64,000 nucleotides of DNA from positions 11,698,123 through 11,762,122 of the forward strand of contig NC_090412.1 of the NCBI RefSeq assembly GCF_036365525.1. Direction: 5' to 3'. Both the position numbers and the translations under genes were made by a program. This stretch comes from Heterodontus francisci. Lineage: Eukaryota. Shown one piece after another: positions 1 to 64,000 of this stretch (position 1 is the stretch's first letter; the number at the start of each line of letters is the position of its first letter). Below the pieces are notes generated by a model. The model had not been told where the DNA came from and searched no databases. It saw nothing but the letters and a program-made list of their open reading frames with translations.

Positions 1-241
1 CCACTCTGGGAAAAAGCTTCTTGCTATCCAACCTGTCTATACCTCTCATGATTTTGTACACCTCAATCAGGTCCCCCCTCAACCTCCGTCTTTCTAATGA
101 AAATAATCCTAATCTACTCAACCTCTCTTCATAGCTAGCGCCCTCCATACCAGGCAACATCCTGGTGAACCTCCTCTGCACCCTCTCCAAAGCATCCACA
201 TCCTTTTGGTAATGTGGCGACCAGAACTGCACGCAGTATTC
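1..241 (-). mobile_element. CR1 LINE 3'-region fragment (continues beyond window)
   Basis: Homologous to the CR1 RT C-terminal region at 44750-45070. Abuts the LINE starting at 242. Confidence 0.8.
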
Positions 242-2792
242 TCTCTTGTTGGAGATGGTCATTGCCTGGCACTTGTGTGGCTTGAATGTTACTTGCCACT
301 TATCAGCCCAAGCCTGGATATTGTCCAGGTCTTGCTGCATTTCTACACGGACTGCTTCAGTATCTGAGGAGTCACGAATGGTGCTGAACATTGTGCAATC
401 ATCCGGAGCCATCCCACTTCTGACCTTATGATTGAAGGAAGGTCATTGATAAAGCAGCTGAAGATGTTTGGGCCTAGGACACTACCCTGAGGGACTCCTG
501 CAGTGATGTCCTGGAGCTCAGATGATTGACCTCCAACAACCACAACCATCTTCCTTTGTGCTAGGTATGACTCCAGCCAGCAGAGGGTTTTCCCCCTGAT
601 TCCCATTGACCTCAGTTTTGCGAGGGCTCCTTGATGCCATACTCGGTCAAATGCTGCCTTGATGTCAAGGGCAGTCACTCTCACCTCACCTCTGGAGTTC
701 AGCGGTTTTGTCCATGTTTGAACCAAGGCTGTAATGAGGTCAGGAGCTGAGTGGCCCTGGCAGAACCCAAACTGAGCGTCACTGAGCAGGTTATTGCTAA
801 GCAAGCGCTGCTTGATGGCACTGTTGATGACACCTTCCATCACTTTACTGATGATTGAGAGTAGGCTGATGGGGCGCTAATTGGCTGGGTTGGATTTGTC
901 CTGCTTTTTGTGCTCAGGACATACCAGGGAAATTTTCCACATTGCAGGGTAGATGCCAGTGTTGTAGCTGTACTGGAACAGCTTGGCTAGGGGCGCGGCA
1001 AGTTCTGGAGCACAAATCTTCAGTACTATTGCCGGAATATCGTCAGGGCCCATAGCTTTTGCAGTATCCAGTGCTTTCAGTCGTTTCTTGATATCACGCG
1101 GAGTGAATCGTATTGGCTGAAGTCTGGCATCTGTGATGCTGGGGACTTCAGGAGGAGGCCGAGATGGATCATCAACAGCACTTCTGGCTGAAGATTGTTG
1201 CAAATGCTTCAGCCTTATCTTTTGCACTGATGGGCTGGGCTCCCCCATCATTGAGGATGGGGATATTTGTGGAGCCACCTCCTCCAGTTAGTTGCTTAGT
1301 TGTCCACCACCATTCACGGCTGGATGTGGCAGGACTGCAGAGCTTAGATCTGATCCGTTGGTTATGGGATCGCTTAGCTCTGTCTATCGCATGCTGCTTA
1401 CGCAGTTTGGCACGCAGATAGTCCTGTGTTGTAGCTTCACCAGGTTGACACCTCATTTTGAAGTATGCCTGGTGCTGCTCCTGGCATGCCCTCCTGTACT
1501 CTTCATTGTACCAGGGTTGGTCTCCTGGCTTGATGGTAATGGTAGAGTGGGGGATATGCCGGGCCATGAGGTTGCAGATTGTGGTTGAGTACAGTTCTGC
1601 TGCTGCTGATGGCCCACAGCACCTCATGGATGCCCAGTTTTGCATTGATAGATTTGTTCGAAATCTATCCCATTTAGCACGGTGATAGTGCCACACAACA
1701 CGATGGACGGTATCCTCAATGTGAAGGCGGGACTTCGTCTCCACAAGGACTGTGCGGTGGTCACTCCTACCAATACAGTCATGGACAGAAGCATCTGCAG
1801 CAGGCAGATTGGTGAGGATGAGGTCAAGTAAGCTTTTCCCTCGTGTTGGTTCCCCCACCACCTGCCGCAGACCCAGTCTAGCAGCTATGTCCTTTAGGAC
1901 TCGGCCAGCTCAGTCAGTAGTGGTGCTACCGAGCCACTCTTGGTGATGGACACTGAAGTCCCCCACCCAGAGTACATTTTGTGCCCTTGCCACCCTCAGT
2001 GCTTCCTCCAAGTGGTGTTCAACTTGGTGGAGTACTGAGTCATCAGCTGAGGGAGGACGGTAGGTGGTAATCAGTAGGAGGTTACCTTGCCCATGTTTGA
2101 CCTGATGCCATAAGACCTCATGGGGTCTGGAGTCGATCTTGAGGACTCCCAGGGCAACTCCCTCCCTACTGTGCCACCACCTCTGGTGGGTCTGTCCTGC
2201 CGGTGGGACAGGACATACCCAGGGATAGTGATTGCAGTGTCTGGGACATTGTAAAGTATGATTCCGTGAGTATGACTATGTCAGGCTGTTGCTTGACTAG
2301 TCTGTGGGACAGCTCTCCTAACTTTGGCACAAGCCCCTAGATGTTGGTAAGGAGGACTTTGCAGGGTCGACAGGGCTGGGTTTGCTGTTGTCGTTTCCGG
2401 TGCCTAGGTCGATGCCGGGTGGTCCGTCCGGTTTCATTCCTTTTTATTGACTTCGTAGCGGTTATGTACAACTGAGTGGCTTGCTAGACCATTTCAGAGG
2501 GCATGTAAGAGTTAACCACATTGCTGTGGGTCTGGAGTCACATGTAGGCCAGACCAAGTAAGGACAGCAGATTTCCTTCCCTAAAGGACATTAATGAACC
2601 AGATGGGTTTTTACAACAATCGACAATGGTTTCATGGCCATCATGAGAATAGCTTTTAATTCCAGATTTTTTTTATTTATTAAATTCAAATTCCACTTTC
2701 TGCATTGGTGGGATTCGAACCCATGTCCCCAGAGAAATACCCTGGGTCTCTTGGTTACTAGTCCAGTGATAATACCACTACGCCACCACCTA
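242..2792 (-). mobile_element. Degenerate LINE (APE + RT, CR1/L2/Jockey supergroup) with tRNA-like 5' head
   Basis: APE motifs (PDIVILTE, LDLILTN, SDH). RT motifs (ALDIKAAFDRV, GVPQGSVLGP). Frameshifted. A/B-box-like head at about 2705-2790. Confidence 0.9.
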
Positions 2793-3034
2793 CCCTACAG
2801 CCCAAAGATATGAGCGCTTCCTCTGGTGACTGCAACATGACTGGCTATCCCTCAATTCAGGTTGGAACTATAGTGCATTGACAAACTTTTGATTTGTGGA
2901 GGGTAGCGTAACATCTGAATGTGAGGTCCCAGCTCAGAAACATGAGAGGTTGACCTGAAGTCATGAGGAGGAAAGCAATTAATTGGATAGCTTCAGAATG
3001 TTGTCTGCATACTAGGAAGCATGTGGGGGCAGAT

Positions 3035-3810
3035 GGTGACATAGTCGTAATGTCACTGAACTAGCAATTCAGAAGCCCAGGCTAATGATTGGGTGGCGCA
3101 GTGGTTAGCACCGCAGCCTCACAGCTTCAGCGACCCGGGTGCAGTTCTGGGTACTGTCTGTATGGAGTTTGTAAGTTCTCCCTGTGACCACGCGGGTTTC
3201 CGCCGGGTGCTCCGGTTTCCTCCCACAGCCAAAGACTTGCAGGTTGATAGGTAAATTGGCCGTTGTAAATTGCCCCTAGTGTCAGTAGGAGAATGGTCGG
3301 GAATATGGGATTAATGTAGGAGGTGATGTGGTACGGAATATGGGATTAATGTAGGATTAGTATAAATGGGTGGTTGATGGTCGGCACAGACTCGGTGGGC
3401 CGAAGGACCTGTTTCAATGCTGTATCTCTCTATGACTCTAATGCTGTGGGGTCCTGGGTTCAGGTCCCACCATGGCAGCTGGTGGAATTTGAATTCAATA
3501 AATAAATTCATGTAATTAATAAAAAATCTGGAATTGAAAGCTAGTCTCGGTAATGGTGCCATGAAACTATCATTGATTGTTGTAAAAACCTATCTGGTTC
3601 ACTTTTATGTCCTTTCGGGATAAGGAAGCCTGCCCTGCTAACCTGGTCTGGCCTAAATGTGACTCCAGACCCACAGCAATGCAGTTGACTCTTAAATACC
3701 CTCTGAAATGGCTTAGCAAGCCACCCAGTTGTCAAGGGCAATTAGGGATGTGCATCAAATGCTGGCCTTGCCAGGAACACACACATCCCATGAAAGAAAA
3801 GAAAAAAATT
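3035..3810 (+). mobile_element. Short SINE-like derivative of the tRNA-headed LINE, interrupted by an HE1-like SINE
   Basis: Shares the 5' region with 2470-2790 and the 3' tail with 18345-18410. CTAATG is duplicated around the nested SINE. Confidence 0.75.
3092..3432 (+). mobile_element. HE1-like tRNA-derived V-SINE
   Basis: TGGCGCAGTGG A box, V-domain GGGTGCTCCGGTTTCCTCCCAC, CR1-type tail. Homologous to 62778-63120. Confidence 0.85.
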
Positions 3811-4879
3811 GATTAATTGAACTGCCCTGCACTTCCTTAATTGCTTCACCAATTCTTCACTATGTGGATTCACTTCAGTTTCAAAGTTACTGGTGAAGAA
3901 AATCAGCAGGATTGCCCAATCCCCATTGGCTATTGGCAATATAAGGTTGACTTCAATATAGTTCGAGCAAGTTCAATTGGCAGAATATCTGTTCCTCAAT
4001 CCATATGTTGTATTTTAGTACTATTTTTCAAAGTCAAAATAAAAATCACTTATTAAATGTAAATCAGACCCTTCATTTCTCCCCATCTCAACGTTCTGTT
4101 TATTCCTTCAACTGGGAAATTGGAATCATTTCTGGAACTGGCTGAGAAGAGATGTATTTCTGCAAGGCTGGTCAGAGGACTGGTGAAACGTAACCCTGGG
4201 GGGTAATTACATATTCAGTGCAAGTCATGGCCAAGACACCAAAATGACTGGTCTGAATTATTGAGAGAAGCCAATATCTCACAATAGAACAATTTAATAA
4301 ACTAACTGACAGTGTGAAGGAGATATAGGATGTATCTAATTGTATGATAGTGCTTCCATTTCATTTTAGTGTACGACACTTAAATTACAGTCCTCATAAT
4401 GGCTTGCTTCTTGTAAAGATTGAAAACTTTTATTTTCTCCCACTTTTAATTCTGAATTCTCCGATTCATTTCCAATAAATTATTTGGCTGAATGAGGAAA
4501 TATTCAGCCACTCAATGAACCAGGTCTTGTCGCTCAACAACATATGCCTCCTTCAAACTCCGTGACAATACAGAAGGATCCAGTGGGATTGTGCTTATTT
4601 ATGAACTGCAACGCTTCAGCTCCTCTTCCTTTCTCTACAGTAAAAGCAGATTCTCTTACTGTCTATGCAGATGCTTCATAATACAGGTAGCCACAGGAGG
4701 TTTCAGATCTATGACTAACACAGCCCATGCCCCAGCCTTTAAAAGCTTTTGAACGGAGAAAATACCTTGCCAGTGGAAAGTCAGAAACACATAATTGTGC
4801 TGTGTTGGTTATCCTTTTCACATCACTGACACTCCCTTCATATTTTCCTCTTTCCATAGTATAATCAAATTTTGTTCCG

Positions 4880-5120
4880 ATCCTTGACTGTGCTCTCTGC
4901 TGCCTGATCCTAAGCTCTGGAATTTCATCCTTAAGCCTATCTACCTCTCTCTCCTCCTTTAAGACGTTCCTTAAAACACATCTCTTTGACCAAGATTTTG
5001 GTCACCTGCCCTAATTTCTCCTTAAGTGGCTTGGTATTAAATTTTGTTTGAAAATGTTCCTGTGAGGGGCCTTGGGACATTTTACTATGTCAAAAGCACT
5101 TCATAAATGCAAGTTGTAAT
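4880..5120 (+). mobile_element. L2 LINE 3' end fragment
   Basis: Homologous to the L2 tail at 19700-19950. Confidence 0.7.
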
Positions 5121-5456
5121 TAATGTCAAAAAAAACTGTGCCTTCATATTTTATTTGTGAATGCAGCATGCTTAAATGCACAGATGTAATTTCACTGCGA
5201 GGAAGAAAAATTATGTGACTATAGTATATGCATGAAATGTTTTTATTTAATTCTATTAAAATTTCTAAACAAAACACACAGCTATTGAATTAGGCTCAGC
5301 TGTAGAGTGCTGCAAAATACTGTTAATCCCTGGAGAAGAGTCCACATCATTAGCAGAAGTCAGAAAATGAGACCAGGCAATGAGATGACGAGAAGCAACA
5401 TTTCATTTCACCATAATGAAGCGAGGATACAAATTACAGTGCAATTTGTCAACTGG

Positions 5457-5521
5457 TCAGTAGGCATTTCTCACTGCTCTCGCTGCATTCTTGCAAATTG
5501 GGTCCAGTTTCCCATCACCTC
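5457..5521 (-). CDS. C10orf53: C10orf53 exon 3, 65 nt coding
   Basis: TTTATTTATAG acceptor, GDGKLDP...NAY TGA, AATAAA at 5242-5247 downstream. Confidence 0.93.
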
Positions 5522-8500
5522 CTATAAATAAAGCAGGAAAAAGTAGTGCATAAATTCAATAAATAGATTTCTTACCATTTTTTCACACAGAAAAACTGTT
5601 TTAAATAATCTTGGGCCCGCTCATGCAGTTATTTATGGAATATATTTTCTGCCAGCTGTACAGAGCAGGAAGGGAACATTGCTACATGTAATGACTCCTG
5701 CAGGTAAGTATCTATATAAATTTAGATGGTATCTAAAGTTCAAATAGTACAGACAATTAGTAAAGATGAGGGAGCCTCTTCTTGACTGGTACACTTGGCT
5801 ACTTACCCTTGACTGAACTGCAGGAGATGTGTAGCCTCCCTTTCTTCTCTACCCTTCTTGAACTCCCACAAGGTTATCAGAGACAACCCGCTAAATCCAA
5901 TGCCCACAAGCCATGACTGAAAGAGTAATATGATTGGGGAAAGCACTTTTCACAGTCATGTCTTTCCATTACCTGATTGAGCTGCAAAAGCGTCACAGCA
6001 AAACTGTGCATTTGGTTCCTCAACAAAGGATTGATTACTGGTACTGGTTGGATTTAGGCCAAAATTTGGATTAATTTAATAATCCAAACCTGCACAATCT
6101 AGTCTAGGCCACTTCTTTAGATTTAGTATTTTTTTCTTAACTATCTGGTACAGCTCTATGAGTACAATTGCTACACTATTTCTGCTGGCTCAGAAAAATA
6201 AACAGTAAATTTGAGGACAGAGATGAAGATGCAAGTATGTTTACACATTTTAAAATACAGTCTACTCTTAATTCAAAGCTGTTTCATTAAAATGGAGATA
6301 GTGGTGTCATGGCAATGGCACTAGACTAGTAACCCAGAGCCCAGGTTAATACCACCACAGCAGATGGTGAAATTAATTAATTAATTAATCTGGAATTAAA
6401 AGCTAGTCTAATGGTGACCAGGAAACCGTTTGTCGATTGTTGTCAAAATCCATCTGGTTTACTAATGCCATCCTTACCTGGTCTGGCCTACATGTGACTC
6501 CAGACCCACTGCAATGTGGTTGACTCTTAAAATGCCCTCTGAAATGGCCGAGCAAGCCACTCAAGGGCAATTAGGGTTGGGCAATAAATGTTGGCCTAGC
6601 CAGTGACACCCACATCCCACAAACAAATAAAAAAAATGAGCTGTTATTTCATTTTTTAAACATTACTTTCCTATGCTAGTTACATGTACCGGATGATTCA
6701 ACTTTTTAAATGCAAAACAAAATTCTTTGAGTTATCCAGAGGAGACTGTAATGGAAAGTCATAAATAATGGGATGAGCTGAACTAGCAGCTGAAAAGATC
6801 CAAGCTATTGCAATACATGGTGCCCATTGGGATTAACTTCCAGCTCTTAGAAATTGCTTGACCTAGAAATGAATAAGATCAGTAGTCTTTCCCTAAGGAA
6901 AGTAACTTCACTGTTGCATGTCCCTACACTGTGCCAGCTGTGTGCTGACAGATCTCTAGCCAACTGCGGTAGGTGGCTTGGAGTGACAATCACTCAGCTG
7001 GGATCACCTTAACTGCAAGTTTCCTTCATTGACAAAAAAAATTGAGTACTAATTACAATGAAACACTTACAAATAATTTGACAGTGAAACTTCCGAGGAA
7101 GTGTCATCATCAAAGTGACTGGCAAATCTTCTGGGTGACAGAAGAAAATTCTTTCTCACCATGTACAAATGGCGCTTGGTACTTTGAAGGCAATTTATGA
7201 CATTGTGCTGTGAGTTTGCAAACAAATGGGAAAAGAATCCACATGATTTTCAATCAAGATGCATTGTTTCCACTATCAGAGATCGAGTCTTGCCACGTAA
7301 CAAGTTAAAAAAATAGTTGAAAAGAATTACCATCAATCTTTGGCACCTGTAGCACTGTTGCACATTGACTGCGGTGCCCAGCATTATGAGATGGTAAGAC
7401 CTGTTCAGCCCTTTATGTGCAGTGTGCATCATAAAGTACCAGAATTGCTTCTAATGCTGTGAGCCTCCACACATGTGCCCTGGGCTAATTAAGGGGCTGA
7501 AAAATACAATAAGCAGACCATGCCCCATAACGTCTCTGGAGTGCCTGAAGACGGAGCTTAGGGCTTTATAAAATAGTTACTACAAGGAAATTCCTTCCTT
7601 CACATTGGGTGTTACCATTTAAAGTAACTTGATCCAAATATATATTGTGTGTTTTGCATATAGTTGCATTTTGAACAGTAACTTCTTTCTTGTGTAGCTG
7701 TTGTTTGCTTTGTTTCTTTGCTATTATGTTTTGTTAGAAACAAACCTACTGTTGTCATCTTAAAGTTATATTTGGCTCTTGCCCTCGCCATGTACAAATT
7801 ATGAATCCAGTAAGACATCAAATATCTATGCAAACTCCTGAAGTCAGACCTGGGAACCATTTCAATGACCAGGGCAGCTCAGTGAGTTGTAACAGCCTCA
7901 TTGAGTTTTTACAGTCCTCAGGAGCTGTCGGAGATCTCTGCCACATCTGCCAACCTTCAGTGCACTTGCACATCACTGATGCATTAGTTGCTATGGCTAG
8001 CAACTTCATCGGTTTTCTTCTGGAAAGCAGCCCAAAGCTTAAAGGAGTTTTCCACTTCCACCATGTGATAAGATGCCCCAGAATGTAGGCCATCAGTGTG
8101 GTCATACACACCTGGACCACATCATCAGCCCATTCAGTTATTTTTCTGTTCAATTTGTGTTATTTATCTGTGTTACATAGAAACATAGAAAAACAAATGT
8201 TAATTCTTTCAATATTTTTGTTCTAAACAATGAGAGCTTAGTGTTATTAAGGGACTGAACCTGATAGTGTAAGGGAGCTGAATCAACACACGTAGTTGAA
8301 ATGACAATCACTGAGGGTTAATGACTCTCTTTCCTGGTATCGATTCAGCTCAAATCATCAGAACCAATAATTCTGTCAGACAGGTCTCCTGATAAAATCC
8401 TCAGTATTCAGTTTCAATAAAATAAGCACCCAAAAATAGAACCAAAATGATGTTGAATCTCTTGAATCTCGGTCAGTGTGGAACTGAGGCGCACAGGCAA

Positions 8501-11500
8501 GACAGGTCCCAGATTTGCCCTCAGAGTTGTTCTGTGCTGAGTTGGCTGAAATGCAGCTGACAGTGGTCACATTATGTAAGTTAATGCTCTCCTCTCTGGT
8601 AGCAGTCACACCACCTTCATTTTTATGCAGCTGCTATTGGTCATCGCTCGCCCGACTCCTGACTGTCTCTTCCCCTGGGCCAACACCACAGCTGACCAAT
8701 CTTACTACCCTGCCCCCTCCCATCCCCTCACCACTCATCCCACGTAGCCAGTGAGCTGCCTCTGGGCCCACAATGTGCCGGGATTGAACCACATCATCAG
8801 TGAGAATGGTGATTAAAAACCTCTACCTACCCATAGTGCAACTTAAAAAGTGCAAAGAACATCTTACAGCAGCTTGAATGTCATTATTTCAGTTCAGTTT
8901 CTAATCCATAAATCCACAATAGACCAATTTGCTGTTGCCCTGCTATCGGCCTCAATAAGCACATACAGCCTACGTTCCTAGGCTTCAAGTCCATAATTCT
9001 TGGCACTCAGAAAAATTACATTGTAATATCCTGATGAGTAATTATGTGTGGCCTGTAAGCTCGGGAACATAGTTGCCCATTTCCACATTATATAGGGCTG
9101 TGTACTCTTCCATTTGTTATTAATGCCGGATTTGACTTAACACAATTGAACCCAGTCACAATGAACATATGATGAGGAATAAGATTGTGAAATCTGGGGC
9201 ATTTGTTACTAATTCTTCTGTAGCTGGTTTTGTTGCATTCAAATATGATTGGATTAGAATATAGTGTATCCATAGAGCACTGCAATTGGCAGCAGACTAG
9301 AATCTTACATACTAAGCAGGTGATTTCCCTGTGGGATGTTGACCAGAGGCCAAGCAATATTTTTCCAGAAGGAAAATAAGGAAAGCACCTGAGAAAGAAG
9401 AATGAGGAGGTGAGAAAGTGTGAAATTTCACATACACACTCAAAATAAATCACTCTGTAAACTAATATACAGCTTAGAGTATTGGTAAACTGGCACAGAA
9501 AATATTTTTTCATACAAGCAAAAGATTGTAATTAACTATAACTAAACTGGAATGATATTAGATTCATTTAAAGATGCTGCCCTGAGGAGATGCCAGGGTA
9601 GGTATACCAGGCACATGAGATCAAATGCATGGGCTGTATTTTCAGGGCTGCCTGAAGGAGGGGATGGAGGGAAAGGGGCACCAGAAATACTGGTGCCCAG
9701 ATGGTATGTCAGTTGCAGGACGCCCTTCCCAGTGCCAGATATTTTGGAGGAGACGGGTTCACGGCCCGGGAAGGCCGCCCATCCGCACGAGGCGAGCAGG
9801 CAATTAGGCTCATTAAAAGCCTTGTTAAAAGTGAGTGCAGAAGGCCAACTGGGATCTTCCAGTCAGCCTCCAGTTTCCTGACACAAGAGGGTGCAGATCA
9901 ACTGCCTGGAGACAGCACCCAGTAGCAGGCTAGGGTACCAGTGCTCCTGGCAGGCCTACAGTCTCTCCCTGCCTCCCAGGGTAGGTTGGGTGCGGCCAAA
10001 GACCACCTTGTAGAGGGCCCCCACAGTGGTGTCCTGGCTGATTTTTGTATAACATTTTTTTAAAGTGGCTGAGAGGACACCTTCTTGTTGAAGCACCCTC
10101 CCAGTTACTTGCCTTGTACTGCAGTCGGGTACTTCTCTGAAGCTGGAAAGCCTCTAATTGGCCCTCCAGCTTCGAAAGCCCACCCGCCATCCTTAATTGG
10201 ATAGGAAACCCATCTCCATGCCAAATAAGGGTTCACCCATGTCAAAATCTGAATTTTAATCAGTTTCCTCCTGAGGAAGGTTTCTGACCCAAAAACTAAC
10301 CCAGCTCCTGGTTCCTGCCTCCGTGGTGAAAATTCAGCGTGTTGTTATTCAAACTATCTTGTGAACTGAAAAGTGAGCATTTTGAATTGGTTTTACCACA
10401 TTCTCAATTTGGTGCTAACTGTCTCTTCAAACACAGCTGGAGAATTGCAGCATCAAATTAAAATCAATGCGACCATACTCAAAGGACAGCAGTGTCTGAT
10501 CAGAAGGAGCCATTGAAAAGTTTGGTTCAATTATAATGACGAGGTATTGAAGTAGTAAGACACATAGACAGTTCCCTCTGACCTCAGTGTGTTCAATTTT
10601 GAACCCAGTGCTTGATTGATGAGAGAAAGGCACTTTGGGATTTAGCTAAAATCTGATTTGGCTTAAAATGATTTAAGTTTGTGCTATTAATTACAACACT
10701 CCTGCAAAGACACTGCCTATCAAATAAATGAATTGCAGGGCAATAGCTGCAACATGTCGAAGGAGGGATCACAGGCAGAAATATAAATATAAGAAAGCAG
10801 ATTTTTTTTGAAAGCACATTGTGTTAGATACTGCACTACGCCAATATTGCACAAATAAAAGAACTTAAGTCCAAGTCTGTAATAGTCAAATACCTGAGTT
10901 TAAATTAAGCCAATCAACAGTAACATCAAGCTATATAAATCAAGACAGGAGTTCGTGTGATGAGTCTTGACAAGGTTTTGCTGAAGATAGCCAACTTCAG
11001 GCCCAATATTGACAGGGTGTGTGGAACGACAACATCACACCACAAGTCTAGTGATTGTGGGGAAGGAGAGAGACAAATACACAATTCAAATAAATCATTT
11101 TGTTCAAAGGTTTCCTATTTGTATAATTCAGAGACAACTGTTTGAACTATTATCTAATCCTAGAACTCACGTCTAATTCTCTGAAAATAGAGAATGTTAG
11201 GTTTTTTTGGTTGATCTGAGATTTTCATTATAGTGTTATGTATAAAATCATTTTGAGAATTGCTTACCAAAATCAAGATCTATTATGTTACATTTGAAGA
11301 CAGATTCTCCTTTCACAATAAGTTCCACAGTATTCCAGTCAAGAAATTGTTCTAGAATCCAATGATGACCATTGGCCTCCAGCATAGCTTCAAAAAAGGA
11401 AAAACCAATTAAATCTATTTATTTATTTTGAGAACATCCATCATACTGCAACAATTACACTTCAGATATCATAATTTGTTTAAAGCACCAACAAATTGTA

Positions 11501-14500
11501 ATTTTAAAATCTTCAAAAAATAATGTAAGCAAAAAACAATTGTTTACTGCAGTTTGCTGACCTTAATTTAGCCTGGAGTGAATGTTGATGTAGGAAGGAA
11601 ATAAAGCAAATAGCTGCCAATCTCAGACAATTTTGAAAGGAAAGCAATAATGAGCCCAAATAGCATTTTTACCCAACTCCTCTCAATGCCTTCAAAATAC
11701 TGGTGAGTCGCAAAATTTAGAAACTGCAGTCCAAACCCAAGATCAACAATGAACACCATATGGATTAGCTGATAAATGTTGATCACTGACTATTTTGCCC
11801 TCTTAAATTATATATCTCTTTCCTTTAAAAACAGAATATTTTAGTGTGACTTACTGGGAGTAATGTTAATTGAACTCCATTGACTGCAACGAAAATTAAA
11901 AACAGGTGGGGTTAAAACCAACATTGTACCCGATCTCTTGTGTTTACCAACAGCCGGGTTAGGTTAAATTGCCCCATTATCCCAAAAATGTTCCAAATAA
12001 TCAGGAATTTTGGCAATAGTGTCCTCTCTGCCAATCATCCTCAATTGTTCTTTATTGAGAAAGGGTCTCCTATACAGCCTTCCTATGTTCTGATAGATCA
12101 AAAGTATAGAATTTAAATAAATGTCAAATTAAACTTTACTGTGTTGTGAAGATTACATCAAATCAAAAGTGAGAGAACACTCAGGAACCATTGATGGGCA
12201 AAGATATTGATGGATACTGGGATACAGAAGCCTAGAGAATTTTGACACCGACAATTACAAGGATTTCCTTTCCCAGTACTAACTACAAATTAAGCTTCAG
12301 TAGTATTGCAATATGTTTTGGAGTACAAGATACTTCGAACTGACAGACTAAAATAAAGAGTTTGGGAAATAAAGATGAAAGGAATAAATTTAAAATTACT
12401 GCAACATCCATTAAATGAAGAACTATCTTAATTGGGGAAAGTATCCAGCTAGTAAATCAATTTGCTCACAGCAAGGTCCTGCAAAAAGCAATGAGATAGA
12501 TGACCAGAGAAGTTAAGTGATATTGATTGAGGGATAAGTATTGGCCCAGACTCGAGGGGAAATACACCAGCTCATTTTAAATAGTTCCCTGGGGTCTTTT
12601 AAATCCATCTTAGACAGGACACTGGCCCTCAATTTAATACCTCATTTAAAAGGTGGCACCTGCAACAGTGCAGCCTCAGTGTTACACTGAACTGTCAGTA
12701 TAGATTATGTACTCAAGTCTCTGGAGTGGGACTCAAAGCCATGACCCAAAAGCAAGAGTGTTTCACCCACTTTACACTATCACTTTACCCTTGTTGTGGT
12801 AGTTTAGTGGTAATGGTATAGGACTCGCAACCCATAGGTTGTGAATTTAAATTGTAAAATTGTATTCAATAAATCTGATGGCAGCAAAGTAACAATGAAA
12901 GATAATTGTTTTTATGTCATGAGTGTCTATGGTAGCAAAACAAAGAACAAAGAACAATACAGCACAGGAACAGGCCATTCGGCCCTCCAAGCCTGCGCTG
13001 ATCTTGATGCCTGCCTAAACTAACACCTTCTGCACTTCCAGGGCCCATATCCCTCTATTCCCATCCTATTCATGTATTTGTCAAGATGTCTCTTAAACGT
13101 CGCTATCGTATCTGCTTCCACCACCTCCCCTGGCAGCAAGTTCCAGGCACTCACCACCCTCTGTGTAAAAAACTTGCCTCGCACATCCCCTCTAAACTTT
13201 GCCCCTCGCACCTTAAACCTATGTCCCCTAGTAACTGACTCTTCCACCCTGGGAAAAAGCTTCTGACTATCCACTCTGTCCATGCCGCTCATAACTTTGT
13301 AAACCTCTATCATGTTGCCCCTCCACCTCCATCGTTCCAGTGAAAGCCTAGTGGTTAAGGTTCTGGACTAGCAAGGTATGTCTTGTTGAGCAAGTTGTGA
13401 AACTGAAGATGGTAAGTATACCACAGGGATGAAAAGAATTATCACAGGAGCTTCTGGATTGACTTTAAACATGCAACTTGTTTGTATATGTACTACAGGG
13501 AAGGGAATCTGCCATCCTAACTGGTCTGGCCTGCATGTTACTCTGACTGGCCTCAGAGCAACTATGGATGAATAATATCCCATATACTAAGAACATTTAA
13601 AAAAACACAGGTACAAGTAATGCAGTGATTTACAAGATGTAATATGTACAATGCATAGCAAACAAAACTAGTTTGTTGAATCTTTTTTATGAAGGAGGTG
13701 TGCCTTTAACTGGCGTCACTTGGGTAAGTGTGATAGTCATCCTAACCCCCTCACCACTTGGCACAGTATCTGTGAGATAAAAACAAAAAGTGCTGGAATT
13801 ACTCAGCAGGTCTGGCAGCATCTGTGGAGAGAGAAGCAGAGTTAACATTTCAGGTCTGTGACCTTTTATCAGAACTAGTAAAGGTTAGAAAAGAATTAGG
13901 TTTTAAGCAAGTGAAGGGGAGAGAAGTGGGGGAGAGAAGAAAGGGGAAGGGGTTTGATAGGGCAGGAGAGATTAAATAACAAAGCTGTCCTGGGACAAAG
14001 GCAAAGAGTGTGTTAATGCTTATGGTGAAAGACAAAGCATTAGTCCAGACAGAGTGTTAATAGTGGAATAATGAGCAGTTCTGACTACATGAAAAGCAGG
14101 CACATGGTTAAAAAATAAAATATTAAAAAAAGCCCAGTCATGCTCTGAAGTTATTAAACTCAATGTTCAGTCTGCAAGGCTGGAGAGTGCCTAATCGATA
14201 GATCAGGTGCTGCTTCTCAAGCTTGCGTTGATGTTCACTGGAGAAACTGGAGCAGGTCAAAGACAGAAATGTTGGTATGAGAGCAGGGGAATGTGTTGAA
14301 ATGGCAAGCAACAGGAAGCTCGAGGTCATGCTTTCGGACTGAGTGGAGGTGTTCCGCAAAGCGGTCACCCAATCTGTGTTTGGTCTCCCCACTGTAGAGG
14401 AGACTGCATTGTGAGCAATGATTACAGTATACTAAATTGAAAGAAGTACAAGTAAATCGCTGCTTCACCTGAAAGGAGTGTTTGGGGCCTTGGATAGTGA

Positions 14501-15670
14501 GGAGAGAGGAGGTAAAAGGGCAGGTATTACACCTCCTGCAATTGTATGGGAAAGTGCCGTGGGAAGGGAACAAGGTGTCGGGAGTAATGGAGGAGTGGAC
14601 CAGGGTGTCATGGAGAGAATGATCCCTTCGGAATGCTGACAGGGGAGGGGAAGATATGTTTGGTAGTAGCATCACGCTGGAGGTGGTGGAAATAGTGGAG
14701 GATGATCCTCTGGATATGAAGGCTGGTGAGGTGGAAAGTGAGGACAAGGGGAACCCTGTCGCAGTTCTGGGAGGGAGGGGAAGGGATGAGGGCAGAAGTG
14801 TGGGAAATGGGCCGGACACGGTTGAAGGCCCTGTCAACCACAGTGGGGGGGAATCCTCAGTTAAGGAAAAAGGAAGACATATCAGAAGCGCTGTTGTGGA
14901 AGGTTGCATCATCTGAGCAGATACATCGGAGACGGAGAAACTGGGAGAATGGAATGGAGTCCTTACGGGAGGCAGGGTGTGAAGAAGTGTAGTTGAGGTA
15001 GCTGTGGGAGTCGATGGGCTTATAATGAATATTAGCGGACAGCCTATCCCCAGAGATGGAGACAGAGAAGTCGAGGAGGGGGTCAGAGATGGACCCTGTA
15101 AAGGTGAGAGAAAGGTGGAAATTGGAAGCAAAGTTGATAAAAGTTTTCCAGTTTGGGGCGAGAGTAGGAAACGGCACTGATACAGTCATCAATGTACCGG
15201 AACAAAACTTGTCACAAGATAGTTTACTCCATCTCTGTTATTGTGTACCACAAGCACTCGCAATTTTCAACCTTTACTCTGTGGAATCCTTGTGAATAAT
15301 GGCACCGTCCTTTCAGGCAGTGCATTCCAGATCACAATAACTGGCTGTGTGGAATAAAAACTCTTGTCATGTCGCCTCTGTTTTTTTTGCTAATCCCCTG
15401 AAAACCGCATCCTCCTGCCACTGGAAACTATTTGAAAATAATCTGAGAATAGGCTGGCATTCATCGAGGGGATTTATCATTTATTCTGATTTTTTGAAGG
15501 GTTGTCCATTGGGCGCTAAGTAACCATTGCTGCCCTGCTAGAACTTTGTCAGTTCGGAGTTTCTGGCCTCTCTTACCCTGCAAACCCTGTAGCCGGCTGG
15601 TGCTGTAATCCACCACCCCGCACGATTCATAGGGACCATGGCGAATTGTCACCAGCGCTCTCAGCGGCAT
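5457..15670 (-). CDS. C10orf53: UPF0728 protein C10orf53 orthologue, 3 exons (15577-15670, 11268-11387, 5457-5521), 92 aa
   Basis: Spliced protein MPLRALVTIRHGPYESCGVVDYSTSRLQGLQAMLEANGHHWILEQFLDWNTVELIVKGESVFKCNIIDLDFGGDGKLDPICKNAARAVRNAY resembles human C10orf53 (GPY, RLQGLQA, DWN.VEL, GGDGKLDP, NAY end). GT-AG phase-1 introns. Downstream of CHAT on the same strand, as in human. Confidence 0.95.
6297..6637 (+). mobile_element. Short SINE-like derivative of the tRNA-headed LINE
   Basis: Head and tail homologous to 3035-3810, A-rich end. Confidence 0.75.
9631..10340. mobile_element. Degenerate MITE with GGGCTG(A/T)ATTTT-type TIRs
   Basis: GGGCTGTATTTTC ... GAAAATTCAGC termini, GC-rich interior. 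Confidence 0.5.
11268..11387 (-). CDS. C10orf53: C10orf53 exon 2, 120 nt
   Basis: TTCCTTTTTTGAAG acceptor, G|GTAAGC donor. Confidence 0.93.
12450..12750 (-). mobile_element. Degenerate Deu-domain SINE
   Basis: Reverse-complement homology to 63430-63730. Confidence 0.65.
12940..13345 (-). mobile_element. CR1 LINE 3' end
   Basis: IEVYKVM...TRGHRFKV...FFTQRVV, (CAAAGAA)n tail. Near-identical to 55801-56140. Confidence 0.9.
13776..15203 (-). mobile_element. Penelope-like element, 5'-truncated (RT C-terminus, GIY-YIG, pLTR), in C10orf53 intron 1
   Basis: RYIDD, YKP.DSHSYL thumb, CxxC linker, NLVYC...YSGET..RL..RF.EH GIY-YIG. pLTR at 13776-13880. Confidence 0.9.
15577..15670 (-). CDS. C10orf53: C10orf53 exon 1, 94 nt coding
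   Basis: ATG at 15670, G|GTAAGA donor. Confidence 0.93.
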
Positions 15671-15749
15671 CTACACAGCAGCTTTTAACTCAAAGTGCTC
15701 CTGGGTTAACTCAACCTTTCCAACCCCACTCTCTCTCCTGACAACAACA

Positions 15750-15810
15750 CAAAACGTTGCCAAGGAAGTGAAATCACTCATGAAAGACCCATTGATATAA
15801 ACTTCCGGAG
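15750..15810 (-). promoter_or_regulatory. Candidate C10orf53 proximal promoter with X-box-like and ETS motifs
   Basis: GTTGCCAAGGAAG at 15756-15768 (RFX X-box-like). CCGGAAGT on the minus strand at 15801-15808. Both lie 86-140 nt upstream of the ATG. Confidence 0.45.
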
Positions 15811-16096
15811 GTCAGCTGTGAACTTTAAAAAGAACATAAGCACAGTCACAAGGAAAAATCATTGGGTTTTCCATAATTCTTCCAGCCCTATCACCCCGTT
15901 TCCAATGCCTCCACTGCTTTGCCCAGCAGATTAATCATCTTATTTTAGTCACTGCTGTTTGAAAGTTAACTTTTGGTAATTTTGTAAAGTCCCTGCGTTT
16001 CTTTTCAGAACTTTAGCTGTGACTGCACACACATCCCACAACTATGTTAGTATATGTCTGACCGTCTTCATTCCTGGATAGTGGGATTGGGCTAAT

Positions 16097-17525
16097 ACAA
16101 ATAGAAAGTGTTGGAAATACTCAGCAGGTCAGGCAGCATCTGTCAAGAGGGAAACAGAATTAACGTTTCAGGTCGATGACCTTTCATCAGAACTAGGAAA
16201 GGTTAAAAAGGTAATATCTTGAGCAAGTGAAAAGAGGGAGAGAGGAAGAAGAACAAAAGAGGTGTGTTATAGGGCAGTGGGTGGAAAATATTAAATGATA
16301 AGGATATCATGGAACAAAAGGCAAAAGGGAGAGTTAATAGTTGTTGTAAAAGACAGAGTATTTGTCCAAAGAGAGTGTTAATGGCAGAATAATGAAATGT
16401 TCTGTCTGAAAGCAAAAACATGGAAAACAAGTTTAAGAGATGGTAAAAATAACACAATCAAAATGGGGGTCATGGTGTGAAATTGTTGAACTCAATGTTG
16501 AATCCGGAAGGCTGTAAAGTACCTAATTGGAAAATGAGGTGCTGTTCGTCAGGCTTGCGTTGAGCATCACTGCAGCAGGTCGAAGACAGAAACGTGGGTG
16601 TGAGAGGAGGGAGGTGAATTGAAATGGCAAGCAACCAGAAGTTTAGGGTCATGCTTGCGGACTGAGCGGAGGTGTTCCGCAAAGCAGTCACCCAATCTGT
16701 GTTTGGTCTCCCCAATGTAGAGACGTCCGCATTGTGAGCAGTGAACACAGTATACTAAATTGAAAGAAGTACAAGCAAATCACTGCTTCACCTGAAAGGA
16801 ATGTTTGGGGCCTTGGATGGTGAGGAGTGAGGAGGCAAAAAGGCAGGAGTTACACTTCCTGCGATTTCATGGGAAGGTGCCGTGGGAAGGGGACGAGGTG
16901 TTGGAGGTGATGGAGGAGCGGACCAGGGTGTTAGGGAGGGAACAGTCCCTTCGCAACACTGACAGGGGAGGGGAGAGGAAGATATGTTTGGTGGTGGCAT
17001 CATGCTGCAGGTGGCGGAAATGGTGGAGGGTGATCCTTTGTATATGGAGGCTGGAAAGTGAGGACAAGGGGAACCCTGTCGCAGTTCTGAGAGGGAGGGG
17101 AAGAGGTGAGAACAGAAGTGCAGGAAATGGGTCAGGCCCGGTTGAGGGCCCTGTCAACCACGGGTGGGGGGGAAAATGAAGACATATCAGAAGTGCTGTT
17201 GTGGAAGGTTGCATCATCAGAACAGATTCGACAGAGATGGAGAAACTGGGAGAATAAAATAAAGTCTTTACAGGAGGCAGGGTGTGAGGAAATACAGTTG
17301 AGGTAGCTGTGGGAGTCAGTGGGCTTATAATGAATATTAATAGACAGCCTACCCCAGAGATGGAGACAGAAGTCGAGGAAGGGAAGGGAAGTGTCGGAGA
17401 TGGACCATGTAAAGGTGAGAGAAAGGTGGAAATTGGAAGAAAAGTTGATGAAGTTTCTCCAGTTCCAGGCGGGAGCAGGAAACAGCACTGATACAATCAT
17501 CAATGTACCGGATAAAGAGTTGGGG
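16097..17525 (-). mobile_element. Penelope-like element, 5'-truncated second copy
   Basis: FIRYIDDC, YKPTDSHSYL, GIY-YIG remnants, pLTR with intact hammerhead core. Confidence 0.9.
16158..16194 (-). ncRNA. Minimal type I hammerhead ribozyme motif in Penelope pLTR
   Basis: AGUU CUGAUGA A AGGUC AUC GACCU GAAA C GUU AAUU. Confidence 0.65.
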
Positions 17526-17729
17526 TGCAAAATCTCCCATGTGTTTCATTGTGTTACAGTCTATTGATGGAAGAGCATCAATTGGCCTTTGTTATGGTTT
17601 GGTGCCTCTTATTCAATGTTGTAGCTTAGAGTGGTTTACAGGACTCAATGCTGTATTGTTTGTGAGATGCATCCCAGTTTCTGCAGCCTTTGGTGCTGTG
17701 TACAGATTGTTCCATTACATTACTGACCA

Positions 17730-19950
17730 TTCAACTTGCCTTCCTGGCTCCCATGTTAGCTGATATTGATAACAGTTCTCTCTCTTTAGTGCCTTCTCCC
17801 TCTCTTTCAGATCTGCCACCATCACCCCTCTCCTCAAAACTCCAACCCTTAACCCCCCCCCCTCCCCCCCACTTCCAAACTACGACCACATTTCCAACCT
17901 TCCTTTCCTCTCCAAAGTCCTTGAATGTCTTGTCACTTACCAAATCTGTGCCCAGCAATCCTGGAATTCAATGTTTGAATCTCTCCATGCAGTTTTCTGC
18001 ACTCTGCCACAGTACTAAAATGGCTCTTATCAAAATCACAAATGACATCCTATGTGACAAAAGTAAACTATCCCACCTTCTTGTTCTCGACTTGTCTTTG
18101 CAGCCTTTGACATGTTGACTATACCATCCTCCTCCAACACCTCTTGACCCCGATCCAGATGGGTGGGACTGCACTCGCCAGGATACACTTTTACCTATCT
18201 AATCACAGCCAGAGAATTGCCATCAATGGCTTCTCTTCCTGCTCCTGCACTGTTACCTCAAGGATCTATCCTTGGTCCCCTCCTATTTCACATCTGTATG
18301 CTATCCCTCGGTGACATCATCCAAGGCGTCAGGTTTCTATTTACTCGTTCAAGGGATGTTAGCATCACTGGCAAGGCCAGCATTTGTTGCCCATCCCTAA
18401 TTTCCCTTTAGAAGGTGGTGGTGAACTGCCTTCTTGAACTGCTGCAGTCCATGTGGTGTAGGTCCACCCACAGTGCTGTGAGGAAGGGTTTTCCAGGTTT
18501 TTGACCCAGCAACAGTGAAAGAACAGTGATACAGATCCAAGCCAGGATGATGTGTGACTTGGAGGGGAACTTGCAGGTGATGGTGTTCTTACCTCTGTCT
18601 TCTGCCCTTGTCCTTCCAAGTGGGTTTCAAAGGTGCTGTCAAAGGAGCCTTGGCAAGTTGCCGCAATGCATCTTGTAGCTGGTAGACACTTCTGCCACTG
18701 TGCACCAGTGGTGGAGGGACTGAATGTTTAAGGTGGTAAATGGGGTGCCGATCAAGTGGGCTGCTTTATCCTGGATGGTATCGAGCTTTTTGCTTATTGT
18801 TGGAGCTACACTTATCCAGGCAGTATTCCATCACACTTTTGACTTCAGTTTCTGGTCAATGGTAACCCCCAGAATGTTAATGGTGTGGGGTCGGCAATGG
18901 TAATCCCTTTGAACATCAAAGGGAGATGGTTCGATTCTCTTTTGTTTAAGATGGTCATTGCCTGGCAATTGTGTGGAGTGAATGTTAACATGTATGCTGA
19001 CAACAGCCAGATCTAACTCACTACCACCTCTCTTGAATGCTCTACTGTCACTAAATTGTCAGACTGCTTGTCTAACATCTAGTACTGGATGAGCATAAAT
19101 GCTGTCCAATTAAATATTAGGAAGACCGAAGCCATTACCTTCGGTCCCAGAGACAAATTCCATTCCCTGCCACCAACTCCATTCATTCCCTGGCAATTGT
19201 ATGTGGTTGAACCAGACCATTTGCAACCTTGGTATCATATTTGACTCCCAGATAAACTTCTGAACACATATCCATGTCATCTCTGATTCTGCCGATTTTT
19301 ACCCCATAACATCATCCGACTCTGCTCCTACCTCAGCTTATCTTCTACTGAAATCCTTATCAATGGCTTTGTTACCTCTAGTCTTGACGATTCCAACACA
19401 CTCCTCACTAATCTTTCATGTTCTGCCCTCTGTAAACTTGAGATCATCCAAAACTGTGCTGCCAGTGTCCTAGCTCTCATCAAGTCCCGTTCACACATCA
19501 CCCCCTTGCTAATCTACATTGGCTCCCAGTTAAACAACACTTTGATTTTAAAATTCTCATCCTTGTTTCAAATCCCTCCAGGGCCTTGCCCCTCCTCCCC
19601 CACTCCCTATCTCTGTAATCTCCTCCAGTGCCATAATCCTTCGAGATATCTGCACTCCTCAAATTCTGACCTCTTGAGCATCCCCGATTTTAATCGCTCC
19701 ACCATTGGTGGCCATGCCTTCAGTTGCCAACGCCCTAATCTCTGGAATTCCCTCCCAAAACCTCACTGCCTATCTAACTCTCATCCCCCTTTAAGATGCT
19801 TCTTCAAACCTATCTCTTTGAGCAATGTTTTGGTCAGCTGCTCTAATATCACCTTATGTGTCTTGGTATAAAATTTTGTTTGATAATGCTCCTGTGATGG
19901 GATGTTTTACTACATTAATGAAGCTAGATAATTGCAAGTTGTTGTTGTTG
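17730..19950 (+). mobile_element. L2 LINE RT and 3' end, interrupted at about 18338-18987
   Basis: ALIKITNDIL, LVLDLS, PQGSILGPLLF, YAD motifs. (GTT)n tail. Confidence 0.85.
18338..18987 (-). mobile_element. 3' end of the tRNA-headed LINE family, nested in L2
   Basis: 18935-18987 overlaps in sequence with 241-291. Tail matches the short derivatives. Confidence 0.8.
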
Positions 19951-20258
19951 TTTAGTTCCCTGTTGAATGCTATGTTGCCTTCATGTCTAACACCAGTGGT
20001 TTCCAGTTGTATTTCTTATTCGAATATACTTTTCATCTATTATCTGAGGTTGGAATGAACTGTGTCTGAATGACAGTAAGATATGATCCAGCTCCAATTA
20101 AGTTAAAAAAGAGAATGACAGAAATAGAAGTGGGCGGTCTGCAATGAATGTCAGTCTTTCTCAAAAATATTGGAAGATATGCCATAAAGAAGAGTTCATT
20201 ACATTCTTTCTATTCCTTATTACCAGCATTAGCAAAAAGCTTTTTTTTCTCCCTTCAT

Positions 20259-20952
20259 GGGATGAATTTTATTTGGGCAGTGCGCTCCGCAGCAGCGCCC
20301 TTTAAACTCAGCAGGGTGCCCACATTCAGAGGCCACCGCAGAGCCCCCACGATATTTCGCATGGGGACTAATTTAAATAGTGGGGGCTGTACGCCCGCCC
20401 CCAAAGAAGGGCACCTGTGCCATTTTTAAAGGGCTTTAAGCTCTTAGAATTACTTCAAATTTTGAAATGGGCAGCAGTATGAAATTTTTATTAAACAATA
20501 AAAAATATATGGCTGGTCCTTCCCCAACCACCTACCCACCCCCCACCCCCCACCACCCCCCCCCCCCCCCCCACTCCAATGGTCATTTCAATGCGGAAAT
20601 GACCAACACCATTCCTTTTTCCCTCCCTGAACTTTACTCCCTAAACTTATAACATTTGGCCTATAACCCCTTCCCACCCTGAAATTTTTATTACTTCCCC
20701 CCTCCCCACCAGGTTCTTGCATCGGAACTCCGTTCGGACAGCAGGTAAGCTAATTTGAAGATAATTACTGTCGATTTAAATATGCAGATGAAGGGCCAGG
20801 CGGCGTGGGGGGCCGACCAAGGTCCCCCCGTCGCTGGTAATATGCGGCGGGCCCTTCTCGACATCGTGGCTCAAGGCAGGTCTCTCCCCATAACATTTAA
20901 CCAGCCCTCGCACCACGACAGGCGGCAGTGAGGGGCTGGTAAAATTCAGCCC
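20259..20952. mobile_element. PIF/Harbinger-like MITE
   Basis: GGGATGAATTTTA ... TAAAATTCAGCCC TIRs, 3-bp TSD CAT. Related to 46889-47473 in opposite orientation. Confidence 0.65.
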
Positions 20953-21132
20953 CATAGATCAGTGGTGGGATGTGGCCTTCAATGTAATCTGTTTTTGTTC
21001 TTTTATCCTTGCCTTACTCATTGCGACTTATTGAAATCCAGAGATGAGATTCTATAATTTTCCTATTAAATACAACATCCCTATAGTATACATTTGTAAA
21101 ATAAGTAATCAATTCATTTGAAAATATCAATT

Positions 21133-21325
21133 AAAATAAAACAGAAATTGCTGGAAATACTCAGCGGATCTGCCAGTGGAGACAGAAACGGAGTTAATCT
21201 TTCAGGTCGGGTAACCATTTGTCAGAAGTGACGAAAGTGACCATTTTGACAATAAGTCATCGACCTGAAACAGCATTTTCTGTTTTTATTTCAGATTTCC
21301 AGCATCCAGCAGTGCTTTGCTCTTG
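21133..21325. mobile_element. Degenerate inverted Penelope pLTR pair
   Basis: pLTR halves in opposite orientation, same layout as 51178-51401. Confidence 0.6.
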
Positions 21326-21861
21326 TGGAAATGTTAACATTTTGTTCAAAGTACCTTGTTGTCCAGGGTCATTTGAGAGACAGCACACAGTCTGCACTAT
21401 TCATTCCCCAACTCACCCACTCCCCTCCCTCCCCACAACACATACACTTTATATCTGGTGAAAACTTCCACTTTGCATTTGCAGTTGATTGGGTGATTTT
21501 TTTTCTTTATAAAACCATGATAAATTACAACTAAGTGAAAATTTTGTGGCCATAATCAAGTCTGAGGTTTTGGTTTGTTTACTTCTGATACCCAGGCACA
21601 AATACTCAGTGTAGTGTAAAGGAAACATTAGTTTAATATGATCTTCAAAGTGCAATGTGAAAGAAGCCAGAAGAGGACATGTGTTAGAGAGTATTGAGCA
21701 CAAAATGTTGTCTTACCCTTTAAAATACTCAGCTATAATTACTTTGTGCCATTAATCAGATCACTGCAGAAGTGGTTGTCAAATGTATTGAACAATGTAA
21801 GTGTTTAACTGCTTTGAATGGAAGTGATCTGCTTAGCGGCAAGGAAGGTCATCAGAGTGGA

Positions 21862-22017
21862 GTCATAGGATCATTACAGCACAGAAGGAGACCATCTGGC
21901 CCATCGAGTCCATGCTAGCTCTCTGTAGAGAAATCCAGTCAGTCCCATTCACCCGCTCTATCCCCGTAGTCCTGCAAGTTTATTTCCCTGAAGTGCCCAT
22001 CCAATTTCCTTTTGAAT
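21862..22017 (-). mobile_element. CR1 3' tail fragment
   Basis: ACAGCACAGAAGGAG.CCAT..GGCCCATCG tail shared with 27235-27400. Confidence 0.65.
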
Positions 22018-24272
22018 GAGGTAGCTTTCACAGTCTCTTACAATGTTTGATCATTTATGTTCATCAAGGCAAGGGATATTAATGTTGGGGGAATTACATT
22101 TTTTTTGTTGGTGCCCATTTTTACACACACTATCAATTTTATGCATTTTTAAGAAAGCTATCACATGGGGTTGATACAATCTAAAGATTCATTTGCATTC
22201 CCAGAACGGGTCATAATCCCAAAATCAGAATTGCAGGCCATAATTAAAGCAGTGTGACATTTCAATTTCCCCATCAGTCATCCATGTGGCCAGCCCAAAA
22301 TATAATCTTTAAAAAGGAATAAGTCTGGTCTCTGAGAGCTTGATGAAGGATTTACCGCAAATTTTGATAACTACAATACAAACAGACTTTATAACCAAGT
22401 AAAGCCAATTACTATTTGTCTTCTGTTGAAATCTATATCAAGGAATTACTGGAGACCTTCAGGTTTTTGTTTGAAGAACACAAAATGACCCAGGAAAAAC
22501 AATATAAAAACAAGAATTTTGTCGGAGCTTTATTTTGTGCTAAGTTTATATAAACCCTAAAAATGTTAAGGTGAAGATCTGTTTATTTCCTCGTGTTTGT
22601 GCAATATTTTCTGTAAATCCTCACCTGATTTTGGTGCAGATTGGTTTATAGGATGGCAAGGAATGGGTATGTAAACTGGAACAGAATTATGACTGGTTGG
22701 GAGTGAGTGATATGGCTGTAATTTTGACACACTGCTTAGGTGACACAAGCCTTGAAAGTGAAACTCGAATTGTTTATGGGTGTCACCTGAATGCTGAGAT
22801 TCAATCACAGCCTCACTTTCTATCGCCTATATTATTTTTATAATGTTTTTTTATAATGTTCATCAAATGAAAACTGTGCTAATAGTTCTCGTTGGAATTC
22901 ACAAGCAGGTATAAGAAATGTAATAAATTCCAAACCTAAGATTGAATAGAAGGATTTACGAGCATGTGATGTTTTACAAAATATACTTTCTTGAAGCATA
23001 ATTTGTATTAATTCATAAGCAAAATCAGTGCCTTTTCTTCTCTTCCTATGCATTGTTTTTATATGATTTGAACACATGAAGCTTATTAATTCAGGACAGC
23101 TTCCTTCAACAAAAATGACATCGGAATCTGACTTCTCCACACTCCTGATATTTTAGCCAGCTTTAATAATGCGCTTCACAGACTCATCTGTCACTTTTCT
23201 CTGAATGTGATTTCTTTCCAGTCAGTGATGCTCACCTACTCCAGATTTTGCTCTGCAAATAACAGATACAAATTTTTCAGCTCGACTTTTGCAAAGCCTT
23301 CTCTATCCTATTTAAACAAACTCCTGCTTATTAATGAATGCAATGGCATATAGATTAAAAAGATCATTTTTGTGGCAGCAAATGAAGAAATACTAAGTGT
23401 CACTTTGCTTTTCGACTCATGGTTTAGAATGTTGGCTGTTAGGAATTTACAGCAAAATAATTTTACAACACTTCATTCTGATCAATCAAGAGTGACGTTT
23501 AATCTCACAACCTGCCACATAAATTTGCACATACTTGTTCCAAAGCTGTGCTATTGAACAAAATAAAATCTAGATTCAAACTGCATTTCAAATGAAGTAA
23601 TAGTCAACTCCTCAGCAAATGCAACAATGAAGGTTCTGATTATTTTGATGATAAATAGAAGTGCAGAAATTACAACACAGTAGGAGGCCATTCTATCCGT
23701 GCAGCTCTCGGCTTCCAATTCTCTGTACTTTTCATAGTCTTCATTTTCCAATACTCATCCAATTCCTTTATCAATAGTCACTTGTGACATTGCAACTTCT
23801 GCGAGTAAATTTACCCCTTCATCTTCCCAACGATAATTCTAATTTTATGGCTGTGTAGTTAACTGGTGGAAACAATCTTTCACTGTCTATCCTTTCAATA
23901 TCTTTCATAATTACGAAAGCCTCTATTGTATTCTCTGCTTATCTTTGTTCCCATTGGGAAAAAGCTGGGAATTTTCAAGCCTTCCTTTGTAACTAAAATG
24001 TCTCATTTATGAAATATTAAGGTATATAATCAGGGGGAAAAAACATATGGTGAATACCAGGACTGTGATGGATTTTTGTCACATTATCATTTTTATGTAT
24101 TTGTTACTCAGAGAGTAATGCTTTATTCCTGGTATTACTTTTGACTCAGGATCCAGCGCACTGATTACTGGCCAATTCTGAGATGGAGATACACAAGAGT
24201 AGGATCACTGGATCAGTACAAGTTAGTCTTTGTGCAATTATAATGACCGCTCACAGTTTCCACAATAAATAT

Positions 24273-24278
24273 TTTATT
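24273..24278 (-). terminator. Candidate CHAT polyadenylation signal AATAAA (3' UTR about 1.2 kb)
   Basis: TTTATT on the + strand after an AT-rich stretch with no recognised repeats below the stop codon. Confidence 0.45.
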
Positions 24279-25493
24279 GAACAAGACTGCACAATTGTCC
24301 ATGTTAGTTTTCCCTTCACTTGGTCAATAGCACCAACTCTGAAGCACCCTGCCTCCAGAAGCAGTGTTAAATGACAAGACTTGGCAATGGACAATGAACA
24401 TAAAATTAATAACAATCCACTCCTCACACTGATTTACATTTCAAACAAAAAATACACATTCAGAACATAAAATATATCGAAAAATACATAGAACTTTTTA
24501 CCAGTTCCAACATGAATTACCAGAGTCTCCTCTGCAGTTCCTTACTTCTCCAAAAGATATATTTATGTACAATAAATGGCTCTTGGACTGTACTGACTAT
24601 ATATGTATTTGACTTTCCTGTGATCTATTTTGTAAAATATGTTTCTTTTGTTGCATAATCAGAATTTATATAAATAAAAGCAGACTTTTAAACAAAAATA
24701 GTTTCATCTGATTGACATTGAGATTCAGCAATTATTCACCACCATAATTATTTACAGAACAAAACACAACTCATATCTTGACCCTGTAAGGAAACCACTA
24801 GAAACCACCACCAGGGTTGGGACTGCACCAGTACTCTTTCCTGGGGTATAGTTTTATATCCTATTGTTATGATAACTTGTACAAGAATAATTGCAGTAAG
24901 ACTCACACCAGGACATGTGAAACATTTATAGTTAAGCTCATATTCTCCAACTACACTATATACTTTAGCACAGCGACTTTGTAATTTACATAAAAAATGA
25001 ATGACCAGAAAGAAAAACATTTTGTGTTCAACATGATTAAAAATTCTTGCTGGTATGGGTACCAAAGTTATTAATTCTCCATCTTTTATAATTATATCAC
25101 CACAAGAACACAAAACAAGCTCATCAATAAACAAAATACATTCTCTTCATGTGTTACATAAAAGATGCAGAGATGGGAGTTAGGTGGCACAGATCTGATT
25201 TCATTGCCAATTATGATGAAAACATATTTGGCAGACCAATCTATCCAGGACTGACGTGCAGAACATATATTCTCTATTTTTCACATTAAAAACACACTAT
25301 TACAGTACAGCTAATGCTATAATTTGACTTGTTTAAAATCTTTTCATTCATAATGGACAACCAGTAACAAGTCAATGTGCCATCAGATCCCTTAAGACTC
25401 CAAATGGACAAAGGCTGATAAGAGTATGCTATTCTTTTGCATAGAGAAATGACCATTTGTGCAATTCACAGTCCAACCAGACTATGAGAACTT

Positions 25494-25766
25494 TTAATGG
25501 CACAACTTTCTTCCATTTTGAACTTTCTGTGTTGCATTCCCCATGAAACTTTGCTTGGCTTTAGTGTTGCACTTAACACACAGGTCCTTCATCTCTCTAA
25601 AACTCTTCTCCATGGCTTTTGCAAACATGGCAGAAGAGGTCTCCTTGCAATTATTGAAGCAGGAAATGCAGAAGATGATATGGTCCAAATGCGGATTGTA
25701 GGAAGCACCGTAACCATCTGGAACTACAGGGCCATAAAACAGAAAAGCCTCTGTTGTGGTTGGTAC
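25494..25766 (-). CDS. CHAT: CHAT last coding exon ([25 protein letters not shown]...GRKLCH*), 273 nt
   Basis: TTCTACAG acceptor, YGPVVP.GYG..YN motif, TAA at 25494-25496. Confidence 0.96.
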
Positions 25767-28700
25767 CTGTAGAACAATGAAAGTCAGGACTTAATGATCT
25801 TGAATATGGTGCAGGCTGCTCATGAGGTCGCTTGATTGGTAAATATAACCACTTTATGTTAACCTGTTCCACATTCTTGATGTTTTGTACCTGCTTTTTA
25901 AACTACGGCCTACCGCTACACCTGCATAATTGTGTACACACAACTGGGACTTTGTCCCAACAATATTGCTTTGACAAATGCCCAAAATATACAGTTCGTA
26001 CCATATACTTTCTTGCTAAGATATCACTGATAATATTTTTAATAGACTTGCTTGCCTTCCTCCCTAATACCCTCCCTAAAATAACACAATACTTGCCTAG
26101 AAGCTGGATACTTACGAATTCTAAATTATTGCAGATGATATAATATTATGAAGTTTTGACCCAGGGTCCAATTATTATAGTGATTTCATCATGACTGTTT
26201 TTTGTCATGCCAACACACATGGCTGCCCAGCTATGTAACTGGGCTCTGGGATGGAGGTAGTGGGAACTGGGGGACTGTGGCCAGTCATGCATTGTGTGTT
26301 ACAAGTGCAGAATTTCCAAAGACTTGAAATCTTAATGTTTAAATTTCAATTTATACCTTTCAAGAAATTGAAAGCAGTTTCTTATTAGTATTTTAATAGA
26401 GGATTCTGAAGTGGGACCAGTAGGGTAACGTTAGTAGATTATTTAGCATTAGGATGCATTAACAGTCTTAGAAGGACGATGGAAGCACTGTATGTGTGAA
26501 ATCAGGGCATGATTGGATGTATGGCAATGCTTCTGGGAAGCTATACAACTCAGAAGTCTAATTGCCTTTACTTCTGTGTAACCATGTTGTCCTTGAGATA
26601 AGACTGTGACTGCAGGAGGCACAGGATATTATAAACTGTGAAAACACCAAAGCTCGGGAATGGGGAGGAGACAACAGGGGGGATGATTAATGAGACAATA
26701 CACTTCAGTTTATTGATCTAGCTGCAGCTTTGGAATGTGTCGGTGTGGGTTTGGGGGGGTGGTAGTGTGGACAAATGAGTAACGGTTATTGTATTCTATA
26801 AATTTATGCTACAGACTCTGTTTCATTGAGAAGCCTCTGGATGTTTCACCAGGCACTTCTCCCTTGCACCAGTGTTTGAATAAACCTTTATTTACTTTAA
26901 TCCCCTGGACTCGAGACCAGTTATTTTCCCCACAACAATTTTTTCCCCCTTTTGCTTGACTCCTTGTTGCATACAAAATTCCAGGTCAAGACAAAACCAG
27001 GTTGTTCTGCTTCCAAACCATCGTCAAAGCTACTTTCGAATCAGCCTATGAGCAGTGCATGAGAATACCCAGGTTGATTTGTCCTCCAAACTTTCTCTCC
27101 CTCTTTGTGAGGAAATGGCCTTCCCTTCACCACCTCCCCATAAACCAATCCTGGAAGGCAAGCATCATGTGGAGGTTTGTGTCCTATCATTCCATGCCAT
27201 AGGACATGGAATTCTAATCTGCAATGGTATCACAGAATCATAGAATTGATACAGCACAGAAGGAGGCCATTCGGCCCATCGTGTCTGCGCTGGCTCTCCA
27301 AAAGAGCAATTCACCTAGTGCCACTCCCTGGCCTTCTCCCCATAACCCTGCACATTCTTCCTTTTCAGATAATAATCCAATCCCCTCCTGATTGCCTCGA
27401 TTGAATCTGCCTCCATCACACTCTCAGGCAGTCCATTCCAGATCCTTACCACTCGCTACATGAAAAAGTTTATCCTTATGTTGCCATTGCTTCTTTTGCC
27501 AATTACCTTAAGCTGTGCCTCTTGTTCTTGATCCTTCTAGTTTTCCCCTATCTACTCTGTCCAGACCCCTCATAATTTTGAACTCCATCAAGTCTCCTCT
27601 CAATCTTCTCTTCTCCAAGGAAAACCGTCCCAACTTTTCCAAGCTATCCACATAACTGAAGCTCCTCATCCCTGGAATCATTCTCATGAATCTTTTCTGC
27701 ACTTTCTCTCTAATGCCTTCACATCTTTCCTAAAGTGTGGCACCCAGAACAGGATACAGTACTCCAGTTGAGGCCGAACCAGTGCTCTACACAAGTTTAA
27801 CATAACTTCCTTGCTTTTGTATTCTATGCCCCTATTAATGGAGACTAGGATGCTGTATGCTCTATTAACCATTCCCTCAACCTGTCTTGCCACCTTCAAT
27901 GATTTATGCATATAAACACCCAGGTCCCTCTGCTCCTCCACTCCCTTCAGAATTGTACCCTTTATTTTATATTATCTCTCTGATTTCTTCCTACCAAAAT
28001 GAATCACTTCACACATCTCTGCATTAAATTTCATCTGCCACTTGCCTGCCCATTCCACCAACTTGTCTATGTCCTTTTGAAGTTCTGCACTATCCTACTC
28101 ACAGTTCACAATGTTTCCAAGTTTCGTATTATCTGCAAAATTTTGAAAATTGCCCTGTGCACCAAGGTTTGGGTCATTAATATATATCAGGAACAGCAAG
28201 GGTCCTAATACCGGCCCTTGGGGAACTCCACTACAAACTTTCCTCCAGTCTGAAAAACATCCATTAACCACTGCTCTCTGTTTCCTGTCACTCAGCCAGG
28301 TTGCTACTGTCCCTTTTATTCCTTGAGCTATAATTTTGCTCACAAGTCTGTTGTGTGGCACTTTATCTGATGCTTTTTGGAAGTCCATGTACACCACATC
28401 AACAGCATTGCCCTGATCAACCTTCCCTGTTACCGCATCAAAAAACTCCAGCAAGTTAGTTAAACACAATTTTCCCTTCACAAATCAGTGCTGGCTTTCC
28501 CTATTTAACCCAGATTTGCCCAAATTACTATTAATTTTGTCTTGAATTATTGTTTCTAGAAGTTTCCCCACCACGACTGGTCTGTAGTTGCTGGGATTAT
28601 CTTTACACCCTTTTTTGAAGAAGGATATAATGCTTGCAACTCTGCAGTCCTCTGGCACCACCCCTGAGTCTAAGGAAAACTGAAAAATTATGGCCAGTGC

Positions 28701-31700
28701 CTCTGCAATTTCCACTCTCACTTCCCTCAGTATCCTTGGATGCATCTCATCCAGTCCTGGTGCCTTATTAACTTTAAGTACAGCTAACCCATCCAAGACC
28801 TCCTCCTTATCCATTTTAAATCCAAGTGTCTGAATTACCTCCTCTTTCACCATGACCTGCACAGCATCTTCTTCCTTGGTAAAGATAGATGCAAAATTTT
28901 CATTTAATACCTCAGCCATGCCCCCTGCCTCCATGTGTAAATCCCTTTTTGGTCCCTAATTGGCCTCACTTCTCCTTTCACCACTCTTTTACTATTAATA
29001 TGCTATAGAAGACTTTTGGATTCCCTTTTATATTAGCTGCCAGTCTCTTTTCATACTCTCCCTTTGCTGTAGTGCTGTGGTGTACCTCTTTTACATTCTT
29101 GTTTAACCAATAGAAACAAATTAAGGAATTTTGGTACGATAGTGTTTAGACACTGACCTGGCTGGTGGAGAGGGTAAAGTGGTTACTCATCAGGTATGTT
29201 TTATCAGTGAATAGTTTAGGTAACTCTATTTTCAGTTCCTTTGCCATCTCCCGCAGTCCAAGTAAGTGATTGTCTACTGCCATCCCAGTAATAGCCTAGA
29301 ACATAGTCCAAAATGGAGAAACATTTCATTATTTTATATATACTAACATTATCAAGTATAAACTCAAGATCTTAGAAATTGGGCCTTGCAGCACTTATTT
29401 ATCAATCTAAAATAACAGGCAAGAAATGTGCACACACTTCCGATCGAAAGTGCACCAGCCACCATATTCAATAAGGACAAACAAGAGGCATCCTTTACCT
29501 ACATCTGAAGCAGCCCTTAGGCACTGTACATATGCAAATAAGAGGTCCAATGCCTGCTTGTGGTCCCTGTTGCAAGATCGGTTTAGCCTGAGGAAAAAAA
29601 ATCAACCCTACTTAACAAAAAAGGCTATGTTATTTAACTCTGATTGAGGAACTGGGTAAAAAAAGGGCAGTCCCAAATTTCTAGGCCATTGTATTAATAT
29701 GGAATTACAGGATGTTATCCTATAAGGGTATGCATATTCTCCCCTAAGACCATGTTCTTCTGGTTACTGAAATGGTGGACTGGGTAGCATGCTGTAAGTA
29801 AATGCCAGTCCCATATGTAACCAGCTGCCAAGAAACAAGTGGGATTGGTATAGTGGAGGGTTTATTTTTTTCTCATCCCATCTGTCATTCCACTCAGTCC
29901 CCCTGCCCCACCCCCCCCCCCCTCATCTCTCTGCCCCCAACAACACAGGTTACATTTCACTGCTCTGTTGAATACATCTGTTTTATAAAATTCCCAAGGG
30001 AATTAATTATACACTGGAATATTACTTGGAATAATTTGAAAATGCAGGGACTTTACAAGTTGGACAGCACTACAGATTACTACTGCAAAAAACTGAATGT
30101 AAGTTATGACTTGGACACAGCATAGACTTTGTGACTGAATATTTACCATAACCATGTGTTTAGAGGCAAGAAACCAATTTGTTAAACTGAAATACAAAAT
30201 TCACAATAAGCTTGCTAGTTACCTCAAGTGCTGTAGTGTGAGGATATGTTGAATTCAAAGCAATTAATATTTATATTCTAGTCCTGCTCCTTCTTTCCCT
30301 GCCTCGTACTTGCTTAAAAACTGTAACATCTCTAACTGCTTCCAGTTCTGACGAAAGGTCATCGACCTGAAACATTAACTCTGTTTCTCTCTCCACAGCG
30401 GCTGCCAGACCTGCTGAATATTTCCAGAATTTTCTGTTTTTATTTGCGATTTCGAACATTTGGAGTATCTTGCTTTTGTTTTGCGCTAGTATTTATATAG
30501 TGTCTTTAACATTGAAAAGTATGCCCAGGGCCTTCATTGGAGAAAAAAATGAACACAGAGCAAAAGAGAAGATTCTGAGAGTGACCAGAAGTTTGGCCAA
30601 AGAGGTGGGGTTTAATAAAGGTCTTAAAATTGGAGAAAGGAAATAGTTGTAATCCCAGCCCATGGTAAATTACTAGACATCTAAATAATACAAGGAGAAA
30701 ATAAATAGCCCTTTTTAATTAAACAAACACAGTTGTTAAAGTTTTTAAGGGACAGTTTTGGTATGCTATATTTTTATAGGGGACAGGATATGTTGCTGCA
30801 TTACCCAGGAATAGTCTTTAAAATTTGGCTGAACTGTTTGATAAAACTGTAGCTTTGGCAACAACACCATTGAGGGTGCAGAATGCACTGCACTGTGACG
30901 GCCAACAAACTGACTGCAGGAGCGTTTAAGCACTGGTAGTAAGGGAGAGACACTTGGACAGAATTTGTGAATGCAATGACAAAGAGACACAATATTCAGG
31001 AAATGTCTGCGAACAATAGGTTACTTTGGAAATGGGTAAGGAGGGAGAGCATTTGATGGTCGAAGACTACAGAGCCCCTTTGTGTGAATAAGACTGTGAA
31101 TGCTGGAAATCAGAAATAAAACCCAGGCAATACTAAAAGTCTATAGTAGGATCTGCCAACATTTGAAAGGAGAAAAAGTTAATGTCGGGTGGGATCCATT
31201 CTCAGAACTGGGTTGTGCCTGAAACATGAGGATGCCTTTTTTCTTTTCAGATGTCAATGGACCCACTTGTGCTTTGTCAATGTTTACAGCTGTTATTAAG
31301 CTCCTTTATTTATATTGAGGATTATTGTGACTGCTAAAGCCTTATTCATCCGTATTGCCTGTAGAGGGAAACAAACTATGAGTTATTTCCATCATGGCAG
31401 TGCCATTTATAAGCAATGTGATATCATTGCATCACGTGTTTGCAAGCAAAACGTTTGCCAAATGTTCTTTTGTGAATATAATTCCCCTTTAAATTTCCAT
31501 TTCGGTTTCCAGTGGTTTGAAGGAGAACAAGCCAATGCATTTCACCCAAAATTTCAATCATCTATTTCATAACGAAATTAAAACCGGTCATCCCGGTTGT
31601 GCTGTTATACAGTAAAAAAATTGTCCCTATGAATGTCAGAGAGACTTAATTTATGGCTGATAAAAGGAAATCACATTTTCTGACTATAAATTAAATCTGC

Positions 31701-34700
31701 CTTATAATAGATTGCATCATAGAGTATGAGCCCGATGAATCTTAATAAATTGAAACATCACAGCACAGTAGAGTGTCCTAATACTGAGCCACTAAGCTGT
31801 TATTTTAAAATATGGATTTTTTTTCTTGTCTTGGCATCATAAAAAACAATCTTTATTTTCCTGTTACAGAATGATATGAAATATTGAAAACTGGAAGATT
31901 TATTGAATAACTAATGAAAGTACCCAGTACTCTAAGTGCATTCAGTTACTAAAGATACCACTTACTGCTTCACTGTAAGTAATTAATTAATTAGCCTGTA
32001 AAAGATGTAATCAATAAAACTTTTACTTTGCTAGCCCAGCATTTGGAACTGTAATTATTTTCACTTACTAGGATAGTGTAATTGGTCTGTGCATCGATTG
32101 CTGCCCAGAGAAGTTCCATCTTTTTTGAGTCCTGCTATCAGAAGTCAAACATCACTCATTAGGTTGTTCATTCTGTACAGGCATGTGTAATACCTGGCCA
32201 CTCAGACACACATACCCCCCCTCATACATTTCACTCACTCACTTGGATGCACGCACTCTGGCATCAAGTCCTATTCACCTATTAACCCTGTGCGTGCTGA
32301 TCTACATTAGCTCCCAGTTAAGCAACACCTCCATTTTAAAACTCTCATCCTTGTTTTCAACTCCTTCCTTGGCCTCGCCCCTTCCTATCTCTATGAAATT
32401 CTCCAACCCTCCGAAATATTTGCGTTCCTCTTAACTCTAGCCTCTTGAGCATCCCAGACTTTAATCACTTCATGATTGGTGACCATGCCTTTAGTTGCCA
32501 AGGCCCTAATTTCTGTATTCCATCCATAAACCTCTCCACCTCTCCACCTCGCCTCCTTAAAGACATTCTTTAAAACCTACCTCTTTAAGAAAGTTTTTTA
32601 CACCTGCCCTAATATATCTTTATGTGGTGCGATATCAATTTTTGCATTATAATGTTTATGTGGAGTACTTTGGGAGTCTTTATTACTGTTAAAGGTGCTA
32701 TATAAACACAAGCTGTTGGTACACACATTCATTCTTCAACGCATACACATGGATGCACTACACTAATCATTCAGCTTTACACTTGCACGCGCTCACTCAG
32801 TGTATCTCTCACATACACTCAGGCATGCCCACATTCTCACTTGTGCCTCCAGAGATGCATGTAACATGCAGGCACGAGTTCACACTCTACGACATGTGGA
32901 AACAGACTTACAATGGCAGTGAAACAGAGAAAGGAATAAATCAATACGTTGACAATACAAAAGGCAAGAAGATCTACCAGGATTAAATTACAACTGGTAT
33001 ATGTATAGAAGAAATATTTATGTAAGGTAGAAAGAAAAATGAGGATTTGGACCCATGATGGGAGTTATTAATATTTGAGCACTTAATGCATTTGTCTGAA
33101 GTTCTGCTCTCTGCCACTTTAGCAAAGGTGTTAAACCATTTAAAATGCCCCAGCTAAAAGAGCAGCAAGAGGAATTTCAGAAAAACATGGTAAGTCTTCG
33201 TATAGAATCATACAAAAGCAGGCCATTCAGCCCATTGTGTCTATGCTGGCTCTTTTAAAGAGCTATCCAATTCGTCCTATTCCCCTGCCTTTTCCCCGTA
33301 GTCCTGCAAATTTTCACTTTTCAAGTATTTTTCCAATTCTCTTTTGAAAGTTACTACACATATCCTGTGGTATCATAGCAGGGTTGTGGGGAATAGGGGT
33401 AGAGAGAGAAGTCAAGACAGGCCAAAAAGAAAACGAGTCCAAAAATGAGAGTAGAGCAAAAAGAAGAGAGGACGGGGCAGATAGGGAGCAAGAGAAAGAC
33501 GCACCGAGATTGAGGTTTCCCCATCTATCATTGCTTTGACAAAATTGAAAGCCTCTTTAGTTGCTGATCGGATGTTATCAACTCTTCCTTCCTGGAAGCG
33601 ACGTGTTGAAGCACTTTCGTATGTGGGGACAAGTCTCCCATGGCATCTGGATTAGAAACAACAAGAGCAATTTGTTGCAATGTGGGAACTCCCAAAGAGG
33701 AAGGAAAATAAGGAAGACCAAAACCATTGTGATGGATGAGCAAAATTAAATTAGAAGTAAAGAAACAAATAGTCATCAGGAATGGGGCATGTGAAAAACT
33801 CAGCTAAGGATAATTATAAAATGAATACCAGAAAAGAGAACAATAGAAAGCTATATTCTAGGTAGCAGCAGGAAAGGATTCTAAGACATATTTTACATAA
33901 GGTATGCAATAAAACAGACATATCAATTAAGCATTAAATATATTAATATGGAGGATCAGGAAATATCAGATGTACAATAGTAATTTTTTACAGCAGACCT
34001 CATAAATGATATGAAGAAATTCTAGATGCAGTCATTTTAACTTGGAATGTACAAACTATTTAGACATTACTAATGCATGCATTATGAAGAATCTCAAGGA
34101 ATTAAATGTACCCAGTGCACCAGATGGCTTGCATCCAAAAATCTTCAAGGAAGTGAGAGAGGAAATAAGTGAGAGAAGAAATGACTTGTGTTCAACATTG
34201 GGGAAACAGTAGTAAAGTGTCTGATGCATGCAGTGATGTGAATTGTGTGAATTAACCTGTTAGAATCATTTCAGAGCACATTTTTTAATTAGGCTTGATA
34301 ATTTTAACAATCTAGTTTCAATCATTCTTTCTCTGTTTCCTCTGGAGTTGCTGTCTTTGATGTTTGAAACATTCTGGTCCCCTCCAGTGTCACAAGCAGC
34401 AAGTACTTGCTCAGAGTTTGTGCAGGATATTGCTGAGTGCAATAAACTCTGTCACTGGAGTTGCCCTTCTATTTCTTCATGCAAATGTGCATAGCTGGTC
34501 TCAGTTCAGACAGCTTGCAGGCTCCAGGAATGCACTTCCATATGGATGGTCTCCTATGTGGGCTGCCCACACTGGCAGAGAGTGGAGGAGATGGTGCACT
34601 TCAGCCTGGAACAGTGAGCAAATCAATCAGTGAATTGGAACAGCACACTCACTTGGGATTTGCATCCCTAACAAGCTCGAGTTCAGAACAAAGTCCTGAA

Positions 34701-37700
34701 CCTGGGCCACTGCACTGATACTAATTAGGTTGCACAATGTGCCGGGGTGGATGGGTGGGTTGAATGTCTGCCAATTCTATCGATGCTCCCGAGCTAAAAT
34801 GCAAAGAGTTAGATTTCTGAATTTGGAATTGTCAGCATTGATTTAGAATCAACCTGTTGTGCCTCACAAATCTACTGAAATTCTTTGAAGAGGTAACCAA
34901 ATTGAACTAGCAAAGGCAATCCAGTGGCCATAATCTACTTAGATTTTCAGAAAGCATTTGATAAAGTTCCACATATGAGCTTTAATCTCATTTAGAAATC
35001 TCAGGATATTACTGGAATATTAGTTAATTGGATTGTAAATTGCTTTGGCATTGAAAAGCAGCAAGTGATGATAAATGGAAAAATATCTGGCTAGAGGGTA
35101 TTAAGTAATTAAGTTCTTAGAGGCATCTGTTGTTAGTCCCCTGCTTTTCACACTAACCAGAAATAATACTGACGAGAAAGCTTGCAATATCAGACAATTT
35201 GCCAAGCTGTTTGGCTAGATGATGAGCATGAGAGATTGATAACATTATGAAAGATTGGGATCAGTTGAGTGCATGAGGTTTGAAATGGCAGAAGGGGTTT
35301 AATGCGGATTCAAATGAAAATATATGCAAATTGAAACAGGAATTGTGATACTGGATGCATTTTGAAAACATCTTACCTTGTAAACATAATGAAGGCACAT
35401 AATTTTGGAACAATTTGACTTGGTCCTGAAGAGGACCTTGAGTACTCTCATGAGTAGAGTTTTGGTTTTTCGTTTTGCTAAAGTAATCTCATGTTCAATG
35501 AGCGACCTGGGCACCCTCTCCCAGCACTCGGTCTTTCACTCGAATTTGACTAGTGCGAGCTAAAAGGCAGGATTCATGGCCCCACTGGAGAGTAAGATGA
35601 TTGGAAAATGGAAATCAGCAGCCCTTAAACCATACACTCTTAGCTGAGGCAGAGGTAGGACAAAATGAAGGGATATCCACCAGGGAAGTGGAAAAGAAAA
35701 ACAATTTGTGTGTTTTTATTGCTCATTCACTGAAGATATCCAGTCAATCTGAAATTGTTAGCAACAATCCAACTGCTGCATCAGAAGGATATATGATGAT
35801 ATACTGAAACAAGTTATGCTTCTTTTGATTTTTGGTAATGATAAATTCGGACTGTTACCGGGTGTCTTACCTTTAAAAGGACACAAGTCATAGTTCGGAA
35901 AAAGATGATCCCATGCCTCAGTGGATCTAAGTTTTGAAGAGAGACTCACAAAGGAAGTATAGACCAATTAACTCAAAGTTAATGGTAGGAAAAATAATGG
36001 AATCCTTACTCAAAGGTATAACAAACAACAACCTAGAAACCAAAAATATAATTTCAAAAGGGAAAATCATGTTTAACTAATCTTTTTTAATTTTTGAAGG
36101 ATAATGGGAAGGATAGGTAAGTGTAATGCAATAAACATAATATATTTGGGTGTTCAGCAGGCCTTTGATAAGGTACCACATAGTAGTCCATGACCCTGGT
36201 CAGAATTTGTGGGATCAGAAAACATTAGGCAGAATGGATAGCAAGCTCGCTATGAAACAGAAAATAGAGAGTGGAAGTTAAAGGTAATTAGACTGGCAAA
36301 AGGTGGAAAATGGTCTTCACCGGGAATCAGTGCTGGGACCACAGTTATTCACCATTTACAGAATTGATTTGGACTCGAAAATCAGAAGTACAAATTCAAA
36401 ATTGACGGATGACCCCAAATTGGGGGTCTAGTTAATACAGAGAAGGACTGCAACAAACTACAGGATGACAGTATTAACCTTTGAGAATGAGAATGTAATT
36501 GGCAAATGAACTTTAATGGAAGTGTGAGGTGGAACATTTTGGCAGGAAGAATAGGAAAGCCGAATAATCCTTTAAAAATGTGTGTAATTGGGTAGAGAAG
36601 CAGAGGGATCTGGAGGTACAGATACACATATCACCAAAAGTAGCAGTACAGGCTAATAAACCCATTAAAAAAGCTAACAAGGCACTGGGGTTTATTTCCA
36701 GAGGGGTAGAATTGATGAACAGAGAAGTTATGTTAAACGTGTACGGAACCTTGGTTAGACCGCACATGAAGTACTGTGAACCGTTCTGGTCTCCTTATTA
36801 TAAAAAGGAGAAGGTACAAAAAAGATTTACTGGGATTTAGACTCGAACTGAGAGGTCAGACCCATCAAGAAAGATTTACAGGCTGCTACTCTTTTTTCTA
36901 GAGATGAGAAGACTGAGGGGTGACCTGTTCGAGATCTTTAAGATTATGAAAGGGTTTGATTGGGTATATGTAGATAAGATATTTCCACTTGCGAGGTAGA
37001 CGAGAATTAAGGGCCATAAACATAAGAGAGTCACTAATTAATCCAATAGTGAATTCAGGAGAAACTTAACCCAGAGAGTCGTTAGAAAGTGAAAGAAGGA
37101 GTAGTTGAGGCGACGAGCATAGATGCATTTAAGGGGAAGCAAGATAAACACATAAGGGAGATAGGAATAGAAGGATATGTTGATGGGGTGAGATGAAGAA
37201 GGGTGGGAGGAAGCTCATGTGGAGCATAAACACTGGCATGGTCTGCTTCTGTGCTGTAAATACAATGTAAAACAGACCTTACTTTCATTCAACAAAAGAA
37301 AATTAGAAAGGACAATGAAAGAGGTTCTTAAAATGCTGTGACATTGGGTCATGCAAATGCAAATAAGTTACTTAACTTGAATGTTGAACACAGAATTAAA
37401 GGCCATGAATATAAATTAATAAGCCTCAAGCAAGTTGGAAGAGATCTTCCCCACAGAATGGTGGTTACAAAGAGAAGCAGCAATAGAGAGAATTGACTGA
37501 TATGTGCACAATGTTGGTTGTTACACTGGCAGGAACTTGGAGTTTCATCTCAAGGAAGGAAACTTGTCAGGGAAGAATAAATCAAGACATAATATTAGAT
37601 GAGTATTTTTTCAGTTTTGCTTGCTTCATGTTTTGAGAGACAGGGAGAACATGTCCAAATCCTTTGTTGAAGAAGTCAAATGACAGTAGATTAAGTTTGA

Positions 37701-40700
37701 CATGGTCTATGGTCAGAACAAGATTGATCGGTCAAGCAACCTGTGCCAATTCTATGCTTTCCTTTGTTTCTAAAGTCAGATTGGTGCACATTAAAGGTCA
37801 ATAAAATTCTACACACTGCAGAGACTCACCTGTAAAATGATAACTGCAATGCAACCTGGACAAAGGCATCAGGACTCATCTTCTGTTTTTTGATAAAGTC
37901 TTTGCCAAAACCCTTAAACCGGTACACCATTAGATCAATGTTTTCTATCAGCCTGGAAAAATATATTACAAAAGCTATAAAATGCATTTAATATCGTCAT
38001 AATCTGCAGGATTCACATTTCCTTGGATAAGCTACATAAATAGCTTAATTTATGCCAAATTCAGGAATTATAGAATTTTTAAATATTCATTAATGGGATG
38101 TGGGTGTCACTGGTAAGGCCAGCATTTATTGCCCATCCCTAATTATCTTTGAGAAGGTGGTCATGAGCCACCTTCGTTAATCCAAATGAGTGGCTTGCTC
38201 GGCTATTTCAGAGGGCTGTTAAGAAGCCATCACGTTGCTGTGGGTCTGGAGTCACTTTTAGGCCAGACCAGGTAAGGATGGCAGATTTCCTTCCCTAGAA
38301 GACATTAGTGAAACAGATTAGTTTTTATGACAATCCATTTAGCTTCTTGGTCACCATTACCGATACTAGCTTTTTATTCCATATTTTTATTCAATTAATT
38401 GAATTTAAATTCCCCAACTGCCATGGTGGGATTTGAACTCATGTCTTCAGATCATTATTCTAGGCCTCTGAATTACTAGTTAAGTAACATAACCACTACC
38501 CTACTTTACCCAGAACAGCAATGAATGACCAAACCTTTTATAAAATGTTCCGCTATAATTACTTTAATAACTGTTCCACAAAGAAACTCTGATCAAATAT
38601 CCCTTACAGGTTGGTCTGTACCTTTGGAGTTTATCAGCTGCTGAAGTTATATATCTATGGGTTTCAGAGTCACATTTCCACCTCAGTCTTCTTGGGGCAG
38701 GCAGCTCACAAACAGAGTCAGCTCGTACTAACTTCCTTGAAGTCTCTTTACTGTAAAAGATACATCACATATACCTAAAATACTCAGCATTTATGGTCTG
38801 CAATATAGTACTAACAATGGCTTTATGTAGACATACCTAGGAATACTAACTGAATTCAATGCTAAGTGGTCTGTCCACACTTCATTTTTCCAACAATTGC
38901 AGTGTTAATGAAACACAATGTAAAGATTGAACTCAATCTTGAATTATTTTTATATTTCAAAAGAGCTCACAGGACAATCTGCTCCTTAACAATATTAAAA
39001 CTTGACCAGCAGATGGAACCTTTAAAGCAGAGCTCTACACTAATGTGCCTCCATGAATGTACAGAGCTCCAATTTCACTGATTAGCGAGCTATGTGGGAC
39101 AAATATTATAATTCTGGTCTGCCTGCTCCACAACTCTCTAAGCATTTACCAGTCTTAAACTTTTAACAGTAGTGTAACCATGCCCTATCATGTTCTTACA
39201 GTGTGCTGTAAAACTTACTATATAGTGAAAAAAGACAAATGAAATTAAAGTAAATTCTAGTGAATAACTGTCCCTTCATGTATTTTTTACACTACCTCAA
39301 TAGAGAGGAGTGACTTATACAAAAGTGACAGTAAATAAAGATGTGACTCTTACAATATATTTTTTCTGATATACTTAATCTCCAACTGTTCTGAATATAT
39401 GCTGTATATACAGAAGCCCAATGGTGACTTTACCACTGTTTTAATAAAGGTGCTAGTTACATTTAATGATCAATGTCTCCATTAAAATAGCAGACAAACT
39501 AACATCATGTGAATGTGTAAGGCATTCAAATGCTAATATCGCACTGTAATTTTTAGCCCATAGTCTTGGTAAACTGGGTTAAAAACAAAAATGCTCTCTC
39601 ACAAAACCTTAAATCCATCTGAGAATTCCGCTATCCCTATTGTTCATCTGCCACCTCTGGTAAAATTACCGATTGGCAAAGATTTTGCAAGTTTGATTTT
39701 TGCAAAATAAGAATTAATAAAGCAAGAAAAATAGTAAGAAAATAATGACATACATGTAACAGAGTAGATGTTCAACACATTGTACAACTGCAATCCCTTC
39801 TGCAGGTGAGTGTTCATAGACCAGCCCACAAGCTCCATCTTTTCCAACAATAAACTGCAGGAAAAATGGAAATTTGTCTGTATTTTTTGAATTAAACTGT
39901 ATGTAAGGCTGCATTATGGTGAGGTCATCCCAAATATAGAATGTCAAACTATTACTAGTGCACCTTCTAATAACTATCCATTTTGATATTTTACCGATTA
40001 TATGCACAGACAACACAGCTCTTCATCAAAATATGCAGGAGTCTTGTTTGCATGAGGCAGCTCTAACAACCTGCAGTTGGAGACAACTTTAACAGGGGCT
40101 GGTATCTCATGAAATTGGATTTGTCAATGGGACAAGAAAACTTAGAAAGCTTCTACAGGTGTACCAACAGACAACAAATTCCTCGTAGGCTAATACATGC
40201 TCCAGCAATCCTGGTTCAACAATTGCAGATTTAATTCTGTATTTCAACTTCTATGTTTAACAGGCAGAGTTCCAGTCGGTAAACCTGTCTACAATATAGA
40301 AATAACACCCAGTGAAGCTTTTCACTTGTATTGTGTGTGTGCTAAACTTTGAGGTGTGATATCTCTTGTGTTTCTGGTAGAAATATGGAGATCTAACTTA
40401 AACACAAGCAACTCTCATCTAGTTAAAATTTCACAGAGGATTGACAACCTGGCCACATCAGTCTGGCATTGAAGATAATAGACTTTGGCATTGAGTATGC
40501 CATTCTCATCAAGCCCAAGGTTTTAGATGTAGACATTGGTATAAATACCATGTACCATGTGAAATAAACAGGTTAATGCTTATGTTAAAAATTAAGAAGC
40601 CAAGTAATGTCATTTGAACACATTTAGCACTCATGCACTATTATCACAAACAGGAATTTCTAGGCTAATATGTTTAAATATTGCCAATGATGTGATATTT

Positions 40701-43700
40701 TTTATAGGGAAGAAACGCACCCACAATGAAACTTTCTCGATAGATCATTTAATGTTACACATATGAGCCCTGCCTCCAATACCTGCATGGTTTTGTCATA
40801 CCAGCGATTTGCACTATTTTTCTGGCAGCCGCCTCCGTGCATTATCTGCAGTGCCAGGTTTATATCTGTCTGTTCAACACCACTTGGGGCATCTAAACAC
40901 AACAGAAATATGCAGCGTTCAATCGCATCCAGAGAGTCTCGGTTAGTAGAATCTGCAACGAGAAAGTCCGAAACTCATTAACTAAGTTAACAGATTTTCA
41001 GATACCCATTGTAAGTAATGCCAGATGGAGCACAATATGGCTGGAGGCATGTACAGTGCAGTTCAGCACAAATAATAGATTGTTAAACTAATACTTCCAA
41101 AAAGATTCACAATACACCTGCCAATTATCAGGTAAAACACAGATCAGATAGTTGTAGAGAAACCTTATGAACATCCTACGATGTTTAGGCCAATTATATT
41201 ACACAGATTCTGTTGATGCAAAATGATTTTGCCAAACTATTTAGTGTAAATTTTGTGATGTGACTCAATGTAAATTTAGTTGTTGGTGTTAGGCCAACTT
41301 GGGGAGACATTCATTGAATACTGCCTTACTTTACAACAACAACAATATAACTGCCACTAATGGAAAGCAAAATGTAAATGAATTCTGAGATGGTTTGAAT
41401 CATTTTAGTGTCACCAGAGACCACTCAGCTATCATATTGAGTCCTTGTTAGGAATAGTATTTAATTGGCATATGGAAGTGGATAGTTCCTTCCACCCACC
41501 TAGAGAGTGGTACACAGCTGGCAGTATAGCTAAGGTTTGCATTGCTTTCAGTAGGTACTGGTCTCAAAGCAGTGTCTGTAGTATAACAATTCCTATAAAC
41601 AATCCAGACAATAGATGAAAGAAATTGAAGCAGTAGCTTTGTTATAGATAGACATCTTTTTAATAGAAAATGTAATCATTGCAGGTTATAGTTATCCCTG
41701 CACTGTTAATCTAAGACACATCGGCAGAACACCCATACTCTCAAAAGGTAAAAAAAAATTGCTTCAGTACATGAAGTGCATAAAAGAAATAATGGATCTT
41801 CTGAGCATTTTTAAAATTAGACTTGACACTGCACTGGAGTTATACTCCATGTAATATTAAACTCAATATGTTTGATTTACTCTCCCCAAGGGAACTTACA
41901 CGCAGCACTCATGAGTCAGAGTGAGACATGACTCCAGAACTATATTGTCACATTCATGCTCTACAATACAGACGCTGATTTGCAGCCATGCAAAAGTGAC
42001 TGTATAACTGCACCCACAGATACATCGAATATTGTCCTCTATTACAGATATTTGACAATGGTGCATGACACTTTGGGTTCTGTGTTCAACTTCTGAAGCA
42101 AACAGAATTTATTGCACGTATAACGATTGGGCCATTGCAACCTACTGTAGAACACTGTGCAGATAAATATTTGAATATCTGCATAAACAAATTTCTCGCC
42201 ATAAATAGCAACTCATATTTACCCTCTCCCAAGAAGTTCAGATCCATTTGCAAGATATGAAAGATAATACAGCGTATCTACTGACATAGGCCTGAATTAA
42301 CACATCTCATATAGGCTGTAAATGATTGTCATAACCATAAATAACATTTTTCTTTTTCATTATGCATTATTCTGTTTGAAATGTGGAGTAAAAATATGTT
42401 TAATACCACATGTTCGTTCATTAAACCATTTTTCACATTTATTATGTATAGCTGCTCAAAGTTGATTAGATCTGATAATTCGAGAAGATTGTGCTCTTTA
42501 TATAAAGGCAATAGGTTGCATGAAGTACGAGCAATAGAAGGAAAAAATGAGCTGAACAAAGTACTTATTCAGTTTAATGTACCACAGGCAATATTGAAAT
42601 ATGAACATTTCTTTACTAATGCATGTAAACATTGTCATGTATTATATCTGTGGATGAAACCAATGTATTTGTACTCAATATTAACTTTTGAAAACAGTGT
42701 GTCAAGCCCAGTAAAGACATATCATATTCCTAACTTTGAAGATATGAACTTTATTTATTGTGGACTCCATGAAATTGACTTTTCCTTTAAAGAAAGTGGA
42801 CAATGTGCTGCAAAGATGGCCACCGATGGTCAGGTGACATAGACTGTGAATTCAAAAACTGCCTCACTGTCTCAAAAGGACAAAAGGATACATTCCAGAT
42901 TAAGAGGTGTTAACTACATCCATCCTGAAACCATCAAGAGACATTCCTGAACTGAATGGGTTCTTCTGGGACAAAGAAGGTGTGAAGAAGCCACATCATA
43001 ACAGAATGATACCCATCCAGACATCAATAGATAACCATGGATTCCACATCCTGGTCATACGAACATACTAACATACAAATTAGGAGCAGGAGTAGGGTAC
43101 TCGGCCCCTCGAGTCTGCTCCGCCATTCAACAAGATCATGGCTGATCTGATTGTAATCTCAATTCCACATTCCCGCCTATCCCCGATAACCCCCTTCACC
43201 CCCTTGCTTATCAAGATTTTATCTACCTCTGCCTTAAAAATATCCAAAGTCTCTGCTTCCACTGCCTTCTGAGGAACAGAGTTCTAAAGACTCACAACCC
43301 TCTGAGAGAAAAAAAATTCTCCTCTTCTCTTTCTTAAATGGATGGCCCCTTATTTTTAAACAGTGCCCCCTAGTTCTAGATTCTGCCACAAGAGGAAATA
43401 TCTTTTCCACATCCACCCTGTCACAATCCATCAGGATGTTATATGTTTCAATTAAGTCCCCTCTTACTCTTCTAAACTTCAACGGATACAAGCCTAGCCT
43501 GTCCAACATTTCCTCACAAGACAACCCGCCCATTCCAGGTATTAGTGTGGTCATACCAGGGGAGAAGGCCATGTGTCAAACTAACAGAAAAGCTAATGAT
43601 GGATTTTGACCTTAAAAGGTATCCCTCCGGAGAGGGAGGAGAGATTACAACAACATCACAGAAAGCAGTCCAACAAGAGGCTATGGAAAAAGATCCAGCC

Positions 43701-46700
43701 AAAACAAGGAAGAAGCCCTGCTGCTAATTCTGTACTTCAACCTGCTGTAGCAGAGAACTGAAAGTGACCACCATTTCCAGTCTGAAGTCTTAACCACCAG
43801 AAATCTACAGCACCTCAACATGTTCAAGACTACAAACAACCCAGGCCTGCACCTTTAAAAGAGACTGTCCTCTTCATAAGATTCAACAGATTTACAATGA
43901 ACCACAAACACGTACCCCACTTTAAACCATTTACCCTTTCCCTCGCTATCTATTGTGTAGGCGTGTGTGAGTGTGAATGTGTGCGTGAGTGAAGTTGTGA
44001 CCATTTCAGGAATTGTATAATAATAGTTATCTTTTTTTAACCTATGAGAAAACTTGTCATTTGTCTGTTTATTTGACCCGAAAAAGCATTCAGGGACTAA
44101 CCCATCATTTTAATTGGGGTCAGTTGGGAGGTGAACAGTGGGAGCCACCCACACCCCTTACCAACTGTCCGTAATAAGTGGAAGAAGATCTCCTTTGATC
44201 AATGGTCAGGAACATTGTAAACCTAGCGGGAAGTTTTCTTGTTTTCTGTTTCTAGTGAAATAAGAAAACAAGTCCAAAAGAACAACTTTGTTAGAAATAG
44301 GAAACACAGTAAAATTTGCCACTGTATTTACAATGTCACAAACACATTGTAAACAGGACATTGTCCCCTAAAATGTAGATTTCCGACATTCTGATGAAAG
44401 GTCACAGACCTGAAATGTTAACTCTGCTTCTCTCTCCACAGATGCTGCCTGACCTGCTGAGTATTTCTAGCACTTTCTATTTTTTTATTGCAGATTTCTG
44501 ACACAATTTGTTAAAAAAGCATTGACTTTAGTCAGATGTATTTTCCACCTGTTATAGAGTAACACAGTTATACAGCACAGAAACAGGCCCTTCGGCCCAT
44601 TGTGTCTGTCCCGGTCGTCAAGCACCTAACTATTCTTATCCCATTTCCCAGCATTTGGCCCATAGCCTTGTATCCTATGGCATTTCAAGTGCTCATCAAA
44701 ATACTTATTAAATGTTATGAGGGTTCTTGCCTTTACCACCTCTTCAGGCAGTGCGTTCCAGATTCCTCACATCCCCTCTAAACCTCCTGCTCCTTACCTT
44801 AAATCTATGCCCCCTGATTATTGACCCCTCCGCTAAGGGAAAAAGTCTCTTCCTATCTAATCTATCAATGCCCCTCATAATTTTGTATACCTCAATCATG
44901 TCCCCCCTCAGCCTTCTCTGCTCTAAGGAAAACAACCCTAGCCTTTTCAGTCTCTCTTCATAGCTGAAATGCTCCAGCCCAGGCAACATCCTGGTGAATC
45001 TCCTTCACACCCTCTCCAGTGCAATCACGTCCTTCCTCTAGTGTGGTGCCCAGAACTGTACACAGTACTCCAGCTGTGGCCTAACTAGTGTTTTATACAG
45101 CTCCATCATAACCTCCCTTCTCTCATATTCTATGCCTCAGCTAATAAAGGCAGTATCCCATATGCCTTCCTAACCACCTTAGCTACCTGTGTTACTGCCT
45201 TCAGTGATCAATGGACAAGTACACCAAGGTCCCTCTGACCCTCCGTACTTCCTAGGGCCCTACCATCCTTTGTATATTCCCTTGCCTTGTTAGTCCTCCC
45301 AAAATGCATCACCTCACATGTTTCAGGATTAAATTCCATTTGCCACTGCTCCACCCATCTTACCAGTCCATCTATATCATCCTGTAATCTAAGGCTTTCC
45401 TCCTTACTATTTACCACACCACCAATTTTCATGTCATCTGTGAACTTACTGATCATGCCTCCTAATTCACGTCTAAATCATTAATGTACACTACAAATAG
45501 CAAATGTCCCTGCACCAATCCCTATGGTACACCACTGGCTTCCACTCGCAGAAACAACCCTCAACCATCACCCTCTGCCTCCTGCCACTAAGCCAATTTT
45601 AGATCCAATTTGCCAAATTGCCCTGGATCCCAAGGGCTCTTACTTTTTTGACCAATCTCCCATGCAGGACTTTATCAAAAGCCTTACTGAAGTCCATGTA
45701 GACTAATCAACTGCTTTACCCTCATCGACACATCTCGTCACCTCCTTGAAAAATTCAATCAAATTAGTTAGACACGATCTCCCCCTGACAAAGCCATGCT
45801 GACTATTCCTGATTAATTCATGCCTCTCCAAGTGGAGATTAATCCTGTCCCTCAGAATTTTTTCCAGTAGTTTCCCTACCACTGATGTTAGACTGTAATT
45901 ACCTGGTTTATCCCTGCTACTGTTCTTAAATAATGGTACCACATTCGCTGTCCTCCAATCCTCTGGTACCTCTCCTGTGGCCAGAGTGGATTTGAAAATT
46001 TGTGTCAGAGCCCCTGCTATCTCCTCCCTTGCCTCACAATACAGCCTGGGATACATATCATCTGGGCCTGGGGATTTATCCACTTTTAAGCCCGCTAAAA
46101 CAGCTAATACTTCCTCCCTTTCAATGCTAATATGTTCAAGTATATCACAATCCCCCTCCCTGATCGCTACACCCATATCGTCCTTCTCCCTAGTGAACAC
46201 AGATGAAAAGTAATCATTTACAACCTCACCTATGCCCTCCGGCTCCACACATAGATTGCCACTTTGGTCTCTAATGGGCCCTACTCTTTCCCTGGTTATC
46301 CTCTTGCCCTTAACATACTTATAAAACGCCTTGGGATTTTCCTTTATCTTGCCTGCCAGTGTTTTTTCATGTCCCCTCTTCACTCTCCTAATTACTTTTT
46401 TAAGTTCCCTCCTACACTTTCTATACTCTTCTAGTGCCTCCGCTGTTTTCAGCACTCTGAATCTGCTGTAAGCCTCCTTTTTTTCCCTTATCCAACCCTC
46501 TATGTTCCTTGACATCCAGGGTTCCCTGGACTTGTTAGTCCTTCCCTTCACCTTAACGGGTACATGTTGGCTCTGAACTCTCACTATTTCCTCTTTGAAT
46601 GACTCCCACTGGTCTGATGTAGACTTTCCTACAAGTAGCTGCTCTCAGTCCACTTTAGCCAGTGTGTTGTAACTCACCTGCTAACTCAAATATTCTTTGT

Positions 46701-49700
46701 GATTTGTTTTGAATTTTACAGTTGGATCAAATCAATTACTTGTAGGTCCATGTGTATTAATTATCTCAATTATTAACACCATCACTGATTATTGTTTATG
46801 CTGCTTTTTAATGAAATGCAATGCTAATGAATATAACTATACATTAGTGACTTCATCATGCATAGTACTGGTAAGAGTGCTGCTCAGTGGGCTGAATTTT
46901 GCCAGCCCCTCGACATTGAAAGTCGTGGCACGGAGGCCCATAAAATACTTGCGGGAGCGGCCCGCCACGACCCCCAACTCCGAGAAGGCCCCGTTGCATT
47001 TTACTGGCGGCGGCGAGGCCTCAGTGCAGCCGCCTGCCGTTTGGTGGCTGGGGCCTTCATTTAAATATTAAAATTAATTAAAACAACATGCAAATCAAAT
47101 TACCTTGTCCCAGCAGCCATCCCTCACTGATATTACAGCTGCCAAACGGAAGTCCCTCTGTCTGGAGTTCTGAGGCGCGACACTGGTGGGGAGGGTGGAG
47201 GAGTGAAAATTTCAGGGCGGTGGGGGAGAGGGGAGAACTATTGTAATGGGTTTTGGGGATGGTGGAAAGGGGTTGAGGGTCAAAGGTTCTGAAGTTAGGG
47301 GGAAAAGTTCACAAAATGAAAAGGTGCTTTTTTTGGGGGGATATGTCACTGTAATACATGAGGACTCAGTGGGGGTTGTGATTTGTTTTGAATTTTACAG
47401 TTGGATCAAATGGAGCCCTCTCCATTTAAATGAGCCCCTGCGCAAAATCCGGCATGCTCGTAAAATTCAGCCCCGCATGTCTAATTATGTTAAAGGTCAA
47501 TTGTGTGTGAATAATATGATAGTGCACATCAAGAGTGAACTTAGCAATGTTTGAAGGTATAAGTAATGCAATTTATCCTGTTAACTTTAACCAGGTTTTC
47601 AACAGGGACCCTGGTTTAAGGTGACTGAATAAATTCTATGGGATTCCAGGACTTTTTCCAATTTTTTGAAGAATGCATTCCACCATTTTCCTGTTTTTTT
47701 TATGGTCTTTAATTGTCAATAGCATACTCTGTCAAGAATGTTATTCACCTCATTATTATGCAGAATATTTCGATCACATGCCTATACATAGAGAGTGGAT
47801 AGTGTAAGGTTCTGTCTACCATATTACAACGATCAAAGTACACTCTGAGAATTAATGGGCTGAATTCTATAAACCCGGTGCCTCATTTAAATGGCGTAGG
47901 CACTGACCCCATTTTTAAAGGGCTGTTAACCCTACAGGCAAATTTAAATATTTAAAGGAAGATTAAATGAAATTAAATAAATATATATGCCCCTCTCCCG
48001 CCCACCAATAACAATTAAATTAATTATTTGCCCTCCCCCCCCCCCCAAAACACGTACCTTTACCATCTGACCTTCACCACTCCCGCCCCCAAACTGCACA
48101 AACTTTAAACTTTCACCTTTCCCACCATCCCCTACATTACTTTGACCCTGCTCGCACCCCTACCCCCGCACTGAGAAACGTACCTCCTCCCCGCTCCCCA
48201 CCAGTGTTCCACCTCATTTCTCCAGAAGGGGATCCGAAGGTGCGGTAATGCCAGCCACTGGGGTGAAGATCTCGACGGGACTTCAGGAGGCGACAGAATA
48301 GTAATTAATGCAGGTATTTTAATTTATTTAAATATTTAAATTGTGGTTCCGTTGCCGAGCGGCAGGGAGGGCCACCACGAGACCTCTCAGCTGTCAGCAA
48401 TATTGAGCTGGGCCCTGCCAGCATTGAGGTGTGTGGCATGCCTCATCCCGGACCATCTTCAGACCACCCCACCTTCCACGGATCCTGGCGTTGAGGGCTG
48501 TATAGAATCCAGCCCAATAGGTTTGGTGCATGCAACACCAAAATCCAATTCCCTTCCAAGACAAAATACAGCAGTTTCCTAATTCAACTATTAGATATAG
48601 GTAAAATAAAAGCAAAATACTGCGGATGCTGGAAATCTGAAATAAAAACAAGAAATGCTGGAACCACTCAGCAGGTCTGCCAGCATCTGTGGAAAGAGAA
48701 GCAGAGTTAACGTTTCGGGTCAGTGACCCTTCTTCGGAACTGACAAATATTAGAAAAGTCACAGGTTATAGGCAAGTGAGGTGGGGGTGGGGCAAGAGAT
48801 AACAAAGGAGGTCTAGATTGGACCAGGTCACATAGCTGACCAAAAGGTCACGGAGCAAAGGCAAACAATATGTTAATGGTGTGTTGAAAGACAAAGCATT
48901 AGTACAGATTAGGTATTAATATACTGAATATTGAACAGAGGCAAGTGCAAACATGAAAAAAACAGTGGGTAAGCAAACTGAACAGACTAAGATGAAATGA
49001 AATAAATGCAAAAAAAAAAATTGTAAAAAATGTAAAAAAGAATGTTGAAAAAAAGGAAGAAAAAATGACTAAAAATGAAAGTAAAATGGGGGGCTGTCAT
49101 GCTCTGAAATTATTGAACTCAATGTTCAGTCCGGCAGGCTGTAGTGTGCCTAATCGGTTAGATATAGGTACATGGTCTTTGGCATGAGTCTATTGTACCC
49201 ATGATGTGGAACAACCTTTAAAAAAGAGAGGAAAGTCCAGTCATTTCAGGGTACTTTTTTCTGATCTTGGTAAGTAGCCAAAGACAAAAAAAAAGCTGCC
49301 AATCTCGAGAGACCATTGGCAGTCCTCAAATTACCTCAGGACCTAATTTCATGATTAGATGTTTTGCCCTAAAGAGACACAGTCCCACCTTAACAATGGA
49401 ATAGTGGGCAACGTGGTATAATTATATATGAGTCATACATGGTGTACTGCTTCTGTCATTATAGGTGAGTTTGTCTTCAACTTTCATGGGCAATGCCAAG
49501 GGAACTTTATTAATGTTTGGACAAATAAAATATATCCTTGAAGTAAAATAATGGTAGCTATGAATATATTGGAAAGCTTTCCATAGTTTTGAAGATGTAG
49601 GAATTTGAAGATGTAAGAATTAATGAAATTAGTGAAATTAAGCCCAGGCTTCTATCCTTAATAAATAGATAAAACTTGTACTTATATGAGAGAATCTATT

Positions 49701-52700
49701 CTAATTTCAGAGAAAAGCATTCTAATCTTCCCTGTGATGGTAATGTGTTGGCAGTGCCTACATAGTGTCTCACAATAAGATCAAATGCAAGGCCAGAAGC
49801 GATTCTTAAGGGCAAATTATATTAAAATGCCTTGGTATAGATTTGTGATCTGATATGAATATGATGTAGGGAGTTCAGTAACATCCATGACTACCATCCA
49901 CGCATTCTGTTCACCAGATAAATCAATATGTGGTTTTGATTGGAGGGGTTGTCATTTTAGTTAAACCTTCATTAATTTTCCCATCAGCAACAGCATCTTA
50001 AATGAGTAATAAAGTGAGGGCAAACTGGAGCACCCAACTGTAATTCTATTTGGGGAGTTTATATCTGGTGGAATTAAAATGAACTGGAAACAATGGCATT
50101 CTGAGCTCGTATTTGAATTGTTGTGGAATATGTCCTAGGAAATAAATACAACGCTGATCATACTGTTTGCATTTAAGGCAAATCTACCTTCACCCAAAAC
50201 ATTTGCCTAGCTGGTTTTGTGTCATTAAATGAGGTAATGAGAATACTTTGACAGCTTGCACCTCACCTCTCATGACCATTCTCCTGGCCTCCGCCCATTC
50301 GGTCCTGCTATCTGATGTGAGCAGCCCAATCGGTGTTACTCCGTCTTCCTCATTCTCTGCCATTTTCACTATCTTTCTCAACTGAGTGAATAAGTCGGTT
50401 TCGTTCAAACGTCTGAAGTTTATGACAACATCCAAAACGAAGAACTGGAAACAAATGGAAACGAAGCTAATGTTTGGAGTAAAATGTTGAAAGGTGTGGA
50501 TTACATTTTTAAAGACCCCTTTAAATCGTGGGTCTGGATTACTTGGTGGGGCGGGGGGGGGATGCTATTATTAATGCAATTGAAAAAGTAAATGTATAAC
50601 CATCTGGAGAGGTAAGTTGCCCGATATTTATGATCTTTGAGCTCATTTGCCCACTCTAAATAAGGTCACCCTGGCATCAATTGTTAAATGCCTTGCATCT
50701 AGCTATTCTTTATCCCCGGTAGAAATTGAAGCATCACCTGATTCTGACAGGCCACTATAACGTGCTCTGGTTCCGGCATGACACTGCTTTTCTGGACAGC
50801 CAGTGTGTCTTTCTGGTGACCTGGCAGACGGTAGGATGAGAAGAGCCTGTAGTACTGCTCCATACACAAGGGATGTCCAGCAAGTTGACCACGGGCATAA
50901 TCAACAGGTAATGCACGGCTGGAAAACAGGTGTGAAAGTAAATGTTTGTTTCAGCGTAATACCCCAGCTTCCCCCTTACTCATGCCCCTACAATCTCCAT
51001 GTCAGCTGTTGTTTAATTTAGGATTCTGCCAGGGCAAAAATTTTCTGATTGTGTAACGGCAGAAATCTGGATTTTTCCTCTGCTTAAATTGGTAAAAGAT
51101 CTGAAAAATCTATTTATAAATGTTAATATTTTGGGAGCCACGATACGATTTTTGACTATAAGCCAATAAGTGGGCTAATAAAAACAAGAAATGCTGGAAA
51201 TACTCAGCAGGTCTGGCAGCATCTGTGGAGAGAGAAACAGAGTTAACGTTTCAGGTCAGTGACCTTTCATCAGAACTATCACTGACCTGAAATATTAACT
51301 CTGCTTCTCTCTCCACAGATGCTGCCAGACCTGCTGAGTATTTCCAGCACTTCCTGTTTTTATTTCAGATTTCCAGCATCTTCAGTATTTTGCTTTTATT
51401 GCAATAAATGGGCTAGTTGGCTGTCAATAAACTACCAGGAGGATTGCGAATGTTCTGATCAAACAGTAGCCAGATATTGACCCTTCACTGTCATCAATTA
51501 AATCATTGACAAAAATTAAGACCAGCGCTGTCGGGCAGTGATCAAAGAGGTATGAGATAAGGTAACAAGCATCATGGGAGAATACTAACACTGGGAAGGG
51601 TGAAGGGTTATTTTGCAATTCTAAGAATTCTAGATGATCGAAATAGCACTTCTTTATTTCCTCTATCTCACTCATGTTACTATGGCCCCTGCTTCATCAA
51701 TCTTTGGTCCCTTTTAGTCTGCAAATCCTTACACGCCCAATGTGCTGACAGGAAAATTCAGGGCATTCTCTGCTATCCTATCTCATTCTTTTGCAACAAT
51801 TTAAAGCTATGGAACTCAATCATGCCCTCACCCCACAATCTCCAGACTTTACAAACGACCTCTAATCACTGTCTCCCCTTGTTCTTTCAGACCTTGACCG
51901 GACATTGTTCAAAGGCCTTGCTCTTGGTTTTCCAAGACAAGGAAACCTACATTTTATCTATTGTTCTCATTTAATATCCAACGTTATATGTGAACCATTT
52001 TTAAGGCATTTTGGACAAGGAACTTATTTTCACTGAATAGTCTTAGGTTTGCTGGAGAAACAATGGAAAAAAAGAAAAGCATAATCGCCCATGTTAACGA
52101 GGTAGGGGAATATTGTATTGAATGCTATGGTCAATTTTATTCATTGCTTGACATCTGAATGGTGATAACTTACGCGTCTATTACCACTTTGTAATCCAGT
52201 ATTCCAGAAATGAGGCGGGCAGCAAACCTGTAAAGGAAGATAAAATACTCGTAATGTTAGCACGACGGTGAGATTTCTCCAGTGCGGGCTAGCCCCACGC
52301 GAGGAAGAATGCTAAAACATCATTTCTTATCCAAGAGAGTTCCGCCTGACTGTGATTACAGAAGTAGAGTGCAGATTTCACTAGGTAACGCTGATACCTC
52401 GCAGCCTCAACACTGAAGAGCTGTCCAGGTTCGAACTAAATTAGTCTGTTATGAGCTAGTTCATGTTACAGCTACGACCTTAAATCTGCCAAGGTGTATA
52501 GAGGAGATTGTGAACTCGGTTTACATCTGCTGCATATCACTCTTGCATGAAATAACAGTGACAAGACATTTCCACCAGGTACTTTATCGCATATGCAAAG
52601 GCTATAGGGAAAGATATACAAAAATAATCTGCCTTTGGAACATGACCAGGAAATGGTCCCAAGTTAATATTTCTGAGCAGAGTTCACAATATCTCAACCT

Positions 52701-54657
52701 ACAGCTTCTGAAAACACTGCATGGTTGCGTTGGAAACACTGAATGATCATTCTAACTATGCATGTTACAAAAGTGCATTTCTGTCCTGCTATGTGATCGG
52801 ACAGGGTATAATTGTACCTGAGTTGATCACCCTCGTCCCGGAAGTTCTGGCGAGGAAACACCATTCCAGGACTGGAGTTTACCGCAAGTGCAGCTGAATT
52901 GCGGAGATACATATCGTCCAACCACCATTCGTAAACCTTGGGAAGAAAATGAAAACCTGCTTAATGTCACCTCTTATCAATTAGTTGTATTATCTTTGGA
53001 AATGCCTTTTTTTGGTTCTCTAATTCATTCCTTGGTTTCAATTTAAATATTAAAGAAAATTCAGAAGCAGACAATGATTTATTGATAAAAGCAAAATACT
53101 GCGGATGCTGGAAATCTGAAACAAAAACAAGAAATGCTGGAATCACTCAGCAGGTCTGGCAGCATCTGTGGAAAGAGAAGCAGAGTTAACGTTTCGGGTC
53201 AGTGACCCTTCTTCGGAATGATTTATTGATGCCGGTTCGTTCATAAAGTTCGACAAATACCAGCAAAAGGGGAATGGGTGATCTTTACATTCCATCGTCT
53301 GGTTCGTATATTGAGACAACATTAAAAAACATCGGCTTCAATTTCTATCATTGCAGAATGGTCCTATTGAAGGTATTTAAAATCTATTTGATCAACTTAA
53401 TCAGCAAGGTGCCACATTTTAAATCACCGTAAGCACATGGAATGATTTATTCTGAATATAGAAAGTCGATGTTAAATTGGCAGTGAAACCAACGAAACAA
53501 GAATCCCTTGCGAAACCAGTGGAACGCACATCATCTGCAAAACAGAGGTCGTGATAATTATATTTCATAAATTTCTAAACATAATTACATTTACTCAGTA
53601 GCTTCTCTGTTTACTTGCATTCTCAGTCTAAGGTAGTAAAAGCAAGTGAATTAACCAGATCTATCGTATTGACGGTGCAGAGTTGTACCATTTACCCAGT
53701 TAACTTTACTTTCTCTTCGCTTTATCAATTGTTGCTGCAAAAATTCTCCAATCTCTCCACGGGCGCCAAACCTTTCGACAATAGCTGTGGAGGTTTTGTA
53801 CTGATCCTCCGTGACCAGGTGTTTCATACAGTTCAGGTACATGTCCAAGGTCTCTTGTAGAGGGGGGACCGGCAGCTTGGGGAGCACCTGCAGCACAGAC
53901 AGGTTCAAGAGGAATGAGGTGACATGAGGCAAGAGTCGTTTTTGAATAATAAAGCTATTCAGTTAAATGAAACAAAGCAGTGAAAACAAGGGAGCGGTGC
54001 AGGCCTGATTGTTCCGTTATACGATTCGCTAACATGGGCTTCTTTACACCACCAACAACTTGCATTTGGAAACTGCGCCAGTTTGTCATTTGCATTGCAA
54101 ATCCCACTTCGCATTCTGTATAGGCTTGCGAAAGGGTAGCCCGCGGACGAAGTGTTATAAGTCGAAAGTATTTTGCACTATCTGAACCCAAGTCCTGCCA
54201 AGAAGTGCTTTAGAAATGTCCATTACTCATTGTTGCAACGTAATGATATTAAGATCCTGACAATTCAATTAATTCACAACTCTGCTCTCTCCATAATGTG
54301 TTGCTCATTAACTCATCCATTTGAGCTATTACAATGGCAGCGACAATTCTTAATCTAACCATCTGCCACATCGAAAAGTAATGGTTTTACGTATTCAACC
54401 CCGTTGAGTGATGTAAAAGCTACATTAATACTTGACAGTGTTTGACTAGTTACTGTACCCAGCTTAGTTTAAACATGGTACTCCGTTAACATTCGATTAT
54501 CAAGCTGCACAGTTACATTATAGAATTTGCACACATCAAAGGGGATGGGGAGAGCCTGGATCAGACTGTAAAGTGTGTATAAAAGTTGTAGTACATAGCT
54601 GTTCCGGCGAGCTTTGGGTCGGACCGAGTCCTGGTTATTGTTATTGAGGACTGGCAT
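25494..54657 (-). CDS. CHAT: Choline O-acetyltransferase, 14 coding exons, 1926 nt including stop (641 aa)
   Basis: Exons assembled by hand: 63+192+119+54+181+178+170+101+129+123+142+63+138+273 nt. All GT-AG and in frame. Internal exon sizes match mammalian CHAT as recalled. Catalytic EHS, choline-type GRVDN, DNHLL and STSQ motifs present. Confidence 0.97.
27230..29068 (-). mobile_element. CR1 LINE RT and 3' end
   Basis: [46 protein letters not shown]. (ATCATAGA)-type tail. Confidence 0.92.
29158..29295 (-). CDS. CHAT: CHAT coding exon 13 ([16 protein letters not shown]...FTLSTSQ), 138 nt
   Basis: TTCTAG acceptor, CAG|GTCAGT donor, DNHLL and STSQ motifs. Confidence 0.97.
30285..30480 (+). 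mobile_element. Solo Penelope pLTR with hammerhead motif at 30344-30380
   Basis: AGTT CTGACGA A AGGTC ATC GACCT GAAA CATT AACT. Confidence 0.75.
32069..32131 (-). CDS. CHAT: CHAT coding exon 12 ([21 protein letters not shown]), 63 nt
   Basis: TAGCAG acceptor, GTAAGT donor, phase 0-0. Confidence 0.94.
32262..32720 (+). mobile_element. L2 LINE 3' fragment
   Basis: Homologous to 19480-19950. Confidence 0.75.
33505..33646 (-). CDS. CHAT: CHAT coding exon 11 ([29 protein letters not shown]...), 142 nt
   Basis: TCTAATCCAG acceptor, TCG|GTGCGT donor, [17 protein letters not shown] motif. Confidence 0.97.
33950..35330 (+). mobile_element. Old, fragmented CR1 RT remnants
   Basis: Remnants such as [10 protein letters not shown] and [12 protein letters not shown] near 34865-34975, interrupted by unrelated sequence. 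Confidence 0.55.
35968..37265 (+). mobile_element. Degenerate CR1 LINE RT and 3' end
   Basis: [24 protein letters not shown] motifs. Confidence 0.85.
37830..37952 (-). CDS. CHAT: CHAT coding exon 10 ([41 protein letters not shown]), 123 nt
   Basis: TTTTCCAG acceptor, AG|GTGAGT donor, GK.FIK...SPDAF.Q.ALQL CoA-binding motif. Confidence 0.97.
38085..38508 (-). mobile_element. Short SINE-like derivative of the tRNA-headed LINE
   Basis: LINE 3' tail joined to LINE 5' head. Junction differs from the 3035 and 6297 copies. Confidence 0.75.
38622..38750 (-). CDS. CHAT: CHAT coding exon 9 ([26 protein letters not shown]...KLQR), 129 nt
   Basis: TCTTTTACAG acceptor, AG|GTACAG donor, [12 protein letters not shown] as in mammalian ChAT. 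Confidence 0.97.
39754..39854 (-). CDS. CHAT: CHAT coding exon 8 with catalytic His ([33 protein letters not shown]), 101 nt
   Basis: TTTTTCCTGCAG acceptor, AT|GTATGT donor, EHS catalytic motif. Confidence 0.96.
40783..40952 (-). CDS. CHAT: CHAT coding exon 7 ([14 protein letters not shown]...NRWYDKTMQ), 170 nt
   Basis: GCAG acceptor, CAG|GTATTG donor, HGGG and NRWYDK motifs. Confidence 0.97.
43061..43547 (-). mobile_element. CR1 3' end with 9-bp TSD
   Basis: [31 protein letters not shown] at 43052-43060 and 43548-43556. Confidence 0.88.
44388..44492 (+). mobile_element. Short Penelope pLTR fragment starting at a hammerhead core
   Basis: CTGATGA A AGGTC ACA GACCT GAAA TGTT AACT. Flanks share AGATTTCYGACA. 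Confidence 0.75.
44555..46660 (-). mobile_element. CR1 LINE RT and 3' end
   Basis: [44 protein letters not shown]. Confidence 0.92.
46889..47473. mobile_element. Harbinger-like MITE
   Basis: GGGCTGAATTTTG ... TAAAATTCAGCCC TIRs. Confidence 0.6.
47857..48515. mobile_element. Harbinger-like MITE
   Basis: 15-bp TIR GGGCTG(A/G)ATTCTATA (14/15 match), 3-bp TSD AAT. Confidence 0.7.
48604..49157 (-). mobile_element. Penelope 3' end with 13-bp TSD and hammerhead motif at 48705-48741
   Basis: TTAGATATAGGTA at 48591-48603 and 49158-49170. GIY-YIG C-terminus [19 protein letters not shown]. Confidence 0.88.
50267..50444 (-). CDS. CHAT: CHAT coding exon 6 ([13 protein letters not shown]...ARRMVMR), 178 nt
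   Basis: CAG acceptor, G|GTGAGG donor, [12 protein letters not shown] motif. Confidence 0.97.
50738..50918 (-). CDS. CHAT: CHAT coding exon 5 ([33 protein letters not shown]...CQNQ), 181 nt
   Basis: TTTTCCAG acceptor, CAG|GTGATG donor, PLCM.QYY.LFSSYR motif. Confidence 0.97.
51178..51401. mobile_element. Inverted Penelope pLTR pair with 14-bp TSD
   Basis: About 85-bp inverted arms. CAATAA(G/A)TGGGCTA at 51164-51177 and 51402-51415. Confidence 0.85.
51241..51277 (-). ncRNA. Minimal type I hammerhead ribozyme motif, intact core, sense in a CHAT intron
   Basis: AGUU CUGAUGA A AGGUC ACU GACCU GAAA C GUU AACU. Confidence 0.7.
52174..52227 (-). CDS. CHAT: CHAT coding exon 4 ([17 protein letters not shown]), 54 nt
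   Basis: TCTTCCTTTACAG acceptor, GTAAGT donor, phase 2-2. Confidence 0.95.
52818..52936 (-). CDS. CHAT: CHAT coding exon 3 ([11 protein letters not shown]...DQLR), 119 nt
   Basis: TTTTCTTCCCAAG acceptor, AG|GTACAA donor, WLDDMYL and VNSSP motifs. Confidence 0.97.
53087..53216 (-). mobile_element. 130-bp Penelope pLTR insertion with perfect 14-bp TSD and hammerhead motif
   Basis: AATGATTTATTGAT at 53073-53086 and 53217-53230. Near-identical to 48607-48737. Confidence 0.88.
53696..53887 (-). CDS. CHAT: CHAT coding exon 2 ([14 protein letters not shown]...ESKVNW), 192 nt
   Basis: CAG acceptor, GTAAAT donor, LPKLPVPPL choline/carnitine acyltransferase signature. Confidence 0.97.
54595..54657 (-). 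CDS. CHAT: CHAT coding exon 1 ([21 protein letters not shown]); exon begins at 54677
   Basis: Acceptor TCTTTCTTTTATCGGCAG before 54677. ACG ATG start resembles rodent MPILEK. 21 codons then TAT|GTACTA, a weak phase-0 donor. Confidence 0.8.
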
Positions 54658-55317
54658 CGTTCAGCTGTGGTCTCACACTGCCGATAAAAGAAAGACACAC
54701 ACAACCGGGGCACGGGATCAAAGAACTCCTAGTTTGAAGAGAGAATACAAACGGACACGTTTAGCTCCGTATCAATGGATTAATATCTGGATTCACTATT
54801 CGACATAAAAACACAGCAACCTGTACTCTGTATCTATCTGTCCCTCTATCCTTTCTTCATATCTCTCTATCTGATTGCCTTTCCCTACATTTCACCCCTC
54901 ATTATCATCCACTCATACGTGAAAGCAAATTGGAATCTCTGATCATCACTAACCCGTTCTTGAAAGTATATTGACTTGCACTAAATCCATTCCAACAACC
55001 TAATATCCACATAATATAAAAACACTTTTCCGTGGCTATATAAATAGATTAAGAGAAAGACCTAGAATGCAACCGTAATGCGACTTCAAATAAAACAATT
55101 TCAAAAGGAGAAAGGCACTGGAGAATTCCGATCAGTCAACTTTTAAGTCCCCTCCTTTTGGGTAACGCACAAATCAAGCGTGTTTGGGGCATCTAAACCA
55201 TTTCTAACCTTGAAGTATTCTGCAACCTATTAATAAAAGGAGCTAGCACTTGGACATACTTCATTTTCAAAAGAAGTTTTAAGTGCCAATCGTCAACCAA
55301 CTGATATTCATACTTAC

Positions 55318-55680
55318 CGAGCTGCTCTCAGCTTCATGAGTTCACATGAAACGAAGGGAACGGTGACTTCAAAGAAATTTCCTTTCCAACCCCATCGTTG
55401 AAACAAGATTTTGGTTGCATAGAAAACTCTTTCATTCTGCTCGCATCCTCGTTCCTCACCCTTGTAAGTGACGTGCGATGGAGCCTGAACAGGATTTGTG
55501 CCGGGCTCTGCGATACTTTCTCTTGAGCCTCCCCTTTTCCCTATTCGTCGAGCCCCAAAAGCAACAGCGTCATACGTGGCGTCATCTCCATTCATTTTAC
55601 ATTGGAATGAAGGTGGCCAGAATTCGGGGGCGGGGTGGGGGCTACTTTGAATGATGGCCTTCCTAAGATCTAAGCTTGTC
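55318..55680 (-). promoter_or_regulatory. Candidate CHAT-specific upstream non-coding exon/promoter (M/N-type)
   Basis: CpG-rich, GC box GGGGCGGGG near 55627, CRE-like TGACGT near 55469. Ends in consensus donor CG|GTAAGTA at 55318, 640 nt above the CHAT acceptor. Confidence 0.5.
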
Positions 55681-55800
55681 ATTTTTAGGTGTGGGTGTAT
55701 GTGTGTGTTTTATAGCTTCGCAGCACTGATAATCTAGATGGAATCTCAAACCGCTGGATGTTGCTTTTATTAAGATATGTGCCATTGAACATATTCTTTA

Positions 55801-56140
55801 GTGGATAGTCAGAAGCTTTTTCCCAGGGTGGAAGAGTCAGTTACTAGGGGACATAGGTTTAAGGTGAGAGGGGCAAAGTTTAGAGGGGATGTGCGGGGCA
55901 AGTTCTTTACACAGAGGGTGGTGAGTGCCTGGAACTTGCTGCCGGGGGAGGTGGTGAAAGCAGGTACCATAGAGACGTTTAAGAGGCATCTTGACAAATA
56001 CATGAATAGGATGGGAATAGAGGGATACGGACCCCGGAAGTGCAGAAGGTGTTAGTTTAGGCAGGCATCAAGATCGGCGCAGGCTTGGAGGGCCGAATGG
56101 CCTGTTCCTGTGCTGTACTGTTCTTTGTTTGTTCTTTGAA
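55801..56140 (+). mobile_element. Young CR1 3' end
   Basis: DSQKLFPRVEESVTRGHRFKV, TTCTTTG tail. Confidence 0.9.
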
Positions 56141-57699
56141 CAGCCCAATGCTATTTCAAAGGAAGAATAGCGCAGTATGGAGAGTAAACTTCACATCACA
56201 TTGAGCATCTCTAGTTTTGCTTGTAAATTAATTGAACGGGGATTGTGCAGTGTACTCACTCGACCGCACATTTAAGATACGCGAGTTTTCGTAACTTAAG
56301 GGGTCTTCCCAATAGACATGTTTTCTTGTCGAACAGAAATCTGAATTTTTTTTTTGAGAATAACGAATAAAATTGCGTAACAATCTTCTTGTTGCCTTCA
56401 ATAGACAATTTGGTCAAAGTGGTTTGATGTTTTTCCCATGAACAGTTTGCTAGAGATCTGTAATTGGACGTAATCGAGATTTCCAGTTTCTAACACACAA
56501 TGACACATTCTCACCTGTGTATAATTAGACTTTACGCTTCGTATAAAATGGAGCACACTCCAAAAGCAAAATCAAATTTAGTGTCTTGCAAATTTCAAAT
56601 TTCATCTGTGCAGAACATGATGAAAAGCATGAATAAGTATACGTTATATCCCTGGGACGTTGCTGAATGATTATTTAAAGGAGTGTTATAAATAATTTGG
56701 CGATTAGGAACTATTGATGAACTGTTCCAGGTTTCATTATTTTTCACCAGAAGATGAAGGACTGCACTAGGAAAGGATAACCCAAGGCGTACTAACTCCA
56801 TCAATCCTTATACAATATATTGAGCGAATAGTCACCACTGCACTTCATTAAAATATTTGGACACAATTCTAACCCTTTCGCTTTCTAACTGGAATAACCT
56901 ACCAATAGCCTCTTTCTCAGTTATTTAGATTCTCCAAACCAGAACGTCACAAGCGATCTATTATTTCCGTTTATTGCAAATTTTTACTAATTTTAATTGT
57001 AACTTTTCATTTTTTTTAACTTATTTTCAAAAAATGACGCTTATTCTCGTTATTCTGAGACTATATTTAGTGATGAATTCTGATTCTGATTTTATATTTG
57101 AGTGTGGTTTCTATGATTTGTAACGAGTTGCTGTTGTATGGTTTTCCTATGCAGTCTCATTCTATGATTTTCTGATGAATTCTGCTTATACAAATCGTGC
57201 GATGCCCGATGTCGGCTGGGGCAGTAATCACTGTGGAAGGTGCGCCGATGCGAAATTATCTGCTAATATTTGCAGATTTTGGTGAGCGCTCGAAGAGTAG
57301 TTTCCAAATCCTTGAAGAACTCGGCTCAGTAGAAAGTCGCGACTTCCGCTACCTTACTTTTACAAGGATTTTCTATATTATCAAAGTTTCAACAGGTTTC
57401 AACTCATATACCTCACGTATGGTTGAACCTTTTTAGATCTCCCAGGAAATCTTGTTTTGACTTCATGTTATCGAATATGCCGGCGGTGTCCAGACAGTGT
57501 ACAATGTAACGTTAATAAACTCCAATATTTGCAGCATAAACTGGAACTTGTAAAGGTGTCTGGATTTTGCTCATTTATTGATAAGCTGTGCATTTTGCAA
57601 TCATTATGATTTTCAATGTTTGAACCTAAGAGAACCTTCAGGTGCTCACTGAAAAACTGAGATTGAGACATTTTCTCATTTTCATTGAACCTTCGTACG

Positions 57700-57950
57700 C
57701 AAAGAAGAAAGCCATTCGGCCCATCAGATTTGTATCAGCTTTTTTGAAGAGTAATCCCACTCCCCGCCTCTTTCCCCATATCCTTGCAATTTTTTCTCCT
57801 TCAAATATTTATCCAATTCCCCTTTGAAGGCTATATTCATCACCATATCAGGCAGTGCATTCCAAATTCTAACCATTTGTTGCATTAAAAAAAAGTTCCC
57901 TCGTGTTGCTCCTGGTTCTTCAGGCAATTACCTTAAATCTGTGCCTTCTG
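57700..57950 (-). mobile_element. CR1 3' tail fragment
   Basis: VRIWNALP, FKGELDKYL, GCCATTCGGCCCATC tail. Confidence 0.7.
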
Positions 57951-58472
57951 ATTTTATAATTATCTTACGGAGAATTCTGACGAATGGGTATTAGAGTTGA
58001 GAACAATGTTCAAGGTACATACAGCAGAGTGTTCCCCCATCTTATTGCCGCGATTAGCACTTCAACTAAACACCCGCAGTCTTCTTGTGGTGCTTCATAA
58101 AGCAAGTATTGTTTCAATTAGGAACATTTATAGTATTAGCATCAATTTAGTTTGTTCCAACTGAAACTCTGAGCAAGACTGGAATTCATAGAAAGAAGAG
58201 ACTGATAATGTTTTAGTTATTGGTGTGTTGTATCTGAAATAAGTACTTTAACCACATCGTTCCCGACATGTTTCTTCACTAAATTTCCAGAAACTGAATT
58301 TTTAAGGGTCAATACGATTTCCTAACACTAATATGTCCGTATTGTACGCGAAAAATGAAAATATAATAATTTTAAAGCAAGTACAAACTTAGTGAATCTG
58401 GCGCCTTAAACCTAATGCATCAGCACAGACGGTTTATCTGGCACTGAATGTATGAAAGACCGCTGATGTTGA

Positions 58473-58478
58473 TTTATT
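58473..58478 (-). terminator. Candidate SLC18A3 polyadenylation signal AATAAA (alternative at 58821-58826)
   Basis: TTTATT on the + strand about 590 nt downstream of the VAChT stop. Confidence 0.45.
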
Positions 58479-59063
58479 CAAACTCAAAGTCAACCACATC
58501 TTGATCCAGACTTTAATCTGACATAGTATTTATAATATAGCAGCACACAATGGTCGAAAAAGTACTATACAGAGCTTCATTCTCAAAGAAAAATACACAA
58601 TCGCGTTTGCTTCAATTCAAATCGTTGGGGACCAATCTAAGGAGCATCCAGCATATACAATATTATATTTCCCGTCAGATCCCTGAATTACATGATGCTT
58701 TTAATACATACGGCTATTTACTTTTCACACAAGATGTACAACCTAAAACTCTCACATACTGATACAATTCAAGCAAATGTTGCACAGAATATCATTTAAA
58801 TAGATTCGTGATAAATGTACTTTATTATGAATGCTGGGTTTTGATTGAATTCAGATCATCATAATTCCATCTTTATCACATTCTCCATCCCCTTAAGACT
58901 CATGAAATAAGCAATTACATAAATTATACAAAAGTAATTCACGACGATGGTTACATCAATTCTGGGTTATATTAGACATCTAGAATGTCACAGACGGGCA
59001 AAGATGTGCTGCATTTCATTCACTTATGTCCTTGGAGGATTTGGCTCTTGAAGGGTTTTGAGG

Positions 59064-60671
59064 CTAACTGTACTCACTACCGGATGAATCATCTTCGGAC
59101 AGAATCTGTCCCGTTTGTTTTCTCCTGGAGCTTTCATTATCGGTATTATCCAGGACTCCAGACGTGGAATAGTGACCTCCCGAGCTGCCATACCCTTTCT
59201 TACTCGTCATGCGTTCTTCCATCTTGATGGTGTCGTACAGCCCTTTGGGTCCCTCCTCCAAAAGGACATTTCTCTCAGAAAGCGAGGGTTTCATTTGGCA
59301 TACGTTTCTGAGCAGCAGGAGGGCAGGGGCATACAGAACGTTGGCACAGCCCATGCCAAGGTTGAGCTGTACAAAGCCCAAAGTGTGGACAATTTGGCCG
59401 GCCACAATGGGTCCCAGGGCATAAGCAACAGAATAGGAGATGTCGGCTATGGCATATACACTACCATATACAGACACATGACGAACATCTACCAGGAAGG
59501 CAAGGGTCGGCAACAGGGCAGTGTCCACTAGCGCTATCCCAAAACAAAGGGCACACAACGGGATAATAAGTTCTTCAAAATTCCTGCAAGCTGGGACTGT
59601 ACACGAGCTAGCACCTATAATAACCATGCCTATTGCCCCGTAGAACCACTGGTAATTGGGATATCTGGCAGCTAGTTTTACAGTGATGTACACGCCTAGG
59701 ACGTGCGGGAAAAATGCCGGTAACCACGTTAGTCCCATTTGCCATTCACTGGCATTCATTGTCTTTTTCATCCAGTTTGATATGGTCGGTTCTAGGAAAG
59801 CTAGAGGGATGTTACAGGTGGTCAGAGCCCCGGCTACAACAGCGATATAAGGGTCGATCATCAGTTTATAGATGGGACTGCCTTGGGGCAGGTTTTCACG
59901 TGATCTGCTAGAAAAGGGTGTAATGACCGTTAGCAACAAAATACCGTCCAGCAGGGAGACAAGTGATAGAACTAAGAAGGGGACACTCTTGCCCGCGAAC
60001 TCGTATAATATACCTCCAAAGGGGGGCGCCACCAAACTTCCAAAAGAGATGAAAGCCAAGGCGATGCCAAGGGCCGTGCTCCTCTCCGACTCCTCTGTAT
60101 ATTTGTCCGCGATCATTGCAATTCCCGAAGTGTCCGCAAATGCAGATCCCAACCCTTGCAGGCTTCTGGCGACGAATAACATGGCATAACTTTCGCCGAA
60201 GGCAAAGGTGAGAGTGGACAAGAACAGAATGGTCAGCCCTATGAACAGAGGGATGTCACAGCCCACTCGGTCAATGAAAGTGCCAGTCAATGGGTTGGCA
60301 AGCAACTGAAGGATGGCTTTCGACGCAAAGAGCACCCCGATTTGTATGTCTTCGTTTGCATTCGGGTTCCTGTATAAGATAGGCTTCTGCGTGGAGTTGA
60401 CGAACGAGCCATTGCTTCCGTCCGAAGCTGACGTGACATAGACCAGTTTATAAGTTCTTATAGTTTCAAGGTAGTTTGGTATAATTGGTACAATGACCAT
60501 ATACAGCATGTTGTCCAGCAAGAGTGCAATGCAGACAATGACCAGCATAATTCTCCGCTGCCGCCGCGGTTCCTGCATTGCACTGCTTACCTGTTTAATT
60601 CTTTCGCCAACCACGGTTGAAATTTTCACCACGGCTGACTTGGCCAGTCCGATGATCATTTCGGCAGCCAT
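59064..60671 (-). CDS. SLC18A3: Vesicular acetylcholine transporter (VAChT), intronless, 535 aa, MFS/SLC18 family
   Basis: Single ORF with strong Kozak (ACC ATG G). Motifs [37 protein letters not shown] and C-terminal SERNVLL dileucine signal. Very similar to Torpedo VAChT as recalled. Lies upstream of CHAT coding exons on the same strand. Confidence 0.99.
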
Positions 60672-61049
60672 GGTGTGTCCACTAGCGGTCCGTGCAAACT
60701 TTCGCCCAATTCCCCAGCCTCCACCCCCAGCACAATCCCTAACCTCTTGGACAGACGGATACTGTAACTATTAGCTCCACATCGATTTCCCCGAGAGTTT
60801 TCTGGCTTTACTTCTGATCTGGGAAAGGGACAGACACAGTCATCACTCTGTCTGGAATGTGTTTTTGTTGCATAGCCCCTGGTACCGAGAGGGAGCTCAC
60901 AGGAGCAGGCCAAATGAGGCGGTGCAAAGATTTTAGGCTTGGCTGTAATTCCTCGCCCAGTCCAGAGAAACCACAATGCAGAGATTCTTGTGACTAGCGA
61001 GCGCTGAGATGTTTAGGAGAATGAGCCTGTGCAGTTCACACCTCCTTCC

Positions 61050-61460
61050 AGCTGGTACATTCAGTCTCCGGCTCCCCCTTGACACGGGGATGTTGCCCAT
61101 TGACATCAATTCACTTGCACGCTTTCCGAACCCGAGCTTTTTCTCAAGCTTATGACGCGCTCGAGCTCGGCTCCTTCTAGTTACATCCGAACACGCCCAT
61201 TATGTTAATTTAGCAGGTGACCTGGTCTTCTCCAATAGCGGCCCAGATCAGGATTGCTATTCTGACGAAGCGGGGACTCCGGGTCTGCCAGCCAATGTTG
61301 GAACAAAGGCTCTCCCCAAAATTGGCTCAACATATTTCGGGAGAATTTGGCCTGTTCCTTCGATGCTCAAGTAGGATTGGAATCAGGGTGACTTGATAGC
61401 TTGCAAACTATACCATACGCACAAACAAGTTAACCACCCGCAGTAGATTGGACCGCAAAC
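61050..61460 (-). promoter_or_regulatory. Candidate VAChT proximal promoter (CpG-rich, CCAAT cluster)
   Basis: CCAAT/ATTGG boxes near 61232, 61292, 61321, 61376, 61448. CRE half-sites TGACG near 61153 and 61263. Many CpGs. Confidence 0.45.
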
Positions 61461-62777
61461 GGAATTGTTTACAACTGGAATATAGAAAATTACCAGTGCA
61501 CGTGGTTTCTGGACATGGTCTAATCCCTCACTGTTCTCATTGTCTCCTGGTCTTACTCCTGCCATTGCTTGTTCAGCCTTACACTGTTGCCGCCTGATTA
61601 TTAAGAATGCACAATAAATGGAGTTTTATTGGAAATAGCGGAATTTTCGTTGTTTGCGCCTTTTTTCGGCAGGGTCATGGTAACTGCGGCCAGTATTTTT
61701 CAGTGCACTTGAAATAAAACCTTTGCGATCTTATTGATCAATACTGAATTCTCCCCAGTATAATCCAAATTCATAATTCCCAATTGCTCCCATCTTTTCA
61801 AATCCAATTGCCCATTTCTTAGTGGCTCTTAGCGGGGTGATTCTGTATGTCAGATAAATGGGAATCTTCGTGAACCACACTAACATGGTGGAGCTAAACA
61901 TTACAGAGTCAGGATTGAGTCACGGGCTGACTGAAGTTTACTGAGGGGGTGGAAAGGCTTTAAGATGCAGACTTTTTTTTACTGGGCACTCGCAGTCACT
62001 GGAGGGAAACAGTCTAGATGTGTTCCAGATTTGAATAGAATCTGCCTTGAAGTTGCTTCCTGGTTTTTGAAGAGTTTATATCGGTTTTGTTCAGGTTGTG
62101 TGAAATGTGATTTCTAACGGGGCAAGGGCAGTCTTACTGTTTTGAAACTGTATCACTTACTCATCAATTAACAGGCAGCACTGAAAACGGGTGTCTCGCA
62201 CGAATGCTCTCAAACTAATGTTTGACATCGTCGATCGACTTGGAATTAAGGACGATAGCTTCAAAACGGTTCCATACCTCATCAATTCCATTCACTGTAT
62301 ATCACTGAGTGCTGCACCATTGTTCTATCGATCCCTGATTTAGTAGCAGGGCGACAGAAATTAATATGAATAATAATTGCAGTTGACAGCTAACCTTTTC
62401 TATTCAATCAGAACTACAGCTGGCACCCAAAAATGTGTTATACCGTTTGAAACTTGAGGCTGGTTTAACTGCAGTCGGTGTTTGTTTTATAATTAAAAGG
62501 GAAATGGCTGTAGTCTTTGCTCCTTTTGTTGAACACTCAACCCCATCATCAGAGGACAGACCTCCCACTTTAATTGGCGGTTGTGGTCACTCCCAAAAAG
62601 CTACTTGACCACTTCGGCGGTCAAGAGAGAAAACATCAGTGATTTGTGGCAGGGATATTACACACTTCTGCGCCAATAAATTTACCCTAGAATCACGATG
62701 TATAACTTGGCCATATTCTTTGGCCATATGTTATTCTTTCTGTTGGAATTTTTGGGATAAAGTGGGACCGAGGAGGG

Positions 62778-63120
62778 GACACAGTGGCGCAGTGGTTAGC
62801 ACCGCAGCCTCACAGCTCCAGCGACCTGGGTTCAATTCTGCGTACTGCCTGTGTGGAGTTTGCAAGTTCTCCCTGTGTCTGCGTGGGTTTCCTCCGGGTG
62901 CTCCAGTTTCCTCCCACAGCCAAAAGACTTGCAGGTTGATAGGTAAATTGGCCATTATAAATTGCCCCTAGTATAGGTAGGTGGTAGGGGAATATAGGGA
63001 CAGGTGAGGATGTGGTAGGAATATGGGATTAATGTAGGATTAGTATAAATGGGTGGTTAATGGTCGGCACAGACTCGGTGGGCGGAAGGGCCTGTTTCAG
63101 TGCTGTATCTCTAAATCTAA
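62778..63120 (+). mobile_element. HE1-like V-SINE, full length
   Basis: A box TGGCGCAGTGG, B-box-like GGTTCAATTC, V-domain, CR1-derived tail. Confidence 0.88.
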
Positions 63121-63424
63121 AATCTCAAAGCTCCTTCAAGCTCCGGCTGAAATGACTGGCATCTTGTTGCTAAATATGCTGCATGTGTGGGAATCGGTAT
63201 CTCTGAGAAAGTGATCAAAGCAAACTGGACCTGACTGATACACTAATCAAGATAAATGCTGGCAAATGCACTAGTTTATTTTTATACTCGATATTTCTAA
63301 TGATTCGCAATCAATTTACAGTGCACTACCAACACTGATTAGTAATATGGATGGAAAGTCATTCTGGTTTGGAAACTATCCTATGGATCCCTAAGGCACT
63401 ACTTGTACATTGGTCAGGGTCATT

Positions 63425-63850
63425 TAGAAGGTTGTGGGTTTAAGTCCCACTCCAAAGAGCCCAAAATCTAGGCTGACACTTCAGTGCAATACTGGTGGGA
63501 GTGCGACCAGGCCCGAGGTGCTGTCTTTCCAACTAAAGCGTAAACTGACACCCGGTCTTCCCTCTCCGGTGGAGGGAAAGATGCCACGGCTACTATTTCA
63601 AAAAAGAGCAGGGGAGTTCTCCCCACTGTCCTGGCCAATGTTTAACCCTCAACCAACATTACTGAAACAGATTATCTGGTCATTATCACTTTGCTGTTTG
63701 TGGGATCTTGCTGTGCACAAATTGGCTGCTGCATTTCCTATATTACAACAGTGACTACTGCTTCAAAAGTCCTTCATTGGCTGTAAAGTGCTTCCGGACG
63801 CCCTGAGGCCATGAAAGATGCTATATAAATGCAAGTTAGTTCTTTTCTTG
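63425..63850 (+). mobile_element. Deu-domain SINE (SacSINE1-like) with L2-type tail
   Basis: Deu-like core GCACTATTTC-type...GAGCAGGGGAGTTCTCCCC..GTCCTGGCCAA, tail GCTATATAAATGCAAG. Family name is from recall. Confidence 0.7.
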
Positions 63851-63854
63851 CACT

Positions 63855-64000
63855 GTGGCACGGTGGTTAGCACTGCAGCCTCACAGCTCTAGCGACCCGG
63901 GTTCAATTCTGGGTACTGCCTGTGTGGAGTTTGCAAGTTCTCCCTGTGTCTGCGTGGGTTTCCTCCCACATGCTAAAGACTTGTAGGTTGATAGGTTAAT
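63855..64000 (+). mobile_element. HE1-like V-SINE, cut by window end
   Basis: Homologous to 62782-62945. Confidence 0.85.

What the first reader, a model, noticed from the sequence alone, without database searches (positions are those of the whole stretch)
13840..53218. Family of minimal hammerhead ribozyme motifs with a compensatory stem II change
Seen: seven pLTR copies carry stem I (AGUU/AACU), a CUGANGA-like core, stem II and GAAA-C-GUU. They are at 13840-13876(-), 16158-16194(-), 30344-30380(+), 44388-44423(+), 48705-48741(-), 51241-51277(-) and 53184-53218(-). Stem II is AGGUC/GACCU in five copies and GGGUC/GACCC in two, a compensatory double change, while the loop varies (ACA/AUC/ACU). 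The GGGUC subfamily also has a non-canonical CCGAAGA core and has perfect TSDs, so it looks recently mobile. The 13840 copy has a G8A change. Established: Penelope-like elements carry minimal hammerheads with a palindromic stem III thought to act as dimers. Inference: predicted cleavage is GUU^AACU.
Basis: partly seen in the sequence, partly recalled or inferred. Interest (0 to 1): 0.7.

Follow-up and report, generated by a model that had tools for sequence, protein, structure and literature searches.

The report
Penelope hammerhead with altered core, rolled
These seven motifs are copies of the small hammerhead (self-cutting RNA) motif known from Penelope-type jumping genes; the youngest family has changed one normally fixed core letter in over 23,000 identical copies, and where the copies begin and end suggests that short copies likely come from uncut RNA and long ones likely from an RNA circle.

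Summary
Confirmed with corrections: seven (plus one decayed) minimal hammerhead motifs lie in the terminal repeat of a Neptune/Nematis-type Penelope element, a known arrangement (Cervera 2014). Genome-wide about 77,000 copies match. The 'compensatory change' is real but concerns one pair and happened once, in two steps ordered by copy age: A-U, then G·U, then G-C; the A·C mismatch is rare (407 against 14,901 G·U). The U4C core is the state of the youngest family, including intact tandem arrays (23,220 identical motifs). Copy starts pile up at the motif's first base (likely RNA start: TATA-like box at -29), not at the predicted cut (207 hits against 145 at a control site). New here: 39 of 75 terminal repeats stop at that base, but only 2 of 32 upstream repeats of long copies do, and two 9-11 kb single insertions hold three and four near-identical motifs. 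Long copies thus came from a seamless template, most likely a ribozyme-made circle; strand transfer without cutting is the main rival. Cleavage itself is untested. The scan found the U4C core and the short-copy pile-up before, in this and other genomes.

The parts
13840..13876 (-). Minimal hammerhead, old A-U class; G8A and C15.2U, likely dead
13773..15211 (-). 5'-truncated Penelope copy: decayed RT C-terminus and GIY-YIG, then pseudo-LTR; 87% to the intact unit over the ORF part
16158..16194 (-). Minimal hammerhead, old A-U class, loop AUC, stem I with one G·U
16091..17525 (-). 5'-truncated Penelope copy, 83% to the intact unit over the ORF part
21134..21332 (.).
30344..30380 (+). Minimal hammerhead, old A-U class, N7=C, stem III palindrome broken (G16.2A)
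30277..30486 (+). Short pseudo-LTR copy between 12-bp target duplications with one mismatch (30265-30276, 30487-30498)
44389..44491 (+). About 100-nt stub starting two bases into stem I (hammerhead 44389-44423); 12-bp duplication with one mismatch (44377-44388, 44492-44503)
48705..48741 (-). Minimal hammerhead, young U4C / G10.1-C11.1 class; predicted cut between 48709 and 48708; likely RNA start at 48741
48604..49157 (-). Young 5'-truncated copy (last ORF codons, whole pseudo-LTR, tail); exact 13-bp duplication (48591-48603, 49158-49170); TATA-like motif 29 nt before the hammerhead
51241..51277 (-). Minimal hammerhead, A-U class, canonical core, starting at the first base of stem I
51178..51401 (.). 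Back-to-back insertion: stub (minus, short 3' end) plus inverted arm 51279-51400 (plus, with tail); 14-bp duplication with one mismatch
53184..53218 (-). Minimal hammerhead, young U4C class, lacking the first two bases of stem I
53087..53218 (-). 134-nt stub, 99% to the intact unit; exact 14-bp duplication (53073-53086, 53217-53230)

Best explanation
The motifs are minimal hammerheads in the terminal repeat of a recently active Penelope-like retrotransposon, sitting at the likely first bases of its RNA; uncut RNA likely yields the many 100-135-base copies that start at the motif, while occasional cutting at both repeats and re-ligation would likely give a unit-length RNA circle from which the long, more-than-unit copies are made. 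Steps: (1) shown: the motif is part of a 3,290-nt unit with an intact RT + GIY-YIG frame; (2) inferred: transcription starts at the first A of stem I; (3) shown by copy ends: reverse transcription starts 100 or 135 nt downstream of that base; (4) inferred: on linear uncut RNA it runs off at the RNA start and gives stubs and fold-back pairs; (5) inferred: the two hammerheads of one transcript pair through ACGU, cut at GUU^AACU, probably helped by the element's protein, and a host ligase closes a circle; (6) shown: long copies read through the RNA-start position without stopping and can hold 3-4 identical motifs, which a circle explains and which also rebuilds the upstream promoter. U4C likely slows the ribozyme without abolishing it; it rose together with the G10.1-C11.1 pair.
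For: Intact array with the U4C motif: 924-aa stop-to-stop frame, RT and GIY-YIG matches. Copy 5' ends: 60 of 187 at unit 366-372, 5 of 187 at 400-403; genome-wide 3,938 starts at the first base (about a quarter are a subfamily variant, not ends) and 2,129 two bases later, against 207 at the cut and 145 at a control site; of the first 30 cut-site hits only 11 are true ends. TATA-like motif at -29 in 60 of 69 copies, YY|A start. Two 3' ends at 465-472 and 500-510, the tail of Frangieh 2024. Of 45 long copies 30 pass the start position, 2 stop there, 1 at the cut, against 39 of 75 terminal young repeats (p=3e-6). Two single insertions with 13-bp duplications hold 3 and 4 motifs with 0, and 1 and 0, mismatches between units. 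The two repeats of one element disagree at 36 of 834 polymorphic sites, against 31% between elements, and share 14 private changes. Pairing kept through A-U, G·U, G-C in age order; A·C 407 against G·U 14,901. Changes between subfamilies otherwise fall on N7 and loop II.
Against: No direct trace of cutting: no excess of 5' ends at the cut, 0 of 33 jump junctions there, only 9 matches (7 places) for a motif duplicated by a jump to a cut 3' end, scattered over several positions. U4C 'considerably decreases activity in vitro' (PMC3088659), and metazoan minimal hammerheads cut poorly even as dimers (PMC4209133). In Anolis PAc, hammerhead mutants did not affect insertion in vitro and no RNA-seq ends lay at the cut (PMC11167929). 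Folding favours a dimer with intermolecular stem II (-24.8 kcal/mol) over stem II plus III of the active form (-17.5). The prediction that the slower U4C family leaves more stubs was not borne out (39 of 75 against 21 of 56, p=0.11). 24 of 33 jump junctions lie upstream of the proposed RNA start, so RNAs that span it are common and might be read-through. Identical units in arrays could partly come from later unequal crossing-over or assembly polishing. The RNA start is inferred; an added cap G was not evident in target-duplicated copies.
Confidence: 0.52

Rival explanations
1. Clasp and strand transfer: the motif does not need to cut. Its palindromic stems hold the two ends of the linear RNA together, and the reverse transcriptase jumps from the RNA start to the matching place in the 3' repeat, as often as it reaches the end. 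Pairing is selected, catalysis is not, so U4C is tolerated.
For: U4C fixed in the most successful family while stem II pairing was never broken; jumps from the RNA-start position are seen (7 of 33 junctions), and in 8 of 33 the insertion ends where the jump junction lies, as expected for a linear template; predicted dimer pairs through stem II; catalysis dispensable in vitro for PAc (PMC11167929); no ends at the cut site.
Confidence: 0.3
2. The motif is a passenger kept by overlap with promoter or protein-binding signals; long and tandem copies come from read-through transcripts of tandem masters or from second insertions into the element's own repeat.
For: Partial tandems are usually described as tandem insertions (PMC2377424); PAc nicks its own repeat (PMC11167929); many templates span the start site; the share of variable positions inside the motif (5 of 37) is similar to that downstream (11 of 65) (counted by eye).
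Against: The two repeats of one element are copies of one template (4% against 31% discordance, 14 shared private changes); arrays have one target duplication; pure read-through would shorten elements each generation; 4 of the 5 variable motif positions are free or keep pairing.
Confidence: 0.14
3. The pile-up reflects splicing: AG|UU at the start of stem I is a 3' splice site, as in Drosophila virilis Penelope, or the UUAAC at the cut is a branch point for the acceptor 21 nt downstream.
For: Pyrimidine-rich AG at the start of stem I in all subfamilies; the D. virilis intron ends at helix I (PMC4209133).
Against: Stubs abut their target duplication with no exon in front; no joint matching either predicted intron among those listed (contigs only, 17 joints not shown).
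Confidence: 0.04

Closest known systems
Minimal hammerheads of metazoan Penelope-like elements (Cervera and De la Pena 2014, PMC4209133; read parts 1-2 of 4)
   Same: Type I motif in the pseudo-LTR; 4-bp helix I; unpaired nucleotide between 9 and 10.1; palindromic 15.2-16.2 with no loop; thousands of solo copies; families with compensatory changes; circle model proposed there without genomic evidence.
   Different: U4C core in the active family (the parts read report U3-A8, not U4C); older families have A-U or G·U at 10.1-11.1 instead of G-C; copy number 77,000 against 2,000-9,000 reported.
PAc (Poseidon) of Anolis carolinensis (Frangieh et al. 2024, PMC11167929; read parts 1-2 of 4)
   Same: Two internal reverse-transcription starts that give the tail; uncut RNA is the main substrate; no ends at the cut site; protein-assisted ribozyme.
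   Different: There the start codon lies in stem II; here the hammerhead is about 170 nt upstream of the main ATG and at the likely RNA start. This element has the Cys linker. They did not examine read-through of long copies.
Neptune/Nematis clades of endonuclease-bearing PLEs (Craig et al. 2021, PMC8557442; passages)
   Same: RT, CX2-5CxxC linker, C-terminal GIY-YIG, partial tandems, inverted 5'-truncated partner, 30-40-bp tail, hammerhead near the 3' end.
   Different: Clade not placed by a tree here; no microsatellite preference was evident in the junctions inspected (not counted).
Viroid hammerhead with natural U4C (Perreault et al. 2011, PMC3088659; section 8 and passages)
   Same: Same core change, tolerated in vivo.
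   Different: Full hammerhead with tertiary contacts in a viroid; here a minimal, dimer-dependent motif in a vertebrate retrotransposon.
Animal non-LTR retrozymes (PMC7229834, passages; bioRxiv 10.64898/2026.07.22.740005, part 1 of 5 and passages)
   Same: Type I hammerhead, tandem copies, proposed circular RNA intermediate moved by PLE enzymes; reported in one chondrichthyan genome.
   Different: Retrozymes are 50-1000-nt non-coding tandem units; here the repeated unit is the 3.3-kb coding element and the short copies are monomeric ends of it.

Membership tests
Minimal hammerhead of metazoan PLEs | Core C3 U4 G5 A6 N7 G8 A9, G12 A13 A14 A15.1, U16.1 H17 | tested here: met
   Met in the older A-U and G·U classes (U4 in 15 of 18, 13 of 15, 13 of 20 copies)
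Minimal hammerhead of metazoan PLEs | U4 in the young GGGUC family | tested here: not met
   C4 in 60 of 73 young copies, the rest mostly CpG decay; 23,220 exact copies; intact arrays carry it
Minimal hammerhead of metazoan PLEs | [quoted passage not shown] | tested here: met
   A in 129 of 130 copies
Minimal hammerhead of metazoan PLEs | G10.1-C11.1 pair | tested here: inconclusive
   G-C in 73, G·U in 37, A-U in 18 of 130 copies: met only in the young family
Minimal hammerhead of metazoan PLEs | Palindromic 15.2-16.2, no stable monomer helix III | tested here: met
   ACGU with zero loop; C15.2 and G16.2 each 113 of 130, departures mostly CpG decay; not formed in monomer folds
Minimal hammerhead of metazoan PLEs | Lies in the pseudo-LTR of an RT + GIY-YIG element, sense strand | tested here: met
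Minimal hammerhead of metazoan PLEs | Self-cleavage as a dimer | not testable with these tools
   No biochemistry; only contig data were available
Rfam hammerhead families | Match to a curated covariance model | tested here: not met
   No hammerhead family at E<=1 in the window
EN+ Penelope-like element, Neptune/Nematis type | Single ORF with RT and C-terminal GIY-YIG | tested here: met
   916 aa from ATG; RVT_1 E=6e-6 and GIY-YIG E=0.002, both below Pfam's curated cut-off
EN+ Penelope-like element, Neptune/Nematis type | CX2-5CxxC linker between RT and endonuclease | tested here: met
   C-X4-C-X2-C just before the GIY-YIG match; feature from PMC8557442
EN+ Penelope-like element, Neptune/Nematis type | Partial tandems, inverted truncated partner, 30-40-bp tail | tested here: met
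EN+ Penelope-like element, Neptune/Nematis type | Placement in the Neptune clade by RT phylogeny | not tested
   No reference set fetched
Non-LTR retrozyme | Small non-coding unit in tandem repeats, each with a hammerhead, as an independent family | tested here: not met
   Short copies are single or back-to-back ends of the coding element; deleted mini-units have different junctions from locus to locus

The most novel reading that the evidence does not exclude
An autonomous vertebrate Penelope element rebuilds its pseudo-LTR and promoter by rolling round a ribozyme-made RNA circle, using a U4C hammerhead whose loss of speed was offset by the simultaneous gain of G10.1-C11.1; the genome records both templates: uncut linear RNA as stubs, the circle as seamless more-than-unit copies.
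Probability: 0.4. Interest if true: 0.72.

Novelty: new variant of a known kind. Interest (0 to 1): 0.42.

Why it matters
How Penelope elements regenerate their pseudo-LTR has been called without 'obvious mechanism' (PMC2377424) and the role of their hammerhead 'still unclear' (PMC8557442). Intact, very young arrays and tens of thousands of dated copies give a natural series (A-U/U4, G·U/U4, G-C/C4) and two sharp, opposite predictions (switch point at 400/401 for a circle, 367/368 for strand transfer). The motif as such is ordinary for this element class.

Tried and rejected
Rfam search: no hammerhead hit. Cap-derived extra G: 43 of the first 100 start-site hits have G before the start (counted by eye), but the 30 loci inspected show fold-back or short duplicated pieces and target duplications without an added G: not supported here. 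More stubs in the U4C family: p=0.11. Linkage test for a switch point inside the repeat: tree-like haplotypes, N7 too rare among 110 young copies, no verdict. Footprint of jumps to a cut 3' end: 9 matches, no peak. Splicing at either predicted intron: no matching joint in 8 runs laid, all contigs, mostly guessed to be RNA; one contig joins foreign sequence at the AG before the main ATG, a single record. Contig depth falls at the motif's edge but mirrors copy number and was not used. U4 as mere CpG decay of an ancestral C4: rejected, the old classes show TG without matching CA. One search had stem I off by one column and is superseded; alignment A1 is a hand-picked set of 22, 15 of them found by motif patterns. 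Papers not held: Lunse et al. 2017 on PLE hammerhead variants and Arkhipova et al. 2017; either, or the unread supplements of PMC4209133 and PMC8557442, may already list U4C.

Full report
Observation. All seven motifs are present at the stated coordinates. Stem II, loops, the CCGAAGA core of the two GGGUC copies and G8A at 13840 are as described. Corrections: complete AGUU/AACU in 4 of 7, GAAACGUU in 4 of 7, an extra A after A9 in all, and an eighth decayed copy at 21134-21332. The two GGGUC insertions have exact 13- and 14-bp target duplications; three older ones have 12-14 bp with one mismatch; none was clear for the two longest. Rfam has no matching hammerhead model. A relaxed descriptor gave 98 distinct hits in 1.57 Mb of fetched, family-enriched DNA against 1 in a Markov control.

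Setting. The window lies in a 6.0-Gb genome at a locus with an MFS transporter frame (59064-60767) and a choline/carnitine acyltransferase exon (50190-50564), both on the minus strand; I read these as VAChT and ChAT from recalled locus structure. That the host is a shark is a recalled impression and the wording of earlier notes, not tested here.

The element. The exact 37-nt U4C motif has 23,220 copies, a degenerate pattern 76,886, an A-U-class pattern 7,824. Locus L031/L032 holds a tandem of 3,290-nt units with an intact 924-aa frame (916 aa from ATG): RT (E=6e-6) and C-terminal GIY-YIG (E=0.002), both under Pfam's cut-off, and a C-X4-C-X2-C linker, the mark of the Neptune and Nematis clades (PMC8557442, passages). 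In unit numbering (1 = first base after the upstream stop) stem I starts at 368, C3 is 372, the predicted cut lies at 400/401 and the main ATG at 540. All window copies are 5'-truncated pieces of this element.

The compensatory change. Among 130 copies with a whole motif, not chosen by motif sequence, the 10.1-11.1 pair is G-C in 73, G·U in 37, A-U in 18, A·C in none. With identical flanks the genome has 14,901 G·U and 407 A·C copies. Non-CpG divergence orders the classes: A-U 6.5% (a mixture of subfamilies), G·U 5.1% and 3.7%, C4/G-C 1.5% down to 0.1%. In the old classes positions 4 and 11.1 read TG with almost no CA, so U is the source state, not CpG decay. The change is thus real, went through a wobble and never broke pairing, but it is one pair and one history: on 22 hand-picked rows 1 of 11 pairs changes on both sides and 492 of 500 shuffles reach that. 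Other subfamily changes inside the motif fall on N7 and loop II; the exception is U4C, which appears together with C11.1. A natural U4C is known from a viroid, where it lowers activity in vitro but is tolerated in vivo (PMC3088659, section 8 and passages). A search for 'hammerhead' with 'U4C' returned only that paper; a search with core spellings returned 29 papers, of which the 15 listed show no Penelope paper by title; a search for Penelope in elasmobranch genomes returned 3 unrelated listings. Lunse et al. 2017 could not be read.

Where copies end. 3' ends cluster at 465-472 and 500-510 (231 copies), the two internal reverse-transcription starts that make the PLE tail (PMC11167929, parts 1-2). 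In 187 copies found by a 3' anchor or in random stretches, 60 start at 366-372 and 5 at 400-403; among the 71 that are at least 95% identical to the young unit, 37 and 0. Genome-wide, patterns that demand two non-matching bases in front give 3,938 at 368 (26 of the first 100 carry CT, and the 7 such loci inspected are a subfamily variant that continues upstream), 2,129 at 370, 207 at the cut and 145 at control position 409. Of the first 30 cut-site hits 10 keep motif sequence upstream, 9 are fold-backs of an arm that reached 368 and paired through stem I, 11 are true ends. A TATA-like motif starts at -29 in 60 of 69 continuing copies and the start reads YY|A, so 368 is the likely transcription start; D. 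virilis Penelope has a TATA-less internal promoter instead (PMC2377424, passages). A cap-derived G was not evident. RNA data were contigs only and show neither starts nor splice joints.

Long copies behave differently. A pattern at the ORF start has 2,886 matches; I examined 90 loci, covering the first 92 of the 100 listed places. Of 45 distinct copies with at least about 1 kb of ORF, 30 continue past 365 into an upstream unit, 2 stop at 366-372, 1 at 373-399, 1 at the cut, 11 earlier. Terminal repeats of the young family stop at 366-372 in 39 of 75 (Fisher p=3e-6 against 2 of 32). L031/L032 is one 9.2-kb insertion with a 13-bp target duplication, three motifs and no mismatch between units; L303/L304 is one of about 10.7 kb with a 13-bp duplication, four motifs and 1 and 0 mismatches over 3,296 nt. 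In 24 long elements the two repeats disagree at 36 of 834 polymorphic sites, against 31% between elements, and share 14 private changes. So both repeats descend from one template position, and that template has no hard end at 368. A further 33 junctions join a pseudo-LTR position to 550-1900 in the ORF start, nearly each different; 7 leave from 366-369, 24 from upstream of it, none from the cut: the enzyme jumps readily.

Mechanism. Priming 100-135 nt from the RNA start can only give stubs on a linear RNA. To copy the ORF and rebuild the promoter the enzyme needs a circle or a jump to the 3' repeat. The lack of a second stop at 368 favours a covalent circle, and the paired hammerheads, one per repeat, would make exactly one unit, as proposed by Cervera and De la Pena (PMC4209133, parts 1-2). 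I put this at 0.52. Against it: no trace of free cut ends, the U4C core, a predicted dimer that prefers intermolecular stem II, dispensable catalysis in PAc in vitro, and a failed side prediction (stub share 39 of 75 against 21 of 56, p=0.11). Strand transfer with the motif as a non-cutting clasp gets 0.30; passenger status with read-through or serial insertion 0.14; splicing 0.04. A linkage test could not separate them.

Comparison and novelty. It works like the minimal hammerheads of metazoan PLEs and meets their structural marks, except U4 in the young family; cleavage is untested. It is not a retrozyme family (PMC7229834, passages; bioRxiv 10.64898/2026.07.22.740005, part 1 and passages). 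Earlier notes of this scan, in this and other genomes, already report the U4C core and the stubs at the likely RNA start; my checkpoint held that reading before I saw them, and they are not independent support. The short texts shown do not mention the age-ordered wobble path or the first-pass versus later-pass contrast in the coding element; rolling-circle footprints are noted there for non-coding retrozymes. Verdict: real, a new variant of a known kind, interest 0.42.

Noticed in passing
window 59064-60767 (-) and 50190-50564 (-): Intronless MFS transporter frame and an acyltransferase exon, read as the VAChT/ChAT locus; the copies at 48705, 51241 and 53184 would be intronic and sense to ChAT, so an active motif could cut its pre-mRNA.
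   Followed up: no
L327, L340, L344, L289, L287, L298, L291: Internally deleted mini-units (about 250-1500 nt) repeated 1.5-2.5 times within one insertion, each with its own junction: possible seeds of retrozymes.
   Followed up: partly
L031 7739-7622 (-), unit 423-540: An upstream ATG after a pyrimidine tract and CAG, a GT at unit 442 and an AG just before the main ATG would splice in frame to the ORF; no joint seen, one contig joins at that AG.
   Followed up: partly
unit 421-494; window 53095-53168 region: A long predicted hairpin downstream of the motif spans the first priming site and ends before the second.
   Followed up: no
L209, L212, L213, L215, L223, L224, L232: Fold-back insertions joined through the stem I complementarity: the motif's own helix seems to prime inverted copies.
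   Followed up: partly
window 51177-51364: The back-to-back insertion forms a long hairpin that scores weakly against microRNA models; chance similarity.
   Followed up: no
window 12938-13275 and 55800-56137: 338-nt repeat pair, 95% alike, opposite strands: another young repeat family.
   Followed up: no
window 343-2275, 28095-28955, 45703-46644: Decayed LINE-type reverse transcriptase and endonuclease remnants.
   Followed up: no
G000:C1:22616651-22646863: About 12-kb tandem segmental repeats that each carry two young stubs; copy counts include such duplications.
   Followed up: partly
L390-L392 (G000:C5:45571227-45571341): A 38-nt tandem of the bare hammerhead motif, at least four copies.
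   Followed up: no
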